Assembly (NCBI GenBank): GCA_000091205.1
Contig: AP006484.2
DNA: 64,000 nt
Direction: 5' to 3' (one strand)
Origin: Cyanidioschyzon merolae
Taxonomy: Eukaryota
Shown here: piece by piece, positions 1 to 64,000 of the stretch
Position numbering within the stretch: the stretch's first letter is position 1
Layout of the letters: each line of letters opens with the position of its first letter
Made by a program: the position numbers and the translations under genes
Notes under the pieces: model-generated
What the model saw: only the letters and a program-made list of their open reading frames with translations
The model's database searches: none
What the model was told of the DNA's origin: nothing

Positions 1-150
1 TCGTTTTCGTCACTTGCTTTCCTTCGCTCGATGGTCAGCGAGAAGAGGATTTTTCCGTTTTTCGTCTGGCACCCGATGATGACGGGCCTCGAGGACCCCC
101 GAATTCCATCTCTATGCCTTCCCCTGCGACCCTTTAATTTCTTCAAAATG
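1..150 (+). repeat. Fragment of dispersed repeat family R, truncated by the window edge
   Basis: Positions 1-100 align by eye with 10775-10880: 'gatggtcagcgagaagaggatttttccgttttt' against 'gattgtcagcgagaagaggactttttcagtttt'. Similarity fades after about 150, where the minisatellite begins. Confidence 0.6.
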
Positions 151-211
151 AACGCACTTCATACACACCTTCTATAAATCACGACAAAGCATTTGATAGC
201 ACGCATCCGCA

Positions 212-1116
212 GGTGAAACACTGTTCAGGTAAACGACTAGAAAACAGATACACCAGTGAAACACGGTTCAGGTAAACGACTAGAAAGCAGATACACCAGT
301 GAAACACTGTTCAGGTAAAGGACTAGAAAACAGATACACCAGTGAAACACGGTTCAGGTAAACGACTAGAAAACGGATACACCAGTGAAACACTGTTCAG
401 GTAAACGACTAGAAAACGGATACACCAGTGAAACACTGTTCAGGTAAACGGCTAGAAAACGGATACCCCAGTGAAACACGGTTCAGGTAAACGACTAGAA
501 AACGGATACCCCAGTGAAACACGGTTCAGGTAAACGACTAGAAAACAGATACACCAGTGAAACACGGTTCAGGTAAACGACTAGAAAACGGATACACCAA
601 TGAAACACGGTTCAGGTAAAGGACTAGAAAACAGATACCCCAGTGAAACACTGTTCAGGTAAACGACTAGAAAACAGATACCCCAGTGAAACACGGTTCA
701 GGTAAACGGCTAGAAAACGAATACCCCAGTGAAACACGGTTCAGGTAAACGACTAGAAAACGGATACACCAGTGAAACACGGTTCAGGTAAACGGCTAGA
801 AAACGGATACACCAGTGAAACACGGTTCAGGTAAACGACTAGAAAACGGATACACCAGTGAAACACGGTTCAGGTAAACGGCTAGAAAACGGATACCCCA
901 GTGAAACACGGTTCAGGTAAACGACTAGAAAACGGATACACCAGTGAAACACGGTTCAGGTAAATGACTAGAAAACGAATACACCAGTGAAACACGGTTC
1001 AGGTAAACGACTAGAAAACGGATACCCCAGTGAAACACGGTTCAGGTAAACGGCTAGAAAACGGATACGCACCAGTGAAACACTGTTCAGGTAAACGGCT
1101 AGAAAACGGATACACG
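212..1116. repeat. 43-bp tandem minisatellite of about 21 units, consensus cagtgaaacacggttcaggtaaacgactagaaaacggatacac
   Basis: Perfectly periodic 43-bp unit read directly. Five variable sites (cacGg/cacTg, aaaCg/aaaGg, cgActag/cgGctag, aaaacAg/aaaacGg, atacAcc/atacCcc) recur in blocks. A small insertion sits near 1065-1070. There are no unique spacers. Confidence 0.9.
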
Positions 1117-1250
1117 AGTACACCGTACGTCAAGCCACGAGTGAGCGCTGTGCACCATGCGCGCCATGGCGCATCGGCTGCGACGCTGGAGCCTATACGA
1201 CTATCATACGGTTTCGAGGCCGTTGTATTCACTGCCTAGCGCAGCTGCGT

Positions 1251-4200
1251 TTGGCAGCTGTCTTTTCATCCGTTATGTATTTATTAGGTGCTAATGACGA
1301 AAGCGAGAAAGTAGACTGCCCCGAAGACGGCAATCAGGCGGCGGCTTTTGTAGGGGTGAACAGCTCGCACTCCCTGGGGAAACAGCGCAAAGCGCGTTGG
1401 CGCTCGTACCGAGCGGTGCGGCGACGCTGGGAGCGTTCCGCAGCACGCGGCTGGGCTCTGCTACTGACCAGCAGTAACCAGAGCATCCAGCGGAACCCCG
1501 AACTGCAGACGGAAGTGAGCTCAGGAGCGCACGAGGTGGAGCTGGGTGGTAGTGCTGGTGCCGGTGTCGACAGTACCGGAACCAGACAGCCTGGCGTCGA
1601 GGAGGTGGCAAAGGCGACTGATGCGGCGAAAAGGGCGGCTGCTTGCAAGAATGATCGCATCGGAGCAGGCCTGGTCGAAGATATTGTTTCTGTGGAAGAT
1701 TCCGAGGCCACCAATGACGCTATCACTCATGCAGGTACCGTAAGCGACAAACGGGTCGTTTCTCGCGATACCGGAACGTGCGCTGGTGTCAGTGCCCTGC
1801 CGCCTCTGCCGCGACTCTCCTCGAAGAATCGTCAACAGCGGTTGCAGTTTGCCCGCCGTTCGATCCTGGTGTCCCGGTCATGGCGACAATGGGAGCCACC
1901 GAACATCGCGCCTGTGGCTAGCGTGGACTCGCTGACGCAACAGCAGATGCCGAGAAGGCCCCAGAGGACATTCATGATGCGTTTGCCTGCACCGCCGCCA
2001 GGCTCGGGGCTGCTACGTTTTCTGCCTGGGTCGAAGCGTGCCGCATATCGACGAGCTGGACATCGTCTGTTTCAGGTCTTCCGCCGTATGCAGCACACGG
2101 CGCCCGCGGAGGAACCCATCTTGCCTTCGAAGGTATCAGACCTAGCGGGTGATCTTGGCCCTGATCCAGAGCATATGAGAGCCAGCATGGGCGACTTTGG
2201 CGTGCAACAGACGTCCACTGAGACGAACGAGAGCACACGAGCATCAGCAACACCAGCATCGCAGACGAAACGCAATACATGGAATCGAACGCAAGGCTCG
2301 CATGCACCCACTCTCCGAGGCCTGAGCCTCCTACCAGCACTCTTTCGTGACGGTAGAGATGGCACTTGCTCTAGTGAGCGTCCGGTTGTGCAGCGAGCGT
2401 TTCACGATCCCCTCCGAGTCACTCGCTTGCGCGCCCGTCGACTGCGTAGACCGTTGCTGCTTGCGTTGCGGGCATCGCTGCTCTCGGTTCAGATCATTTT
2501 TCGGTCGATGATCATGAACTTTCCTGGCATGGCAAGATGGTTGCGGGCACGTCAAGCCGCCCACGTGAACGCTATGATTCGAAAACACGCAGCGATCGCT
2601 TTCCCGATGCTCGAAGAGGTTGAATGCACACAACTGGAGGATGACGGGAGCAGCATCCATTCCGATAACGAATCGGGAGCATGCACGCCTGCGGAGCAAA
2701 TCTGCATCGATGAGGACGGTGTCGCAGAATTCCTGTGTGCAGATGGCCATGTAGACGCATGCCTAGGAAACATTGCCGGTATGGCGAAGAACAACAACCC
2801 CGATACATCTCTGGCATCGCGTGTGCCGTGGCATTCGGATCTTGGTGATCCAGCGCCTCGCCTTACCGGTCCTGGAAAGGCGCAGGTATCGAAACACACA
2901 CAAAGTGAATCCCTCACACAGGTGCTCGATGCAGCAAGCGTGGGCTCTACGGGGAGCGCAAATGCCGCTGCCGCCGCGTCTTGTACGCATCATCCACCCG
3001 CAAGGGCGACATCCTCCCGCGGGACATCACAGGCCCGGTCGAGACGCTTGCTCGAAACAGATTCGCACTCGGCCGACGACGACGACGAGAACGACGAGAA
3101 CGTGAAACTTTTCCATGCCCGACCGTCTGCGTCCCTGCCACACGAAGAGGATGACAAAGATTCCCGAGATCGTTCGAGCTGTAGGGTCAGCACCTTGGAA
3201 CGGCCTCAACCGAAACGAGGCTCGCGACCAAACAAACGCGCGACAGCTGGTGCCTTCAAAAGGACGTTCAACGCAGGATCGTCTTTAAGCGAGACCTCGA
3301 ATGATCATTTTCGGGTCCTGGAGATAGGCGGTGTTTGGACGGAGGTTCTCGTGATCCACTCGAATGCGGCACAAGCGACGCGCGCATCCCCACAGGCCGA
3401 GCGCTTGCCTTCGCTCGGTTGCAAGTCGCTGTCGGTGAGCTCCATGGGATCCTCAATAGACCTGGACGACTGGAAGACGCCCTCGGGGAACGACATGATC
3501 CTCGATGATGGTACGGTATCACCGGGAAACAACCGCATTTCCGTGAACAACGGTGAACCTGCAGCCGCTTTGCATCGGGGATGCAGTGTCTCCCTGGGAA
3601 CAGGCGTGCACCTGGACTCGACAAGCTCGGATGCGCCGACGATGAATGGAATGCGTCGCATCCGCAGCAGCAGCAGCAGCACGCTGCCCTACACACGTAC
3701 GTTCATTCGATCCCAGCAGCACGGTGCGGTAGCGGTATCGCGTTCACAGCCGTCCGCGCAACAAGCACCCAGCGACTCGCAGCGGCATCTCGATACGAGT
3801 AGGAATCCAGTCCAACCGGGGCGTCGTCGCCGGTGTCAGGTTGTGTTCCTACCGGGTAATCCGGGCTGTATCGAGTTGTACGAGTCCTTTCTCCTGCAGT
3901 GCGCAGCGATGCTGGCTCAGGCAGGCAACCCGTCCGTTGAATTCGTCATCCATGGTGTTGGACTCGCCGGGCACGACCTTAGAGGCCTGAATCGCCCCGG
4001 ACGCTTCTTCGACCTGTCCGAACAGACCCGCCACAAACTCGCCTACATTCGGGAACACGTCGGTTGGTCATTCGCCGAGGATTCGAACTACATCAATGAC
4101 GACATCGACATCGACGATAACGAGGACCTCGTCTTGATTGGCCACAGCACCGGTGCACATATCATCTGCCGGATGCTGGAAGCGAGTCCAGCGCTAGCGG

Positions 4201-4769
4201 AACGAGCGCATGTGATTCTACTTACCCCAGCGATCGCTGAGGTTGCCGACGGTATCCGCACCGCTTTCCGTCAACGAGCGTTTATATTTCAGCGCGGAGC
4301 TCGACACATTACGGCGGGTTTGGCGAGCATGATCCTCCGCGTCGCGCCCGAGCGTATGGTCAGTGATCTCATTGATGAGTTTCTGGCACATCGGGCGACA
4401 CCTCAGGTTGCTCGCCGTATTCGGGACCTCTTCCGACTCGCCGCCGACAAGTACCATCTTTTCCTGAACGTTCTCGCGCTTGCTGCTGACAAGTGTCTTC
4501 ACATTGGCGACATGAATATCGCGCTGCTACGCCGTTTCGCGCGCCGACTCGTCATGTACTATGTGCCGGATGACCCGTTTGCAACTTCTGATCAGTGCGC
4601 CCGAGTTCGCCGACAAGTCCCCGAGGCACATGTCGAGTATGAGAGCGGTCAGATTTACCACGGCTTTATCTTGAGCGAGCAGCAAACCGAATACGTGGCC
4701 CGCAAAGTCGTTCACTGGGTGCTGGAGGCAGTGCGTCGGCCGCCGTCTACATCCGGTGCCGGTGGTTGA
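1251..4769 (+). CDS. Protein of 1172 aa: a long low-complexity N-terminal region joined to a C-terminal LDAH-type (lipid-droplet-associated hydrolase, DUF2305) alpha/beta hydrolase domain
   Basis: C-terminal approximately 330 aa contain 'VVFLPGNPGCIELYESF', which matches the LDAH FIPGNPG motif, and the serine-hydrolase nucleophile elbow 'LIGHSTGAHI' (GHSxG). The N-terminal approximately 800 aa are S/A/R-rich with no recognisable domain, and the true start codon is uncertain. Confidence 0.6.
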   Translation: MAAVFSSVMYLLGANDESEKVDCPEDGNQAAAFVGVNSSHSLGKQRKARWRSYRAVRRRWERSAARGWALLLTSSNQSIQRNPELQTEVSSGAHEVELGGSAGAGVDSTGTRQPGVEEVAKATDAAKRAAACKNDRIGAGLVEDIVSVEDSEATNDAITHAGTVSDKRVVSRDTGTCAGVSALPPLPRLSSKNRQQRLQFARRSILVSRSWRQWEPPNIAPVASVDSLTQQQMPRRPQRTFMMRLPAPPPGSGLLRFLPGSKRAAYRRAGHRLFQVFRRMQHTAPAEEPILPSKVSDLAGDLGPDPEHMRASMGDFGVQQTSTETNESTRASATPASQTKRNTWNRTQGSHAPTLRGLSLLPALFRDGRDGTCSSERPVVQRAFHDPLRVTRLRARRLRRPLLLALRASLLSVQIIFRSMIMNFPGMARWLRARQAAHVNAMIRKHAAIAFPMLEEVECTQLEDDGSSIHSDNESGACTPAEQICIDEDGVAEFLCADGHVDACLGNIAGMAKNNNPDTSLASRVPWHSDLGDPAPRLTGPGKAQVSKHTQSESLTQVLDAASVGSTGSANAAAAASCTHHPPARATSSRGTSQARSRRLLETDSHSADDDDENDENVKLFHARPSASLPHEEDDKDSRDRSSCRVSTLERPQPKRGSRPNKRATAGAFKRTFNAGSSLSETSNDHFRVLEIGGVWTEVLVIHSNAAQATRASPQAERLPSLGCKSLSVSSMGSSIDLDDWKTPSGNDMILDDGTVSPGNNRISVNNGEPAAALHRGCSVSLGTGVHLDSTSSDAPTMNGMRRIRSSSSSTLPYTRTFIRSQQHGAVAVSRSQPSAQQAPSDSQRHLDTSRNPVQPGRRRRCQVVFLPGNPGCIELYESFLLQCAAMLAQAGNPSVEFVIHGVGLAGHDLRGLNRPGRFFDLSEQTRHKLAYIREHVGWSFAEDSNYINDDIDIDDNEDLVLIGHSTGAHIICRMLEASPALAERAHVILLTPAIAEVADGIRTAFRQRAFIFQRGARHITAGLASMILRVAPERMVSDLIDEFLAHRATPQVARRIRDLFRLAADKYHLFLNVLALAADKCLHIGDMNIALLRRFARRLVMYYVPDDPFATSDQCARVRRQVPEAHVEYESGQIYHGFILSEQQTEYVARKVVHWVLEAVRRPPSTSGAGG

Positions 4770-6865
4770 GGTGCCCGGCCCTGTTCAATCAACGATCGTA
4801 GCGTGGATCGAAACTGTGCCTGCAAGCCAGGCTCGATCAGTGCATCGATTAGGGCGATGAGTTCCCATAGCTCAGCAGCCGCGCGAGGACTTGCGAGGTC
4901 AAACGCATCTCCGAGGTAACGCGTGATCCAGTCGACGAAAGCGTTGACGGCGCGCGTCCAGGCCGCGCTCTCGGTGGTCGACGCCGCCTGTTGTTGTTGT
5001 TGTTGTTGTTGCTGTTGCTGCTGAAGGAGTTTGAATGCCTGCGTAAATAGCATCCGCAACAAGTGCGTGCCCTTCTCACTCGAGAGCGCCACCTGGGTCA
5101 GGACGCGTGAGCGCGCATGACCAGTGCGAAAGGCGTCCAGGAGTACGGCAAGCTCGTGCAACGACGTATACTGCAGAATGCCGTCGGTGATGATGCCCCA
5201 GAATGCTTCAGTTACGTGCTGATTTGCAGGATTTTCCAGTTCAGTACTGCAGTAAGCGGCGAGACGCCCCAGAAAGAGCTGATAGACGCGCTGGCGATCT
5301 GTGGCACGCAGTAATTGCCACACTTGCGTGAGTAACCGCTTGCCTTTGGGAATCGCGCAAATACTGTAGAAGAGCTGAGCAGTTGGCGCACCAGACGATG
5401 CGACTGCACCCATCGCAGACGACCCGTGCTCGTAGAGGCCCAGCAGCTTGCACAGCGTCTCCTGATAGGCGGTCTGCTGCGCAGCAGACAAGGACGCGAA
5501 GAGCGCTGGCGTCACTAGGCTGGATCCGGTCTCCAGCGCCATCCCGTGAAGCACATCGTACGCTTGCTCGATGCGACCACGTGCTTTGATGCGCGGGTCT
5601 TCGTGGAACGAGCCGCTGGGGTTTGCTTCACCATTCGCCTGCTCGGTTGCTTGCCATGTCGCTGAATCGGGGTCGAGTTCCAGGGATAGCACCTGACGGG
5701 GCGCTTGTGGCGTCCACTTTGGTGGAGCACCCAGCGCTGACGCCAACGCTGCTGCATTGGGCGGATGCCTCCGGGGCCCGCGGACACCTCCAGCATTGCC
5801 CGTGATGCTGGTGGAGGTGCTATGCGACGGTGGCATGCCTGCCATCGAAGGCGTCCGTTCAGCTTGTGCCTGGTTTGCCTTCCACAGTACCTTCGAGCGT
5901 TCGTGGACGTTATGCTGCTGACTTGCAGCAGCGTGTCGCCGAGCCGCCAGCTCAGTGGCATAGAAGGCCTCGGCCCGTACGGCGTCTTCGGACTCGGTCA
6001 GGTGCAGGGAGCGTTGCTGCAGGTAGCGAACTTTCTCAATCTCGTGCGGCTTCATGGCCTGGAGGTGACTCGATGACTCGCGCGGGTGCTGCACCTCCGC
6101 AGGTGCAACATGAATACCGGTCTCTGTCGCTGACCAACACGGAAAAGCGCTCTCATATGTGGAAGGATCTCGCGATCTCGCGTGCTGCTCTGCTCGTGGA
6201 ACGCTGCCAGCCATATGAGGCGTCGTTGAAGCGGTACCTGACCGCAAGCCCGCTGACAAAGAAGAATTCCAGGGTGTCTTCAAGGCGCCGGTGCCCGGCG
6301 TCTCTGCTGTCGCCTGTGTAGGTGGTGCTGTTGGCGTCCGCGCCATTGTCGCAGACGTCGTGACTCCCTGAAAGCTGCGCTCCAGCTCAGTGACCGACAA
6401 GACGCCCGGGACGTGCCGCACGACCGGCTCGGTGTGTGCGTGAAATTGCGCCGGCGGAGCCTCGAATCCGGGGGCAGGCCCCTGCGGTGCACTGTAGCTC
6501 GCGGAGAAGAAGCCACCGCTGCTAGAGCTGTTCCCGCCGCTGCCCGTGCTGGGCACTAGCGGCCGACCAGCGAGCAGCGCCTCTTCCAAGGCACGTGACT
6601 CGAGCACCCTCTCCGTGTGAGGCTGGGCGATGGACCACCCGGCTTGGTCGTCAGCATCGATGACGGGGTGCGTCTCAGCGCATGTCCTCAGCGGCGCTGC
6701 ACCAGGCTCCATGCGGGTGCTTTGCGGCTTTGGGTAACGCGCTGGTCTAGCGTCGACCGCTTGCGGGGCACGGTCTCGAACCTCGGGCACAAAATGGCCG
6801 GAACGCTTCACCACCATTCCATGTGGACGTAGCCTAGCGCCAAAAGCTATCGCTTGTCGGTACAC
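4712..6865 (-). CDS. Hypothetical protein of 717 aa with a polyQ tract and low-complexity regions
   Basis: Long ORF convergent with the LDAH gene, whose 3' ends overlap by 58 nt. The polyQ run QQQQQQQQQQQQ is encoded by a CTG/TTG array at 4981-5012. No recognisable domain was found, and the first Met may not be the true start. Confidence 0.4.
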   Translation of the reverse strand: MYRQAIAFGARLRPHGMVVKRSGHFVPEVRDRAPQAVDARPARYPKPQSTRMEPGAAPLRTCAETHPVIDADDQAGWSIAQPHTERVLESRALEEALLAGRPLVPSTGSGGNSSSSGGFFSASYSAPQGPAPGFEAPPAQFHAHTEPVVRHVPGVLSVTELERSFQGVTTSATMARTPTAPPTQATAETPGTGALKTPWNSSLSAGLRSGTASTTPHMAGSVPRAEQHARSRDPSTYESAFPCWSATETGIHVAPAEVQHPRESSSHLQAMKPHEIEKVRYLQQRSLHLTESEDAVRAEAFYATELAARRHAAASQQHNVHERSKVLWKANQAQAERTPSMAGMPPSHSTSTSITGNAGGVRGPRRHPPNAAALASALGAPPKWTPQAPRQVLSLELDPDSATWQATEQANGEANPSGSFHEDPRIKARGRIEQAYDVLHGMALETGSSLVTPALFASLSAAQQTAYQETLCKLLGLYEHGSSAMGAVASSGAPTAQLFYSICAIPKGKRLLTQVWQLLRATDRQRVYQLFLGRLAAYCSTELENPANQHVTEAFWGIITDGILQYTSLHELAVLLDAFRTGHARSRVLTQVALSSEKGTHLLRMLFTQAFKLLQQQQQQQQQQQQAASTTESAAWTRAVNAFVDWITRYLGDAFDLASPRAAAELWELIALIDALIEPGLQAQFRSTLRSLIEQGRAPQPPAPDVDGGRRTASSTQ

Positions 6866-7149
6866 GAGGGTGTACGCAAGTACGTGTTCACCCGTCGCCG
6901 CAGTGCTCCTACCGTGCGTTCCGCACCAAGCGGGCGTTTCGAAGCACCCGCGTTCGCAGCATGAAAACGTGGTGCGCGATCAGCGGCTTCGCCGCCGCCT
7001 TCGATGCTGGATAAAGATGTATTTTTAGGTAGAAAGTGACACTCGCTCCGTTCGTGCGTGTTTGCTGCAGCCATCTTTGCGTTTGTGTCGATCGCGTCGA
7101 TCGATCGTATGCGTACATACACCGACGTGCAGAGGCTTCCCGGCCTTGT

Positions 7150-7450
7150 TCGACCGGCCATCTGTTATCGTTTTCAGCTTCTCGTTGTACATTTCGACCC
7201 GGAGAGGCTGCCTCACCAAGTTCGATCGCGTCAGTTCCTCGGGTCTCGTCTCCAGTACCGCACATCTCCTCGTATTGATGGCAGCGTTCATGCCAAGGTT
7301 CATGAACTCTCTGTGTTCATTGCCACTGGTTGAACACAACCATGGAAGGATTCCTCGAGCACGTACCCTCTGCGCCGTTCGCTGCTCTGTCAGCTCTCCG
7401 TGCTGTTCTACCTCCGAAGCGCTCCGCTGGCTTTTTTCCATCTCGACGCT
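7150..7450 (+). repeat. Partial copy of dispersed repeat family R (5' part)
   Basis: 7161-7330 aligns with 10490-10680 and with the reverse complement of 26700-26990. Examples: 'cgttttcagcttctcgttgtacatttcgacc' against 'cgggttcagcttctccatttacatctcgagc', and 'cctcgggtctcgtctccagtaccgcacatctcctcgtattgatggcagcgttcatg' against 'ctcgggtcccgtcttcagcaccgcacatcgtctgatattgacagtggcgttcaag'. Confidence 0.6.
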
Positions 7451-7708
7451 CTGAAGCGTATACCCTAGCTTATAGAGTATGGTTCAGGTACGGAACTGAC
7501 CTATCGGTGCTGTGACAAAACGATGTGCACGCTCTTTGTACGCTCGTGTCGACGGAGCGAGTATGCTCCCTTTTATGGACGCCCAGCTCGCTGCTCCGTA
7601 TGCTACTACGGGTCTCTGACTCTCGTCCTCCCTCAGGGCGCTCAAGTGATTGAAAAAGTTGGCAAGTGCACGTTACTTCCCTCGGTACAAGTTCACACGC
7701 CAATGAGC

Positions 7709-9352
7709 TCACCGGAACCTGTTGTTCTCTTGCCAAAACGCCTCCCATTGCGCAACCTGAACTTCCACGAACTCCTGAAAAGCTTTAAGGTCCGCTCCAA
7801 GGTTTGTCGCCCCGCTCATCGCTTCGAGGTGATTCTTACCTCCTGTATTCCGCATCTCACATTTTTTCCTTGCATTCATTCGTTCCGACCCTCGATAGTA
7901 GCGCGCGTTCGAGGACTTTCGAAGACGCATGTCGCTCTGGTGTAAGTTGCCGTCGTTACCATCTTGCCCGCGCTTAGGCACAGCGACGATCATGGTATCC
8001 GTGTTCCCAGGGCGTTCCGTGCCGATGACAAAGTCGTTCCCGTGCACGTTGTGCGCCGCAGGGCCCGCCTCCTTTTCATCTTCATGCTTCGCCGAGGGCG
8101 ACAACGACGACCGAACAGGGTGATCCACATTCGAGCGCCGATAGTGTACACCTATGGATACCCCATCGCTTTCGATCTTCCCCGTGAATACCTTCTTCTT
8201 ACTCGTTTTGCGACGTTTGAAATCGAAGATATCCCTCCAATAGGTGTCGCGGTCTTCGCCCGTGAACTCCTCCCTGCTTACATCGAACTCGGGACAGATC
8301 TCCTTCATAATGCCGAAAAGGACGCCAGAATCGATTGTGATAAAGTGTGACTTGTCCTCGCATATCGGAACGACATTGAAGCGCTGCTCCAGAAGCGAAG
8401 CCCTGCGTTCCACTGAATCTTCATTTTCCTCCACGTCCAGCTCCATATCGGCCATGCGTTCGAGCTCTCGATTCAGAAACACGAAAGAACGCAGGATGAA
8501 GGGACAACATCTCTCTTCACCTTTTTTCATCTCTGATACCTTTTCTGTTGGGTTGACCAGCCCCAGTACCGCACGGTGCTCTTGAATTGCCGCACGAATC
8601 ACAGAATCCACATTCGTGCTCGTCCATGATGTCTTCTCGTCGACGAACTCGATCTCCTGGTCATCCCGAGGATCGTTCGTGATGCCATCGATGATGGCCC
8701 ATATTCCTTTGCGAGACAGGCCCGGGCACAGCGCGAAGACGGAGCGTTTCATGAAGCGTTTGAGGTTCATGATCATGTGGTTCTTCAGGTTCGTGACGTA
8801 CTTCATCGCTCCGTAGGTGTCAATCTCTCGGTGGCCCCTGTATCGAGCACCGCTGAAGCGGTATTCGGGGTGGTTCTCATGGAAGGTTCTCACTCGCTCA
8901 TTGCTCGTCGACATTTCCCCTGCGCCAACCATTAGTTGGCGAATGAAAGACACGTGGAAAAATTCTTTCGGAACCTCGACCGTTTTGATGTCGGTAACGT
9001 CGGAGAACAAATCGTTCACGAATTTCGTCAGTCCTAAAGAAGCGTTAAGAATACTACTGGAGTACGACTCGACAGGTTTTCTGATGGACTCTCGCAACTT
9101 TCTCTTGTAGGGTTCCTTGATAGGGCTTCCGAGAAAGGCTTTCACTACGACCTCGTTCTTGTGTCGTCTTTCGAGTTGCATTTGTCGTGAGGCCTCCTGC
9201 TTCTGATACGTCTTCTTCTTCTGTTCATCTGGAGTTGGCACTGGTTTCCGTTGCTTTGTCAAATCCGGCGGCAGGGGGCCTCCAGGATCCTCGAATTTCG
9301 TGTTCATTATTTTTATTTTTGAAAACGAACGCGGTTCGAAAGCGTCTACCAT
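7709..9352 (-). CDS. Hypothetical K/E/R-rich protein of 547 aa in an AT-richer island, possibly derived from a PIF/Harbinger-type DDE transposase (tentative)
   Basis: Intact 547-aa ORF whose composition is more AT-rich than neighbouring genes. '[20 protein letters not shown]' resembles the Harbinger first-Asp block F.C.G.IDGTH. 'FITIDSGV' resembles the second block (L.DSGY). '[11 protein letters not shown]' resembles the third block (ERAFGxLKRRW) but lacks the catalytic Glu. These matches rest on motif memory only and were not searched. The ORF is flanked by R-family repeat pieces. Confidence 0.3.
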
Positions 9353-10379
9353 TAATCACGAAAAACACTTGACTAGACTTGTTTGATGTTCCAAAACTAA
9401 TGAACTGAAAGACTGTACTTGGTTACGACCTCAACGGAAACCCAACTTTTTTCCGGTAGAACAACACGCTACTGATCAAGATCGCGTTTTCCTTCAACGG
9501 AGGCATATGCGTCGTGTCTCATGTCGGCCTGATCTCCCAGATGCGCTCATTTAGCGCAATGCGTGTACCGCGCAAGACGCCTCACCGATCGATGAAGGAC
9601 ACGTGTCCGACGCCCCGCATTGGCACATGCGTGTTTGCATCGCACTGCAGCTGAAATCGGGTGCCGTAGATCGGAAACTCCCGTAGAATGCACTCCTGCT
9701 ATAGGCTATGTCGCTGGTGCCGACGCAAATGCCCATCGCAGTACCGCCCTGACATACATGGAGATGCAAGGGCCTAGCACGATACCCCGCGATGCTTCTA
9801 TCAAAAGCGTATCCATCGCAGTATCCTACGCTCGTGCGGGTGCGGTGTGCATCACTCTACTCAATAGGAATTTCGTCAGTTTTATTGATCGTAAGCAAAC
9901 AAGGCACGGTCTCGTTCCCGAACTCGTATATATGTTTACTCCCTATGCTTGTTATGCACACTGCACGGACGCTGGAACGAGGAACTGACCTGAATTTTGC
10001 TTCTATCCGGCGTCATGGCCTGGTACTGATGACCGTTCAAGTCATTTCCATTCTGCCGTCGTTGTCTAACTTATGGTGCCTGCTTCATCCTCCGGGTCCG
10101 GTGATCTTGGCAGAGGCATCGCACACAAGTAGCGCCCATATCTATCAGTGCGTTTGACCAACGCATCTAGTCTGGCATGATCGAGGCATATGACAAAGAG
10201 CGCATGCTGCATCCTGTTGCACCCTATCGGTTTACTTGCAAGAGCGTACCCTGTATGTAGTGGTGAAATCGCCAAACCGGGAACTTTTTCTGGACCCCTG
10301 CCGAGCCCTATGCTCCCGAATATTCGATGGCTACTTTCTGATTTCGCATTCCCAGTAGTAATACAGTAGAACATACGGA

Positions 10380-11900
10380 TTTCTTTCTTTCTGTACGAAT
10401 GAACACACACTAGGGTCAGTATGGAACGAAATGGTGCCACGACCATAGAGCGCATATATAAACTCACTTGCAGACGCCTCCAAAACTTTTTTGACTGGCC
10501 CTCTGGACTCGGGTTCAGCTTCTCCATTTACATCTCGAGCATGACACAATGCCTCTTAAAGTTGGATCTCGTCAGCTCCGTGGGTCTCGTGTTCAGCATC
10601 AAACTTTGTCTGATATTGATGGCGGCGTTAAAGTCTCGGTTCACGAACTCTACACGTTTATGGTAGCTTCTTGAACTCACCTTTGCTGAGATTCATCGAA
10701 CTCGCGCCCTCTGAGCCACTACAGTCTCGCTATCGCCACGTCGCGCAAACACTTTCTCTCGCCTATCTCTCATCGTTATAATCTTCTTGCTCTTTTTCGC
10801 TTGATTGTCAGCGAGAAGAGGACTTTTTCAGTTTTTGTCGGAGCTGGCGACTCCGGGTGCCCAAAACCCTCGACGTCCATGTTCATAACTTTCTCCTCGC
10901 TTTTTTATTTCCGGAAGCGAACGTACTTCTCTATGCCCTTGGGCGACGACCTTCCCAGAGCGAGAAGGACTTTCGCAAGAATGACGACATGTGCCCCGGT
11001 GTGTCGAAGTGTGCTGAACGCTTCAGCGATTCGCACAGTGGAGCGCTCATTACGTTTTACAATTTGGAACGCTTCTTCGATGGGCTCGAAAATTACACCG
11101 TTTGGAAGAATGGAAAGTAACTTTATCGAGATAGACTCGGCAAAAGCCCAAACGCAAGCAGAACGGTGGGAATGCCATGTTGTCCAATAGAAGAGCATCG
11201 CCAGACGTCAGCGGCAAAAGTCTTTAATGATTCGACGAAGTGGTTGGCGCTGTTGTACGTGCCTTCTCTACCATCGAAACTGAAGCCGCCAGACGAATCC
11301 GCTGCGCCTAGAACAGATGATTTCGTCGTTCTCTTCCCGTTGGTTCGTACATAGAATGATCTTCCCCACCGCGAATACCCATGTACGATCCGACCTTTTC
11401 GTGCGAAGGATGTCTCGTCACCTGAAAAAATGAACCGATGCCCCTGTGCTTCATATCGAAAGTGACGCTCCAGGAACGCTGTCGTTGCGATTTCGGTGGA
11501 AGATGTCCGTGAATGAAATAGAAATCTTTTTTGCGACTGTATCCAAGTATTTTCAGGACCACAACAACAAGCTGTTTAGAGGCAGAGACACCTGTTGTGG
11601 CTATTACCGTCGCTTTCGCTCTCCGTAAGGTGCTCAAAGGGTCGTTCTGTGCAATTGACCACGAACCGTCTTTGAGAATATCGGTTTTTGCAACGGAGCG
11701 CATATACTTGTTTCTTTCAGTGCTCCGCAACCGTCTGAGTTCTATGGTATCATTGACCTGAAGGAGGCATGCAGTCTTCATGCACTGTCCAGTAAAGAGC
11801 ATACATCTAACAGGCAATTCGTTTACGATCTATACGGTACATCGCAAAGTAATTTCTTCCTCGTGCTGCACCCGGCAGCGCAAGTGGAACAGAATTGAAT
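10380..11900 (+). repeat. Long copy of dispersed repeat family R, about 1.5 kb, ending roughly 240 bp upstream of the J-domain gene
   Basis: Aligns along its whole length, at roughly 75-85% identity by eye, with the reverse complement of 25600-27080. Examples: 'gacgacatgtgccccggtgtgtcgaagtgtgctgaacgcttcagcgattcg' against 'gacgacatgtgccccagtgtgtcgccgtgtgcgaaacgcttcagcgattcg'; 'aatgattcgacgaagtggttggcgctgt' against 'aatcattcgacaaagtggttggtactgt'; 'gctccaggaacgctgtcgttgcgatttcggtggaagat' against 'ttccagaaacgctgtcgttgcgatatctgtagaagat'. Weaker similarity extends to about 10250. Confidence 0.75.
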
Positions 11901-12142
11901 TCGAAAGACACCATGCACGTACACACCTGAGCGAACTGACACCGAAGCGCGGCGTGTTGCTATCAAACTCGTGAGACTCGGGCGCGTTTCTGCTTTAGCG
12001 GCGGTCTCTTGACGGTGCTTTGGCAGCGCGGACGCAACTGAGGGAGTCTGGTTCGACTTACTGGTGTTTCTGCAGTCGAGAAACGCCAACGAAATCTGGT
12101 TCGGCGTAAAGCGCTGCGCGCTGTGTTTTTATGATGTCCTGA

Positions 12143-12694
12143 ATGCAGGCGTTAGACCGGCGAGTTCAAGTGTCTGAGGAGACGGCTAGTGATGTCGGTG
12201 CGGATGCGGCGGACGAAGAAGAGGCAGTTGTAGGAGGCACGGACTATTTCAGTCTTCTAGGACTCCACTTCGATCCGAGTGCGCCGCCCAGCGCCCAGCA
12301 AGTCGCACAAGCTTACCGCCAGGCAGCCAAGCGCTATCACCCAGACCGAAATCCGGCTAGCCCAGCAACAGCTAAACGACACTTTGAACGTATCTATCGC
12401 GCCTACGAGACCTTGAGAAACGCGGAAACACGAAACGCGTATATAAGTTGGCTTCTGCGGCAGCGGTCTGGAGCCGATTTTTCGTACAGGGTTGCTCCAG
12501 AGCGGCGAAGAACGTACCTCAGCATGCGCAGTCGACGGCGTCTTCAGTTTCGCCGCGAGCTCGAAGCACGCGAACAGCGAACAAGTGCGTGCTACCGAAA
12601 TCGAAAGCAAGAAAAGAACGTAGAATCTCTAGGGCCTTTATCGACAAACCGTCAGAGCGCCTCCTCTCGTGATGCTCCGGCCACAGAGTCATGA
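12143..12694 (+). CDS. J-domain (DnaJ/Hsp40 family) protein of 183 aa
   Basis: The N-terminal J domain 'DYFSLLGL...AYRQAAKRYHPDRNP...RIYRAYETLRNAETRNAY' includes the HPD tripeptide. The C-terminal half is basic and low-complexity. Confidence 0.7.
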   Translation: MQALDRRVQVSEETASDVGADAADEEEAVVGGTDYFSLLGLHFDPSAPPSAQQVAQAYRQAAKRYHPDRNPASPATAKRHFERIYRAYETLRNAETRNAYISWLLRQRSGADFSYRVAPERRRTYLSMRSRRRLQFRRELEAREQRTSACYRNRKQEKNVESLGPLSTNRQSASSRDAPATES

Positions 12695-14081
12695 GAGATG
12701 CAACTGAGCCGAGCATTGCCACCAGAGCATGGATGTTGAACGGGCGCCTTTACGGTTTGTAACCATTTCACCGAGTCAAGATAGTCACCGAGTAGAAGCC
12801 GTGGCAGCGCTATCCATCCTGATGCGACGCCACGATGAAAAGCCCGTGTCCGCCACCTCGTCCGTGAGTTGCTGCGGGTTACCACCGGCGCGGTAGTGCA
12901 AGCGATATACCGCGTTGCGTTCGTGCGAACAGTGCTGTCTCTACGCGGCATAGGATTGTTTCCGGACATCACGGTACCCTGGAGTTCCAGAGGTCGAGCG
13001 ACTTGCGGACCCCTGGTGCGCGCTACGTGTCGTCGCCGCGGAGAGCCCGTTGCAAGTTGCGTCGTCCCGAGCCTGTGATAAGCAAAAGCGGCCAGATCAA
13101 CGTGAGTATCAGCTTTGAAGAAGAGTCGAAGGTTGTGCGCTCAAAACCTCGATAGAAGCGATATGCAAAATAGAGGTAAAGAACCGCTACCAACCAGTTG
13201 GGAACCAGTGGAATCAGGCCTGCGAGGTGCATTGAGGCACCTTTGCTATGGAGCCCCGAAGCGCTTGGCGCCATGCCTGCCTCTTCTGCCGCACCTGACG
13301 AGACCAGGCATAGTTTGATAGGTGCTGGCTTTGTGCGCAGGGCCCGTGCGCGTCGCAAGTTCAGGTGAGGTTCGCGTGCTCCGGCCCTGGTGGCAGCAAA
13401 CGAAACTGAGTGACCAGTCCGACCAGCCAGAGGTACAAGTCCCCAACGGGCTGTGGCGGCAAGCTCAACGAACATGCCGACAGAACCAGAGATTCACTAT
13501 ATGCGATATTCGCTATTTGGTGGGACGTGTCCTAGCACACACCAAGTTCGTAGCGCTTACGGTGCGCGCTGAGCGCGCTCGACACTTTTGAGAACAGCGC
13601 TCGAAAGCGTGCACCGAGATCCACGGCGCTAGGTGTACAGACGGCCATCTTCTGCCCGTGTCCAGCGAGGGGCGATTCTGAAGCAGGCACCCCGCACCCC
13701 AGTGTGCACATCCTGCATGCGATGGTAAAATCGAACGTGCAGCGGATGCGCGCGTACGGCCATCACTGGCGCGTCTGAGCAGTGTTCCCCTAAGAGCGCC
13801 GTCTATAGGATTCCACGGACTTGTGAGTGTGCTCTAGCGGCAACTTGGGGCTACTCACACCGGCAACTCGAGAAGGCAGCGTCGACGCTTAGAGGCAGGC
13901 GCTGTGATCAGAGGGCGGTGTGTGGTGACTCGGGACTTTTTTCATCGTCTGGCACCAGTAGGCGGTACCTGCGTTGGTGCTCGGAGCACCAGGGTGTCAC
14001 AGCGTGCCTGTTTGACACTGATCAGCGCTCGGGCACGGGAAGCAACGCAACAACGGCCAAGGTGCTGTCGAAACTGGAGCC

Positions 14082-14804
14082 ATGCCGACGTCGCAGTCGT
14101 CGAGTGTGGCAGCGCTCGGGGGCACGCAGGGATTTGCCCGGAAAGAGCCTGCGACTGGCTCCCAAAGCGCAGTGCAGCGTGTTGTCGAGGCAGTTGCCGA
14201 GCGTGTGGAGGCTATCCTGGACGGGGAGCTTCGGGAGCAGGAGCGCGGCGCCTCTTTCGGCGCTTCTGCGACGACGACCGAGACGGACCCCGAGCTCGAA
14301 GCGCTGCGCGAGCGTCGTCTGGAGGCGCTGAAGCGAGCAGCGGCTGCGCGCTCGCGATGGTGCGCGCTCGGGCATGGTAGGCTGCATGAACTTGATGACG
14401 AGGAGGCGCTCCTCGAGGCCTGCCGATCCTCAGAGCGCGTTGTTGGCGTGTTTTGGCGTTTGCGAACAGCGCCCGAAACCCAGCCGCTGCAGGATGCGCT
14501 TGCACACGCGTTGCGTTCCCTGGCACAGCAGCATCTGGAGACGCGCTTTTGGGTCGCTGAGGCGGAACGGTTTCCGTCCATGTGCGAGCGGCTCGGCGTC
14601 CAGGTCCTACCATCGATTCTGCTGATCCGGAACCAACAGGTCGTGCGCACCTTTGCCGGTCTGGGCGAGTGGGTCATTGCGGGCCGCGCTGGAGTGCGCT
14701 TTTCATCGGAGCGCCTTGCGAAAACGCTTCGGCGGCACCGGATCACCGGCGTGAGCCTGCACCCTGATGCCGAGTCCCGCGACGCACCATCGGATTCGGA
14801 TTGA
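14082..14804 (+). CDS. Thioredoxin-fold protein of the TXNDC9 / phosducin-like protein 3 (PLP1) family
   Basis: An N-terminal acidic coiled region is followed by 'GHGRLHELDDEEALLEA...ERVVGVFWRL...ETRFWVAEAERFPSMCERLGVQVLPSILLIRNQQVVRTFAGLGEW', which matches the TXNDC9/PhLP3 thioredoxin-like domain. The antisense ORF 13997-14908 is low-complexity and was rejected. Confidence 0.65.
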   Translation: MPTSQSSSVAALGGTQGFARKEPATGSQSAVQRVVEAVAERVEAILDGELREQERGASFGASATTTETDPELEALRERRLEALKRAAAARSRWCALGHGRLHELDDEEALLEACRSSERVVGVFWRLRTAPETQPLQDALAHALRSLAQQHLETRFWVAEAERFPSMCERLGVQVLPSILLIRNQQVVRTFAGLGEWVIAGRAGVRFSSERLAKTLRRHRITGVSLHPDAESRDAPSDSD

Positions 14805-15738
14805 GGACGAGACGTGCATGGCGGCGTCGAGCTCGAGCTGCGTACCTGTGCAGCACCTCGTGTGACTTTAATAAACATTTCTGGACGTTCGCTCACGTGT
14901 TTCGACAACGTTCATAGAGCGTGCCCGGGACCTGGGTCCCGCAGTGGTGTCCTGCATTCCGTCTCCGGGCAGATGCATCCGCCCCGTCAGATCGACGCGT
15001 ACCAGTTCCATCCTTGTCGCCATCGAGACGCCGCCAACAGGCAACAGTGATTTGGAGGACGTATTGCGCGTTTTGCGAAAATTTGGGTGCCCGCCGACAT
15101 CAGAGGCTGCTTGCGGATAATCGCTGCGAACTGGGCGGATGCGCTTTATTCGTCGCGCGGTGTCGTTGCAGGCACATCCGTGGTAGTCACGACACTGCGA
15201 ACGCGCCGTGCTGTCGCCCAGCGCATGTCGCTTTGAGGCGCTCTCGCCCAAGGTACAGAATGTGCGCGTTACCTGCACGTACACGGATCGGCCCATCCTT
15301 CGATGCAATGGACGTGATCGACGTGCCGCTATCGACGGCCGTACGCATACGTGCATCCGTACTGTCAGTAGTGCGTATGCCCCCAAGGGATGCGCCTTCG
15401 ACGCCCTACAGGTAGCTGTGACGTGCTATGGATACCGGCTATTGGGGTACGCGCTACCTCCTGTTCGCAATCGAGGCGTCGTTCGGTGAACGTCCGGCAC
15501 TCGGCAGGTCGCTGGCTCCACGAAGCTGTCGTTGTTTAAAGAAAAACCGTTCTGGAGTCGGTACAGCGTGAGCGCATCTGCGGCGGAGCACACGTCGGTG
15601 CGCTGGTATCCGGGCGTGTTCGCGCACGGTATCGGCGGTATCGGACAGGAATGATGGAACGCGTCCCGCTGAGGGCATATGTTTGCTCTGTACAATTACA
15701 TTCTAGAATGTTCATGATGTCGTGAGCGCCTGCATCGA

Positions 15739-18700
15739 TTGCCTGAAATTTTGAACGCCCGCTATCGGGGCGGAGCAGAAGCGCTGTGGCCCGCGTCCAC
15801 AGCAGCAGTGCCCTTGTGTCGCTCTCTAGGTCGTTGCGGCAGCTCTGGCTCCGGCAAGGCGGCAACCGCTCGTCGCTTTGGCTTTGATTTCTACATGTCA
15901 GGCGGCCGTGATGCGACTCCCGAGGCCAGCGACTCGGAGAAGTGGGTTTTGGGGTCGAAGCAAGCGTTAAACCGCCGTGCGGGACAGCTGGACGCAGTGG
16001 CGACGGACGCGTATGCGCAGGCACCCGACCAGGCCAGCAGCGCGACGAGCGAGACATCGGCTTCGAGTCACCTGAAGCGCCCGACACGAGAGACCCTGGA
16101 GAAGTTGCGCCTACGCGTTCAGCAGCTTCGAGGTCGTCGCCAGTCGGCGGAGCAGACGCACAGCAGTGCTTCGCGCTCGCCGTGCTCACCGACGCGAAGC
16201 GCCGAGGGCCTGATGACGCCGCCGCTACTGCGCTTGCACGTTGTGGCGGCCGTCGGCACAGGAGGCGATGCCGCAGATCACCTGATACCGGCACCAGTCG
16301 ACCCAGGGGCTACGTCGCCGCAAGCGCAGCGCACAGAGACACCTGCAGCCGTAGCGCCGCATCCACGCACCTTGAGCGCGTTGCCGAGCGCGTCTTGGAC
16401 TGCAACGTTCCGCGAGGTGTTCGGATCCTCGCCTCTGACTCTGGTTCCACCAGCGTATCGGGAATATGCGTTCGAGGCGCTGGAGACTGCGCTCGCCCGT
16501 GCCGACACCACGCACCTGCGGACACTCGCCGCGCGGCCGTCGTGTCCGAGTACTTGGCTGTCTTTCCTGCAGTCGCTGGAGCGGGCACTCCTGCCGAGCG
16601 GGATGCCACCGCGTACCCCCACCACCGACGCCAGGGCGCGTGCAGTGTTGCGCCTCCTGCAGCGGCTCTATGAACGGGCAACGCGGGCGGTGCCTGCGCG
16701 AGGCCACCGACGAAACAGCGACTATGTCGAGCTCTGGCTGGGAGCCGTCCGCTTTCAAATGGCACTCACAGAGCAGGAGGACGCCGAGGAGCTACGAGAT
16801 ACTTTTCGCTACCTGAAAGCAGAGCGCATTGGCGAGCATGACCCGCGCATCTGCGAGCTATGGGCGCGTTTCGAGCGGCGATTGGGAAACGAGCGCAAGG
16901 CGCGAAAGCTCGAAGAGGAGGCAGCTGCTCGGCGAGAGGCAGCTGAGCAGTTTATGCGCGGCACGTGCTTCTGGCTGTGCGCGTCATCGGACCCTGAAAA
17001 CGCCGTGCCCGAAGTGGTGCGCAGCGCGCACCATAGCAGCGGCCACAGCGCCGACGCGCCCGATGCCGCCTCTCTGCTGACGATCACGGCGGATGTGTTA
17101 CAGCCCGCTGCGCGGGTTGGCAAGGCACCATCTGGTGCGGGGCTCGCCACCGCGCTCGACCCAGCCGCACTGACCGGGTTCAGCACCGCGACCGGCACTG
17201 GTGCCGGCATTCCACCGCCAGATGAGGACGCCCCAGCGACAGCCATGTCTTGGCATCGCTCCGTGGAGACTGCTCCAGAGCAGCGCGCCACGCTCTCACC
17301 ACCGCACCAAGCGTCTCGCGATGAGCATCGCGCTCGCACTGCCCTCGACGCTGCAGGCGGTGCAGAGGCGGCGCTCTCATCACCGCGCATCGACCGGGAT
17401 CCGGCTGCCTCGACGACACCCCCGCCGTGGACGCGTCTCCGGCAGTCGCCACAGGCAATCGAACTCGCAGTGGATGCGGTGCCGGCCCGGCAATCCTCGA
17501 CGACCGATCGCTGGCCGATGCAGCGCGCTCAAGGCGACCCCGAAGCCAGTCAAGCGCCTCACATTATATCTCGTAATGTGCCTGCTGGTGTGCCTGATGG
17601 TACCCAGGCGGCGCCGGATGAGCGCCCGGCTGCCGCGGCATCGAACCCGATCGACAGCAAATCGCGACGATGCGCGGGAAACGATGCATCCGCAGGACAC
17701 GTGTCCATCAGAACAGGTGCGTGCGTGGCACCCGCAGCGCGAGAAGCGCACGCACCGACAGCGCAACAGCCCCGCGGGATGCAGCGCTCCGTCGACGGCC
17801 CTGTTGCCGTGCAGGGATCGGCAGTTGCTGAGGCTGCAGCGGCGCCCCGTCGACCGCTGCGACGCCTGGACGCTGGGAAGGAGAATGTGGCTCCATCTGA
17901 CGGTGGTGACGGCACGAGCCTGCTGAGCCTACCGCCAAGCCTCGCCGACACTGTGGTGCACGTTGGTGGATACCCGTACATCAAGCTAGAAATCGTCGGG
18001 CGTGGGGGATCTTCCAAGGTGTTCAAGGTGATGTGCGCGCGAACCCGGAAGATTTTCGCGCTGAAACGCATTCGCATCCGCAAGGCCGATCGCGAGACGC
18101 TCCGGAGCTACTGCAACGAGATTGCGTTGCTGCAGCGCCTCCGCGGCCGCGACAATATCATCCAGCTGATCGCTTCGGAGGTGCGCGAGCACGCTGGTCT
18201 CATTTACCTCGTCATGGAATGTGGCGAGATTGACCTCGCGAGGCTGTTACTGCGCAACGCTGGACGACCCATGCATGCGAACTTTCTGCGTCTCTACTGG
18301 CAGCAGATGCTGGAAGCGGTTCATACCATTCATGAAGAGCGCATCGTGCACTCCGACCTCAAGCCAGCCAACTTTCTTTTCGTTGAGGGTGTCCTGAAGC
18401 TCATTGACTTTGGCATCGCCAAGGCGATTCAGAACGACACCACCAACATTGTCCGCGAGAGTCAGGTGGGTACCCTGAACTACATGTCCCCTGAGGCAAT
18501 TCTGGATACCAACGAGGCAGCTTCCGCTGGCGCCAGCGGCGAGACGGCGGCGGCTCCCTCGCGGCGCCGCTACAAGCTGGGACGCCCCAGTGACATCTGG
18601 TCACTCGGCTGCATCCTGTACCAAATGGTGTACGGTCGCACGCCATTCTCACACCTGAACGTGATTCAAAAGCTCCGCTGCATCACGGACCCGACGTACG

Positions 18701-18915
18701 ACATTGCGTACCCGCCTGTGGCTGGGATCCAGGGCATAGGCTCGGAGGCATCGGCCGCAGCGCTCATGGATACGCTACGACGTTGCCTGCAGCGGGATCC
18801 CGTTCGAAGGGCCAGCATCCCCGAGTTGCTCGCGCACCCGTTTCTGAATCCGGATGTACCGTTTGTGGATGCTGCGAGTGCTCCGAGCAACCAGCCAGGC
18901 ATTCGAGAACAGTGA
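15739..18915 (+). CDS. MPS1: Mps1/TTK-family dual-specificity protein kinase of 1058 aa; the kinase domain occupies approximately the last 300 aa
   Basis: The kinase domain 'IVGRGGSSKVFKV...ALKRI...LVMECGEIDL...IVHSDLKPANFLFVEGVLKLIDFGIAKAIQNDTTNIVRESQVGTLNYMSPEAI...SDIWSLGCILYQMVYGRTPF...LQRDPVRRASIPELLAHPF' matches Mps1 signature blocks (ECGxIDL, HSDLKPANFL, LKLIDFGIA, QVGTxNYMxPEA). The N-terminal approximately 740 aa are low-complexity. Confidence 0.8.
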   Translation: MPEILNARYRGGAEALWPASTAAVPLCRSLGRCGSSGSGKAATARRFGFDFYMSGGRDATPEASDSEKWVLGSKQALNRRAGQLDAVATDAYAQAPDQASSATSETSASSHLKRPTRETLEKLRLRVQQLRGRRQSAEQTHSSASRSPCSPTRSAEGLMTPPLLRLHVVAAVGTGGDAADHLIPAPVDPGATSPQAQRTETPAAVAPHPRTLSALPSASWTATFREVFGSSPLTLVPPAYREYAFEALETALARADTTHLRTLAARPSCPSTWLSFLQSLERALLPSGMPPRTPTTDARARAVLRLLQRLYERATRAVPARGHRRNSDYVELWLGAVRFQMALTEQEDAEELRDTFRYLKAERIGEHDPRICELWARFERRLGNERKARKLEEEAAARREAAEQFMRGTCFWLCASSDPENAVPEVVRSAHHSSGHSADAPDAASLLTITADVLQPAARVGKAPSGAGLATALDPAALTGFSTATGTGAGIPPPDEDAPATAMSWHRSVETAPEQRATLSPPHQASRDEHRARTALDAAGGAEAALSSPRIDRDPAASTTPPPWTRLRQSPQAIELAVDAVPARQSSTTDRWPMQRAQGDPEASQAPHIISRNVPAGVPDGTQAAPDERPAAAASNPIDSKSRRCAGNDASAGHVSIRTGACVAPAAREAHAPTAQQPRGMQRSVDGPVAVQGSAVAEAAAAPRRPLRRLDAGKENVAPSDGGDGTSLLSLPPSLADTVVHVGGYPYIKLEIVGRGGSSKVFKVMCARTRKIFALKRIRIRKADRETLRSYCNEIALLQRLRGRDNIIQLIASEVREHAGLIYLVMECGEIDLARLLLRNAGRPMHANFLRLYWQQMLEAVHTIHEERIVHSDLKPANFLFVEGVLKLIDFGIAKAIQNDTTNIVRESQVGTLNYMSPEAILDTNEAASAGASGETAAAPSRRRYKLGRPSDIWSLGCILYQMVYGRTPFSHLNVIQKLRCITDPTYDIAYPPVAGIQGIGSEASAAALMDTLRRCLQRDPVRRASIPELLAHPFLNPDVPFVDAASAPSNQPGIREQ

Positions 18916-19055
18916 GAAACGCAGGTCCCATCGGACGCAGCCTCAACACAGCGCTTGTTCCATTGGTGATCGAAGCTTGCATCAATATGTATGGCCCATC
19001 CATCCATCCTTGGATATCGCCTCCGGCAGCTCGCAGTCCAAAGCACAAATGCTCG

Positions 19056-20039
19056 CTAGATGTGCCACTCCAGCTCCCCGCCGAGCGATTTTGGTAGGCT
19101 ATCGTTCGGAAAGTCGTGGCGGAACGTTGGCACGATCTCCGACTCTGGCACCCAGTGTATTTTCGCGCGCGTCTTATCCTCAATGAATGGTGACAATAGT
19201 CGATAAAATATATGGATATGACGACTATAGTGGATAATGTAAACTTTTCCTAGTCGCTCTGGGTAGTGGTTCTGTACAAGTCGAATCATATCAGAGTAGC
19301 ATCCTAGTTCAGCGTTATGAAAGACATCAAACCCGTGTCCGAGGTCGAAGACGACCGTAAAGCGCTCCTGACTATGCGGAAACGGCGACGAGTGTTCGTC
19401 TACGGCAGCGGCATCCGCCGCGTAACAGCAGTGCTCGAGCAGTGCTATCGTCGCTGCTCGAAAGGCATCCCGGTTCACGTCCCGCTTGCGGAACAGCACC
19501 ATTTTCCCGTAGAGTAGCCGATGGCCGTAGTTGTTGCGCGCACCAGGGACCAGCGTGAACGGGAAGCACGCAGCAGGATTCTTGATGATCTCCTCTCGCG
19601 CTATGCAGCAGACCTGCGTTCGGCTCCTCCACAGCAGCGTATCCGTGAAAAGTGCATACGCGGCATCGACACGAAAGTCACGTGCGCGTAAAAACTGAAG
19701 AAGAACACGTCGCCGATGCTCCAGTGAATGGTTCATGAACGCGAGCATCGCGTCAACGTGTCCGCAAGCTTTCGGTTTCAACTGGTCGCCGTCGGCACTC
19801 GCGTCGACGGCATCGTCTTCGGTGCGAAGGTCCTGGCTATTGTAATCCGACCGAAAACGTCTGGGAAGAACGTCTTCCGTGACGAGTTGCCGCTCGAAGG
19901 CACTGAGCGCATCTGCTTGAGCTCCAGTCAGGCAACCGGGATAGCCTGTTTGCGGGTTCAGTACTGAGTCGTAAGTTGCGTTGTCACAGTGGTAACGGCC
20001 TCTCGCAGACTCATTAGAAAAAATTCCGAAGAAATTCAT
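19056..20039 (-). CDS. Sec14-like / CRAL-TRIO lipid-transfer protein of 327 aa
   Basis: CRAL-TRIO N-terminal helix 'RRVLLQFLRARDFRVDAAYALFTDTLLWR'. The lipid-binding domain block runs from '...GHRLLYGKMVLFRKRDVNRD' through 'RFTVVFDLGHGF...YPERLGKVYII...SPFIEDKTRAKIHW'. Confidence 0.7.
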   Translation of the reverse strand: MNFFGIFSNESARGRYHCDNATYDSVLNPQTGYPGCLTGAQADALSAFERQLVTEDVLPRRFRSDYNSQDLRTEDDAVDASADGDQLKPKACGHVDAMLAFMNHSLEHRRRVLLQFLRARDFRVDAAYALFTDTLLWRSRTQVCCIAREEIIKNPAACFPFTLVPGARNNYGHRLLYGKMVLFRKRDVNRDAFRAATIALLEHCCYAADAAAVDEHSSPFPHSQERFTVVFDLGHGFDVFHNAELGCYSDMIRLVQNHYPERLGKVYIIHYSRHIHIFYRLLSPFIEDKTRAKIHWVPESEIVPTFRHDFPNDSLPKSLGGELEWHI

Positions 20040-20159
20040 CGATACTACTGCAATACCGGTCCTCGTAAGGGCTTTCGGTGAGACCTCGTTGACTGGAGCG
20101 CCCTACCCAGCATGCCACACGTTCAAGAGCATCGCTAACCTGCGTGTCCCAAATATCGG

Positions 20160-22111
20160 CATTGCCGGCGGACTGGCCGCGCCCGCCGTCTGCGCTCGCC
20201 CAAGCTGGCTCGCGCTGCGTTTCGACCCCCGCGGGAATGCGTGCTTGAGCGGCGCGCTGCGTTTCGACCCCCGCGGGAATGCGTGCCTGAGCGGCGCGCT
20301 GTTCTCAGTATCGCTCCGACGCGGAGTTCTGCTCTGAACGCAGCTTCTTTTCGAGGTGCAACGCGGTGTCGTGCTTGGGCGTCGCAGCGCGAGCCGCCCG
20401 GCCTCGAGCAAGACAGCTCGATATGCCGCGTGGCTGCTACGACGTCGTTTACCGTGCCGAGACTAGGTCGCTCGCGTGCCGCGGAAAAGGCGATAGCTTG
20501 TTCGTGCGGGAGGAATGCAGAACCTAACCAGAGACTTTGGTTAAAAAGCAGCACGAACCGTGCTCGATGTCGACGGCGCCCGCACAGCTCAGGCAGATAA
20601 TCGCTGTGCACAGCAACGTGCAGGCGCAACTGCAGGCCTGCGAAGTCGAGCATTCGGGCGCTGACTCGGAGCGCAAAGCAGCACGCAAGAACGACAAGTA
20701 CTGGTCAGGGAGTGCGCAGTGTGCACGCACGCAAAATTCCCACAGCGCTCTAGTGAAGTGCGCTTGGAATGCTCGCTGCGCACCTGTACCCTGCACAGCA
20801 CCAGTGCCGTCGTGCGCCTGGTGCCGCGTTGCGCGCAAGTTTGCAGGTGCACGCATATGGGCATGCACGCATAGCCGAATATACACGTGTCCCAGTGCAT
20901 GCATTGTCGACTGTACACGTGTCCCAGTGCATGCATTGTCGACTGTACACGTGTCCCAGTGCATGCATGCGTGCTTCACGGCACGACAGCTGTGTATTCC
21001 TCTCTAGATATATGCAGTACGCATTTGCGCTCGCTGCAAGCGTATCGCGGAGCACAGACGCACTGTACACGAGCAATATGCACGCAAACGCGGACCGTCT
21101 GCTCCGTCCTTGCACATGGTTTTCGTATGGAGCAGAGAGAGCGTCGTTGATTTCGCGCTGAGGTCGCCCGGAGCCCAGTAGCAGACATATCCGCTTTGAG
21201 AGCCGTCACCGGGAGCATACCATTGCAGCCGCATGCTTCTCTTGGCAGTATGGGATCGGTGTCCGATTCGAATGCTGCTGGTATGGGGGCATAAGGTTCA
21301 GGGCTTTACGCCGAGCAGGATCTCGGAATGACCTAAACACCGCGCGCGCTAGCAATAACACCTACAGCATGGCTAGCGCACTGGTTCGAAGCGCCTGCGG
21401 ATGCAGCGGCGAGCATTGCATATCGACAACATCCAATAGGGTCTTGATAGGCTCGGGCACGCCCCGCATGCAACTTTCGACACATTTTCGAGGCCGTTCA
21501 CGGAACGTATGCAGCGTGGCGGCGGCATGCCCTCAGCGTCGTAGAACGAACGCGAGGCAACAGAGGCAGCAGGCGCAACCACAGGCACGATCGCTGCCGA
21601 CAAAGCCGATACCGCTGGAATCCCGTCGCTGTGCCGTTGCAACGCTTCGATGCGGCGCGCTTCCGCCCGATCACGTCGTTTTCTGGTGACTCGCACGCGC
21701 CACTGAGAAAGCGGTCATGTGTCTTGGGTGCAGGCATCGGGCAGGCAGCGGCAGATGGGCGCGAAACTCCGCGGCATGCGCTCTACGTGTTGTGGCGTCA
21801 CCAGGTGGCATTCTGGTGCTGGCGAAGGCGTCGGTATATGACGTACCGTCGATTGCTCTCTGGCGTCGCGTTCGCTACACGGCTCGGAAGAGCGTCGACT
21901 GCAAGCGCAGTCGCTGTCGTTCCCGATATCACTGACCCGATGGCTCTGGGCTGCTGACAGAAACCGCAGCGCTGCCGGAGCACTGCTCCAGCACGTTGGC
22001 CCAGGTCCAGCAATCTCGCTCGGACACGGAGCGCTTATCGGCGTTCTCGGTAGCTGCAAATCACCTGCGCCATCACGATACTGAGAACGAGCGAGAAACT
22101 CCTTGCGCTCG
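20160..22111 (+). repeat. Segmental duplication copy A, about 1.95 kb; the direct repeat partner is at 59381-61258
   Basis: Near-identical to 59381-61258 with only scattered single-base differences. Copy A carries one extra 38-bp unit at 20212-20287 ('gcgctgcgtttcgacccccgcgggaatgcgtgcYtgagcggc' twice) and one extra 32-bp unit at 20881-20976 ('acacgtgtcccagtgcatgcattgtcgactgt' three times against two). The ORF track shows matching ORF pairs, for example 20135-20653 against 59569-59832 and 21369-21689 against 60516-60836. Confidence 0.9.
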
Positions 22112-22222
22112 TGGCATACCCAAGTCCCAGAGGCTTAAAACGCCCGCGCAGGTGCAAATCGCAAGCGCCCGTTGCTTTCTCCTCGGATTCCCGTTCGACG
22201 CCCGACATTCCGCTGCACGCCT

Positions 22223-25200
22223 CTAGCTAAACTGCTCAACAAGCAGCTCCCAGGTTCCAGTTTCAGCATCATAACTAACGAAACGTGCGCCCTGCTGCTC
22301 CGCGTATTCTTGTAATCGTTGCCGAAATCGTTCAATCGCTTGTGGATCATTCGTTGGCTTTCCGGTTCGTTTGTCCATACGGAACACCTGCTCAAAACGC
22401 AAGAGCGCCCTTCGATTCAGGCCCTGTCCCGGGGGCGGGAGACCACTCCATCGATCGGACCTGGATGGCTGTTGTTGTTGTTGTTGCTGCTGCTGCTGCT
22501 GCTGAGCAGTCGTGCGGGTGCCTTTCGGCGGCATCGCGTCAGTATCGCGGGTCGGGTACAGGATGATCGTGCGCGGCTCAATCTGCACAATTTGATCCAG
22601 ATTGGCGTAGCGTAAATCCACCGGCTCCAGGAAACGAATTTCGGCAATGTGGCGACGGCCTAGTACAAAGTTAGAGACATGGGAGAGTGCTGCTTCATCA
22701 AGGGACTGAAGCTCGGCGAGCGGCGGTTTCGTATAGTACCCTGGTTTCGTGAGTCGCGGCACCCAAGCTGGCAATCGATCGCCCTGATCGGACGTTGAGG
22801 CTCCTGACGACACCGGTCCCTGTGCGTGGTACTCGAAGTGCGCACCTGGCGTCTGCTCGGAGCCTGGTGTGGCCGCTGACTCTTTTCCGGAGCGCTTCTC
22901 CGTACCCTGGCTACTGCGCAGTGGTACGATGGGTGACATGTCGGCAGCAAATGAAGGCGTTACGGTACCAGGAGCGTCGACGTTGGTGGCACGTGTTCGC
23001 TCCGGAGACGCATCCCGATCCAGAAGGTTTGCGCTCGGGCTCGCCAGCACTGCTTCCTGCGTGGTAATATCGGCGAGCGTCAATGTCGGTTCGGTTTGTC
23101 CTTGTGCGGCTGCGTCGCGGATCAGCTGCCTGATGCTTCGTTCTGGTTTGCCATTCTCGGTCTGGCGCAGGCGTCCGGGTGTCCATACGCTCGACCAGGA
23201 ATCGCCTGGCGTCTGATTCGGACGACCCCGGGCGACTGCTCGAGGTCGGTCAAACAACTCATGGAGCGGGACGCCACCAATGGAGGCTCCGTATGAGAAG
23301 GCTCGCACTTGACTTCTGGGCCGAACTCGATAGCTCGTCACGGGCGCGTTTGGTATCGATGCTAGTGGGGCCAGCAGCGACGCATGCGTGGTATCTAGCA
23401 CAGGCTCCGAGGTGACTCGAGTCCCTTGCCATCGCTCCGCATCAGTGGAGATGTTGCCCGCAGCGCCCGAGAGTGTCGGCAGCGGGCCGTACGGCGATGC
23501 GCTACTGGCGTTGCTTGCAGGCTGCGTTTGAAACGGAATCCCCTGCGGAGAAGCGTTCGTGGCAGCACCGAAGGCAGGCATCGCACCACTGCCACTACCA
23601 CCACCGAGGCCAAAACCTAGTCCAGACGGCATTCCAGTACTCGTAGCCGGCTGCATAGGACCCATATTCGCATTTGGGCTCGCCAAGGGTCGGAATGCTG
23701 ATCCCCCAAGACCGAACATGCCCCCAGAAGTTGAGGCACCGCCGCCAGGCTGTGTGCCGCCTAGGTTCGACCCACTCGATGACACTCCAAAGCGGAATAA
23801 ATCCCCAGTCGGCTTCGCACTCGTCTGGTTCGCTGCTCCGAATATGCCAGTTTGCTCCGAACGAGGTGTACTTGCGTTTCCTGACTGAAACGCGGGCGCT
23901 CCGCCTGCAGTCACCGTAGTGCTCCCTGTGCCAAAGAGGCCACCGGTACTGGTGCCGCTCTGTGCGGCACCAGCACCGGTTGATTGTCCACTTGGCTGAT
24001 TCGCTTGCGCTGCACCAAATCCGCCCAAACTAAATCTCGGAAGCGAGCTCTGTGCGCTTGGTGCTTGACCAGGCTGGCCACCAGTACCACCACCGCCTCC
24101 AATACCACTGCCACCAGCACCGAAGCTGCCTGCCGTACCCGGTGCGCCGCCTCCAACCAGGCCCGCCGACTGCGTGGATCCGCTGCCGCTTCCGCCGAAA
24201 AACGACCCGGGCGCGTTGCCTCCGAGACCGCCTCCGAACGATGGCATTGTATTGCTGAGACTACTCGTATTCTGGGTCGCGTTCAGCGTACCGAATGATG
24301 TTCCAGTGCCCAGCGGCCGCGATCCACCGAAACCGAGGCCACCGCTTGCAGGCGCACCGACAGTGCCTGACGTAGGAAAAGCGCCCGAGGTGCCCAGTGC
24401 TGCACTTACCGCTGGCTGATTTGTATTTGATCCGGCGCTCGCTCCAAAGCTGCTGAAAGCACCGGTCGTTGATCCAGGTGCACCAGCAAAGGGTGAAGGT
24501 CGGGCATTTGCGTTCGATCCAAACAAACCAGAGCCAAAGGGCGCATTCCCAGCACCCGTTCCGCTCCCTGCTTGATTGGATCCGAATGATGTCGTAGCAG
24601 AGGACCCGACACCACCGCCAAAGAGGCCGCCTGACTGACCCGCGTTTTGTCCAGGGATACCGAATCCCGTACCAGAACCTGTGGCGTTTGCATTCCCGAA
24701 ACCACCAGCTGAGGGTGCCGACCCAAATGCACCCCCAGTACTCCCAGCGGATGTGTTTTGTTGTTGTCCGAATGTCGTTCCCGAGATCGCCGATGCACCA
24801 AACGGGGAAGCGGCTCCTGAGGTACCAGCGTCACTGCGGAAAAGACCGCTGGGAGCAGTCAAACCGGTCGATGGCTTTGCTGCACCAAAAAGTCCTGTGT
24901 TCGTTGTGGAGGAACTGCCAAGGTTTCCAAAGAGCGAGCCACCACCCGTTCCGCTGGGTGCTGAACTACCTCCAGGGCCGCTTTGCCCCCGGTTACCCAG
25001 CTGGTAGTCTTCGAAACGGAGTTCCTCGAAGCTCTTCGATTCGAACCCGCTCATAAACACGATCGAATCGAAGAGTACCTGTTTGGTTCCGTGTGCCGTT
25101 GTTTCTGAGCTTGGTACTGGCCGAAAAGCCACCTGACCAGTGCCCTGGCTCGGTGCGGCACCCAGAGCAAGAGGCTGTGACCCTGAGGTGCCCGCTTGCC

Positions 25201-25546
25201 AGGCACTACCGCTTCCGGAGAGCGCACCCCCGCCAGCAGCGGCACCGGGGGCTCCGGTCACACCCGGGCGCAACCCGCCAGAAAACGAAGCACTCCCAAA
25301 AGGACTTGACCCGAAGGTGCTTGATGTGTTCGCGTTGCCCCCGAAAGGACTCATTGACGCTGAGCCCGTGTTTGGGCCTGGTTGTGCCGCTGGCCAGCCG
25401 CCAGCCTGGCTCAGCGCTGTTTGGGTGCCCGGCTGGCTCTGTGTGCTAAACAGCGACTGTGTTGGGGTTTGTGTCGGTGGATTTGCCCCGAAAGCACCCG
25501 CCAGTTGGTTATTCGACGGCTGCGTAGACGCGTTTCTACCGAACAT
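22223..25546 (-). CDS. GLFG-repeat nucleoporin of the Nup98 / Nup116 / Nup100 family, 1107 aa, ending at its C-terminal autoproteolytic-type (Nup98-APD) domain with no Nup96 portion
   Basis: The N-terminal two-thirds carry dense FG, GLFG, SFG and FGxxxFG repeats ('GLFGAAKPSTGL', 'GGLFGGGVGSS', 'SLFGNLGSSS'). The C-terminal approximately 150 aa, '...YYTKPPLAELQSLDEAALSHVSNFVLGRRHIAEIRFLEPVDL...TGTWELLVEQFS*', match the Nup98 autoproteolytic domain fold. The ORF stops right after QFS. A polyQ run is encoded by the CAG/CAA array at 22465-22507. Confidence 0.8.
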   Translation of the reverse strand: MFGRNASTQPSNNQLAGAFGANPPTQTPTQSLFSTQSQPGTQTALSQAGGWPAAQPGPNTGSASMSPFGGNANTSSTFGSSPFGSASFSGGLRPGVTGAPGAAAGGGALSGSGSAWQAGTSGSQPLALGAAPSQGTGQVAFRPVPSSETTAHGTKQVLFDSIVFMSGFESKSFEELRFEDYQLGNRGQSGPGGSSAPSGTGGGSLFGNLGSSSTTNTGLFGAAKPSTGLTAPSGLFRSDAGTSGAASPFGASAISGTTFGQQQNTSAGSTGGAFGSAPSAGGFGNANATGSGTGFGIPGQNAGQSGGLFGGGVGSSATTSFGSNQAGSGTGAGNAPFGSGLFGSNANARPSPFAGAPGSTTGAFSSFGASAGSNTNQPAVSAALGTSGAFPTSGTVGAPASGGLGFGGSRPLGTGTSFGTLNATQNTSSLSNTMPSFGGGLGGNAPGSFFGGSGSGSTQSAGLVGGGAPGTAGSFGAGGSGIGGGGGTGGQPGQAPSAQSSLPRFSLGGFGAAQANQPSGQSTGAGAAQSGTSTGGLFGTGSTTVTAGGAPAFQSGNASTPRSEQTGIFGAANQTSAKPTGDLFRFGVSSSGSNLGGTQPGGGASTSGGMFGLGGSAFRPLASPNANMGPMQPATSTGMPSGLGFGLGGGSGSGAMPAFGAATNASPQGIPFQTQPASNASSASPYGPLPTLSGAAGNISTDAERWQGTRVTSEPVLDTTHASLLAPLASIPNAPVTSYRVRPRSQVRAFSYGASIGGVPLHELFDRPRAVARGRPNQTPGDSWSSVWTPGRLRQTENGKPERSIRQLIRDAAAQGQTEPTLTLADITTQEAVLASPSANLLDRDASPERTRATNVDAPGTVTPSFAADMSPIVPLRSSQGTEKRSGKESAATPGSEQTPGAHFEYHAQGPVSSGASTSDQGDRLPAWVPRLTKPGYYTKPPLAELQSLDEAALSHVSNFVLGRRHIAEIRFLEPVDLRYANLDQIVQIEPRTIILYPTRDTDAMPPKGTRTTAQQQQQQQQQQQQPSRSDRWSGLPPPGQGLNRRALLRFEQVFRMDKRTGKPTNDPQAIERFRQRLQEYAEQQGARFVSYDAETGTWELLVEQFS

Positions 25547-25599
25547 GGTTTACCGCGTCAACGCTTCGTGGAAGCACAGCTCGTAATCGCTTTCATCCT

Positions 25600-27080
25600 G
25601 GTGCGGTGCATAGCAGTCGATTCGCTTTGGTGTGTGCACGATGCCGAACAGAATGTAGACGAATCGCCCTCAGGATCTATATTGTTTACTGAATAGTGTA
25701 AGGAGTACTGCATCTCTGATTCGGGTCAGTCGCACCACAGTACTCAGATGGTTGAGGAACTCTAAAAGAAAGAAGGATATGGGCTCTGTGCCAAAAAACT
25801 GGTATGCTCTATAACTGCTTTCGGTCTATTGTAGAGAACGACTTTTTGATCACCTGACAAAAAGCGAAAAAGCGAAGATTATAGATGCCATGAGCGTCTC
25901 TGTTTCTCAATAGCTTGTTCATGGGGCCTCAAAACGCTGGGACACAGTCGCCGAGAAAATGTCCTAGTTCACATACGGCTATCTTCTACAGATATCGCAA
26001 CGACAGCGTTTCTGGAACGTTGCGGTCGGTATGAAGCAGAGGTAAGCCAGTTTATTTTCACAGACGATGAGACATCCTTCGGACGAAACGGTCGGATCGT
26101 AGATGGGTATTCGCTGAGAAGGTGCGCGTTCTGTGTGCGATCGAACTCGAAGAGAACGACGACATCATCATCTGTTCTAGGAGGAGTGGATTCGTTTGGC
26201 GGCCTCGGTTTCGCTCGTGGAGACGGCGCATCCTACAGTACCAACCACTTTGTCGAATGATTGAAGGGTTTTCCCTGGCATCTGGTGACGTTCTTCTATT
26301 GGAGAACGCGGTATATCACCATTCCCTTGCGATGGAGCTTTCGCCGAATCTATCGGGATCGAGCTGCCTTTCATTTGTCCATACGATCCGTGGTTCAGCT
26401 CCATCAAAGACGTGTTTTTTATGTTGAAAAGTAATAATCGCCTCGGTGACCGAATCGCTGAAGCGTTTCGCACACGGCGACACACTGGGGCACATGTCGT
26501 CTCTCTTTCGAGAGTCCCTCCAGCTTCGGAAAGTTTCTCACCTCGGAGCAGAGAGAAGCGCATTCATTTTCAAGAAATAGAACAATCCAAGGGAAGGTTA
26601 TGGACATGGAAGTCGAGGATGCTGGAGCGCCGTCATCGCCGGGTGCATGAAAGAAACGAAAAGTAATCTCCTTCTCGTCGACCATCCCTCGGAGAAGAGC
26701 AAGTGAAGAAGAATAAAAAGAAGATAGATACGCGAGCAAAGTTGTTTGCCCAACGAGATGATGACGAGACTGGCATGGTACAGAGGGCGCGAATTCGATG
26801 ACTCCTTGCACGGAGGAGTTTCACCAGCGGCAATAAACGCCAGGAGTTCATGAAACGAGACTTGAACGCCACTGTCAATATCAGACGATGTGCGGTGCTG
26901 AAGACGGGACCCGAGCATCTCTCGCGACCAACTTCATGCGGCAGCCTCGCAAACTCGATGTGTTCAGGAAGAAGCTGAAACCGGTATTAGGGGGCCAATC
27001 AAAATAGCCGGGAGGCGCCTGTGCGTGTTTCTTCATATCCACTCCATGGCCGTGGGACATTTTTTGTTTCTCTGATCACA
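25600..27080 (-). repeat. Long copy of dispersed repeat family R in inverted orientation, ending roughly 55 bp upstream of the Nup98-like start codon
   Basis: The reverse complement aligns with 10380-11900 (examples in that feature's evidence). The 5' part also matches 7150-7450. Weaker similarity extends to about 27130. Confidence 0.75.
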
Positions 27081-28484
27081 CGTAACTGAAACGAATGTAG
27101 ATGAACGCTAGCTGAGCGTTTAGTGGCGCAGCAGCGGCGACCGGACATATATGGTGCGGTGGTACTGGATGCACTCCGAGGGTGTCATTTTTTTCGTGGT
27201 ATCGCATCAGTGAACGTATTGCGACTCCCGTATGATGCAGATGGAAGCATGGAAGGCGACGAGTATACGAAAATTTCTGCGGCAAAAGACCTGCAGTGCA
27301 CGGAAGAGAAGGAAATGTTTTTTAGAGCTTTCTTTTACCGAGACGTGAGTGAAATCTGTAGTGCCTCGAATCTACCAAGTCTTTACAATGCAAGTCTTAT
27401 GAAAAATTGCTGCCGATTTCTCTGAATGTCCATGTTCGCCGTCTAGTGTGGCCTGTAACCTGTACCTCTTGAAGGCTACCCGTGTCTGACAGCGTTCTCT
27501 AGACAACCAGAAGGACGCAATCACCTCTGGATGCATCCACAGGCGTTCCGATCCGGCACTGGATAGCATCTGCTCGTGTGGCTTGGGCGGGGGCGGAGGC
27601 GGGCGCCACCAAGTGGGATACACTTGCCTGCTGCTGCATACGCTCGAATGGCGCTCCGACACTGAAGAGCAAATGCTCGCGTAGCATCTGCTAGATACGT
27701 CTGCTTTCTTGTGCTCCGGCCCGGAAGCGACATGAAAATTGTCGGTTCCTCACGATCTGGAGTCCTCGCTCAGCGGCCTGCGTAGGCATGCGACAAGTGC
27801 CGCGCACTCCTGAAGCTATATGCTCTTGCGGCAGAACCGGCCCCGGCTGAGGAGCCATTCAGAACGCGACAGCATTGAAGTGCTGCAGGCCCTGGTCGCA
27901 TATATCTCGGACAGGAGCATTCCGGCATTCGAAAAGCATAACAAGCGTTTTTATTTAGCCGAACGCGAGTTCGATTGTCTCGAAGCCCGAGTTCAGCGGC
28001 AGTGCTCCGAAGCACGCTGGTGTTGCGGTGCACCGAAGCGGTAGATCCTCGTTACCTGCATATTCGCTGCAATGCACAAAAACGCCACAAATACCGCGTG
28101 GAATACGGAGATAACTCTTCGTCGACCACTTGCCCCAGATCATCTGATAATTTTTTCAAGGCATCAAAGCGCCTTGCCCTGCTTTCGACGCAGATAGAAA
28201 CCATGGATACGTACCGCCTAAATGCACACCGTAGATAAGATTGACAAAAAGGTCACGTGCTGCAGACGCAACACAGTTCTTTCTCGCATGCCTGGTGCCG
28301 CTTGGCTTTACTTTTTGCATAAAGCGCCATTGTTTTGGGTTAACGGTCCTGTTTACAAAGGGACTTGCTTTTCAGAAAGCACGGACAGGTCGTCTCCGGC
28401 AACCGAAACTGAGCGCGCCTCGAAAAAAACGTTTCGTGGGCGCCGACGCTGGTCTTCGCTCCGTACGACCTACGCCAGCGCTCC

Positions 28485-31400
28485 ATGGTTTCATCACCCG
28501 CGATTCAGGTTTCTGCTGTCCAAAGAAACGTTGAAAGTGGTTGGCGGGCACCCACAGGCTACTCTGACTCAGAAGACACTGATGACGGGAAGGATGAGCG
28601 CCTTTTTCGCTCAGGTCCGCGACGGATCGAGGTGCCATCAAGTAGCGAGAGCGAAACATCGACCTCGCCGCCGTCAAAGCTTGCTCGATCGACACCGTCT
28701 GCGTCGAGTGCCTCTACAGATGGGATAACTGCTGGTGCAGGTGTGGATGAAGAAGGAAACGAATCGGATTACGTCGCACCAGGTGTTTCCTTTTCTCGTT
28801 TAGCACGACGATACACGCTTGCTAGGTCCTGGCTACCCGGTGTGCACCGTGCCCTCTTCGCAACGCCCGATGAAGCATTCGGAGCTCCCTCGACGGACAC
28901 GCCCATGGATATGAAACAGCATAATCGCTCCGTAGCGCGGACCCAGAGACCCGAGTCGCGTCACATACAGGCTACCGATGGAACCGGGGACCGCGCTGCA
29001 GCTGAGCGTTTAGAGCCGCTCGACGCGGCAACAGCGGCAACGCTGCAGCTGCTGCAGTCAAGCACGTCAACGGAACTGGGTGAACAACGTGAGCTGCATA
29101 AAGCAGTTGAGTTGTCGCGCAAATCCCTCATAGCGGATACCGCAAGCATGCATGCTACTGGGCAAGTATCCGACGCATTTCGCTCGCGGATTACGGAACA
29201 GACTCGCGCTCCGTCGCTTCTTGCGTCCGAAACGAACGTTCAAGTTGTTTCGGTGGCGGGCACTTCACCGAGAACGGCAGTTCTTCGATCCTTGGATCAA
29301 CTTCTTGAAGAGCGAATGCGTGGACTGGATATCGCCACAGCTTTCATGCCCATGGCTCGCGTCATAGGTCCTCTCGTGTTTGCGAATGGAGGCGGGCCTG
29401 AACGCAGCGCGAAGCGCGCTGCTTGTGGGGTCGTATACCCTTCCATGAAGATGTGGACGCCTTCGAAAGGCACCGCTGATCGGTCAGAGCTTCATCTCGG
29501 CCTGGTTCGTGTTGCAGACGACGCCGCAATAGAGGCATCCGTACACTGCGAGGCGACCAGCCGCTACCAAACACTCGGTGAAGCACTTGCCACGGGAAAT
29601 CGGCGCCATGATTTTTTCCAGGAACTGGTTACTCGCTACAGGACACAAAAGGATGAGCACGGTGAGATTGTTGCAAGCTTGTTGGACGCCCTGTATGGTG
29701 ATCACGCTGGAGCTGCATCAACATGGTATAGGTTTTCAGCATGGCTGAGGGATTGTGCCTGCCCCAAGATGCAGAGCGTAGATGAATTTCGAGACGATTG
29801 GCAACATGCGCGTGCCGTTTCTGCGGTTTCCGCTGCATCCGACGGGCAAGCACTCGACGAAGCGCTTTTTTTGCTATCCGGAGGCCAGGTGCTGGCGGCA
29901 GCGCAGCGGCTGCAAAAGGCCGGCGACTTGCGCCTCGCACTCCTTTTGAGTCGCTGTCTGGACCCGCATGAAGACTTGGCATTGGATGCGGCGAATCAAG
30001 TGGAAACGTGGGAAAACGATGGCCTTTCTGAAAAAACGCTTGGAGCGCGCCGTCTTGATCTCATGTACTTGTTAGCAGGCCAAGTACAGCGTGCTTCTGG
30101 TCATGCCCTCGTGTCAATGGATGAACCGCCTTGGTTCTGTGGACCGCATTTGACGTGGATACGGGCCTTTGCCTTATTTTTTTGGTACGCACGCATGGAT
30201 GCCAGTAGACGGGACGCTCTGCAGGGATCCATGGATGCCACTGCCGGTGCCGCTGATACGAATGATTCGTGTACCGACGCATACGCGGATGACGTGCGCT
30301 TCCGTATGCGGCTTAGCGCTGCGCTAGACGCCTACGAGACAGCCTGGAAGGCGGCGATGCACTTACGTAGCCGCAGTCGCGACCTAGATGATGATGAGGA
30401 GCAGGACGAGCACGAGGACGCGGAGGATGCGGTGCGACCGTCGGCAACAAGGTCACCGCGATCATCACCACCGGCGATGCACGCATCCTCTAGATCGCCA
30501 TCACCGATTCCCAGATCGCCTAGATCGCCTAGATCGCAGCTACGTGCATCCTCTAGATCGCCTAGATCGCCTAGATCGCCTAGATCGCCTAGATCGCCTA
30601 GATCGCCTAGATCGCAGCTGCGTGCATCCTCTAGATCGCCGTCACCAATGCCTAGATCGCCTAGATCGCAGCTGCGTGCATCCTCTAGATCACTGAGGGC
30701 GGTAGCGGCTGCGTCACTCGCCCGTGTGCCACCGCCGCTGCCGCCGGCCCTGGATCGTGCGCATCGCAGGGGCGAGCTGCGGCAGCTGCCGCTCACTGCA
30801 GATGAGGCAGAGACGGGGCCCGAGGATCGCGTCACCACCCTAGCGGTATTCGATGCTGTCTATGTACTCTTGCGGTGGTATTGTCTTTCGCCTACGTTCT
30901 GTAGCAGGCGTTATCAGCTTATGCCAGAGTGCTTTGGTCTTCACAAGAGTGACTCTTTGGATTTCCGGCTTGTGTGGTTGCTGTGGGAGTGCATAGGCAG
31001 CGGCGCATGGGTATCCGTGCCTTTTGACTGGATTGATCCGCTTCTACGAGCACAGTGCTACGAGGCGTATGCGTTGCAGCTTGAGTCTGCCGGGAGGCCG
31101 CTCGAGGCAATCTACGTTCGGGCGACGCTCAGTCGCGGATCGGATCTGCTCCAGTATCTGTGCTATCTGTGGCCGCGTCTGCTTCGAGAAAATGTCCCCG
31201 ACTGGCCTGTTTCGTTGCCTGTTGCAGGTGAGTTGCGAGGATCAGGACCCAGTTCGGAGGCTTCGTGGTCAACGGTGCGCACTGCCGCTGACATCGACTC
31301 GCTGCCGGTGATGCGTTGGCTCCGAGAGCGCGTCCGCCTGCCGCGGTGCTGGCTCCTGCAGGCACACTACCAATGGCTGGAGTTTGCGCTTGTGGCGGCG

Positions 31401-32435
31401 TTGTCGGATCTGGAGCATAGCGGGTCTCTGGCTGCTGGCATCTGGGATCCGCGGAAACTTGTATACGCGGCAGAGCTTGGTTGTGCCCTGCTCCAGACGG
31501 GAATCGCCTGGCTTGGAGCGTCGACCGCTCCACTAGGTCGTCTAAGAACGGGATCATTCGAGGCGGCTTGCGAGGACGCGGTGACCCCAAATGATGCCAT
31601 GGATACCGAGTTGTCGCATGACAACACGGACGGGTCCTTGTCAGCGTTTAACCATGCTGCACGCGTTGGGCTCGGTCCGCGGACCCGACTCATGATGCAA
31701 CTTCACCTCTGGGCTGCAGTGAGACTCGCGCCTCTTTTCCTCCTACAGCGTGGTATCGCCGGCTCGAGCGCTTGGAGCGGCGCGTTTGCTTCTCGAGAGC
31801 ACGCAATGCGTCTAGCGAACGACTGGCGTCAGATGCTCGAGGCATTTCAAGCGCTCGAAGCGGCAAGTTCCAGTCATCTGACTGTACCATCGCCGACACA
31901 GGCGCATGATTTGACGTTTTCGGACCTCGGCGGCTTGTTATTGGATCTGATTGCGGTCAGAGAGCACCTGGGGATGACGCTCCGCGCGGACGGCGTCGAA
32001 GTGGAATCTCCTCTGGATCTGCCGGTAGCAACGCTTTATCAAAGACTGCAACTCGTCGAAGAGGTTCGTGGGAGCCGCTTCGACATCTCATGGATTTTGC
32101 GTTTCTGTCAGCGGGTGTTGCGTTTTGCGGAAACGCAGTCGATTCCTTCTTGTCGCGGTACGCCGGCACTGTCATTGTTGGTGTATCACATTGCAGCAGT
32201 TGCTGGCCGACTGCTCTGTTTCAGTCTGATCCACGGCGACGCGTGGTCAGTGCTCGAGGATCCTGCAGATCGATCTGCGGCTCTGACTCGAATTCGAGGC
32301 CTGCTCGACGTGCTGCCGCTTCTAGAGGGAGATCGTCACCTGCTCTGGAGCGAACTAGAGTTTGCAGATGTAGCGTCCATGCGACAGAACCAGCGCTGGA
32401 TATTGCGAGACCCGCTGCGCGCGCTTCGTTTCTAG
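28485..32435 (+). CDS. Large hypothetical protein of 1316 aa with an internal Arg-Ser-Pro repeat region
   Basis: Uninterrupted ORF. The region 30480-30700 encodes 'RSPSPIPRSPRSPRSQLRASSRSPRSPRSPRSPRSPRSPRSQLRASSRSP...'. No catalytic domain was recognised. The start codon is uncertain because the N-terminus begins inside a low-complexity region. Confidence 0.5.
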   Translation: MVSSPAIQVSAVQRNVESGWRAPTGYSDSEDTDDGKDERLFRSGPRRIEVPSSSESETSTSPPSKLARSTPSASSASTDGITAGAGVDEEGNESDYVAPGVSFSRLARRYTLARSWLPGVHRALFATPDEAFGAPSTDTPMDMKQHNRSVARTQRPESRHIQATDGTGDRAAAERLEPLDAATAATLQLLQSSTSTELGEQRELHKAVELSRKSLIADTASMHATGQVSDAFRSRITEQTRAPSLLASETNVQVVSVAGTSPRTAVLRSLDQLLEERMRGLDIATAFMPMARVIGPLVFANGGGPERSAKRAACGVVYPSMKMWTPSKGTADRSELHLGLVRVADDAAIEASVHCEATSRYQTLGEALATGNRRHDFFQELVTRYRTQKDEHGEIVASLLDALYGDHAGAASTWYRFSAWLRDCACPKMQSVDEFRDDWQHARAVSAVSAASDGQALDEALFLLSGGQVLAAAQRLQKAGDLRLALLLSRCLDPHEDLALDAANQVETWENDGLSEKTLGARRLDLMYLLAGQVQRASGHALVSMDEPPWFCGPHLTWIRAFALFFWYARMDASRRDALQGSMDATAGAADTNDSCTDAYADDVRFRMRLSAALDAYETAWKAAMHLRSRSRDLDDDEEQDEHEDAEDAVRPSATRSPRSSPPAMHASSRSPSPIPRSPRSPRSQLRASSRSPRSPRSPRSPRSPRSPRSQLRASSRSPSPMPRSPRSQLRASSRSLRAVAAASLARVPPPLPPALDRAHRRGELRQLPLTADEAETGPEDRVTTLAVFDAVYVLLRWYCLSPTFCSRRYQLMPECFGLHKSDSLDFRLVWLLWECIGSGAWVSVPFDWIDPLLRAQCYEAYALQLESAGRPLEAIYVRATLSRGSDLLQYLCYLWPRLLRENVPDWPVSLPVAGELRGSGPSSEASWSTVRTAADIDSLPVMRWLRERVRLPRCWLLQAHYQWLEFALVAALSDLEHSGSLAAGIWDPRKLVYAAELGCALLQTGIAWLGASTAPLGRLRTGSFEAACEDAVTPNDAMDTELSHDNTDGSLSAFNHAARVGLGPRTRLMMQLHLWAAVRLAPLFLLQRGIAGSSAWSGAFASREHAMRLANDWRQMLEAFQALEAASSSHLTVPSPTQAHDLTFSDLGGLLLDLIAVREHLGMTLRADGVEVESPLDLPVATLYQRLQLVEEVRGSRFDISWILRFCQRVLRFAETQSIPSCRGTPALSLLVYHIAAVAGRLLCFSLIHGDAWSVLEDPADRSAALTRIRGLLDVLPLLEGDRHLLWSELEFADVASMRQNQRWILRDPLRALRF
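30487..30700 (+). repeat. In-frame 9-bp tandem array (agatcgcct)n encoding (RSP)n, interrupted by three copies of a longer unit 'agatcgcagctgcgtgcatcctctagatc'
   Basis: Read directly from the sequence: runs of 'cctagatcgcctagatcgcctagatcg...' interrupted three times by 'cagct[a/g]cgtgcatcctctagatc'. Confidence 0.85.
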
Positions 32436-34129
32436 GGCCATACCCGGATCACCGAGTAGGATGCGAGATACGAACCAGGGATGATGGGATCGGGGCCTTG
32501 CGAACGATGGGCGTACGACTGCCAGACCGCCTCGTGTGGATGGTGTCGGGCCTTGAATTCAGCGTTCGTGGATACCGATTGTTAATCTGTGACGGCCACT
32601 GACGGCAGCGTAAAGCAGCAGAAAAAGCATTGTGCAGCGTTCTTTAGACGCTATTCCGTTTGCACACGTGGATTTGACCATACTGACGGGAGCACGCGTG
32701 GTCGTACTCCGGTGCTGACCCCCGATGCCGCCGCTTCGGATCCTGCATGTGTTCGCTCAGCGGCCGTGTCGACGGCATATCATCCCATGGGAATGAGCAT
32801 CTGGTACTTTCGCTGCACCCCTGTTCTCATGCCAGGCTCGGACAAGTCCCGGCACACCGGGCGGCATCGCTTTGTAACTGCATCGAATTGTGGCAGCGTT
32901 GTGTATGACCACTGGACCAGCCATGCAGCGACTTCTTATCGCCGGCGGGGGGGGGGCCAGAAGCCGGCACCATTCTCAAGAGGTGCTTTTAGATCCGGAA
33001 ACTGCCGCGCGTGTCCAAAACGGACGAGCCGGCCTTCCGAACCAGCTCCCAGGGGAAAGTCGTGATACGCAGTCGAAAGCGGCGTAGCCGACGCTCAAGC
33101 CGAAGGCCGCCGACGCACCAACCAACATCGGTTGAAGCACCCAGTGCGTCAGCAGCGCCCAGACGGTGTGTACCGGAGACTCCGCGTCCTGCCGGAGGTC
33201 TGTGCGCGCCAAGACGCGGCCCCGAAACAGTGGTGCTGTCGGGGGAAGCGACGCTGGACTTTCACCAGAAATCGGTGCCGTTGCGTCACTGCGTCCGTCG
33301 TCGGAGACGCCCTCAGTATCGAGTTCACTATCACGATCAGGTTCTTCAGAAGACATCGCGCTCAGCGACTGCACATAGTCCCGCCGTTTGCGCGGTGACC
33401 AGTAGTTCGGGGACACCGATGCTCGCATGGTGGCAGCAGCGCGTACGCAGAGCACCTGCGAACGCGAGAAGTGCTCCGCAGGCGTTCCGGGTGGAGCGAC
33501 CTTTGGTGCATTGCCGCGCGCCACGCATGCTTGGCGGGAAAGATGTCACGAAAGCTTTGTGACACGCCATCGCCCTGACGCTCGCGTCGGCAGCGGCGCG
33601 CTGGCGTCGCATCGCATGTGCCGGGGGGCTCATGCGTGCAGCCTGTTCGTCACGACGCCGCCGTGACGCCAGCCCTGCATCGCTGGGGTACCCTGCGGAG
33701 GCGTTGCTTCCGTTGAGCATGTCTGCTGGTATGCGCTTTTTATCTTCAGAGAGCGTCCACCGTTCGTGGTTCAGTCCGCTGTCTCCTGACTCGCATGTTC
33801 ACAGCAGTCGTTCTTGTGCTGTTCCGCTTGTATGCGCGTTCGAAAGCTCCGTCTCATAACACGACGCTTGTTTAGACCGACCATTCGAAATGTACATGGG
33901 TCAGCGCGTGATGTCTACGGCCTAGAACTTATGTTGGAAATGTTTTTATTGCCGTATAAGCGATACTACACGATGCATCTGGATTGTCATGAAGCAAATT
34001 GCCGGTGTTTTGGGGACTGTTTTGGCGGCGCGCCGCATTGGGCGCTCTATACGCGCACTCATGCCTAAACTCACTCATGATCTCATGGCTAGGACAATGT
34101 CCTGTGATAGCCTTTCTGGGACACTGTCT

Positions 34130-34162
<33 letters not shown>

Positions 34163-34340
34163 ATAATGATGATTCTTATCGTTGACACCATTTCCATTTT
34201 GCACGGCTATCTGTGCTCGCGTCGGGCACCCGTTGGTACCTTCATACGAATGCTGGGTGCTCCTACTACCTTTTCAACTACGCGTGAGCATGAATGGTTT
34301 CTGATCCGAGTGCCTTGTGCCTTGCATCTCCTTGCAGTGC

Positions 34341-35492
34341 CTACTGCGATGTCGGGGTGCCTGCTCGCCCTGCTGCAAACTCGCGACGCACGCAGCTATC
34401 CAGCTGTCGTGTGGCCGGCAAGTACCAGCGCTTGCGCCAGTTTCCAAGGAGCAGACGCACCGGCGCCGGTAAGGTTGCTTTAAATCGTGCAAGCTCCTCC
34501 GGGTCATCTTTGATTGCTTCGTGAAAGCTAACAACATGAAGGCGTTTCTGCTCCATGCTGAGTCGGCGGCGCACCTGCTCCTCGAACCCACGCTGGACGC
34601 TGGTAGGAATTCGTTCTGCCACAGTTGCGATCACCATGAGCTGCTGACTCGTATACGCTTGCTCCATTTGGCGGGACAAGAGTCGAGCAGCCTGCTCTAG
34701 TCGCTGGCGATGCTGCGGGCACTGTGATGGGATAGCGCATGCCTCGACTTCGTCTCGGATGCGTTTTTCGAGCTCTTGAATACAGCGATCGTGTCTCTCG
34801 ATGGTTCGTTGAATTGGAGCGAATGTCTCCGTCGGAAGGTTCTTTTGAAGGAACGGAAGAAACACCTCGTTCTGCACGAGTCTAAAGTCACGAAGGTTGG
34901 TGTCCAGCAACCAGCGAACCGCCGAGTTCAGCGACTGTGCCGAGCACTGGTTACCGCCCCAGTCGCACTTGGACTTCCGGACAGCGCTTTCGAAACGCTT
35001 CGCGTCGCGCACCAGGGCAGCCTGGTGCCACCGCCACCCGTGAATGTGAAAACGGCTCAGTCGGTTTTGTCGCCTCTCAAGCGTCTCGAGCTCGCACTGC
35101 GTTCGAGCCATAAAAACCGCGCTCATGATCTCCATGAAGTTGAAATTGAAAGTTAAAGACAGGGATAACCGGTCCGTCGCTTTTCTCAGCAAAGCATAGA
35201 CTACGTATACTCTTGCACCTGAGCTCAAACGAGTACATGGGGGCGAACGGATGCGCACGAGGAGATCGCGCGCCACGGACCGCGGGGAGGCTGCTTGCGC
35301 GCGAGCGGGCATCGGCGATGCCAGGCCTCGTGCCGGTACCTTGCGGCGCACTGCATCTACCTGTTCATCCCCTGGACGGGGGTAACCGTGGTGTCGGCAC
35401 ATGGGGTGTCGCAGCTGCACCTGAAAGCATCGCATAGCTGTTTCGTGTCTGGATCGGTGACTGTGGCGTCGATGCGTACGGGTTCGCATCAA
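34341..35492 (-). CDS. Hypothetical protein; the real start is probably an internal Met, so the product is roughly 270-300 aa
   Basis: The ORF is continuous for 383 aa. The first approximately 110 aa are Arg/His-rich and look like upstream read-through. The core, 'MEIMSAVFMARTQCELETLERRQNRLSRFHIHGW...LLLGNWRKRWYLPATRQ', has no recognisable domain. Confidence 0.35.
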   Translation of the reverse strand: MMRTRTHRRHSHRSRHETAMRCFQVQLRHPMCRHHGYPRPGDEQVDAVRRKVPARGLASPMPARAQAASPRSVARDLLVRIRSPPCTRLSSGARVYVVYALLRKATDRLSLSLTFNFNFMEIMSAVFMARTQCELETLERRQNRLSRFHIHGWRWHQAALVRDAKRFESAVRKSKCDWGGNQCSAQSLNSAVRWLLDTNLRDFRLVQNEVFLPFLQKNLPTETFAPIQRTIERHDRCIQELEKRIRDEVEACAIPSQCPQHRQRLEQAARLLSRQMEQAYTSQQLMVIATVAERIPTSVQRGFEEQVRRRLSMEQKRLHVVSFHEAIKDDPEELARFKATLPAPVRLLLGNWRKRWYLPATRQLDSCVRREFAAGRAGTPTSQ

Positions 35493-36202
35493 GCACCTGA
35501 GGCGTACTCGCCAAGCACAGCTCGTCTGAATCTAGCACCCATTTCCGACGGGAAATGTAGTTTGGTGGCTACGGTACGCAGTAGCGTTCTTGAAGAAACT
35601 GAGGTCTACGGTGTCTCCTCTGGTAAACCTGGCGCAACAGAGGAGTTCCGATTACGTTTCAACTTCATTAGCCATCAGAGAGCACCGGTTGCATGCTGTG
35701 GCGCAGGTACTGCCCGACGTGTGAAAGGTGGACGTTTTCGTGGGCCATGTGTTTGCCGCTCTGCAAACTGGCACATCTCAGAGCGCCCAAACGCAAACGA
35801 ATCAACGATCCGCCAGTGAGTTCGGTGGTCTGCGATCCATCCTTTGGATACGCATACGCGAAGTATGCGTTTCACCCGGTCACTTGATTCGCAGACAGTA
35901 CTTCAGACACATCGATATTGTGCGATAAAGAAAGCGCTTCTGCTCGTTATATTCTAGCAAGCATACTCCGCGTGTACGACTGTAGCGCTTCTGCTCCTCA
36001 GTAGAGCGGGTACGCGTGTCCGCGCTCCTTTTCCACGCCAGCGCCGGGACTCGGCGGCCCGCAGCAGCGCTCTCGGTAGGCCGAGTGGTGCGAGCCGTCT
36101 GGCGTCGACGCTGCCGCATTCGGCATCGCAGCGGCACCTGGGATACGCCCCAGCAGGTGTGCTTTCTGTGTGTGTTTGTGACGAACTCTGAGAAGTGTCA
36201 TC

Positions 36203-36640
36203 ATGGCTGGTAACGGCGGCGAAACGGACCGTTACACTTGGACACAGACCCTTCAACAGGTGACTGTGGTCCTCAAGCACGACATTGCACAGAAACGAGA
36301 CCTCAAAGTCTCGTTCGACACAAATCGACTGCAGGTGCTCTACGGAGACAGCGTTCTGCTCGACGGCGAGTTGCATCGTCCGATCAAGCCTGGTGAGTCG
36401 CTTTGGTACTTGGAGGGAACCAGTCTGGTTCTGGAGCTGGAAAAGTCGAACAATATGGAGTGGTGGTCTCGGGTGCTCGTTGGAGACGCCGAGATCGACC
36501 CGTCCAAGTGCGAGCCCGAAACAAGTCGGTTGTCGGACCTTGACGGCGAAACGCGGCAGCTCGTCGAGAAAATGATGCTCCAACAGCGAGCCCGAATGTT
36601 TGCGGAGAGAGCACCTGGGAGTGGTGCGCCCGGGCCCTGA
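36203..36640 (+). CDS. NudC-family / CS-domain (p23-like) protein of 145 aa
   Basis: 'YTWTQTLQQVTVVLKHDI...LKVSFDTNRLQVLYGDSVLLDGELHRPIKPGESLWYLEGTSLVLELEKSNNMEWWSRVLVGDAEIDPSKCEPETSRLSDLDGETRQLVEKMM' follows the NudC C-terminal CS-domain pattern (Y-W-Q-T, W-L-ED, NMEWW, SKLSDLD-ETR). Confidence 0.7.
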   Translation: MAGNGGETDRYTWTQTLQQVTVVLKHDIAQKRDLKVSFDTNRLQVLYGDSVLLDGELHRPIKPGESLWYLEGTSLVLELEKSNNMEWWSRVLVGDAEIDPSKCEPETSRLSDLDGETRQLVEKMMLQQRARMFAERAPGSGAPGP

Positions 36641-39600
36641 AGCAGCGACTGGAGTGAGACTCAGTGCGAGTGCACCAACTCGCTTTATTGCCGATCAGCG
36701 TCAGGTTCAGCCCTGTCTTTTACATTGAACTCGGGCGACGTGATCGGTCGATTGAGAACTACCTGCTCTCTGGGTACGACGGAAATGTGATGCGGCTTGG
36801 CGTCTCGTACGGCATATGCACAAGTTCAGTGCAGTCACGTCCTGCACGCTTGCGCGTTGAACCATGACGCAACGTGTTCGGACGCGCACTTTCCGGCAGA
36901 CGCGTATCACAGAACCTGCGTTTGTCTCACGACACTGAAGCGTACGGAAATCTTCATTTGCGCGCTTCCGAGCAGAAGCACTTGGAGCTCGATTTCGGGG
37001 TCATGCTCTCACCACAGCTGGACGCGAGATCATCATAGTTCAATGTAAACCACGTTGTGCACCACGACGGTGTTCGGCCTGTGCAATCAGGCGCTCGCCG
37101 GCAGCATGGCGTGGTTGGCGGGCAAACGCGCGACTCCGATGGAATGCGTTTGGAGTCATGATATTCGTCGTGCAAACAGGAAGACGTTGTCGTTGACTTA
37201 TCTTGCCCGCCGTAGCTCCGCTGGGATCTCGGTCGCGTCAAGCTGGGGCACCGCTCCCTGCAGCCATCGCGGAGGTGGATAGCCATCTGCTCGCTCCTCC
37301 GGCTTGAATGGTACCGCTTTTACCAGAGAATATCCACAGAGTAGCGTCTGGCGCGCCAACTGCCAGTGGTCTCGACCCAAGTCTTGCCGCAGCTGTGCCC
37401 AGCGGTCCTGTTCCAGGCTCACAGGGCGGGCGTAGAACGGTACCGATCGCTGCAAACTGTAGCGTTCGAGTGCGTGCTCGGCGTCTTCGCGCTGTCTGTG
37501 GATAACCTTCCAAGCAAAGTTTGGCAAGTTCTGTATGAGATGGATAGCTGCCACAAAAAACCACATGCGCTAAGCTCTGAGCACTCCGCCCCTGGTCAAC
37601 CAGGCGTCCAAGAGTGTTTGCTTCTCTTTTCGCAGCACAGCGCAGAGGAAGAGCGCCACGAGCAGGTACGCACGCAGTCGTCGTTCGTAAAACTGGTTCG
37701 TAGACCAGGTGCTCGCCCTGATGACGTTCTGCACCGTTTGCTCTGTACCAGCAAAAGCGTGCGCTCCACGCTTCTCACTGTCGTTGAGAAAAAGTGAGCG
37801 ACTTGCCACCGTCTTGTGGTGCTAACGCGATTCGAACGCGTGCGGGCGTTGTGCCCAGAGGATCTTGAGTCCTCCCCCTTGAATGGGCATCTTCGAGCGC
37901 CGGTGCAGCTGCCTGATGGCGATCTTGCTGCCTGCGCGTCATGCAAACCACTCGGAGCATAGCACCTGTGCGAGGGTGTCAAGCGCTCGCCGCCTCTTCC
38001 GCACCGTGCCGTAAATTTGCATCCAAATTCATATATAAAGCCGTTTCTCGATTGCGCCAGTGTCGGATTTTTTTCCTTGACAGAACGTTTACCTAGGCCA
38101 GCGTTCTCCGATTATGCGCTTTTTCCTTTCTTTTTGGGGTTTTCAGTGCACTGCGAAGTATCCATCAAACACCCTACCCCCCGCTGCATTCCCTATACTT
38201 CTTCTCGGATATTCTGGTCGTTTCATACTTCGCATCGTGTGTGCCTGGTGCCTGCCGAAAGCGACCGCAATGGTGCCTCTAACGCCATTGCGGTCGCTGA
38301 ACGGATACAGAACTGCGCTGCCGTACCGCACAGAGGGCGTCGACTCGAGGCCCGTGTCGGACGCAGACTGAACGCTGAACGACTCGCTCTGTGCCCGATG
38401 TTCGTTATTTCTGAACCTTGTTTCGGTGTACTGGCTCGACATTCGAGGTGCAGCAGTAAATGAATCGGAATCGATCCGTATTTTAGGGTTTTCTGTCGTC
38501 TTTTTGGAGTGGCTTTGTTGACGATTTGTCGTTGGAATTATTTGCGTCACTGAATTCACGATGACGGACGACGAGATGAAACGGAGATTCGAAAAACGAA
38601 TGGAAACCGTTTCCCGACGCATACGAATGCGCTTCCACGCTCCTGCGTTTCTTTCGTGCAGCAGGTTCATACTATGTTTATGCTTCAAGTTATCGATCTT
38701 TGTGTTTCATGGCGGCCCGTTGGCGCAGAAGATCGCGCCCCTTGATAGACGGGCAGAGCAGAAACTTGTCATCGTCAATTGATGACTGGATCAAAACCTC
38801 ATCGCGCAAGTATACTGAGCTTGTCACGTCCCATAACCAACTCCGTTCAAAACACAAATCATTCTCTGCTTTAGACGTCGGAGAAACTGCACGCGAACCA
38901 GCATGATGCTTCGCATGGGATGCGCTCCGAAACGCTCCTGTCCTTTCTGTTTGCAGGGAAAAGGGCCTCGGACTCAGACTCTAGTGATCCCAGCGATCAC
39001 TGCCATCGGAGCGTGCGTCAGCGTTTTCCAAGATGGCAGCGTAGACGAATCGAAGTATTTCGACTTGATCACCGTCTTGGATTTTCCTTCCGGTACTTGT
39101 TTCATCATGGACGACATCGTGTTCCACAAACACTCTGTCGAATGAGATAGTGTGCGCTTGCGTGTGCAGCCTGCAATGACCTCCGCGAGGCCATCGCTCC
39201 GACCTGGCGCGTTCTCGTAGGTTATTGAACTTGAACGGGAAACGAAAACGAGCGTCGATTGAAGCCGTCCTTGCCAGTCAAAGGCGTGTCGCGACTAGTG
39301 AAGCAAACGTTCACGCACTACAAAACGACACTCGGGGGACGAGGAGATGTCGTATATTCGTATGAGTACAGATGATCTCAATCAAATTCCGACGTGTCGA
39401 ACGGCGTTCCGGGTCCGAATACAAAGAAGATACAAAAAGCAAGCGATGCACAGATCATAATTTCCATATGTGCATAAAACTCGTCGAAAAAAAGCCAAAA
39501 GCACAGCAATAAGGAATCGAATGCTGCCATGAACATGCTTCCACCGTTGACAGCGAAGCTGGAAGGACAGAAGCGAACGGCGTACTGAGAAGCATAGGTT

Positions 39601-40431
39601 ACAGAGGGGAAAAACAAGCATTCACATATTTATCCAGCATCTGATGGTCTGGAGCACAGCGAAGAGCGTCGCAAGCCTTCAGCAAGGACGCCTGTGTTGG
39701 AGCACTTGCCCCATTGAAGTCTGATACGGGTATCATGGTACGCATTGACATTGAAATCGATGCATTATACGGGTTAGCGACGCTTGGACAGAGCTCTAGA
39801 GTAAATGGAGCCACCACAATGCTGCCACAGAGTCCCTGCGGCAGGCCCGTCGTCGTTCGAGCACATGGTCATGTGCACAACGAGTCGTTGCAGTTGCAGT
39901 GACTTGGTGTTCGTAGACCGCAACACCATAGGACGCAAGTGTTGCTGGCGCAGGTCGGAACGACGAGTCCACAACATGCGTACAGTGCACAGCTGCCGCG
40001 TTACACGGCAGCTGTGGCGCTGCTTCAGAGGCTAGAGACGCTGCTGCGACCTGACCAGGTGATCGGGAACCTGCAGGGGTAATTTGATCGCCACTGTATC
40101 CAGAGGCTAGAGATGCTGCTGCGACCTAACCAGGTCACATGATCTCTGAAACCGGCAATGTAATCTTGAATGTACGTTGCTGGATGCGCGTTGGGTCAAC
40201 AGAAATTGTATTCCGCGTTTCTCGAGCTTCTTAGGCAGACATTGCGCTAGAGAACCTCCACAGTGCTCGGAAAGAGAAAGACCTACAGGTATCCTCCTGG
40301 ACATGAACGCATCATCTGTTCCGGTTCACAGCGGAGAGCGTGGATCGCTTGACGCCTCAGCACCGCGATAACTTGTCTCGGTAACGAGGCTACGTACAGC
40401 ACGACTGCTCGTCGCATCGGAACGGTTGGCC

Positions 40432-41796
40432 TCAAGCGGACGCTCGCAGCCGCCGCCTCGGCGTCAAAGACTCGCTTTCGTTCTCTTTTGAAGCATCGCC
40501 TGTAATCCATTCGATGCCACGCGTCACAATACACGTCATATGGGCATCAGGTCCGTAGACCTCTACCGGAATGCCGAGCTGCTCGCCAACCTCTTCCATC
40601 ATACGCAAACCGGTTTCGTAGTTCGGACCTCCGCGTCGAACGAAGAGTTTCATTCGCGCTACCTGCAGCTTTCCTGCAAAATCCTTCAAGGCCTGAACAA
40701 TACCAGTAAAGGTCGCTGCAACGTCGGTAAAATTCGCAATCCCGCCACCTATGAGGAGGCAACGCGGCCTCCCGTCCGGCTCATTTGTAGCCAGTTCGAG
40801 GATCGCTCGAGCAAATAGATAGGTTTCTTCTGGCTTCGGATTACCGCTATATTCCGCATAATTTGCAAGTTCGTCACCGTACCCGAGATCGACGACGGTA
40901 TCGCTGTAAATAACAGAAGCTCCGCCGCCAGCAACCATCGTCCAAATCCTGCCCTTCGGATTCAGAACCGTCAGTTTGAGCGATGCGCTCGATGTGGCAT
41001 CCAGGTTCGCAACCAAGCGCTCTTGAGGCCACTTGGAGCATCCCCAGGGTTCAGGAAACTGTACGTTCAGCCATTTGCGAGCGTTTTTGAATCCTGCGTA
41101 CGAGTCGAGCTCGGCACGCAGGTCCAGAGGCCACACCTGCGGCTCGGGTGCAGGTTGACCATCATCACCAGGGAACGCAGCTATGGTCAACGGGTTCATC
41201 TCAAGGAACGTAAAGTCCAGATCATCGAATATGGCGTACAACCTATCTACATAGGCTTCCAAAACCTGGCGCGATTGCTCACGCGCAACGTCCGTAAACA
41301 GCTCGGCAAAGTGACGCTCCTGGAGCGTCTCCGTCGGACCCAGTTGCACCGTTCTAAGTTTATCCCAGTTCTCTTCAACATCCATACCACCAGCGCAGCT
41401 GAAACTGATCACGTTACCGTTGCGGACACTTTGAATACTCAGATAATACTCGACGTCGTGGGGAAGGTACGGCTCGACGATGCAGGTTGTGATTCGCCCG
41501 CGAACGCCCTGAACCTCGATCTCGCCCCGTCGCTTTATGAGATCCTCAGCGAAATCTACCGCTTGTTCAAGGTCCGCCTTTAGTAGCACCAGGTTTTGCT
41601 TTCCGCGTTTTCCGAACAACATATCCGGTTTCACGACGAGTTGGCAGGACGCGAGCCACGGCTGCTCTGGCAAGCTCTCCACGAGACTGCGGTTCGCTTG
41701 AACCTGCACCGCGCGTAGCCGTCGACCCATGTGGTGACTCAGGAGCCGTTTAGCGTCGTATTCGCGAATCTTCTTCCACGCCATAGTGTCGAACAC
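40432..41796 (-). CDS. ATP-citrate lyase small subunit (ACLA-type: ATP-grasp and citrate-binding half only), about 450 aa; the likely start is Met5 at 41784
   Basis: 'MAWKKIREYDAKRLL' matches the ACLA N-terminus. 'SLKLTVLNPKGRIWTMVAGGGASVIYSDTVVDLGYGDELANYAEYSGNPKPEETY...LLIGGGIANFTDVAATFTGIVQALKDF...LFVRRGGPNYETGLRMMEEVGEQLGIPVEVYGPDAHMTCIV' matches the ACLY/ACLA core. The ORF stops where fused ACLY continues into the CoA-ligase and citrate-synthase half. Confidence 0.85.
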   Translation of the reverse strand: MFDTMAWKKIREYDAKRLLSHHMGRRLRAVQVQANRSLVESLPEQPWLASCQLVVKPDMLFGKRGKQNLVLLKADLEQAVDFAEDLIKRRGEIEVQGVRGRITTCIVEPYLPHDVEYYLSIQSVRNGNVISFSCAGGMDVEENWDKLRTVQLGPTETLQERHFAELFTDVAREQSRQVLEAYVDRLYAIFDDLDFTFLEMNPLTIAAFPGDDGQPAPEPQVWPLDLRAELDSYAGFKNARKWLNVQFPEPWGCSKWPQERLVANLDATSSASLKLTVLNPKGRIWTMVAGGGASVIYSDTVVDLGYGDELANYAEYSGNPKPEETYLFARAILELATNEPDGRPRCLLIGGGIANFTDVAATFTGIVQALKDFAGKLQVARMKLFVRRGGPNYETGLRMMEEVGEQLGIPVEVYGPDAHMTCIVTRGIEWITGDASKENESESLTPRRRLRASA

Positions 41797-42222
41797 CTAG
41801 AGCTTGCGCTCAAGCACCCGAATGCCAGCGCAGAAACGTATCGACCGCACCGGCGCCGGGGCTTGTTCTCAGCACTGGACGATGGGCGCGCTCCTGTCAG
41901 GTTGTTTGACGCAAGTACGCCTGACGGGATATACGTCAATGGAAGCGGTGCGCTTTGGTGACCAAGAGTCGGAAAAGTGACTTTGAGGCACGTGCTCTGG
42001 TCCAGGAGGTTACGCAGCTGTCTCGCATGAAAGGACTGGCTTGCCAAGCACCAGGTCTGAACGTCCAGTGTTTCGCGTAGCTTGCGGACGTTCGAGCGGT
42101 GGAGCTTTTCGCCGAGAATCGAGCGCGTTTCTCGCTCGACATCACTGATCGCTGGCCTGTTTGCCCGCCCGTATGATCGTCGGCTGGTTTGATGGCTACT
42201 TTCCCCAATTGTTATTGAAGCG

Positions 42223-44286
42223 ATGCAGACGATTCCAGGCGACGCGGTCAAGGCCTATGTAGAGGCGGACGAGCTTGATCGCTCGCTCACAACCTGGATA
42301 GAGCAGAGCCTCGCACAACGAAAGAAGCGAACTTTAAGCGCACGCTCTCTTGTCCTCTACGGACCAACAGGTGCGGGAAAACGCACACGGGTGCAGCTGG
42401 CAGCACAGCGTCTGCACCTCCGGGTACACCCGGTGCACTGTGCGGCGCTGGTATCCGCGGACTCGCCTCGCCATGCAGTGAGGAAGCTATGTCACCTTCT
42501 CCGCGATGAAGCAAACGACATCTTATTGCTTGCGGATATCGGCTGGCTGATCGAAAACGCCGTGCCTTCTGGTGCTTCGGACACCAGCTCACCCGACCGA
42601 GCGCTGCTCGGCGACAAGTCCGGAAGATCCGTCTCTCGAAGCGAGCGGAGAACCGTCGCAGATGCAACCCTGGCCAGCAGCGAGTTTCATCTAAAATCCT
42701 GGTTATGGACAGTGCTTTGCACCGAGATGCGATGGCTCGGAACGGATGATGGGGCATCACGTGGCCCGGGAGCGCTGATCATGACTTGCTGGACGCACCT
42801 GCCGTGCTGGGGATGCGTTCAGCAGCCGGTTCCATTGCCCACGTGGCAGCAACGAAAGCAGTATCTTCAGCTTGCTGGAGGACCGGAGCCTCTTGCGGAT
42901 ATCACCCCAGGCTACACCTATGCAGAACTGCATGCGCTTCTCTGGACGCTGCGGATGAGGCACGGCTCGGGAGTCTCGGGTGCTGCTGATACGCACACGA
43001 CTCCAGTGGATGCGCCTGCCTTGCATCGAGGCATCCCGCGGGATGCTTCGGTGCAAGCCTCGGGTCACTGTTCGAAAAAGACCCTCGACAAGACTCTGAA
43101 CATCGAGAAGCAGATGAATCCGGACGAAAACGATTCTGGTGAGGAGACTACGGCGATTGCACCAGCGTTATCGCTCCCAGAGGAATGCCATGTTGAGCGT
43201 GACGCTTCGCATGCCATGCCCCTGGTGTTGTTGGCTTCTCGACAGGCGCGCCCTCGAAAGCAGACAGGCTTGGATGCAGCAACTGCGGACGAGGCTGCGG
43301 CATCCAGGGCGAGCACCGACCCCGATGACTCAAGGGAGGCGCGGGTCCACGCTGGTTGCTGCTGTCAGCACTCAAACGGCGTTGAGGCGGCGCTTGCTAG
43401 GCAACAGAGCGCTGTCGGAGAAGACCTGCTCGACCTGTCGGAAGTTCCGCCACCGGCGATCGTTCGTCAAGTGGGCGCCATCCGCTGGTGGCGACGACCA
43501 GCAGCAAGAACTCGCACCCTGCCTCTCTTTGGGCGCGCGGTGCGAGAAGCGCAGCGAACTGTTCGCCAAGCCCTAGCCGAACACCTTGCCGAGGACACAG
43601 GCAGCGAGCAACGTCACCTGCGTTCCGAGCGGAATGTTCTTGGCATTCTTCTGTACGGAGCAACTGGTAATGGCAAAACACACTTTGCAGAAATGCTAGC
43701 GCATCCCTGGCTGGACTCGGAAGCACATTTTGCGTGGCCTGCGCTAAACATGCTCCCCGTCCAGGCAACAGATATTGTTTCTGCACGTGTTGGAGAGGCT
43801 GAACGAGCGCTGCAGAGCGTCTTGACCGTTTGTGAATCCATGGGAAACTGCGTTCTCTTCATTGATCACATTGAGATGCTGGCGGCAGCGAGAGATGGCC
43901 CTTCGAGCACCCATGGTGTGCATGAGCGCCTCCTCAGCATTCTCCTCCAGTACTTGGATGGTTTCTACGCACGTCGTGGATGCCGTCGTTTTGGTTTTGT
44001 CGTTGCCACCGACGAGCCGAAGCGACTGGATCGAGCGCTCCTGCGACCGGGACGTCTGGATCTGCACATCGAGCTGCCAACACCGGATGCGCTCACTCGG
44101 ATGGAGGCGTTCAAGTACCATCTAAGTCGCGCTATGGACCAGGATGCGTTACCTGCTGACATTGGAGAGCACGCTTCTGCGTTTGCGACGGCAACGAGCG
44201 GTCTCGATATGGCTGGGGTGCGTCAGGCCGCATCCGACTGGGTATGGGATCTCTGTCATGCTACAACGCACTATGTGTCCGCTTGA
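42223..44286 (+). CDS. AAA+ ATPase of 687 aa with two nucleotide-binding modules and no N-domain; the second module is a classic AAA domain
   Basis: Module 1: Walker A 'LYGPTGAGKRT', with a degenerate Walker B 'LLLADIGWL'. Module 2: Walker A 'LYGATGNGKTH', Walker B region 'CVLFIDHIEML', second region of homology and sensor 'FVVATDEPKRLDRALLRPGRLDLHIELPTPD'. The subfamily cannot be assigned by eye. Confidence 0.6.
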   Translation: MQTIPGDAVKAYVEADELDRSLTTWIEQSLAQRKKRTLSARSLVLYGPTGAGKRTRVQLAAQRLHLRVHPVHCAALVSADSPRHAVRKLCHLLRDEANDILLLADIGWLIENAVPSGASDTSSPDRALLGDKSGRSVSRSERRTVADATLASSEFHLKSWLWTVLCTEMRWLGTDDGASRGPGALIMTCWTHLPCWGCVQQPVPLPTWQQRKQYLQLAGGPEPLADITPGYTYAELHALLWTLRMRHGSGVSGAADTHTTPVDAPALHRGIPRDASVQASGHCSKKTLDKTLNIEKQMNPDENDSGEETTAIAPALSLPEECHVERDASHAMPLVLLASRQARPRKQTGLDAATADEAAASRASTDPDDSREARVHAGCCCQHSNGVEAALARQQSAVGEDLLDLSEVPPPAIVRQVGAIRWWRRPAARTRTLPLFGRAVREAQRTVRQALAEHLAEDTGSEQRHLRSERNVLGILLYGATGNGKTHFAEMLAHPWLDSEAHFAWPALNMLPVQATDIVSARVGEAERALQSVLTVCESMGNCVLFIDHIEMLAAARDGPSSTHGVHERLLSILLQYLDGFYARRGCRRFGFVVATDEPKRLDRALLRPGRLDLHIELPTPDALTRMEAFKYHLSRAMDQDALPADIGEHASAFATATSGLDMAGVRQAASDWVWDLCHATTHYVSA

Positions 44287-45508
44287 TACCACGCTGATTC
44301 GCTGCTTTCACTCTATATCTTTGAGGTAAGGGGCAGGCTTCTGTCACGCGGATTCCGCATCCCGCCGGCAAGTAGCCGCTTTGGCAATGGTTGTCCTCGG
44401 TTGCGAGCCATTGTACGTCTGCACTTTGGGTATCTGCCTGTGTGATTTTCTGATGCTTGAACAGGTCACCATTGTGTGCTCGCTTCTGCTGCAAAGATCG
44501 AACGAGCTGTGGAGCAAGAGCGGGTGTCCGCATCGGTTTTGCACAACGGCCATGAACTGGCATCTTTGACGCAATCCACGCACTGGATAGGCATCCACTT
44601 GTGGGTCTAAGTCTTCTGAGACGGACTTGTCGTCGTCGCTGCCATCATGATCATCATACGAATGGACTTGAACAAAGTATCAATTACCTTCGATGAGAGG
44701 TCTTGTTGTTCAGGCGAGTCAAGAGTCGTTTTCACATACCAGTGTGTGTCCCGGATTGCACCATGTTTATCGACATTCGGGAAAGCGTCCGTCATACTCC
44801 ATTACCCAGGCGTGCTGTTCGAGACGGGCTTCTCTACAGCGCTGAACCATAGAAAAAGCGTTTCCATGATGGATGGATACGAGCGGCTCCCGCAGTGCGC
44901 AGCCCATTGAAAAAACTTGCTTGTTTGCGCTCTATGCTTTCTTTTTCGAGCACGAGGTTACAGAGGGCCTCATAACACCCTGGCGTGACGTCGATCCTGG
45001 ATGGAACGCGTTCGGGCTTGGGCGTTGGGTGTTTTGAAGCGGACGAGTGTCTCCAGTCGGTTATCGTCCGTTGGTGCTGGCTGGTGAGGCGGTTTGTTTT
45101 TCTTGTTGCGCCTCTCACGCACGCTGGCACCGTTTGCCTTGCGGTCGAGAGTACGTTCTCGCCTTTGAATGCAACTTGAGTCTTGTAATCAAGTTCTTGG
45201 ACACGACTGTTGAAGCAGTTTGGTTGTCGCAGCTGTCGAACTTGTGCAGTGTCGTCGAGCAGTTCCCCAGTGGCGTTTCCCGCGTATCAAAGGACTGCTG
45301 CTCGAACCTGCGGCTGAAAGAAAGCGTCTGTCGCTTTTCTCACCGAAGACTGTAACCTAGAACCGTTGCCAGAAACAGCATCACCCGCCAGACTTCGAGA
45401 CGGGAGTTGTCACGCACATTGCAGTCGACAGCCAAGGCAACTGCTGCACTGGTGGTCTAGAAGAGACGGTGCAGCGGCCCTGACGCGCTCTTCAAGCTGC
45501 CGACCGCG

Positions 45509-46429
45509 ATGGGAGCTATTGTCAGCCGTCTGCGGAGCGTGCCCGCACCTGCCTCAAGGCTCCAACAGAGCGAAACCAGCAGCGTCTACCGTAGTGGTGG
45601 TAATGGTGGTAATGGTGGTGGTGGTGGTGGTGCTCCGTCAGCAACCGAAATAACGAACCCGACAACAGACACACCAGGGAAGCAGCGTTGGCGGGTTCGC
45701 ACCCCGCCAGAGCGAGCGGCGTTCGTTCACCATATCCTCGTCGACGAGGAGGCAGAGGCGAAACGGCTTTGTGAGCTTCTGCGTCAGCAGGCCGCTCAAG
45801 GCGACAACGCGCTTCGAGAGCGCTTCGAAAGTCTGGCTTATCAGTATTCGCGATGCTCATCTCGTGACCGAGGAGGAACACTGGGCTGGATCCGTCCTCG
45901 AGAAACAACAGCGCTGTTTGACAATGCCATTTTCGAGACAAAGAAGCCTGCTGGGAGCATTGACGTGGTTCAAAGCGAATACGGCTGGCACGTAGTGTGG
46001 ATAGGACAGCGCCTGGAGCAGCAGGCGGCAACGCAGAGCAGTGCCAGTTCGGTACCGTCCACGACGCGCCCGTCCGAGACGCCAACTTCAGCCAGCAGCG
46101 TACCAGGTACTGATTACCTGCGACAGATTGAAAAACTCAGTGCTGCGCTGCATGCTCGACCGATGCCCAACGTTTTCCCGTCGCCAGAGGCGCTTGTCGC
46201 CCAGAGACGACCGCGACCTGAGGGGGCGCTCACCCATGCGCAAGCCCTTAGCATGTTGCTCGCGCATTACCTGGAACCACAGACCTGGTCGGTGGAGGCA
46301 TTAGCGAAAGCGTTTCGAATGGAGGATGCATCGAAGAGAGCGCTGATGGCACGGGCGTTACGAGCGGTGCGGCCCTGGTTGGAAACGCAGACACCCGAAG
46401 GCCTGCGCAGGCATCGGGAACTGTCGTAG
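45509..46429 (+). CDS. Parvulin-type peptidyl-prolyl cis-trans isomerase, Par14/PIN4-like, with a Gly-rich N-terminus and a roughly 130-aa C-terminal extension
   Basis: N-terminus 'GGNGGNGGGGGG'. Rotamase core 'VRTPPERAAFVHHILVDEE...RDRGGTLGWIRPRETTALFDNAIFETKKPAGSIDVVQSEYGWHVVWIGQR', to be compared with Par14 'VRHIL...[21 protein letters not shown]...FGYHIIMVEGRK'. Confidence 0.65.
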   Translation: MGAIVSRLRSVPAPASRLQQSETSSVYRSGGNGGNGGGGGGAPSATEITNPTTDTPGKQRWRVRTPPERAAFVHHILVDEEAEAKRLCELLRQQAAQGDNALRERFESLAYQYSRCSSRDRGGTLGWIRPRETTALFDNAIFETKKPAGSIDVVQSEYGWHVVWIGQRLEQQAATQSSASSVPSTTRPSETPTSASSVPGTDYLRQIEKLSAALHARPMPNVFPSPEALVAQRRPRPEGALTHAQALSMLLAHYLEPQTWSVEALAKAFRMEDASKRALMARALRAVRPWLETQTPEGLRRHRELS

Positions 46430-46949
46430 CACATCGCTACCGGCTGGGGAGCGTGCGAGCGTCCTGGCTCCGTTGCATGCTTACTAGACGCCAGCGAGTA
46501 TGAAGCCGTTCTGTCGAGGCATTTTGTTCGACACGGGACGCGACGCCGGCATCCAAATCTCGCCCAGTGTGCCCAGGATACGGAGCTTTCTGCACCGAGC
46601 GTGCGCATTGCTAGCATTGGAGCACTGGCGCTTTCCCGAATCCGCAGCGTGCAGTGGCTTGCTCGATGGCCAGAGTACCCGTTGAGAGCCTATGCAATGT
46701 GCACTGGCATGTGCTGAAGCACGGAAGCTGAAGCCTTTTTCGCGGTTTCGTCTCTGCATGTCGAAGAGCTGCACAGGAGCACAGCGGGTTGGTACAGGGA
46801 ATGCACCATCGGAAACCTCGGCACAGATATATCCGTAAGCGAGTCGCGAATCATCACCAATAGTCAAAAGGGACATGCTGGGACTGCTTCCTGGTCGAAG
46901 CAAGCGATTAGAGGCAATCTCCCGTGACCGCCTCCTCATGAACCGAATG

Positions 46950-47165
46950 AACCTTTGTAGACGTAGCGTGGATCAACGGGTGTTCTGTGAATACTTTGCG
47001 ATGCTATGTTTTATATCTGTATTTTCTGGTCCTTCATGGACGTTCCGTGGATCGACGGGTGCTCGGTGAACACTTTTGATACGATTGATCCCATATCTGT
47101 ACGTTATGATCCTTGATGGACGTCTCTTGGATCGACGCGCGTCCGGTAAACACCTTTTGGAATCT
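46950..47165 (+). repeat. Degenerate tandem repeat of about 70-75 bp, three units, in the promoter region upstream of the RagC-like gene
   Basis: Three successive units each contain 'tggacgt(t/c)(c/t)c(g/t)tggatcgacg(g/c)g(t/c)g(c/t)(t/c)cggt(g/a)aacac(t/c)ttt' with similar spacing, read directly. Confidence 0.55.
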
Positions 47166-47332
47166 TTTGCGACATTTAGGAATTAAACGAACAGGTCATC
47201 GACTGGGCGTGCCCAGGTCGCCAGCTTCGAATCTCCCTCGTTCTCTTCGGGGTGCTCTCGAATGGACGTTTTTCACGACCCGAATGACCACGTCTCTCTC
47301 CCAGGCGATTAGGACGTATTCACTATCTTCCA

Positions 47333-49777
47333 TTGTCTGGAAGCAATAGAATGGGACCGGCATCGCGCCTTCCGCAGCGTCAGGAGCGCTCGGAGCTTAC
47401 CGCGTCGGCGAGTCTCGAGACGCCGCCGCACGCGACATCAGCGCCACAACCAGTGCAGCGGAGTGCGCCGAAAGCACCGTTACCAGAACGAGTGGAAAGC
47501 CACAGCATTCCTGTTCCGGGTCGCGGTACTCGAGCCTCTCTCAGGGCACGGCTCCTGACACAGCAACTGGAGCGTCGGAGTTTGCAGCCGTCGCCGGAGA
47601 CGCCGCCGCCCACCAGGCCGGGCAGTGTCCCCAACGAAACGGATGCGTTCGTCGCTGGCTCGCCAGCCGCTATCGCACATTCTTATGTAGAATATGCGAC
47701 TAGTTTTGGGCCTTACGGAACTTTAAGTAGGAGCGCTCAGAACGCTTCGAGTTCTCCCGAACAGAGCCTCCCAGAGCGAAACGCGCGTACGCCGCGGCAG
47801 ACACCCGGAGCGCCGTCGTCCGCAAAGGCGCAAGCTCCAGCGAACGATGCGCCGCTTGGGCCAGTTAGAACCGCTTCTCCGCGCTCCCGATCTAGTTCAC
47901 CGCTGTCGAGTTCGGGGCCCGTTGGTATCGACGGCGAGCCTGCGAGCTTGAGCTATCGGAGCAGTCCAAGCACAACGAGAAGCGTCCCCAGCAACGTCGA
48001 TGAGGAGCGTGGTGGTGCTGGTCACCCCAGCCCACACAACCTCTCTATTGAGGATCTGCAGGATATAGCGAGCAACAGGCACCTGTTCCAGCATGCAGCA
48101 TCTGTAGAGGAGGTATTCGCTGACTTGTCCGTAGAAGAGCGGCGGTTTACGGAGCAGCTCGCGTCCCGTCTAGTTGCACCCGCCCTGGAGACCGCATCTG
48201 AATCCGCTGGGCACCCAACGAAGCACTCCAGAACGCTGTCTGACGCAGCGGGTGCAGCATCAACAACAGGGGCGCGTCCCGGAGACCGCTACGGTTTTGA
48301 CAACAACAACAACAACAACAACAAGCCTCGTATTGTGTTCTTAGGCCGAAGAAATTGCGGCAAAACGTCGTTACACTCCGTGGTGTTTCATCAGACCAGC
48401 GCACACGAAACGCTTTTCCTGGAAAGCACATCTAGGATTGTGGCTCATGATGTGACCTACAGCCCGTGGATCTCCTGTCAATTGGTAGATACACCTGGCA
48501 TCGATACTGTCTTCTGGGAGCATGCTTCTAGAGGGGACACTTCCGGTACCGCAGATTCGAGTGGACCAGCCTGCCAAGCGGAGGTAGCCACCGAGGAGCA
48601 CCCCCAGACGCAGCGTGCTCAATTACCGCCTGTTGAATCTTCGACACTGAACGGCGAGAACGCTACCCTATCCGAGTCGTTGAGCACTGAACCTGCTTCG
48701 GTCGTTGTCGTCGACGCAAGTTGCAGGGAGGATCCGCGCGACGCGGCCTCGTGCGAAGCGCTGCCCACGAAGCGGTCCGTTTCCGACCCCGACGAGGCAA
48801 GTCCGTCCATGAGCGCCTCGATACCGACGCAACTCGAGCCTGCTGCTGAGCTGCCTGCTGCGCTGCGCACGCTTCTCGACGCAGCGGATGCACTGGTCTA
48901 CGTTATTGACAGCAGCACCACAGCGGAAGCTTTCGCAGTGGATGAACTGCAGCGGTTATTGGCCTACTGGCGTACACTCTGCAGAACCGGTGACCACAGG
49001 AGCACCCGCTATCCCCACGTCTGGGTCTGTCTGCACAAAGCTGATCTCGCAAATAGCGCAGAGCAGGAGCAGACCGCCGACGCACTTGGCAACTGGGCGA
49101 AAACCGCCGACTTTTGGGATCATTGGTATCAGGCACTTGGGTGCTGTGCCCCGCTCCTACTCCAGAACGACAGTAGACGCAGCCCAGACGACGCTGCGCA
49201 CTCCTTTGAGACGCCTACATCGTGTACCATTGAGGACGTGTGTTTGCAGGTCTGGCGTACAAGCATCTACGACGACTCGTGTGTTCAGAGTATGGCGAAT
49301 CTACTGCGTGCACTGCTGCCGCAACTCTTGCTGCTACAGCGGGACCTTGAAGCATTTGTTCAGGATAGCGGTGTGTCTGGTGCTTTTGTCTTCGACACGT
49401 TCACGCGACTGTGCCTGGCGGAGGTCATCGGCACGGCCGCAGTGTCACGCTACCGAGCGCTGGCTGCCGAATGGACGCTATTGGCTCGCGAGTGGTCCTT
49501 GACTTGGCTCCCTTCGGAGCCGAGCAAGTCCGCATCACTTGTCGATGAAAGCCCGGAGCGATCTGCGGTCCACTGGACTGGTCTGGTGGATGCCCACGGC
49601 GAGCACGCGAGCATGCAGTTATCCAACGGCGATCAACTCTGTACACAAGTGCTTTCGCCGGTGCTTGTGCTCGTCTACGTTCAGGCAGAGGCGTCCTCTG
49701 GCGCTGAACACACCCGATGGCATCCAGGCAAAGCAACTGAAACGTTGGATATGGCCCTTGCGTCGATGCGGACGTGA
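47333..49777 (+). CDS. Rag-family small GTPase, RagC/D / Gtr2-like, of 814 aa with a roughly 310-aa low-complexity N-terminal extension and large internal inserts
   Basis: G-domain: '[42 protein letters not shown]...QLVDTPGID' matches Gtr2/RagC '[37 protein letters not shown]...DFPGQ'. '[15 protein letters not shown]' matches 'ALIYVIDAQDD'. G4 'CLHKADL'. A polyN run, NNNNNNNN, is encoded by (CAA)n at 48295-48320. The C-terminal half is plausibly the roadblock/longin domain. Confidence 0.6.
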   Translation: [814 protein letters not shown]

Positions 49778-51428
49778 TACCTTCGTTGCTCCTAGGTCGT
49801 GGTGCCTCCTGCTTGGCTTTCGGACGCTCCACGACACGCAGGTCCGTTAAAAATGGAACAATAAACGACTCGCTGTGCTTCAGGTTGTCGACTGTTGTCC
49901 CAGGTTGGTAGCGATGTTCTGGCTCGAAATTCGAATCGGGCAATAAGGGCGTACCGATGCATACTTTGGATGCTTGCTCGGCTAGTCGGGGAGACCGCTT
50001 CGACACTTTGCCACTGGGGTTCCTGACGAAATCGGAAACCAGATGACATCACGATGTCATCAAAGAGGCGCTATCTTTACGCAATGCATAAGTACATGAC
50101 ACAATTATTTTTGTTTCGTTAAGGGTGACATGATAATACCACGCCATGTTCAATCTTTCAATTGCTCGGTTTTCGTGGCATCGTGGGGGCACAGCAACGC
50201 CTGAAGCTGGAATACCGAGGATAATGCCCTACGTCGTCTCTCGATGCCTTGATCATGAGCCTATGTATAGCGTTTTCTGGAATTGTTCCGTCCAGTGCTC
50301 GATTCCGTCTGAACACACGCACAACCATACATAGATATTGCTGCACGCGTTGTTGTCACTGGCGGAACCGCACGTCACAACGGTTTGGTGCCGCGCACGG
50401 CACCTGCTCACAGCGGCTTCCGTCGCTTCTCTCGGCATAGAAAAGGGTATCGGACGCGTGCTCTATATATCGCAGTGATCACTTCCAGTGGAAGGTGCGT
50501 CATCGGTCCGCACGTATAAAGTGCAGTCGAATCGGAATTTCTCGATTTGTTCTCCGGCCTGGATTTGGCTCTTACGACATTTGATTCGTCATGGACTGCA
50601 TCCGCTTCCATATATCCGCAATGAAATGGAACAGCACGTGCTTATGTGTGCAGCAGACAGCCTACTCGCCGAGAAGATCGCCCTGAAGAAGCCTGTGGTC
50701 GTCGGGCATGGCACCGGATTCGGGCACCGATAAGCGCATCGAGTGGAGCGTTTCGTACGCGTTACGAGCACATACTAGGTGAAAAGGAAAGCCTCCTAGT
50801 GCCACGAGGCAGCGCTCAGATGCGGCGGTTTGGTGAACGTCTAGGAACGCACGACCATAGCCAAGCGTCACTGATGCAAACGCTGCAGCGCGGCTGCATA
50901 CAGAGGAGATGAAAAGGGCAAGCAAAGCGTAGATCGCAGCTTTTGCCTGTCCACGAATTGCTTGAACAACCATCGGAAACTGCCAAGTCGGTGCTTTCAC
51001 ACAGCAACCAGGATTCTTCGACTGCTGACAACAAAGCTTTCGAGCCAGGAGAGACTGGCATACTTCAAGGCGGTGATCCTCGAGCGAGACAGAGAGCAAA
51101 AGGATGCGATGGCAGAAAAGGGCCTTTCAGGCTGGTGTTGGTGACCACGGGAAAACGATTCTAACCTTCGTATGTACGCGCGAGTGGACTTGCTGGACCC
51201 GTTTCATTCTATTCCGAAATGAATAGACCAAGACGAGAACGCCACGTGCACGCTGTGAGCGACGGCAGCGCGGCGTGTAGCTTTCCTTTGGACTAGACGA
51301 TCAGCCAGGAGGAGCGATTTCACTAACGTGGGCATGATCACCATATTTCATCACCTCTTTCGAGCCGAAGACCCCAGCTGGAACCCGCCTATCTGCTCCA
51401 GGAGCACCAGGTACCCGGTTTCCGATCC

Positions 51429-54400
51429 TCACGCCCCGCCCCGGCCCCGCCCGGATGACATCGACGCCCTTTCGTGAGCGTCACCGTCCCCGGTGACCAG
51501 TCGCTGCGGCAGGTCACGTAACCAATCCACAAATGCTTCTGTATGCGGGAAATCCGGTGGAGCATCCATCGCCGGTCTGCTGTATATACGCCGCTGCTGT
51601 TGCAGTACGTGAACAGGCTGTGCTCCTTCTACAACGCCGACTTCTGCGGCAGCAGCAGGATGCACTTCAAACCTACGCGCTCGTCTTGCTAGTGCCAGCA
51701 CCTCTGTCAGCTGCTCGGGCGACGACGCCAGTAACGCCCTGTCGCCTGTCGAGGTCGGTGCACTTGCGAAGAGCACTGGAGCAGTGCCTGGCGAAGATGC
51801 CGTCTGTTGACGAGCGCTCCGCACCTGCCGCAGGAGACGTTCCACGTATCGTCGATCTGCAGCGCTTGGTTGAACTGGTCGCAGCGGCAATAACAGTACA
51901 AGCAGCGGGGTTAGCGTGTAGGCGAACCTCATCAGCGGCATCGTCTGTACTGTAGGCATATCTCCAGCTAGCCAGCACCACGACTGCACCAGTTGAAAGC
52001 GCGTCAAGGGCAATGCGAGGATGCTATCGCGATTGTTGGTGGTCGTGCTCTCGCTCGTGCTGGGCAGCAGTCGCATCCCCGTCGGTATCAACTGCACAGT
52101 CGAAGTGGAAGGAGCCGTTGTTGGACGCCAACGGGGCGGCAACGGTACCCAAAGCGGCACTTCGGCTGCACGTTCGAGCTGCCATACCGTTCGACGCAAC
52201 GCTCTATGACCTGTATGCCGGTGGAGCGCGGATTCCACGCTTCCCCTCGCAACGTTGGCTGTCTCCGCCGCAGTCGACACCAGCAGCGCCCAGAGCAGCG
52301 CCGAACGACCCGAACGCGAGCCAGTTACAGCAGCAATTACGAGCAGGTAGCGCTTGTCCCCAAAGTCGCCTCTAAGCGGCCACGCTAGCCCATCTAACCA
52401 AAACATCGCTGCAGTTCGATGGCTCGCAAGTCGCCGAAGCGTTCGCTCACGACGCCACAGGGGACGCATGGGCACCATAAACCACTCATGAATGCAAATA
52501 AGCGCATCATCTGTCGAGGCAGGGTCGCTGCTATCGTTCCAAGTGGCACGCTGGAGAGCACCGGAGCCATTCCTTGGTGGCAAGGTTGCCGGTGCACCTG
52601 CTTCAGTGTGCTCTGGAAGCAGAACTTGAGCGCGTGGTGCCCACAGCAACAAGCGACTCGCTGTGCAACTCAGGAAAAGCGGTGGTGGGGTTGCTGCTTG
52701 CCCCGCTATTTCATGCACATGCGTCACTCGACAAGCTGCCAATTGTGGTTCCGCTCTGAACGCTGCACTGCTCGACGAACGATAGCGAGGCAGCGGCTCG
52801 AAGCGCGGTACCTTCGTTGACGGACTCGGAATCGCATCTAGTGCAACGCTAGCTATCCCGCTGCCATAGAACCAGTAGAGCGAAGGCACCAAGTCGTTGC
52901 TGATACCCGCAGCTGGATTCTCGCTTGAGGAGAAAACCCCAAGGGTCGGCGTATGTGGCCATCCGCTTGAGTATCGCCACACTGTGGACGACGCAAGAGC
53001 AGCGACTGACCCGCCTGGCCCGTTCGACGCTCCAGGTGCCTTCTGTGCTTGTTGGTATCCCTGTGATGAAGCACAGATGGACCGTGCTCCTTGTTCGACA
53101 ACAACCGAATCATAACGACGCTCGATCCGCCACAGCGTTGCATCCGATGGCATTGCCACCAGCAACCGCTCTGGTACCAGGGATCCGAGACGCTGCTCCC
53201 GGAGCAGATAGCTGCACTTGTTAGCGACCGAGACCAGCAGTGACTGATCGTTGCTTGTCCAGGCAAGGGAGCGCACTTTGCTGAGGGTTGGTAACGCTAT
53301 CTCAGCGAGAATTTGCAGGTCACCAATGAGCGGCACCCCAGTTGTACCATGATGTGGGCTCTGCTCCGAAGACGCCCCCCGAGATGGCGTTCTTCCGCTT
53401 GTTTGCCCGTCGTGCTGGCTCTGACCAGAAGAGTCTGTACATCGCCAGCACAACTGAAGGATGTCTATGCGAGGTGCGCAACACCCGCTGGCGATCGTCG
53501 CGATTGCCATCCGCACGGCCCTATTCGTACGGCAAATAGGCTGTTGTTCATCAGATGCTGCTGCTGCTGCTGCTGAGGTACGATGCTGAACCCCGGTAAC
53601 AGGTTCGGGCGTTGCAGCAGGTGTGTTCGCTACGGCTACAGCGAGCATGGAGCGATCTGGAGCACCGCTCTGGGCAAACTGGCGTTGTCGCCACTGCGGC
53701 GGCGCGCGCACCTTACACCACTGGTGGACGCCTCGCTCCGTATCCAGCAACAAGGCGTCTATGAACGCAACCGGTCCGCGAGGCCACTCCAGAAGTACCC
53801 ACTCGAACGCGTTGTAACGAATCGTGCATAAACGATTCCACCGCAGAGGATCGCGTACAGTGAGCATCCGCGATACCAGTGCATCCTTCAGTGTACTTGA
53901 TTCTATCGATACCGCAATGCTTGAATCCGGTCGTGTACCTGAGTCTGAGGATATCGTCATCCGGGGAGTCTGTTGCGTGCCGGAGCCTCGACCGGCAGCG
54001 CCATCCATATCTTCAACGGAGCGCACCAGGTGCTGTGCATGGTCTCGTGCACTCAGTTTCAAATGCGTGCCTGTAAGAGACGGGTATCGTGCCAGTCCTA
54101 TCGCGTCACTATCTAGATCACGAAAACTCAGACTCACGAGACTGGGGTCCTCCAAGGTTGCCCCGCCTACTGCAAAGTAGTTCGTGCATTCACTGACGCT
54201 GCGAGGCAGGTACGCCCGCTTTCCTCCGCGAGCCAAGAGCGCATGCTGAAGACTAGCTGGACGCAACCGTTTCTGGAGTGGCAACGTCGCACAAGAGCGA
54301 CTTGTTCGCAGCAAAGCATCAACGGGTGAAGACTGTATGATGCTCGCTGCATGACTGCTCCTGTCGATATGTGGATGCATCGTATCAACTGACGGAGGCA

Positions 54401-55040
54401 CGCTGTTTGGCGGTTTGGAGCGCATCGCGACCCTGTCGGGCGCACTAGTCAGCGTTGCTGCCGACGTCGACGTGCATTCTGTTGCCTCCGTCGCTGGCGA
54501 GGATGCTACGGCTACAGTGGCTACTGGCGTTGGTGTAGACGCATGACTTTCCACTTGTCCCGCAGCGGGTACTGCATCGCTTGGGTTGTCAGTAAACTGC
54601 AGCTGGGCGTTTCCAGTTGCGGTCGTATACGTAGGTCGCTTCAGCAATGCCGTACTCGTCGCCCCAGCGGCTGGAGCGAAAGCACCCCGGCGAGCGTTCT
54701 GTTCGTCGTCATCGACTGAAGCAGTCTCACTGGAGGACGCCATGGTTGCTCCTTTGACTGGACCTTGCACCTCAGTTCGTGCCGGGTGCTTTGCAGGCGT
54801 TGCTGTTGTTGACGAACTCGACGTTTCCAGCAGCGTGCGGTTAGCGAAGCGTAGGTCAACATCGACGGGTGCGAGTTTCGAACTCGACGGAGGCGTCTCC
54901 AGTGGGCAAAGCAACCAGAAAGGATCCCTCTCTGGCTCGATGTGGGCGTCCAGAGTCGTTTCTGCCGTCCATTCGCTGGCGTCTGTTCCAGCTTCCCTGT
55001 AGTTCGACAACCACGTCGAACTTCTTTGCAAAGCCTCCAT
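51429..55040 (-). CDS. Large hypothetical protein of 1203 aa
   Basis: Uninterrupted ORF of 1203 codons with low-complexity stretches and no recognisable motif. It is transcribed divergently from TRM61. Confidence 0.45.
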   Translation of the reverse strand: MEALQRSSTWLSNYREAGTDASEWTAETTLDAHIEPERDPFWLLCPLETPPSSSKLAPVDVDLRFANRTLLETSSSSTTATPAKHPARTEVQGPVKGATMASSSETASVDDDEQNARRGAFAPAAGATSTALLKRPTYTTATGNAQLQFTDNPSDAVPAAGQVESHASTPTPVATVAVASSPATEATECTSTSAATLTSAPDRVAMRSKPPNSVPPSVDTMHPHIDRSSHAASIIQSSPVDALLRTSRSCATLPLQKRLRPASLQHALLARGGKRAYLPRSVSECTNYFAVGGATLEDPSLVSLSFRDLDSDAIGLARYPSLTGTHLKLSARDHAQHLVRSVEDMDGAAGRGSGTQQTPRMTISSDSGTRPDSSIAVSIESSTLKDALVSRMLTVRDPLRWNRLCTIRYNAFEWVLLEWPRGPVAFIDALLLDTERGVHQWCKVRAPPQWRQRQFAQSGAPDRSMLAVAVANTPAATPEPVTGVQHRTSAAAAAASDEQQPICRTNRAVRMAIATIASGCCAPRIDILQLCWRCTDSSGQSQHDGQTSGRTPSRGASSEQSPHHGTTGVPLIGDLQILAEIALPTLSKVRSLAWTSNDQSLLVSVANKCSYLLREQRLGSLVPERLLVAMPSDATLWRIERRYDSVVVEQGARSICASSQGYQQAQKAPGASNGPGGSVAALASSTVWRYSSGWPHTPTLGVFSSSENPAAGISNDLVPSLYWFYGSGIASVALDAIPSPSTKVPRFEPLPRYRSSSSAAFRAEPQLAACRVTHVHEIAGQAATPPPLFLSCTASRLLLWAPRAQVLLPEHTEAGAPATLPPRNGSGALQRATWNDSSDPASTDDALICIHEWFMVPMRPLWRRERTLRRLASHRTAAMFWLDGLAWPLRGDFGDKRYLLVIAAVTGSRSGRSALLWALLVSTAAETANVARGSVESALHRHTGHRALRRTVWQLERAAEVPLWVPLPPRWRPTTAPSTSTVQLIPTGMRLLPSTSESTTTNNRDSILALPLTRFQLVQSWCWLAGDMPTVQTMPLMRFAYTLTPLLVLLLPLRPVQPSAADRRYVERLLRQVRSARQQTASSPGTAPVLFASAPTSTGDRALLASSPEQLTEVLALARRARRFEVHPAAAAEVGVVEGAQPVHVLQQQRRIYSRPAMDAPPDFPHTEAFVDWLRDLPQRLVTGDGDAHERASMSSGRGRGGA

Positions 55041-55400
55041 GGTCGCTTTAGCGTTTCAGCGCCGCCTGTACGTGCGTCCTCCACACAGGTTAGACGACGT
55101 GCATGCCAGACGATGGCCCTCTGGTGCCACAACCTTGGCTATTCGCATCAAAGCCAAAGCAGAGAACACCACCACCAAAACAGCAACCACTCCTACAACA
55201 ACCGTTATCGAAAACACCACCGAATCCGAGTGCTGCTGCCTTTGTCTTCTACGACTAGTATTGCAAACGCTGTTGCGGAGACGATCAGCGGTACCGGATA
55301 CGAAGCCGGTGGCGTTTCTGGGCTCTTCTACACCAATAGCGAGCAACGTCCTTGGAACGACGTTGTACATTCGCGTTGCACCGTTATACTCCCTGCGGGC

Positions 55401-56417
55401 ATGCTGCTAGGCGCTGACGCCTCTCAAGGCTCTGGTCCAGACCAAGAACAGCTTCTCGTAGAGACGTGGCCTAATGAGTGGCAATGCATTCACCTCCAAC
55501 CCGGAGGTGTCCTACAAACCCGTTTCGGTGCTTTTTTCCACGACGACTTTCGGGGAAAGCGGCAAGCAGGCGACTACTGGTACGCTCGTCGTTCGCGTCG
55601 ACCCGGTGCCTTTCTACGCACGTTGCCCTTTCGCTTCCGAACGACTGTGCCGAACGTCACAAACAGACGCACGCAAGTCATTTACGCACCGGACGTAGCC
55701 TGTCTGCTCGCACGACTTGAGCTGGAGCCTGGCGCTGTCGTCGTCGAGGCCGGAACTGGAAGCGGAGCCTTGACCTGGGCGCTGGCGGTATCGGTTGCTC
55801 CGAACGGACGCGTGCACACCTACGAGTGCCATGAGGATCGTTTCCGTGCAGCTCGGGTGGAACTAACACAACAACTTGGGCACGTTTGGCAACCCTGCTG
55901 GACGCAACGTTCCTGGACACCCGCGCACCTGCTCTACTGTTATCACCAGGATGTGCGCGTGCAACCGTTCTACAGAACGGATAAAGCGGCTGCAACCGAT
56001 ACACGACCGTTGCCGGCCTCAGTGCAGGCCGTGGTGCTCGACATGCCAGAGCCACACCTCGTGGTCGAGCAAGCAGCGGTTGTGCTGCAACCAGGTCTCG
56101 GTGTTTTGGCAGCTTTCTTGCCCAGTGTTGAACAAGTCTGGCGACTACGAAAGGCACTGGGACAGAGCGCCTGTTTCTATGATATCCAGGTGTTGTCGAA
56201 TGTGAGCTGCGTCTGGCAATCGATGCGTCCAGTTCAGCCGCAGGGGTCCCGCATGCCAACGAAAAGCGTCTGGTCCCGCGTCTCGCAACGTTTCCAGCCG
56301 AACGGTGCACACACGGGGTATATTGTGGTTGCACGACGCCAAGCTCGGTTGCTGGACGGAGAGTCGTTGCTTTCAACGTTGGTCGTAGCGGAAAACAAGC
56401 GCGCACGACGTACCTGA
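55401..56417 (+). CDS. TRM61: tRNA (adenine58-N1)-methyltransferase catalytic subunit TRM61/GCD14; the ORF is open from 54942 but the start is placed at Met154 (55401)
   Basis: 'LQPGGVLQTRFGAFFHDDFRGKRQAG' corresponds to human '[23 protein letters not shown]'. 'RRTQVIYAPDVACLLARLELEPGAVVVEAGTGSGALTWALAVSVAPNGRVHTYECHEDRFRAARVEL' corresponds to '[67 protein letters not shown]'. The C-terminal 'HTGYIVVARR' corresponds to 'HTGYLTFATK'. Residues 1-153 of the raw ORF are His/Asn/Arg low-complexity, and the upstream Met at 55113 overlaps the promoter of the divergent gene. Confidence 0.75.
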   Translation: MLLGADASQGSGPDQEQLLVETWPNEWQCIHLQPGGVLQTRFGAFFHDDFRGKRQAGDYWYARRSRRPGAFLRTLPFRFRTTVPNVTNRRTQVIYAPDVACLLARLELEPGAVVVEAGTGSGALTWALAVSVAPNGRVHTYECHEDRFRAARVELTQQLGHVWQPCWTQRSWTPAHLLYCYHQDVRVQPFYRTDKAAATDTRPLPASVQAVVLDMPEPHLVVEQAAVVLQPGLGVLAAFLPSVEQVWRLRKALGQSACFYDIQVLSNVSCVWQSMRPVQPQGSRMPTKSVWSRVSQRFQPNGAHTGYIVVARRQARLLDGESLLSTLVVAENKRARRT

Positions 56418-57966
56418 ACGTACATGTGTTGCTGCAAGGCTCCTGGAACGCTCAACGATGCTGCACGTGAACGGTGTGGGGTCCAGTGCCTCAGCAACGG
56501 GACCTGTTGACACGTTGTGGTGAACTCGAGATTCCATTGATGGTCGATGCTCTACAGATGCTGTGCGGCGTGCATTTGTAAAATGCCTGCACAAAGCCCC
56601 ACAGTCCGTAGCGAGGCTGGCTTGCTTTCCTGGTAGGGTAATGTGATGGCAACGGCATCGAGGTCAGGCGGGCGTGCTTCGTGGTGGCGGGCTGTTTCCA
56701 GCGCATAGCGTCATGCCCGAGGTACTCGGGACGGGGAGCGAACGATTGCTTTCTGGAAGAATCGTCGGATCTGCACAACCTCTCTGGGCTTCCATATTGG
56801 TCTGGAAACCGTGGTGTAACCCCGGAATCCGTTTCGGGGAATGTTCATGTGAGAACGTCGACTGCCTGGCGACGCCAGCTGACCGCGCGCTTCGGTGTCT
56901 GGCGCCTGCCGCTGGCGATAGCGGTTTACCAGGGGCGCTCGCAGCGTGCCGCTGGTATTCGTGGATGTTTTCTCGTTTGGCTCCAGCGTTAGCGCGATAG
57001 AGCGTACTCCGGTGCGATACGTACGCGTGTTGGTGCAGCATGTGCAGCGTAAAGTGGCGCACCATTGTGGATCGTGTACGCATCCCTGGGGCAACGCTCT
57101 TGAGGATTCGATTCCGATCGAAAACTGCGGAATCGCGCCTACGAGTCAGCGTTGCGTTGTGCGTACTCTGGGCAAGGCCGCTATGCGAAAGCACCAGCAG
57201 CGCCTCGACTCACATGGACAGCGACACCAGGTGCCGAGGCTGTCTATGTGTTGTCGTTATTGTGGCTGGTATCCGCTCTGGGAACACAGGTTCATACATC
57301 ATGGTGTCGTGCACGAATGGAACCGCGTTCATTCAGATGGCATTTAGTCTAGGAGTTGTACACCGGGGTGACATGCACAAGTGCCAGCTGGCTTCGGAAA
57401 TTCGCTCTGAAAGCTGCTGGGGAAATAGTGGATTCCTGGAGCATCCCAGGCACCACAGAGAGAGCCAGTACTTGCCTGCAGCATTCATACGCGTATTCGT
57501 CACAAGCGAGGGGCAAGCCTTCGTCCAGGGTTCAAGCTCTCGGATGCCAAGTCGGACGTGAAGAGCTCTGTCTCATGGCGTCCGTTTCATAGGGGAATAG
57601 ATTCTGGGTAAGTGTCTCGTTTATGTGTCAGGATATCGTTGAATGCAGAGAAGCGAAAACCACTAGTCGGTGTACTGAATAAGCAGTGGACTGAATGGAC
57701 GTTTGGGGTACTGCGAAATGGCGAACGCTTGGTACATGCAACTCGATTGGTCATGATAGTTCATGATTAAGGAAAGCGGTTGCCTTGGGCCTGACTTTGG
57801 AAGCGCCTCATCGTTTTCGGAGCATGATCCAATTTACGGATGAGCGCAAGGCAGAAAGCAGCTCGCCAAGCTGGTCATCTATCGCTTGCAACAGATCGAA
57901 AGCAGCATTATCGATCGCTGCCTGTGTGCTCCGGCTCTCATGGATCAACATTTGGGGATATGTCGA

Positions 57967-59271
57967 TTATGGTGTTAGCGAAGAGAGGGTAATCTGGGGG
58001 CGCGGACTCCTGACGCACAGTATGTCCGGCCGCATGGGCGTCTCTTCTGTAACCTGGTTCGCCTCTATTGCGGTGGTCTTCTCGGGGGTCGCGGCGTTCG
58101 GCTCGGGCGCTTGGACGCGCGAGTTCGCGGCTCTGAGAACCTCATTTTCCCTCTGAAGGAAGCGAACGTGCTCCTCAAGCTCGCGCACTCGCTCACCGAG
58201 AAACCGAACATTGGCCAGGAGCAGCTCCTCTGCGTGATGATGAAGGCGTCGTGGTGACGCTCGCAACAAACCGCGATACGCCATCGACTCGCTCTCACCA
58301 GCCTGCTCGTTTCGGTTTCCTGCTTCGATGCGCGATGGCGCCGACGCTCGGCAGGTCCGCCGTGGCGGCGTTCCGATCATGTCATCCGGGCTGAAATAGC
58401 TTATGCTGCTCTTGCGTTGATGCGAGGAGAGCTTCCATCGAAGACGTTGCTGTCGTTTTTCGTGCATTTCTAGAGCAGATTCTCCGGTTTCAGAAGCGGC
58501 GGCATAGACTTCAATGGGATCCCACGCGCGGTTTTCAGACTGTGCGCAGTTATCGGAGGACGCCTTCTCAGAAGATAGCTCCTGCGCCACAGATGCACAC
58601 GCAGACTCGCATTGCGGAACGGATACGACAGCGTCCAGCTGTGAATTCGTGGACTCGGCAGCAAAGGATGCTCTGCGAGTCGGCTCTATTTCAACAGGAG
58701 CTGTAGATACCTTCTTGCTACTCCAAAACTCGATGACGTGCGGCGGTAAAGCCTCACCCCATGATTCCGTGTTTTGCACGGGGCGCAGCGGGTAACGAAA
58801 GCTCGAGCTCGGTATTCTTCCTATGCATGTACGAGATCTGAGCTGGTCTTTCGTTAAGAAATAGAGTCGCTTGGCCGGCGAAGCTCGCGATATGCGGCAA
58901 CTACTTCTCTCGTTGCACTCATCGCCGCGGGTTGTCTCTAGTAGAGCTGCATCGCCGTCAGGAGGTCTTTGCGCGGGCGCCGGTGACGGCGGCGTCGACA
59001 GTGCAAGTTTGAGTGCGCTTCCGGTGGCTGGCACGCTGACACTGGGCAAAAAAACAGGGACCGGCGAACGACTCAGTTGCGACTTTGTTGGCTTCCGCGA
59101 CCCCGTCCCAAGCGCGATATTCAACTGGACGAGTGGTGTACCAGGTGGCGCATCGACGGCAGCGCCTTGACCGGGCATCAGAGAGGTGTTTTCAACCTCG
59201 TGATCTGTGGATGCTAGAGGTGTCCAAGCAGATGACTTGTACCGTCTCGAATAAATCTTCGAGCGGGGCAT
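57967..59271 (-). CDS. Hypothetical protein of 434 aa with a C-terminal basic region and a leucine-zipper-like coiled coil
   Basis: The C-terminus 'RRLHHHAEELLLANVRFLGERVRELEEHVRFLQRENEVLRAANSRV' shows a heptad Leu/Val pattern after a basic patch. The rest is Ser/Pro/Ala-rich. Confidence 0.4.
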   Translation of the reverse strand: MPRSKIYSRRYKSSAWTPLASTDHEVENTSLMPGQGAAVDAPPGTPLVQLNIALGTGSRKPTKSQLSRSPVPVFLPSVSVPATGSALKLALSTPPSPAPAQRPPDGDAALLETTRGDECNERSSCRISRASPAKRLYFLTKDQLRSRTCIGRIPSSSFRYPLRPVQNTESWGEALPPHVIEFWSSKKVSTAPVEIEPTRRASFAAESTNSQLDAVVSVPQCESACASVAQELSSEKASSDNCAQSENRAWDPIEVYAAASETGESALEMHEKRQQRLRWKLSSHQRKSSISYFSPDDMIGTPPRRTCRASAPSRIEAGNRNEQAGESESMAYRGLLRASPRRLHHHAEELLLANVRFLGERVRELEEHVRFLQRENEVLRAANSRVQAPEPNAATPEKTTAIEANQVTEETPMRPDILCVRSPRPQITLSSLTP

Positions 59272-59380
59272 CAGATCAGAAGGGTGGCGACTCGGTGTGC
59301 CAACCGTGCAGCCCCCGGACAGCTATTGCCTTGGCGTGTCTAGCACTTGACAGAGAGATAACCGCCAGATCGCTAGTTTG

Positions 59381-61258
59381 AATTGCCGGCGGACTGGCCG
59401 CGCCCGCCGTCTGCGCTCGCCCAAGCTGGCTCGCGCTGCGTTTCGACCCCCGCGGGAATTCGTGCCTGAGCGGCGCGCTGTTCTCAGTATCGCTCCGACG
59501 CGGAGTTCTGCTCTGAACGCAGCTTTTTTTCGAGGTGCAACGCGGTGTCGTGCTTGGGCGTCGCAGCGCTAGCCGCCCGGCCTCGAGCAAGACAGCTCGA
59601 TATGCCGCGTGGCTGCTACGACGTCGTTTACCGTGCCGAGACTAGGTCGCTCGCGTGCCGCGGACAAGGCGATAGCTTGTTCGTGCGGGAGGAATGCAGA
59701 ACCTAACCAGAGACTTTGGTTAAAAAGCAGCACGAACCGTGCTCGATGTCGACGGCGCCCGCACAGCTCAGGCAGATAATCGCTGTGCACAGCAACGTGC
59801 AGGCGCAACTGCAGGCCTGCGAAGTCGAGCATTCGGGCGCTGACTCGGAGCGCAAAGCAGCACGCAAGAACGACAAGTACTGGTCAGGGAGTGCGCAGTG
59901 TGCACGCACGCAAAATTCCCACAGCGCTCTAGTGAAGTGCGCTTGGAATGCTCGCTGCGCACCTGTACCCTGCACAGCACCAGTGCCGTCGTGCGCCTGG
60001 TGCCGCGTTGCGCGCAAGTTTGCAGGTGCACGCATATGGGCATGCACGCATAGCCGAATGTACACGTGTCCCAGTGCATGCATTGTCGACTGTACACGTG
60101 TCCCAGTGCATGCATGCGTGCTTCACGGCACGACAGCTGTGTATTCCTCTCTAGATATATGCAGTACGCATTTGCGCTCGCTGCAAGCGTATCGCGGAGC
60201 ACAGACGCACTGTACACGAGCAATATGCACGCAAACGCGGACCGTCTGCTCCGTCCTTGCACATGGTTTTCGTATGGAGCAGAGAGAGCGTCGTTGATTT
60301 CGCGCTGAGGTCGCCCGGAGCCCAGTAGCAGACATATCCGCTTTGAGAGCCGTCACCGGGAGCATACCATTGCAGCCGCATGCTTCTCTTGGCAGTATGG
60401 GATCGGTGTCCGATTCGAATGCTGCTGGTATGGGGGCATAAGGTTCAGGGCTTTACGCCGAGCAGGATCTCGGAATGACCTATACACCGCGCGCGCTAGC
60501 AATAACACCTACAGCATGGCTAGCGCACTGGTTCGAAGCGCCTGCGGATGCAACGGCGAGCATTGCATATCGACAACATCCAATAGGGTCTTGATAGGCT
60601 CGGGCACGCCCCGCATGCAACTTTCGACACATTTTCGAGGCCGTTCACGGGACGTATGCAGCTTGGCGGCGGCATGCCCTCAGCGTCGTAGAACGAACGC
60701 GAGGCAACAGAGGCAGCAGGCGCAACCACAGGCACGATCGCTGCCGACAAAGCCGATACCGCTGGAATCCCGTCGCTGTGCCGTTGCAACGCTTCGATGC
60801 GGCGCGCTTCCGCCCGATCACGTCGTTTTGTGGTGACTCGCACGCGCCACTGAGAAAGCGGTCATGTGTCTTGGGTGCAGGCATCGGGCAGGCAGCGGCA
60901 GATGGGCGCGAAACTCCGCGGCATGCGCTCTACGTGTTGTGGCGTCACCAGGTGGCATTCTGGTGCTGGCGAAGGCGTCGGTATATGACGTACCGTCGAT
61001 TGCTCTCTGGCGTCGCGTTCGCTACACGGCTCGGAAGAGCGTCGACTGCAAGCGCAGTCACTGTCGTTCCCGATTTCACTGACCCGATGGCTCTGGGCTG
61101 CTGACAGAAACCGCAGCGCTGCCGGAGCGCTGCTCCAGCACGTTGGCCCAGGTCCAGCACTCTCGCTCGGACACGGAGCGCTTATCGGCGTTCTCGGTAG
61201 CTGCAAATCACCTGCGCCATCACGATACTGAGAACGAGCGAGAAACTCCTTGCGCTCG
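59381..61258 (+). repeat. Segmental duplication copy B, about 1.88 kb; the direct repeat partner is at 20160-22111
   Basis: See copy A. The boundaries were read directly. At the left edge the two copies share 'attgccggcggactggcc' and diverge just before it. At the right edge they share '...gagaaactccttgcgctcg', after which copy A continues 'tggcatac' and copy B continues 'agacgtga'. Confidence 0.9.
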
Positions 61259-62406
61259 AGACGTGAACAAGCATCGGACCATTGGATGAATGCAGACTGC
61301 CGACGACGCAAAGCGCCGCTCCGATCCAACAAATGCGTCGAATTGGTTCCAACATAGTCTCTTTCAAGAGAAGGATGCAGCCAATGACGACCACACGTCT
61401 GACAACGTAGATCAGCACGCTGCAAGGCCCTTCGATTTCTCTCTGCGTGGGCGTATCGCCCGAGCACCACGAGCAAGTCCCAAAGGCCAAATGCAGGCCA
61501 CATGGCGTCCACGAATTCGAGTTGCGCCTCTCGCCCACAAGTCTCACACGCCGACAGTTGCCAGAGCAAAAAGTCAGATAAGCGCGGTTCTGCAGACGTT
61601 CGCACAAGTAAATCCACCTGTGCTGAATATGCGCGTTCAAGGGCATTATTCCAGGCGGGGTCCGAATTCCACATCAGGGCACTGAAAAGCGTCGCATCCA
61701 CGTCCACGGGCCGAAGCATCTCTTTTCGAATACCGCATCGTACCTGCTCCATCACCTTTTCCATCTCTTCACGACCACTGTATGCGACACAAATGTTGAG
61801 CAGGCAGCGATTTTCCGCTCCAAGACGACTCGTGACCACTTCGTCATCAAATGCGTTGATCTCTTCCGCCAGACAACGAACGCGTACGGGTAACATGGAC
61901 AGTGCGCCAACAATTCGAATACGCACACCATGCTGATGCAGCAGCTTTCCCAGCCGCTGGGTGTCTACATCAACGGGAGCAGACTCGAGGACCTCCCCAC
62001 GCAGCGCCCGCAGAATGAGCTCGAACCGACTCTCCGCCAGCGCCATCAAAGCTGCGACCTCGTCCTCCGAGCGCTTAAAGTTTTCAACTGCAAAAGCGAA
62101 CACGCTCACATACTGGATGCCAGCGTCGAAACACCACTGCGCTGTTTGAATCAGTTTCGAAGAGCCACGCGGGTGACCGGCATACGGCTCCAGGCGGTGT
62201 TGCCGTGCCCAGCGGCGGTTGCCGTCCATAATGAACGCCACGTGACGTGGTAGGTATGCGCTTAGTAAACCGAAAAGTTGGCGGCGCATCCAGTCCATTG
62301 TATACCGCACGCTGTTTTCAGAAAACGAAGGCAAAGCTAGCCAGTGTTCCCGGTGCCTGCAGTGCTTGAGAGTGGGTGCTTCTCGCACCGCTTCTGAAGC
62401 AGACAA
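60862..62406 (-). CDS. cis-Prenyltransferase (dehydrodolichyl-diphosphate synthase, DHDDS/Rer2/UPPS family); the probable start is Met37 at 62298; the ORF runs on for roughly 190 aa past the catalytic domain into duplication copy B
   Basis: 'HVAFIMDGNRRWARQHRL...GHPRGSSKLIQTAQWCFDAGIQYVSVFAFAVENFKRSEDEV' matches the UPPS/DHDDS signature (IAFIMDGNRRYA...AFSIENFKRS). '...RTSAEPRLSDFLLWQLS' matches 'RTSGEVRLSDFLLWQTS'. The C-terminal tail (aa about 385-514) lies in 60862-61258 inside the duplicated segment. Confidence 0.8.
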   Translation of the reverse strand: MSASEAVREAPTLKHCRHREHWLALPSFSENSVRYTMDWMRRQLFGLLSAYLPRHVAFIMDGNRRWARQHRLEPYAGHPRGSSKLIQTAQWCFDAGIQYVSVFAFAVENFKRSEDEVAALMALAESRFELILRALRGEVLESAPVDVDTQRLGKLLHQHGVRIRIVGALSMLPVRVRCLAEEINAFDDEVVTSRLGAENRCLLNICVAYSGREEMEKVMEQVRCGIRKEMLRPVDVDATLFSALMWNSDPAWNNALERAYSAQVDLLVRTSAEPRLSDFLLWQLSACETCGREAQLEFVDAMWPAFGLWDLLVVLGRYAHAERNRRALQRADLRCQTCGRHWLHPSLERDYVGTNSTHLLDRSGALRRRQSAFIQWSDACSRLERKEFLARSQYRDGAGDLQLPRTPISAPCPSESAGPGPTCWSSAPAALRFLSAAQSHRVSEIGNDSDCACSRRSSEPCSERDAREQSTVRHIPTPSPAPECHLVTPQHVERMPRSFAPICRCLPDACTQDT

Positions 62407-63754
62407 GGGCGAAAGTCAACCGGGAAAAGAGCGACAGCAGTTGCTCCGGAGCAAGTTGAGTTCCCGATGCTACCGATCACAAGCGGTGAGTGTTCACAGC
62501 GACCTGGGACTGGCAGTGGAAGCGAACGCCTCGCACTGCAGAGAAAGCACTGGCTGAGCTGATGGCGAACAAACGGCGCTTCTGAACGCGTTGTTGTCAA
62601 TGTCGAGTACCGGTTTGCAGGCGAAACGCGAAGAGGTCTACGTTGCTGTGGAGCAGGAGCTGCTTCTTCTCGTTTCGTACATGGTTTAGCGTGCATTGCA
62701 AGTGAATGGACCGATGGGTTTCCGTGAAGGACTCAAAAGCGTGACTGTTCCTTGGTTGCGAGCGTGCCAAGCGCGTAGGGAGGTTTCTGGGCCCCGTTCC
62801 CGCCTTGGGGTGCTGTTTCAGGATCGGGTTACCTTCGCTTGAAAGCGACAATTCGCCAGTTGTAGATGATTTTTGAAGATTTATAAGCACGACATCCATT
62901 AAACATCTTGTTGACAATATGTTCGTGAACAAGGAAACTCGATGAACGTTTTGTGACCGGCGGCGCTACCGTCGTTGCACTGGTGTCGGCAAGTACTCAG
63001 TCTGCGGTGGACAGGCGCGAACTGGCCCCGCACAAGCCTATGACAACGACATCGTCCGATACCACGACCTTCAAGTCACAGGAACGGCGATCGGCACCAG
63101 TACTTCTCGTGCAGCCTGGCTGCGCTTAGACCGACGAAGAGTCCCGGCCCGGTGCATCCCGCCTGTAGCCTACACTCATGGAGACTCTGCAAACGTTCTC
63201 TGTCGCTGTGCGACAACTGCAACACAGACGTATCACCCGAGGTCGCATGGAGCGGCTGAGGCTCGCCCAGCAACCCCGAGAAGGTCGCTGGATCGACCGA
63301 CTCTGTTTTCATCGATGAAGGCGTGCTCTGCAACAAGTATGGTACGCAGAGGAGTACCTGGGTGGACTCGAGTCTCTTTCGTGTCCTCTACTGGCACTTG
63401 CGTATTGAGAAATACCCTGATGAGGATCATTGCTTTAAAATTCTAAAAGATTGCTCCGCCATCGCTTCTCCTCCTCCTCATCGTCCTCTTCCTCGTGGAA
63501 AGCATGCAGTGCGATGACGGTGCACAGACGCGTATCTGGACGCACTGACGTCTCTATTAAGTCCTCTGCTGGCATCTACGTATTCAGCAACACCCTCTTT
63601 AGGTTCCTTGATGTCGCAACATCATCATCAATGTCCTCTAGTGCGGGGCTAACGCTCAAAATGGACGAGCAGCGAGCCGCTCCCCCTGGATCGCTGCGGC
63701 ACCAGGACAGGCCAGTACACCACACAGACCCGTTCATAACACACGACACGACTT

Positions 63755-63775
63755 CACACACACACACACACACAC
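63755..63775. repeat. (CA)n dinucleotide microsatellite of about 10 units
   Basis: 'cacacacacacacacacacac' read directly. Confidence 0.9.
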
Positions 63776-64000
63776 GTGTTGTGTGCTGGTGACACACCGG
63801 ACCTCGGAAGCGAGCCAGAGCGCTGCAGAGAACACTGAACTGATACACGCTGCTGTTCGGGTGTTTTCGTGTTGAGAACGGTGTGCGAGTGGAGTAACGC
63901 TACTGCGTCGTGACGTGGTCCAGTGCGACGCTGGACCGAACGTTAGCTCGATTGCTTCGCTCGTTGTGGCAGGAGCCTCTGCACGAGGCGTTTCATCAAC

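Follow-up and report, generated by a model that had tools for sequence, protein, structure and literature searches.

Fanzor1 proteins are eukaryotic relatives of bacterial TnpB, and their characterised members are RuvC nucleases that bind an omega-RNA, a transcript of the 3' end region of their own element, and cut double-stranded DNA matching the RNA guide beside a short target-adjacent motif (Saito et al. 2023, PMC10432273). In Cyanidioschyzon merolae, the Fanzor1 element CMe-1 (CMe-1A) has been described as a family of about 150 copies that each share about 80% identity with the consensus and are devoid of terminal inverted repeats (TIRs); the family was left unclassified in 2013 with its target-site duplication undetermined at that time, and in Chlamydomonas related Helitron2 elements were found to insert between TTTT and T/C without target-site duplications (Bao & Jurka 2013, Mobile DNA 4:12, PMC3627910).

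The window analysed here is a stretch of 64,000 nucleotides of chromosome 2 of C. merolae 10D, identified through exact protein matches with CMB-numbered locus tags (CMB122C, CMB124C), in which an initial annotation had pointed to an AT-richer island at 7.0-12.1 kb. Such an island was indeed observed, with a GC content of 50.6% in 7000-12100 as compared to 57.5% in the rest of the window, and per-kb values of 48.5-53.1% inside as compared to 56.5-63.7% in the flanking genes. With a probability of about 0.95, the island represents two old insertions of the CMe-1 Fanzor1 family, both on the minus strand and in head-to-tail order: a decayed Fanzor1 copy downstream and a non-coding, internally deleted relative upstream (Table 1). 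Its low G+C content is due to the composition carried in with the CMe-1 family, whose consensus has a GC content of 52% as compared to about 58-62% for host genes.

Table 1. Coordinates of Fanzor1-related features in the window
Feature	Position	Strand	Remarks
Decayed CMe-1-family Fanzor1 element, full-length copy	7111..10255	-	from CMe-1A consensus alignment and paralogue coverage
Decayed Fanzor1 frame	7025..9352	-	775 codons in one frame, 3 internal stops and final stop
547-aa ORF	7709..9352	-	N-terminal ~70% of the Fanzor1 frame, ends at first premature stop
Premature stop 1 (TGA)	7709..7711	-	family residue Trp; common to all orthologous strain copies
Premature stop 2 (TAA)	7673..7675	-	family residue Gln/Lys
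Premature stop 3 (TGA)	7484..7486	-	at Ser/Thr after the RuvC-II glutamate
RuvC-I remnant GTERPG	8006..8023	-	family G[AVC]DPG[NR]; catalytic Asp to Glu, Arg inserted
RuvC-II remnant GQFRT	7487..7501	-	family DEFRT; catalytic Glu to Gln
RuvC-III remnant NLGMNAAIN	7274..7300	-	family NRDFNAAINI; catalytic Asp to Gly
Element's own 3' end (first R piece)	7111..7376	-	last ~90 codons and tail
Non-coding 5' module	9535..10255	-	variant, in place of CMe-1A consensus positions 1-670
R element (second R piece)	10415..11876	-	internally deleted, non-coding relative, upstream of the Fanzor copy and head to tail with it
Further R element of the window	25639..27062	+	between the Nup98 and Nup96 genes

The 547-aa ORF reported initially is present and starts with ATG, but it is not a complete gene, as the same frame continues for 228 codons down to position 7025 and contains three in-frame stops. 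These nonsense mutations cut the frame, so that only the first 547 codons are open, in place of an uninterrupted Fanzor1 ORF of about 600-750 aa. When read through, the translation of 7025-9352 is collinear from start to end with relatives of 600-680 aa in the family alignment, and likewise with the CMe-1 protein of 734 aa from the literature, to which it is 62.5% identical across 733 positions, and a tblastn search with the relative P0031 matched 9274-7202 with an E value of 1.8e-125. Instead of the RuvC catalytic triad D/E/D present in the relatives and in the consensus, the window copy contains E (with an additional R), Q and G. Because this triad is lost, it is a Fanzor1 member by descent and not a functional one, and with the stops and the substitution of all three catalytic residues the downstream element is a dead copy. 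This element (~7111-10255) once coded for a Fanzor1 protein of about 730 aa.

At the DNA level, 7121-9534 aligns with positions 671-3092 of the 3169-bp CMe-1A consensus with 77.2% identity over 2430 bp, which is about the reported 80%. Positions 1-670 of the consensus have no match at the window copy, which thus lacks the 5' 635 bp common to CMe-1A and TE-N2_CMe, and the canonical last ~77 bp are not recognisable either. Since both of these ends are absent, the copy belongs to a variant subfamily and not to the textbook CMe-1A. It shares with CMe-1A the genome, the protein family, the lack of TIRs, the multi-copy nature and a strong divergence, and differs in having another 5' module of ~720 bp, in carrying three premature stops and in lacking the entire catalytic triad. 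This 5' module has 75-81% identity with sequences at other loci (L068, L042, L066, L067, L069, L049/50, L012, L011, L057, L048), and the extent assigned to the whole element corresponds to the coverage by paralogous copies from 76 metagenome loci. The element is a dead copy of an already known family and is of little value as a discovery, as the description of Fanzor1 elements from this genome dates from 2013 and that of their nuclease activity in other species from 2023.

By family, the encoded protein is Fanzor1, a TnpB-type RuvC nuclease, and not a transposase. A profile built from 11 relatives matches the Fanzor1 proteins in the PDB from Parasitella (PpFz1, E 4.4e-13) and Spizellomyces (SpuFz1, E 4.3e-9). 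For the fold, P0031, an intact relative 36% identical to the window ORF, stood in for the window copy; its AlphaFold model (pLDDT 78) has the bilobed Fanzor1 fold that combines a RuvC domain and an N-terminal REC/WED half, and its seven best Foldseek matches in the PDB are all Fanzor1 (E 4e-17 to 8e-15, TM 0.49-0.67), followed by Cas12f with an E value of 1e-4. The CMe-1 family is not recognised by local Pfam, where only sub-threshold matches to the TNB domain (Cas12f1-like) were obtained: PF07282 (TNB/OrfB zinc ribbon, located between RuvC-II and RuvC-III) reached 25.9 bits with the distant relative P0042 (cut-off 26.3), and E values of 0.2-0.5 with the CMe-1 consensus and L019, covering the last 11 profile positions only. 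Hence, the Fanzor1 assignment is based on profile-to-PDB, fold and literature comparisons.

The likeness to the solved Fanzor1 structures (SpuFz1, 8gkh/9ce*, from Spizellomyces punctatus; PpFz, 9cf*, from Parasitella parasitica; GtFz, 9cer, from Guillardia theta) consists of profile-level similarity, the predicted fold of intact relatives and the RuvC motifs D..PG, EFRT and RD.NAA.NI, whereas the identity in structural alignment is 11-16% and the C. merolae family is known here from sequence and a model, with the window copy being inactive. With bacterial TnpB (IS200/IS605, IS607; OMEGA nucleases) and Cas12f the family shares the RuvC nuclease core and the location of the gene at the 3' side of a mobile element, and in CMe-1 the 3' end is what deletion derivatives retain. 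However, CMe-1 is without TnpA, its protein, which has a large N-terminal half, is roughly double the length, and its match to the Pfam TNB/zinc-ribbon domain is below threshold. By analogy with the enzymes characterised in the literature, intact CMe-1 members may carry out RNA-guided cleavage.

Repeat pieces designated R had been reported in the same orientation at 7150-7450 and 10380-11900 as a pair flanking the ORF. They are related repeats, since 7111-7376 matches 10452-10717 in the same orientation with 68.4% identity over 266 bp, but they do not flank the ORF as a pair: the first piece belongs to the ORF-bearing element, of which it is the 3' end, and the second stands in the same relation to a separate upstream element, within which 10429-11844 matches 27062-25639 with 71% identity over 1436 bp. 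This upstream element holds only positions 888-969 (window 10824-10910) and 2840-3093 (window 10461-10711) of the consensus, which correspond to ~90 bp around the start of the ORF and to the terminal ~260 bp, and its protein remnant is limited to the last ~60-90 residues with an intact-looking NRDFNAAINI. Additional R-element copies were found at four other loci (L030, L047, L051, L055). R repeats are deletion derivatives of the CMe-1 Fanzor1 family and should be filed as such in annotation, where the 547-aa ORF is best treated as a Fanzor1 pseudogene and masked, being neither a gene nor a Harbinger relic.

The proposal that this ORF encodes a degraded or domesticated (HARBI1-like) DDE transposase of the PIF/Harbinger type came from the visual resemblance of three short blocks, and the strings do exist in the ORF, with FALCPG at aa 206-211 (8720-8737) and AIIDGIT at aa 219-225 (8678-8698), ITIDSGV within HFITIDSG at aa 336-343 (8324-8347), and the third string, [10 protein letters not shown], at aa 373-382 (8207-8236). 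They are, however, not DDE blocks but non-catalytic stretches that are conserved in the N-terminal half of Fanzor1; for example, the FxTxD core of HFITID (F306, T308 and D310 of P0031) does not vary across the family alignment, which includes relatives with 24-28% identity. Whether searched with the ORF, with the frame read through or with the family consensus, Pfam gave no match to a DDE transposase profile, DDE_Tnp_4/Plant_tran included, even at E<=10, and the 547-aa ORF matched no Pfam family at E<=1. No TIRs were found, the only inverted pair (25 nt at 72%) being internal and unrelated to the ends. As to a 3-bp TWA target-site duplication, the termini of the old window copy are only approximate, and the seven complete canonical copies at other loci are flanked by T runs without a duplication of fixed length. 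Given the Pfam nulls, the lack of TIRs and the homology of the whole frame to Fanzor1 in sequence and fold, a PIF/Harbinger transposase is for all practical purposes ruled out; the locus has in common with PIF/Harbinger and HARBI1 a mobile-element origin and nothing more, the fold and the catalytic chemistry being different. Of the three options in the initial annotation, that of an old and partly degraded mobile element was upheld. Its refuting condition, a single-copy syntenic orthologue devoid of any nuclease match, is contradicted by a match to a nuclease family and by 293 related loci in metagenomes.

Domestication is unsupported because of the stops, the catalytic losses, the loss of the start in sister strains and the pN/pS values. 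The same stops and catalytic lesions recur in the orthologues of four or five metagenome strains; of four sister-strain copies, three have ATA or ATT instead of the ATG start, and one copy has an extra stop at codon 523. In the 547-aa ORF, pN/pS is 0.63-0.83, derived from 13-25 differences only, and in the tail it is at least 1.2 in four of five comparisons and 0.32 in that with the truncated L004 (two differences). It could still be argued that the host has kept the ORF as a co-opted Fanzor fragment without catalytic activity (the REC/WED half), e.g. as an RNA- or DNA-binding regulator, as its length is high for a relic of ~51% GC, its pN/pS is below 1 and its syntenic position is kept in several strains. 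Yet this is very improbable in view of the lost starts and the added stop, a pN/pS far from the values of constrained genes, the absence of the ORF from the proteome annotated for C. merolae, and a piecemeal decay of the same kind in most of the ~80 paralogous copies. The full ORF with all three motifs was present in only 1 of 80 fetched loci. Even less credible is an intact gene whose apparent stops are spliced out or read through: all three stops are in frame with the rest of the protein, as this would demand, but the stops do not account for the loss of the three catalytic residues, and the residues flanking each stop align gaplessly with the family, so that nothing is left to splice out. 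Introns number about 27 in C. merolae.

Besides the dead Fanzor1 copy of the window, which is itself without the canonical termini, related metagenome loci provide tentative data on insertion sites of the family. Among 16 independent 5' flanks, T occupies position -2 in all 16 and position -3 in 15, and constitutes 70% of positions -8 to -1 as compared to 20% further out; the 3' flank opens with T in 7/7 complete canonical copies, with no constant duplication. T-run insertion without target-site duplication, a Helitron2 trait, is hence seen at related loci and not at the window copy. The CMe-1A consensus has a hairpin at its 3' terminus, and a 10-bp inverted match links consensus positions 5-14 to a site 62 nt from the 3' end, which is reached by 2 of 200 shuffles; the asymmetric terminal inverted match amounts to 15 nt in L044 and to nothing in 4 of 7 real copies. 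Canonical CMe-1A copies resemble CRe-1/2/3, the Fanzor1-carrying non-autonomous Helitron2 elements of Chlamydomonas reinhardtii, in following a T run, in the T after the 3' end and in the terminal hairpin, but differ as the asymmetric terminal inverted repeats are inconsistent among copies. On the basis of these metagenome copies, and not of the dead copy in the window, it is conceivable, if rather doubtful, that CMe-1 is a Helitron2-like or other single-strand/rolling-circle element inserting in T runs without duplication, whose last ~260 bp, kept exactly in R-type derivatives, may carry both the terminal signal and the omega-RNA; if so, the T-rich 5' flank would double as the target-adjacent motif of the nuclease.

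The ~260 bp at the 3' end, the part retained in the R deletion derivatives, may by comparison with the literature contain a putative omega-RNA. The 3' 266 nt of the consensus gave a folding z-score of -2.5, and the 3' end of the window copy folded no better than shuffles (z -0.58). RNAalifold yielded -5.9 kcal/mol with three covarying pairs, which is weak support, the consensus-derived structure showed no covariation above shuffles in 26 copies, and no Rfam match was obtained. One intact copy of 722 aa was observed in a hot-spring metagenome; together with the modular 5' ends, the retained 3' ~260 bp and the tentative T-run flanks, this copy could aid in classifying the C. merolae element and in reconstituting a Fanzor from a thermo-acidophile.

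The AT-richer island at 7000-12100, with a GC content of 50.6% as against 57.5% in the remaining window, consists of a variant copy, now decayed, of a previously known Fanzor1 element and of a deletion derivative. A single Fanzor1 family, CMe-1A, has been described in Cyanidioschyzon merolae, with a length of 3169 bp and about 150 copies whose individual identity to the consensus is about 80%, without TIRs and with TSDs left undetermined, and the 5' 635 bp are common to TE-N2_CMe and CMe-1A (Bao & Jurka 2013, PMC3627910). Direct alignment of the supplementary consensus of that study to the window matched consensus positions 671-3092 to 7121-9534 on the minus strand with 77.2% identity over 2430 bp, and the 734-aa CMe-1 protein is 62.5% identical to the read-through frame over 733 aligned positions. 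The AT-richer stretch is accounted for by the Fanzor copy, the R element and a 160-bp spacer; the CMe-1A consensus itself has a GC content of 52%.

The initial annotation correctly located a 547-aa ORF on the minus strand at 7709-9352, which is absent from the annotated C. merolae proteins. The same frame runs 228 codons beyond the TGA of this ORF, to 7025, with three stops, and the continuation holds '..VVAYGAA..', '..GQFRT*' and '..NLGMNAAIN..', with a clean 'NRDFNAAINI' in the upstream repeat copy. In these strings the RuvC-II and RuvC-III signatures of TnpB/Fanzor nucleases are recognisable. A search with the ORF returned 43 relatives, among them one JGI metagenome protein with 98% identity on a syntenic contig, about 30 fragments with 45-60% identity, and full-length proteins of 600-680 aa with 24-36% identity to the ORF, with which the read-through translation is collinear end to end. 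Using a profile of 11 relatives, the PDB search yielded Fanzor1 entries only (Parasitella, E 4.4e-13; Spizellomyces, E 4.3e-9). An AlphaFold model of the relative P0031 (pLDDT 78, pTM 0.69) had Fanzor1 structures as its best seven Foldseek matches (E 4e-17 to 8e-15, TM about 0.5-0.67), followed at lower ranks by Cas12f (E 1e-4) and Fanzor2 (E 2e-3). Many homologues (P0004-P0039) carry the precomputed Pfam label PF26935, and the model behind this label gave no match to these proteins in the local Pfam copy.

A PIF/Harbinger-like transposase with DDE blocks had been proposed from peptide strings that do occur in the ORF. No transposase family and no match above threshold came out of the Pfam scans, which covered the ORF and those downstream of it, the read-through frame, the consensus and the ORFs of the R element, and between 6.5 and 12.5 kb the repeat finder detected neither TIRs nor LTR-like pairs; both results speak against this assignment. 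This finder depends on exact seeds and overlooked the diverged R pieces, which were detected by blastn; the repeat similarity noticed at the outset was thereby borne out, since 7111-7376 resembles 10452-10717 in direct orientation (68% over 266 bp). The alternative of an old, partly degraded DNA transposon holds in spirit, in that the island contains a decayed mobile element, with its PIF/Harbinger assignment unsupported.

Decay of the window copy is evident throughout the frame. The three stops stand for Trp, Gln/Lys and Ser/Thr in the consensus and all relatives, and each catalytic residue is replaced: in RuvC-I, Asp is changed to Glu with an inserted Arg ('GTERPG' versus 'GADPGN'), in RuvC-II Glu to Gln ('GQFRT' versus 'DEFRT') and in RuvC-III Asp to Gly ('NLGMNAAIN' versus 'NRDFNAAINI'). 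These stops and replacements are common to five metagenome orthologous copies (L001-L005), which are 98.5-99% identical and have the same flanking genes. Moreover, the ATG is changed to ATA or ATT in three of the four orthologous copies that reach the start, and one copy carries a further stop, at codon 523. Over the 547-codon part, pN/pS by the Nei-Gojobori method is 0.63-0.83 (13-25 differences in the ORF), and in the tail it is at least 1.2 in four of five comparisons, the remaining value of 0.32 coming from the truncated L004 with two differences. The stops, catalytic losses and pN/pS values fit neutral or nearly neutral drift and not a maintained gene; the ORF lesions and pN/pS also speak against the suggested HARBI1-like domestication. 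The window copy is dead and capable of no RNA-guided cleavage step. Related DNA was found in 293 stretches in one scan of metagenome contigs, and nearly all of the 80 fetched loci are fragmented. Because L019:3351-5519 is the sole uninterrupted ORF (722 aa) with all three RuvC motifs among these 80, it may encode a Fanzor1 that is active, in a Cyanidioschyzon-like genome from a hot spring.

Features of the Fanzor and R elements in the window and in metagenome loci with related DNA (L numbers)
Feature	Position	Strand	Remark
Fanzor element	7111-10255	-	limits from coverage by paralogous copies
Variant 5' module, ~720 bp	9535-10255		common to about ten loci; unrelated to first 670 bp of consensus
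Stray canonical 5' module piece	38173-38350		in GC dip
Stray canonical 5' module piece	44749-44801		in GC dip
Spacer between Fanzor and R elements	10256-10414		window; R element 3' end lies ahead of variant 5' module
3' end ahead of variant 5' module	L068:1-498		
3' end ahead of variant 5' module	L042:650-1065		
3' end ahead of variant 5' module	L066:960-1365		
3' end ahead of variant 5' module	L069:700-1118		
R element, separate, ~1.46 kb	about 10415-11876	-	
R relative	25639-27062	+	
R relative	6-221	-	at left edge of window and cut by it

The 5' ends of the CMe-1 family are modular, with the canonical consensus module carried by most other copies. At the opposite end of the window copy, nothing of the final ~77 bp of the consensus is recognisable. 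In the window and four metagenome loci, the 3' end of a different non-coding family member lies within 30-160 bp ahead of the variant 5' module, an arrangement that suggests head-to-tail stacking.

The R element at 10415-11876 has two stretches in common with CMe-1A, consensus 888-969 at the start of the ORF and consensus 2840-3093, and at the protein level it overlaps the Fanzor frame in the last 60-90 residues only. Taken together, the R repeats of the window retain ~90 bp at the ORF start (869-969) and the terminal ~260 bp (2832-3093), their 5' part being a ~1-kb module of their own. Because these two stretches and terminal residues are all it shares, R is an internally deleted, non-autonomous Fanzor-element relative with its own 5' module. 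Within the window, 10429-11844 and 25639-27062 are 71% identical over 1.4 kb, and further relatives are present in L030, L047, L051 and L055.

Intact Fanzor1 is an omega-RNA-guided double-strand DNA endonuclease, whose omega-RNA is transcribed from the element's end region and can overlap the last ORF codons (Saito et al. 2023, PMC10432273). From the homology, the fold and the conserved triad of intact members, we infer that the C. merolae family works likewise. Deletion derivatives keep precisely the last ~260 bp, which fits a cis-acting 3' end, either as omega-RNA scaffold or as transposition signal. Neither RNAalifold on 21 copies nor counting covariation across 26 copies under the consensus-derived structure gave structural support beyond sequence conservation; column-wise counting fails because the register of the terminal hairpin differs between copies. 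A hairpin closes the 3' end of the CMe-1A consensus.

Among related metagenome copies, a T run precedes 16 independent copies that begin with the canonical 5' end, CGATGACAAAACG... (L081, L053, L027, L025, L022, L064, L054 and others). T occupies position -2 in all 16 and position -3 in 15 of 16, and its share is 70% at -8 to -1 versus 20% further out. In seven complete copies T directly follows the 3' end, and no target-site duplication of fixed length was found in these seven. Chlamydomonas Helitron2 elements insert between TTTT and T/C without TSDs (Bao & Jurka, PMC3627910), and the canonical CMe-1A copies, as judged from these related loci, tentatively resemble them in T-run insertion without TSDs; however, asymmetric terminal inverted repeats are inconsistent across CMe-1A copies. 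In L044, 15 nt at the 5' terminus (430-445) match, in inverted orientation and with a single mismatch, a site about 59 nt from the 3' end (0/200 shuffles), and its sister L022 has an identical 3' end and a different 5' end. The T-run flank may be a target motif; alternatively, an antisense retroposon could have left the run as its decayed poly(A).

The long ORFs of the window are by Pfam scans ordinary nuclear genes, intron-free and on both strands, including those for Nup98, Nup96, a protein kinase, ATP-citrate lyase, a Cdc48-like AAA ATPase and a DnaJ protein, and five ORFs of the window match annotated proteins of strain 10D exactly, CMB122C and CMB124C among them. Neither the Rfam nor the tRNA scan found a match in the window. 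A weak tblastn match at 36200-36376 (E 0.01-0.015) was absent with the more sensitive consensus protein and was therefore dropped as chance. The stretches 38824-39169 and 50405-51073, also in GC dips, recur in several metagenome loci with 64-73% identity and are probably other repeat families. Nup98 and Nup96 are usually encoded as one Nup98-96 precursor gene; in the window Nup98 (22223-25546, minus strand), with an autopeptidase domain at its end, and Nup96 (28485-32435, plus strand) are separate genes in divergent orientation with an R element in between.

Follow-up and report, generated by a model that had tools for sequence, protein, structure and literature searches.

Inverted repeats around five genes of Cyanidioschyzon merolae as probable relics of a transposon with IS630-type transposase and Fanzor1 remnants

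The two inverted repeats that enclose a five-gene block in Cyanidioschyzon merolae, a model red alga, very probably stem from two separate, ancient insertions by a single, now extinct DNA-transposon family of this species. They lie in a stretch of 64,000 nt of contig AP006484.2 (the window, to which all coordinates refer), in which proteins exactly match BAM78915.1 and BAM78917.1 of C. merolae 10D. Judged from sequence, the repeat (R; copies R1 and R2) is a decayed composite transposon with two modules, a transposase gene and a Fanzor1 remnant, on the strand opposite to the one considered in the sequence-only reading. As first posed, the inverted repeat has little significance, being two dead transposon copies and an ordinary relic. 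R does, however, connect CMe-1A, an unclassified Fanzor1 family, with an IS630-type transposase: at least 14 old copies, with two different deletion junctions among them, have pieces of the CMe-1A Fanzor1 gene fused to a transposase gene of IS630/Tc1-mariner type. This fusion points to a Mariner-like origin of CMe-1A, as is seen for the Fanzor1 genes of oomycetes and giant viruses.

The inverted similarity between R1 and R2 is real and far above chance. In a self-BLASTN of the window, R1 (10429-11844, plus strand) matched R2 (27062-25639, minus strand) with 645 bits (E = 0), and the claimed inverted repeat is thus confirmed by pairwise alignment. The local alignment (1,440 columns; 1,029 matches, 371 mismatches, and 31 indels, each ≤5 bp) gave an identity of 71.5%, or 73.5% with gaps left out, which is lower than the 75–85% estimated before. 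The longest perfect match was 17 bp. Measured against the family consensus, R1 occupies 10437-11909 (minus strand; ~82% identity to the consensus) and R2 occupies 25597-27076 (plus strand; ~81–82%). Both boundaries are sharp: homology ends at the element ends, and the flanks are unique. R1 stands head-to-head with a DnaJ-domain gene (12143-12694, plus strand; Pfam DnaJ) and R2 with a Nup98-like gene (22223-25546, minus strand; Pfam Nucleoporin2 and Nup98_GLEBS); a Nup96-like gene (28485-32435, plus strand; Pfam Nup96) lies on the far side of the spacer holding R2. Distances of ~240 and ~55 bp to the two ATGs had been claimed. These agree with the consensus-defined ends (234 bp from the DnaJ ATG at 12143 and 51 bp from the Nup98 ATG at 25546) but not with the mutual homology of R1 and R2, which stops 299 and 93 bp short, respectively. 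The reported common polarity of each copy toward its gene was borne out, and it is head-to-head given the coding strand of R: the ancestral genes read along the minus strand of the window in R1 and along the plus strand in R2. The identities proposed for the enclosed genes also held, with Pfam matches to DnaJ, kinase, CRAL_TRIO, and Nup98 autopeptidase, and the PhLP3-like gene was named a thioredoxin-domain protein.

Copies of R were counted in hot-spring metagenomes of closely related strains, not in the 10D assembly. All 44 metagenome loci (44/44) contained the whole R unit (profile positions ~1–1440), and these loci represent at least 12–14 distinct sites, unrelated to one another, at which the copies have common ends. 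Strain contigs L001, L016, and L017 have R2 where the window has it. The earlier suggestion of a transposable element in promoter regions is therefore supported in outline (at least 14 copies, common ends, and both window copies in divergent, promoter-containing spacers), and R is not confined to two loci, which had been offered as a partial refutation: at least 12 further copies occur at unrelated loci in the strain metagenomes. Pairwise identities within the family were star-like (66–72%; mean 69.1 ± 1.4), and the R1-R2 value among them, 71.9%, was equaled by several other pairs. Each copy was ~82% identical to the family consensus (~18% diverged), and conservation along the family was flat (~0.75–0.85). 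Two sub-families, A and B, differ in their deletion junctions, and both retain positions 2835-3093 of CMe-1A. No intact copy and no full-length parent with transposase and Fanzor1 was recovered. The divergence of R1 and R2 after insertion was neutral, with no 3-periodicity and 0 of 31 indels a multiple of 3. R had been considered probably non-coding, which is correct for its present state but not for its origin, which lies in IS630-type transposase and Fanzor1 genes on the opposite strand. Between old pseudogene copies, pairwise tests for coding signal are negative even where the sequence was once coding, and the genes of origin may sit on the other strand.

The transposase pseudogene was assigned to the IS630/Tc1-mariner type (HTH plus DD34E). 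It spans 10908-11805 (minus strand) in R1, from profile mapping, DDE_3 matches, and motifs, and 25683-26573 (plus strand) in R2, from stitched-frame DDE_3 matches and profile mapping. The family consensus was homologous to both IS630 and DDE_3: NCBIfam IS630 matched the stitched consensus with 118.5 bits (E = 3.7e-34; cutoff 100) and an unstitched frame with E = 9e-17, and Pfam DDE_3 matched an unstitched frame of the majority consensus with 58 bits (E = 1.2e-15) and the stitched frames with 74.8 bits. In R1, where frameshifts and stops break the pseudogene into three frames, DDE_3 matched a single frame with E = 0.038 and the stitched frames with 29.3 bits (E = 9e-7); the stitched frames of R2 matched with E = 1.3e-5, with hints of an HTH. 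The motifs FIFSGDETSF, LLLDNMAWHSH, and EPIEE could be read in R1. The putative catalytic triad of the consensus reads VDETSF ... LLLDN-(34)-PIE, the predicted spacing of DD34E; R1 appears to retain D, D, and E, and R2 appears to have E at the second D position. The consensus also matched the PUl-1 Mariner transposase across the D-D-E motifs (BLASTP, E = 2e-10) and, weakly, a Tc3-type HTH; it matched no solved transposase structure by sequence. Since two compensating frameshifts persist within the consensus DDE domain, the amplifying master may already have been without a working transposase.

The second module derives from Fanzor1, a TnpB-like RNA-guided nuclease. By BLASTN, the published CMe-1A consensus matched R1 and R2 only at ~869-969 and ~2832-3093; R contains CMe-1A ~869-1070 and ~2832-3093 with 69–75% identity. 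CMe-1A 888-969 and 2840-3093 matched R1 at 10910-10824 and 10711-10461, and CMe-1A 869-968 and 2832-3083 matched R2 at 26556-26662 and 26775-27021. R1 thus preserves part of the CMe-1 Fanzor1 5′ end (10720-10910, minus strand), approximately the first 55–65 codons to "...SETVV", in which the motif RDRREKVFARRGDSETVV fits the family consensus RPDRxEKLxxRKxxxETVVK. It also contains a remnant of the Fanzor1 C-terminus (10461-10716, minus strand; CMe-1A and profile matches) with the RuvC-III motif EFVNRDFNAAINIR. The Fanzor1 remnants of R2 (26556-27021, plus strand; CMe-1A and profile matches) have the same internal deletion. A profile of the Fanzor1 family to which R contributed no sequences matched R1 at 10716-10549 (E = 2e-13) and R2 at 26778-26954 (E = 1.4e-13), and it also matched two Fanzor1 proteins of solved structure, 9cf0 (E = 9e-12) and 8gkh (E = 7.5e-9). 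Of the Fanzor1 gene, R therefore retains the beginning and the final ~90 codons, an internal ~1.76 kb being deleted; of the RuvC domain only the RuvC-III region is present, RuvC-I and RuvC-II falling within the deletion, and the nuclease domain is thus incomplete. No conserved fRNA structure was found in the retained 3′ region of 11 copies (RNAalifold, -6.2 kcal/mol over 336 columns, covariation +0.71). Dead copies may no longer display a guide-RNA (fRNA) structure.

We propose that the family unit, ~1.45 kb long, is a chimera in which an IS630/Tc1-mariner-type (DD34E) transposase gene is followed by leftovers of a CMe-1 Fanzor1 gene on one strand. Because two deletion variants (A and B) exist, its parent was most likely an element of ~3.2 kb with transposase and full Fanzor1. 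A deleted derivative would have multiplied in a single burst, presumably moved by the family's own transposase, and the 3′ end of Fanzor1 may have been kept because it was required in cis. The copies would have landed mainly in the gene-free spacers of a compact genome, often divergent-promoter spacers, and would since have decayed neutrally to ~18% from the consensus each. The inverted layout around five genes would then be fortuitous, two elements having happened to insert 13.7 kb from each other in opposite directions. The homology, architecture, and copy number of R, its star-like phylogeny, and the compact R-free outgroup spacers described below were all observed directly.

Several known systems resemble R in part. 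CMe-1A, a C. merolae Fanzor1 family of roughly 150 copies published as unclassified and without transposase or TIRs, shares the genome, the age class (~80% identity to consensus), and the lack of TIRs with R (Bao and Jurka 2013, PMC3627910). CMe-1A has ~1.76 kb of Fanzor1 ORF and a 5′ region (1-868, with its TE-N2_CMe part) that R lacks; R has instead ~930 bp coding for a transposase of IS630/Tc1 type, which the CMe-1A consensus lacks, and the 3′ end of R diverges from CMe-1A past position 3093. The Mariner/Tc1 elements with Fanzor1, PUl-1 and PGv-1, have the same order as R, transposase then Fanzor1 on one strand. In PUl-1, Fanzor1 is intact (802 aa) and the element has TIRs of 24 bp as well as TA duplications (Bao and Jurka 2013, PMC3627910), whereas in R neither TIRs nor duplications could be detected, Fanzor1 survives only as remnants, and all copies are dead. 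With the IS630/Tc1-mariner (ITm) transposases in general, R shares the IS630/DDE_3 matches, the DD34E spacing, and the weak Tc3-type HTH, but all copies are pseudogenes and neither TIRs nor TA duplications were found. Like MITE-like deleted transposons, R occurs in many copies with an internal deletion and the gene-region ends kept; unlike them, it measures 1.45 kb rather than a few hundred bp, lacks TIRs, and has lost the passenger gene while keeping the transposase body.

There is hardly any room for the alternative that the DnaJ and Nup98 genes share a promoter-proximal region through local inverted segmental duplication. This reading is prompted by the raw observation of two copies, 13.7 kb from each other, with the same polarity toward a gene start, but at least 12 more copies with the same ends occur at unrelated loci, R1 and R2 are no more identical to each other than other family pairs are, their flanks are not homologous, and their content is transposase and Fanzor1 pseudogenes rather than promoter DNA. 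The orthologous spacers of Cyanidiococcus measure 1.3 and 1.2 kb, compared with 5.3 and 2.9 kb in the window, and no R or CMe-1A signal was detected at either orthologous locus. The star-like identities and these compact spacers without R argue for independent ancient insertions of R1 and R2, and the ancient inverted duplication put forward in the sequence-only reading was rejected (R1-R2 71.9% compared with a mean of 69.1 ± 1.4, no exclusive closest relationship, sharp ends). It is just as improbable that the pair is an active substrate of homologous recombination inverting the 13.7-kb block. Although 1.4 kb lie in inverted orientation, the identity is 71.5% with a longest perfect match of 17 bp, the six contigs of related strains (6/6) were collinear with the window at both R junctions, and the genes keep this order and orientation in Cyanidiococcus, where R was detected at neither site. 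Given this short longest match and the lack of an inverted isomer in the six strain contigs, inversion is unlikely, contrary to what had been suggested.

How R moved is less certain. IS630/Tc1-mariner elements normally carry TIRs and TA duplications. The search for them had been suggested earlier; end-to-end alignments of R1, R2, and the consensus scored the same as shuffled controls and revealed no TIRs. Nor were TA target-site duplications found in R1, R2, or the consensus; the ends of the 14 copies fray over ~20–40 bp, so that exact termini cannot be fixed. The IS630-type gene could accordingly be a captured passenger, R having moved without classical cut-and-paste by the TIR-less mechanism of CMe-1A, possibly Fanzor1 and its 3′ end; we regard this as possible but doubtful. 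It would fit the likewise TIR-less and unclassified CMe-1A (PMC3627910), an 11-bp direct motif (TTTTGTTTCAC) near both consensus ends, the resemblance of the 5′-terminal motif of R to CMe-1A ~790-830, the preservation of CMe-1A 2835-3093 by both sub-families, and the frameshifts in the consensus transposase. Short TIRs and 2-bp duplications could, however, have eroded in copies ~18% off the consensus, Fanzor1 is documented inside genuine Mariner elements (PUl-1 and PGv-1), and the retained 3′ region lacks a conserved RNA structure.

Co-option of R, with R2 and perhaps R1 now serving as promoter or 5′-UTR of the adjacent gene, as functional regulatory DNA or non-coding RNA, is unlikely. The ends of R2 and R1 are close to the ATGs, and divergent spacers hold 7 of the 10 copies with two identifiable neighbors; in a compact genome, selection that removes insertions from other places can produce the same enrichment. 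Between strains, R2 showed 4.9 substitutions/kb (7 events) and the unique spacer next to it 7.0 (10 events), which indicates no clear constraint, and R matches no Rfam family and has neither a conserved structure nor a peak in its flat family-wide conservation. Similarly small is the chance of a broader scheme in which CMe-1A comes from an autonomous IS630/Tc1-type transposon, the Fanzor 3′ end of R is a guide RNA or cis site through which trans-supplied Fanzor1 maintained or spread R, insertion was biased to divergent promoters, and R2 may feed the Nup98 promoter. If true, a eukaryotic transposase element and an RNA-guided nuclease would have cooperated across autonomous and deleted partners.

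Under the preferred reading of R as an extinct transposon family, the window holds other related relics. A near-full-length Fanzor1 pseudogene of CMe-1A (7121-9534, minus strand; CMe-1A 671-3092, 77% identity to the published consensus) adjoins R1; the CMe-1A consensus aligns to it almost in full. This copy has an ORF (7709-9352, 547 aa) and a same-frame continuation with three stops, and all three RuvC catalytic positions (3/3) are mutated. A CMe-1A fragment (832-969) lies at the left window edge (51-196, minus strand), beside a 43-bp tandem array, and further R-family fragments occur at 5-160, 7098-7378, and 9245-9337.

Self-comparison of the window by BLASTN placed the two copies of the ~1.45-kb repeat family R in inverted orientation, 10429-11844 (+) against 27062-25639 (-) (645 bits, E = 0), and a repeat finder run on the window also reported this pair, broken into five collinear inverted blocks. 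Both entire intergenic regions were aligned locally over 1,440 columns; 1,029 of these were matches and 371 were mismatches, and none of the 31 indels exceeded 5 bp. Identity was 71.5% (73.5% excluding gaps) and was flat along the element (66-79% per 100 columns), with a K2P distance of 0.33 and a longest perfect match of 17 bp. Thus, the ~1.5-kb inverted repeat described in the sequence-only reading exists, but at a lower identity than the 75-85% estimated there. Relative to the family consensus, R1 (10437-11909) and R2 (25597-27076) were each ~82% identical. Further family pieces were located by a profile built from R1 and R2 at 7098-7378 and 5-160 and, weakly, at 9245-9337.

When metagenomes were searched with the transposase alignment of R1 and R2, 44 loci were recovered, and the complete R unit (profile positions ~1-1440) was present in 44/44. 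These loci corresponded to 12 distinct full-length sites, R1 and R2 being represented by their strain equivalents, and to two or more additional sites. The whole unit therefore occurs at 14 or more distinct sites, as expected of a repeat family that extends beyond the two loci of the window.

Approximately 930 bp of R have no counterpart in CMe-1A, the published Fanzor1 element of C. merolae, and read as a DDE transposase across shifting frames (R1 motifs FIFSGDETSF, LLLDNMAWHSH and LPNGVIFEPIEE; R2 motifs FIFTDDETSF, LLLENAVYHH and CPYDPWFSSIKD). Frames stitched by hand matched DDE_3 (R1, 29.3 bits; R2, 25.5 bits); this stitching was steered by our own reading of the motifs, so an unbiased test was sought in the unstitched family consensus, a plain majority of 14 copies translated in one frame. 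The transposase signal was significant only with this consensus (Pfam DDE_3, E = 1.2e-15, 58 bits, profile positions 4-136 of 146; NCBIfam 'IS630 family transposase', E = 9e-17), whereas single frames of R1 and R2 were marginal in Pfam (DDE_3, E = 0.038; HTH, E = 0.11). Two frame corrections raised the consensus to 74.8 bits for DDE_3 and 118.5 bits for IS630 (cutoff 100). DD34E spacing was present in the consensus, and a second consensus frame gave a weak Tc3-type HTH (E = 0.0017). The consensus transposase had no match in the PDB; by BLASTP it aligned over the catalytic motifs (E = 2e-10) with the Mariner transposase encoded by the published Mariner+Fanzor1 element PUl-1.

The remainder of R is related to Fanzor1. 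The frame of a 547-aa ORF at 7709-9352 (-) runs on through three stops, with TnpB/Fanzor-like motifs downstream, and the ORF so extended matched R1 (10731-10459) and R2 (26685-27013) by TBLASTN (E ~ 1e-11); the corresponding readings were '...EFVNRDFNAAINIR...RPTELTRSNF' on the reverse strand of R1 and '...EFMKRDLNATVNIRRCAVLKTGPEHLSRP' on the plus strand of R2. The 547-aa ORF by itself had no match in Pfam or the PDB, and a PDB search with a profile of three decayed C-terminal sequences was likewise negative. Its homologues numbered 43 in an indexed search and 434 cluster representatives in an exhaustive search, and one distant homologue carried a Cas12f1-like TNB domain. When the window Fanzor1 copy was aligned with full-length members (alignment A3), the RuvC motifs VIGxDPGRxNI, VDEFRTS and FVNRDLNAAxNIRRC were evident, and all three catalytic positions were altered in the window copy (GTE-RPG, IGQFRT*, NLGMNAA). 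No R sequence went into the A3 profile, which detected Fanzor1 proteins of known structure from Parasitella parasitica (9cf0, E = 8.9e-12) and from Spizellomyces punctatus (8gkh, E = 7.5e-9). Within R, it matched 10716-10549 of R1 with E = 2e-13 and 26778-26954 of R2 with E = 1.4e-13. Both R copies showed N-terminal '...RDRREKVFARRGDSETVV' joined directly to C-terminal '...AQRARVR...FVNRDFNAA', a junction that reflects an internal Fanzor1 deletion of ~1.76 kb common to R1 and R2.

CMe-1A was described as a 3,169-bp Fanzor1 element with ~150 copies in C. merolae that are ~80% identical to the consensus; it has no TIRs, its target duplications were given as undetermined and its classification as unknown, and its 5′ 635 bp are a separate repeat, TE-N2_CMe (Bao & Jurka 2013, PMC3627910). 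When the consensus from the supplementary file of that paper was aligned to the window, positions 671-3092 matched 9534-7121 (-), a near-full-length copy with 77% identity. Positions 888-969 and 2840-3093 matched R1 (10910-10824 and 10711-10461), and positions 869-968 and 2832-3083 matched R2 (26556-26662 and 26775-27021). Fragments were found at the left window edge (832-969 at 196-51) and, from the TE-N2_CMe region, at 38173-38350 (84-256) and 44749-44801 (31-83). TE-N2_CMe fragments also lay a few hundred bp or less from R in 5 of the 14 metagenome loci (L022, L032, L041, L047 and L052), which hints at nesting or common insertion hot spots. Pieces of the R transposase were not found by TBLASTN at other Fanzor1 loci (L008-L010), so these CMe-1A copies are without transposase. 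At one CMe-1A copy (metagenome contig L009/L010), an RVT_1 reverse-transcriptase gene (814-2710) is adjacent; thus, retroelements also occupy these TE-rich spacers.

The 14 copies fell into two sub-families. Sub-family A (R1, R2, L015, L022 and L041) combines the transposase with CMe-1A 869 to ~1070 and ~2835-3093, and sub-family B (nine other sites) combines it with CMe-1A 2737-3093. Because these are two distinct deletions of one region, the parent element would have carried the transposase followed by a complete Fanzor1 gene. Guide RNAs of TnpB and Fanzor are encoded at the 3′ end of the gene. The Fanzor 3′ end was kept in both sub-families and may have had a cis role in the ancestor; across 11 copies of this retained region (336 columns), RNAalifold gave no RNA structure or covariation (-6.2 kcal/mol, with an unfavourable covariation term). 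Neither the two window copies nor the consensus had detectable TIRs. With the termini of the 14 copies frayed, no target duplication was legible. An 11-bp direct motif, TTTTGTTTCAC, is close to both consensus ends (window ~11880-11909 and ~10437-10450), and the 5′-terminal ~35 bp of R resemble CMe-1A ~790-830, immediately upstream of the Fanzor1 ORF.

R falls within two known types of element, IS630/Tc1-mariner transposons with Fanzor1 and the CMe-1A family, and it connects CMe-1A to an IS630-type transposase. The chimeric family and this link were absent from the papers searched. R is not described in a 2024 repeat survey, and the Ensembl repeat classes for C. merolae listed there include no Tc1/mariner class (Rudenko & Korotkov 2024, PMC11050394).

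Neither R1 nor R2 contains a long ORF, the longest ORF in any family copy is at most 221 aa, and the consensus itself retains two compensating frameshifts. R1/R2 mismatches were evenly spread over the three codon positions (123/129/119), 0 of 31 indels were divisible by 3 and the six TBLASTX frames scored alike, so that divergence between R1 and R2 has been neutral. Such pairwise tests are valid solely for divergence after insertion. The earlier inference that R is probably non-coding thus describes its present state and fails for its origin, which lies in transposase and Fanzor1 genes on the opposite strand.

R had been read either as a transposable element or as an ancient inverted duplication shared by two genes. 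In the transposase region, each of the 91 pairs that the 14 copies can form was 66-72% identical (mean 69.1, SD 1.4), and R1-R2 (71.9%) was no closer than R1-L029, R1-L046 or R2-L015, which had the same value. This is the star phylogeny of a single amplification burst. R1/R2 homology ends abruptly, and the neighbouring spacers (9535-10436, 27077-28484 and 11910-12142) are unique sequence, without a repeat in the window or any compared locus. In Cyanidiococcus yangmingshanensis, gene order and orientation are identical to those of the window (LID-hydrolase, 673-aa gene, DnaJ, PhLP3-like, kinase, Sec14, Nup98, Nup96), and the orthologous spacers are 1.3 kb and 1.2 kb vs. 5.3 kb and 2.9 kb, with no R, CMe-1A or transposase signal. 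R1 and R2 were thus separate insertions after the split from Cyanidiococcus. Ancient duplication is contradicted by these data, and the transposable-element reading is borne out by transposase and Fanzor1 homology and by dispersed copies. ORF-free DNA unmatched elsewhere in the window or in the compared loci flanks R1 (~0.9 kb, 9535-10436) and R2 (~1.4 kb, 27077-28484); together with R it brings the spacers to two to four times their Cyanidiococcus length.

The pair had also been proposed as a substrate for inversion of the enclosed genes. Homologous recombination is unlikely to produce it at ~71.5% identity with a 17-bp longest match. Six related-strain contigs (L011, L012, L013, L014, L016 and L017; 98.6-99.4% identity to the window) were collinear over both R junctions, and with outgroup orientation unchanged and no inverted isomer among them, this proposal was not upheld.

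In both copies, the former 5′ end of R points at the adjacent gene; the gap to the ATG is 234 bp for DnaJ and 51 bp for Nup98. Both spacers are divergent, that of R1 between the ORF at 7709-9352 (-) and DnaJ (+) and that of R2 between Nup98 (-) and Nup96 (+). Divergent spacers housed 7 of 10 distinct R copies with two identifiable neighbours (L014-L052; ~25% expected), with a crude binomial estimate of ~0.004, in which neighbours were raw ORFs, one of them a Fanzor1 pseudogene, and divergent spacers are larger targets. The excess may reflect insertion preference or survival bias. Between strains, R2 had 4.9 substitutions per kb; the value was 7.0 for the unique spacer beside it and 5.8-7.5 for flanking genes. 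R2 was indistinguishable from the neighbouring spacer, with no sign of special constraint.

The long ORFs of the window have no introns and switch strand frequently. Pfam confirmed LID-hydrolase, DnaJ, protein kinase, CRAL_TRIO, Nup98 autopeptidase and Nup96. BAM78915.1 and BAM78917.1 (strain 10D, from a chromosome of 457,013 bp) matched two window proteins exactly, exact look-up of two window ORFs returned no record, and Rfam and tRNA scans of the entire window gave no matches. Nup98 (22223-25546, -) and Nup96 (28485-32435, +) are separate divergent genes rather than a single Nup98-96 precursor gene, a layout that Cyanidiococcus shares, as does a metagenomic relative with ~49% protein identity (loci L004, L005 and L002). 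The segments 20161-22111 and 59382-61258, the first noted earlier as duplication copy A, form a 1.95-kb direct duplication (95.5% identity) far younger than R, in which tandem repeats of 42 bp and 32 bp are built on TGCATGCA cores. A 43-bp unit is repeated in 21 tandem copies at 213-1119 (94% matches), adjoining the CMe-1A fragment at 51-196. The PhLP3-like gene (14082-14804) and kinase (15739-18915) recur as another, nearly identical pair at a different place on the same chromosome (BAM78915 and BAM78881 fall in one 90% cluster). Cyanidiococcus (L006, L007) also has a two-locus arrangement, with identical PhLP3-like proteins, which suggests an old duplication homogenised by gene conversion.

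Follow-up and report, generated by a model that had tools for sequence, protein, structure and literature searches.

Arm-to-arm conversion keeps non-coding sequence more than 99% identical over the long term in the primate Y-chromosome palindromes and in the plastid inverted repeat. In inverted repeats a crossover inverts the spacer, whereas in direct repeats a crossover deletes it. Repeated intergenic direct elements in Leishmania serve extrachromosomal circles, amplification and deletion units. The genome of Cyanidioschyzon merolae is a benchmark for the 'simplest' among free-living eukaryotes and one of the least redundant known in eukaryotes; the alga is also a genetic model based on homologous recombination. 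Mammalian gene pairs have undergone interlocus conversion for >100 My (PMC2720389), and the theory has been reviewed (PMC3924837). We investigated a pair of direct repeats in C. merolae strain 10D, which likely represents an ancient intrachromosomal duplication held near-identical by gene conversion. Such a mechanism is familiar; the literature searched contained no example in which an entire non-coding intergenic spacer is involved and the arrangement is shared by different genera, and searches on segmental duplication, gene conversion and concerted evolution in Cyanidioschyzon gave no description of this repeat.

The window, the whole stretch of 64,000 nucleotides that was analysed, is part of 10D chromosome 2 (457,013 bp). 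Repeat finding, BLASTN and MAFFT confirmed the near-identical 1.9-kb direct repeat pair reported in a preliminary description of this DNA; the location given there was right, and both start positions (20160 and 59381) were off by one. The copies lie in direct orientation, and BLASTN and MAFFT placed sharp edges on both sides of each. A 10-sequence MAFFT alignment shows 13 substitutions between the 10D copies, along with two indels of tandem units. Their identity is ~99.3% across 1.9 kb, a level at which chance is no issue for their likeness. The repeats and the features around them are:

19056..20039, minus strand: Sec14/CRAL-TRIO gene, identical to BAM78917.1; copy A is its upstream region
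20161..22111, minus strand: copy A (1951 bp), the derived copy, which fills the spacer between Nup98 and the Sec14-like gene
20211..20301, minus strand: 42-bp tandem duplication, 2.2 copies by TRF, near the promoter-proximal end of copy A
20864..20968, minus strand: 32-bp array of copy A, 3.3 units by TRF, bearing GGGACACGTGT and TGCATGCA
21715..22111, minus strand: duplicated DHDDS tail ORF within copy A, a gene fragment that follows Nup98 and lacks the DHDDS body
22112..22145, minus strand: sequence next to copy A, perhaps what erosion has left of the ancestral repeat edge, by direct reading
22112..59381, no strand: unique interval between the copies, 37,270 bp
22223..25546, minus strand: Nup98, with FG repeats and the S59 autopeptidase domain; copy A is its 3' flank
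57967..59271, minus strand: 434-aa ORF without a Pfam domain; copy B is its upstream region
59382..61258, minus strand: copy B (1877 bp), the ancestral locus, with the DHDDS 3' coding end and the entire spacer
60043..60115, minus strand: 32-bp array of copy B, 2.3 units by TRF
60862..62298, minus strand: DHDDS (dehydrodolichyl-diphosphate synthase, a cis-prenyltransferase) CDS, 478 aa, identical to BAM78930.1

The repeat contains the final 132 codons of DHDDS and the complete spacer downstream, to ~110 bp before the next gene. The DHDDS codons from ~347 on (60862-61258, 397 bp, 132 codons) fall within copy B, the right-hand 397 bp of which is the annotated end of the DHDDS ORF, so copy B is partly coding and not purely intergenic; it stops 110 bp short of the ATG (59271) of the 434-aa gene. 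Copy A occupies the spacer from the Nup98 stop (22223) to the Sec14-like ATG (20039), where the unique remainder amounts to 111 bp and 121 bp, respectively. Each copy is 3' of one minus-strand gene and 5' of another, as had been described. The unique interval holds Nup98, Nup96, an ACL subunit, an AAA ATPase, a parvulin PPIase, a RagC-type GTPase, TRM61 and others, and Pfam upheld the earlier naming of Nup98, Nup96, the ACL ATP-grasp/citrate-binding subunit, the RagC-type GTPase and TRM61/GCD14. Exact-protein look-ups of Nup98, the 434-aa ORF and the DHDDS of the window gave no match, and a literature search by gene product name returned nothing.

A direct repeat is present at the same two loci in a relative and in Cyanidiococcus yangmingshanensis. 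The two copies of the relative (L021 11007-12719 and L025 8098-9810; 1713 bp, 99.77% identity) lie on one contig and on the same strand, 33.5 kb apart. In Cyanidiococcus, comparison of L024 11006-12018 with L027 8884-9899 gave 97.05% identity over 1017 bp, a figure that includes strain divergence since copies A and B came from two different assemblies. Protein identity among the three species, to each other or to C. merolae, is only 55-67%. In all three the repeat begins in the 3' end of DHDDS, and a second, identically oriented copy occupies the stretch that separates Nup98 from the Sec14-like gene; the copies are spaced by 33-39 kb. The relative and Cyanidiococcus share one DHDDS codon as the upstream boundary, which in C. 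merolae is shifted inward by 33 nt. The CTCTGG...ATGCCAC skeleton of positions 22112-22145 fits 'LxWSDxC' codons that are still within the repeat in the other two species, which is suggestive of an eroded ancestral repeat edge. C. merolae and Cyanidiococcus have in common the motif GGCGGGCGCGGC(C)AGT at the downstream boundary and TCAAA as the copy B flank.

Between species, BLASTN of the repeats found no match, and global alignment scores were 0.5-4.8 SD above those of shuffled sequences. Local alignment detected a CACGTG element as the sole significant interior block, and the alignable parts of the repeat are only the DHDDS C-terminal codons and this one short CACGTG-containing element. With an A/B identity of 99.3% in C. 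merolae, 99.77% in the relative and 97.05% in Cyanidiococcus, the paralogs are far closer than the orthologs. The occupation of the same two positions in three species, together with repeat sequence that cannot be aligned between them, indicates that the duplication is ancient and that the copies evolve in concert. Homology of DHDDS with other Cyanidiophyceae runs into the repeat (RL|ERKEFLARSQ versus RLDRKEFLTRPQ and RLERKELL), the order DHDDS, spacer, next gene and TRM61 is also kept in the relative, and an ortholog of the 434-aa ORF comes after the repeat in Cyanidiococcus. The homology that extends into the repeat and the conserved synteny of locus B demonstrate that locus B is ancestral and copy A derived.

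The comparison of strains covered 10 complete copies, taken from 10D and from six metagenome samples. Sites that distinguish A from B (4-5 in three strain pairs) were located only near the edges, at column 121 and columns 1754-1854. Sites that distinguish strains and are common to A and B (4, 6 and 8 in the three strain pairs) were located in the interior, at columns 127-1357, although this sharing comes mostly from metagenome contigs, in which mis-phasing or collapse of interiors by the assembler could inflate it. The third possible site pattern was absent from the three strain pairs. The finished 10D genome alone has a private G at column 593 in both copies and two shared sites relative to one strain. 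All C. merolae-like strains sampled carry both copies with identical boundaries. In the relative, the outer 15% of the repeat contains all four A-B mismatches; in Cyanidiococcus the A-B mismatches are not concentrated at the edges. Sharing of polymorphisms appears mosaic, by strain in the interior and by copy at the edges, and it points the same way as concerted evolution, with the reservation that metagenome interiors may be mis-phased.

The first of two mini-repeats within the repeat had been described as 38 bp long, and TRF gave a period of 42 bp. The 42-bp unit is single in all B copies and, in one strain (sample 3300005861), in copy A too. The extra 32-bp unit reported for copy A was borne out by TRF (3.3 copies versus 2.3 in B), and a third unit was seen in copy A of strain 10D only. 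The element in this array is the sole interior element conserved in all three species, and its 11-mer GGGACACGTGT is confined to the repeat, both in the window and at the locus of each relative. It is a candidate G-box/E-box-like regulatory element common to two otherwise unrelated genes; the literature found on CACGTG gave general bHLH background only. The GC content of the repeat is 0.60-0.61 in all three species versus 0.544 in the other intergenic DNA of the window. This excess is modest, and two further 'intergenic' stretches of the window reach 0.58-0.60; it is compatible with GC-biased conversion.

Gene callers reported a plus-strand ORF of 183-193 aa that includes the 32-bp array, and the change in array copy number shifts its frame, giving 156 aa in copy A and 193 aa in copy B. 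None of 9 ORFs of the repeat has a Pfam domain, and TBLASTX between species detected no protein-level conservation beyond the DHDDS tail. A hidden protein gene is ruled out, since array copy number breaks the frame and the protein is not conserved between species. An Rfam scan of the repeat gave a chance-level match only (E = 0.56, 23 bits versus a gathering score of 90) and a tRNA scan gave none; a known structured RNA gene was rejected. The DHDDS tail was also considered as constrained coding sequence. Only the first 10-19 of the repeat-encoded DHDDS residues (ERKEFL...) are kept in relatives, and 3 of the 7 SNPs in the tail are synonymous and 4 non-synonymous; this reading of the tail was rejected. 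The annotated C-terminus of DHDDS is mostly fast-evolving, repeat-derived sequence.

The preliminary description had allowed for an assembly artefact, that is, a single real copy doubled by misassembly. No evidence for it was found. The 2004 draft did contain misassemblies, which were corrected in 2007 (PMC1955436); a gap list is absent from the supplements of Nozaki et al. (2007). The C. merolae 10D genome is finished, the chromosome having been completed via BAC and PCR (PMC1955436), and each copy has private substitutions, indels and its own unique flanks. A JGI contig (Ga0078972_1002768, 56,253 bp; L002 and L004) contains copies A and B, each with its own unique surroundings, at an identity of ~99.2% with the window, and the 56.6-kb contigs of other samples likewise contain both flanking genes. 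Since independent metagenome contigs of several samples span each copy and both together, the repeat is not an assembly artefact, the probability of which is practically negligible. Short-read contigs stop 30-80 nt inside the left edge, as expected of a true two-context repeat, in which De Bruijn contigs end k-1 nt inside. A duplication that occurred recently in the C. merolae lineage, also suggested earlier, or separate recent duplications in each species, would fit the 99.3% identity within 10D. However, the second copy is present at the orthologous site in both other species, and donor, target spacer, orientation and (near-)identical boundaries are common to three species with 55-67% protein identity, so that three independent events with coinciding breakpoints would be needed, which is very unlikely. 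Together with the identical boundaries in all C. merolae-like strains sampled and the species-specific, near-identical repeat at both loci in the other two species, this makes recent origin very improbable, whereas ongoing gene conversion, the other suggestion of the preliminary description, is supported by orthologous near-identical pairs that are unalignable between species. Even less probable is a mobile or dispersed family, such as a solo LTR or the 253-copy 3.2-kb element, with two copies here by chance. C. merolae does contain 253 interspersed 3.2-kb elements (Nozaki et al. 2007, PMC1955436), and a diverged dispersed repeat is present in the window at 10429-11844, 25639-27062 and 7111-7376, but this dispersed repeat has no similarity to the repeat pair. 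The pair shows no target-site duplications, terminal repeats or TG..CA ends, its ORFs carry no Pfam domain, only the DHDDS tail is conserved as protein between species, one of its ends is the conserved DHDDS coding end, and its positions are syntenic in three species. Moreover, a repeat 22-mer occurred in A and B contexts only, plus one chimeric join, in a limited metagenome collection (5 stretches), by which genome-wide two-copy status was gauged.

It is also possible, if rather unlikely, that the identity or the pairing of the copies is itself selected. This overlaps with homogenisation by conversion, because gene conversion would still homogenise the copies; it would then be a maintenance mechanism and not a neutral by-product. 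We hold it to be a little less likely still that the direct-repeat architecture is selected, as a conserved recombination substrate by which these haploid extremophiles could reversibly excise or amplify the 37-kb block, or as a paired regulatory/boundary module whose identity matters. Candidate functions of a selected pair would be reversible circle formation by the 37-kb block, through excision or amplification as at the Leishmania direct repeats, a role as two matched domain boundaries, or tight joint regulation of the Sec14-like gene and the 434-aa gene. The architecture (loci, direct orientation, 33-39 kb spacing) has outlasted full sequence turnover in three species, a single cis-element is retained in all copies, these algae actively recombine direct repeats, and a contig (L018) shows a deletion-type junction, with the repeat between the Sec14 flank and the DHDDS flank. 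The role of each copy as a sole regulatory spacer is nevertheless a simpler account of retention, and 99% identity is needed by none of the proposed functions. The contig contains Ns and is A-type until 98 bp from the edge, where it switches to the B flank, a signature of a chimeric join, and the circle-type junction (the repeat between the flank of the 434-aa gene and the Nup98 flank) is absent among 5 metagenome stretches. The Ns and the flank switch within the last 98 bp make this contig probably chimeric and not a natural deletion allele, and as the ancestral arrangement it is ruled out by the synteny of locus B in the relative.

Under an ancient duplication with concerted evolution, the last codons of DHDDS and the entire downstream spacer, which is the upstream region of the gene after DHDDS, would have been copied in direct orientation into the short Nup98/Sec14-like spacer ~35 kb away, before the split of the three species. 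Both copies would have been retained because each would now be the sole 3' flank of one gene and the sole upstream region of another, and each retained copy would include the conserved GGGACACGTGT element. The copies would not diverge because recurrent non-crossover conversion, through ectopic homologous recombination, would overwrite one copy with the other and far outpace mutation; non-crossover gene conversion is most likely the homogenising mechanism. Crossing-over of the two copies would cut out 37 kb including Nup98, Nup96, ACL, RagC and TRM61, and would never be fixed because the loss of these likely essential genes is presumably lethal. The outcome would be complete turnover between species with 97-99.8% identity within a genome. 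From gene content, we infer the promoter and terminator roles of the copies and the lethality of the deletion. Direct repeats undergo homologous recombination in C. merolae 10D and Cyanidiococcus, and pop-out between direct repeats has been demonstrated experimentally in 10D (PMC13353863), in agreement with the earlier statement that such repeats could recombine.

As a non-coding pair, the repeat would report very long-term ectopic gene conversion unaided by selection on a protein. The A-B divergence of ~0.2-0.7% (same-assembly pairs), if taken as an equilibrium, would imply that conversion per site is much more frequent than mutation. For work on C. merolae, unique short-read mapping is impossible in this repeat, and targeting constructs that use its flanks may recombine at the wrong locus.

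Like dispersed paralogs under interlocus conversion, the pair shows far higher similarity within a genome than between species, a duplication older than speciation, and an apparent tract-like mosaic of shared polymorphisms with differences tending to the edges of homology. Unlike the converted gene pairs, the unit is almost wholly non-coding, a whole spacer with a short gene tail, so purifying selection on a protein cannot add to the A/B similarity; in addition, the direct repeats enclose ~37 kb in which the genes are single-copy and probably essential, within a very non-redundant genome. The pair resembles palindromes and inverted repeats in combining identity within a species with turnover between species, but its copies are direct and much shorter (1-2 kb). 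With the Leishmania units it shares intergenic direct repeats around a multigene block in a recombination-proficient unicellular eukaryote, in which circles and deletions are mechanistically possible. It differs from them in having two copies and not a genome-wide family, in that the deletion-type contig is probably chimeric, and in that 5 metagenome stretches contained no amplicon or circle junction. Finally, like the low-copy repeats and segmental duplications that mediate NAHR, it consists of kb-scale direct repeats of >97% identity able to delete or duplicate the interval between them, whereas in contrast to recent segmental duplications the C. merolae pair is old and occupies orthologous positions in three species.

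Repeat search, BLASTN and MAFFT alignment confirmed the two near-identical direct copies of the preliminary description, which were separated by 37,270 bp of unique DNA and had sharp edges, identity falling to background a few bases beyond each end. Alignment showed 13 substitutions and two indels between the copies. One indel was a tandem unit found twice in copy A and once in copy B, the copy numbers first described, but its length was 42 bp rather than 38 bp; the other was a 32-bp unit with CACGTG and TGCATGCA, of which A had one more than B, as originally noted (3.3 versus 2.3 copies, TRF). Pfam upheld the gene names ACL, Nup98, RagC and TRM61. The Sec14/CRAL-TRIO protein and the 478-aa dehydrodolichyl-diphosphate synthase (DHDDS) were identical to C. 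merolae 10D BAM78917.1 and BAM78930.1, respectively.

Repeats (copies A and B by repeat search, BLASTN and MAFFT) and genes (by Pfam unless stated)
7111-7376; 10429-11844; 25639-27062 (inverted): diverged dispersed repeat, about 68-71% identity between copies
19056-20039 (-): Sec14-like
20161-22111: copy A, 1951 bp
22223-25546 (-): Nup98
28485-32435 (+): Nup96
40432-41796 (-): ACL ATP-grasp/citrate-binding subunit
42223-44286 (+): AAA ATPase
45509-46429 (+): parvulin PPIase
47333-49777 (+): RagC-type GTPase
54942-56417 (+): TRM61/GCD14
57967-59271 (-): 434-aa ORF without a Pfam domain
59382-61258: copy B, 1877 bp
60862-62298 (-): DHDDS

In the orientation of the minus-strand genes, copy A started 111 bp past the Nup98 stop and ended 121 bp short of the Sec14-like ATG, and copy B started within the DHDDS ORF, whose stop codon lay 132 codons further on, and ended 110 bp short of the ATG of the 434-aa ORF.

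The C. merolae 10D genome has been finished telomere to telomere (PMC1955436). An independent JGI metagenome contig, Ga0078972_1002768 (56,253 bp; matching stretches L002, L004, L016 and L017), was collinear with the window at ~99.2% identity and held both copies, each with its own unique flanks, and both flanking genes were also present on 56.6-kb contigs from other samples. Short-read contigs (L001, L006, L009 and L012) stopped 30, 38 or 78-80 nt within the left edge of the repeat, the behavior expected of sequence that continues into two contexts; with an assumed k of 31 for the assembly concerned, the 30-nt end would be k-1. The suspicion of an assembly artefact was therefore not sustained.

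One 6086-bp contig (L018, JGI24721J44947_10025869) joined the Sec14-like flank, a single repeat and the DHDDS flank, which is the junction predicted for a 37-kb pop-out deletion. It includes Ns, however, and its repeat was A-type at all diagnostic sites until 98 bp before the edge, after which the contig ran into the B flank, a structure for which a chimeric join is the simplest reading; L018 is most likely a chimeric scaffold joined at the repeat. The five metagenome stretches of a 22-mer scan included no circle-type junction. At the 3' end of a kinase gene (15739-18915), many independent metagenome/Logan contigs, 56-kb contigs among them, stopped within ~110 bp at ~18741-18852 (18741, 18755, 18759, 18761 and 18852), and two matching stretches (L006 and L008) continued past this cluster, a hint that assemblies break here at a further repeat or at a site varying between strains.

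The same pair was found in two other species. In one relative (protein identity to C. merolae 63% for DHDDS and 55% for Sec14-like), two copies of 1713 bp with 99.77% identity (L021 11007-12719 and L025 8098-9810) lay on the same strand of one 186.6-kb contig (Ga0438750_00027), 33.5 kb apart, the L021 copy beginning within the DHDDS 3' end and the L025 copy sitting between Nup98 and Sec14-like. Independent assemblies of this relative (L022, L023 and L026) also broke ~100-135 nt within its repeat. In Cyanidiococcus yangmingshanensis, the copies (1017 bp, 97.05% identity) came from two different assemblies, one extending from the DHDDS 3' end onward (L024 11006-12018) and the other occupying the Nup98/Sec14-like spacer (L027 8884-9899). 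The upstream boundary fell at the identical DHDDS codon in the relative and Cyanidiococcus (RQS/C before it, A... after it); in C. merolae it lay 33 nt further in, and a possible decayed CTCTGG...ATGCCAC skeleton of these 33 nt was found just outside copy A. C. merolae and Cyanidiococcus had GGCGGGCGCGGC(C)AGT in common near the downstream boundary, and the B flanks of both start with TCAAA. For DHDDS and Sec14-like, the relative and Cyanidiococcus were 66-67% identical, and C. merolae was 55-63% identical to either. Since the pair is present in all three species with these protein identities, the duplication is older than the deepest three-species split, and the proposal of a recent duplication was not borne out.

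The DHDDS of other Cyanidiophyceae aligned with the C. merolae protein through the repeat boundary, which is preceded by ...WSDACSRL and followed by ERKEFLARSQ in C. merolae and reads WSDGCNRLDRKEFLTRPQ in the relative and WSDTCTRLERKELL in Cyanidiococcus. Because of this homology across the boundary, and because the relative keeps DHDDS, the next gene and TRM61 in that order, both copy B junctions are ancestral. Copy A is derived, with a detached DHDDS tail fragment (21715-22111). The seven SNPs in the DHDDS tail comprised 3 synonymous and 4 non-synonymous changes; therefore, the annotated tail of 132 aa is probably for the most part free of constraint. The annotated DHDDS (478 aa) exceeded its orthologs (379 and 419 aa) by 59-99 aa, the extra C-terminal sequence (60862-61258) being repeat-derived and unrelated between species, and the annotation may considerably overstate the length of the functional C-terminus.

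In BLASTN, the repeat of none of the three species matched that of another, and between-species global alignment scores were 0.5 to 4.8 SD above shuffles. Only two parts of the repeat were conserved between species: the first 30-57 nt, coding for the DHDDS C-terminus, and a 60-80-nt block with the core GCACGCAT...C(C/T)GGGACACGTGT (local alignment 2 to 12 SD above shuffles), represented in C. merolae by the 32-bp tandem unit. The 11-mer GGGACACGTGT had 5 matches in the 64-kb window against 0.02 expected, all within copies A and B, and exactly one match in each of the four loci of the other species, in every case in gene-sense orientation within the repeat. This CACGTG block, the one conserved element, is likely a cis-regulatory site; CACGTG is a G-box/E-box to which bHLH and bZIP factors bind (PMC2839125). 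Paralogs far closer than orthologs, as these alignments show, are the classical signature of concerted evolution. Repeat GC was 0.60-0.61 in each of the three species, against a mean of 0.544 for other intergenic DNA of the window and 0.51-0.54 for several spacers in the relatives, a difference that GC-biased gene conversion could produce but that is not proof of it.

Ten complete copies, A and B of 10D plus four A and four B copies from six metagenome samples, were aligned and yielded 33 SNP columns. In a partition test on the three genomes with both copies, sites consistently splitting A from B were confined to the edges (column 121 and columns 1754-1854), sites splitting strains and common to both copies of a strain lay in the interior (columns 127-1357), and no site supported the third possible partition. 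The by-strain interior sites numbered 4, 6 and 8 in the three strain pairs, counts that metagenome assemblers can inflate by mis-phasing repeats; by our estimate, parallel identical mutation would give ~0.004 at ~0.25% branch divergence. Both 10D copies carried a private G at column 593 and were identical over an 850-bp interior stretch save for the 32-bp indel, and this sharing in 10D is reliable but thin evidence for conversion. The third 32-bp unit occurred only in 10D copy A, and the 42-bp duplication in four of five A copies and no B copy. The relative had four A-B mismatches, all in the outer 15% of its repeat.

The three-species pair and the closeness of paralogs relative to orthologs support the ongoing gene conversion initially offered as an alternative, to which the by-strain sharing of interior sites, if correctly phased, would point as well, and the pair probably represents interlocus concerted evolution. 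That the repeat-pair architecture is itself functionally selected appears improbable. An ancient duplication would have inserted the DHDDS tail, together with the spacer that follows it, between Nup98 and Sec14-like, and both copies would have been kept as the only 3' and 5' flanks that their neighboring genes have. Frequent non-crossover conversion would even out the interior and act more weakly at the edges; the C. merolae edge would have eroded by 33 nt. Crossovers would cause the loss of Nup98, Nup96, ACL, RagC, TRM61 and other genes, and selection would remove them. Experiments on C. merolae 10D and Cyanidiococcus have demonstrated direct-repeat recombination, with two UBQ terminators as the repeats and pop-out of a marker as the outcome (PMC13353863).

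A transposon was rejected, as copies A and B had no transposon hallmarks and the nine repeat ORFs contained no Pfam domain. No Rfam family or tRNA was found in the repeat, and a plus-strand ORF from the gene callers was discarded, since it runs across the 32-bp array, where the difference in copy number shifts its reading frame. The pair was also unrelated to the diverged dispersed repeat, presumably the R repeats of the preliminary description, which lies in AT-richer spacers and, unlike the pair, is not homogenised; its copies may count among the 253 of an interspersed element reported for C. merolae (PMC1955436). At the window start, a 43-bp tandem array (213-1119; 21 copies, 94% identity, TRF) may be satellite or subtelomere-like sequence, and a 51-nt piece at 13-62 matched the dispersed repeat at 10786-10836 (86%).

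Nup98 and Nup96 were two divergently transcribed genes rather than a single Nup98-96 precursor, the Nup98 ORF stopping where the S59 autopeptidase domain ends (...EQFS*), and they were likewise separate and divergent in the relative (L025) and Cyanidiococcus (L027). Within the Nup96 ORF, 30513-30669 contained 9-bp and 78-bp tandem repeats (AGATCGCCT units; repeat search, TRF), with several indels between a metagenome contig and 10D (BLAST). The two ATP-citrate lyase subunits were separate genes with ~25 kb between them: the ATP-grasp/citrate-binding subunit (40432-41796, minus strand) lay within the 37-kb interval, and the CoA-ligase/citrate-synthase subunit lay outside it, past the window end (L002 3700-5673), on the far side of DHDDS and an N-acetylglutamate kinase/synthase gene.

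No earlier description of the pair was found in the literature searched. The pair has persisted in more than one genus, and in a genome famous for its lack of redundancy. Interlocus concerted evolution is a well-known process (PMC2720389, PMC3924837), but here it would act on an almost wholly non-coding, whole-intergenic module, and on direct repeats that surround probably essential genes.
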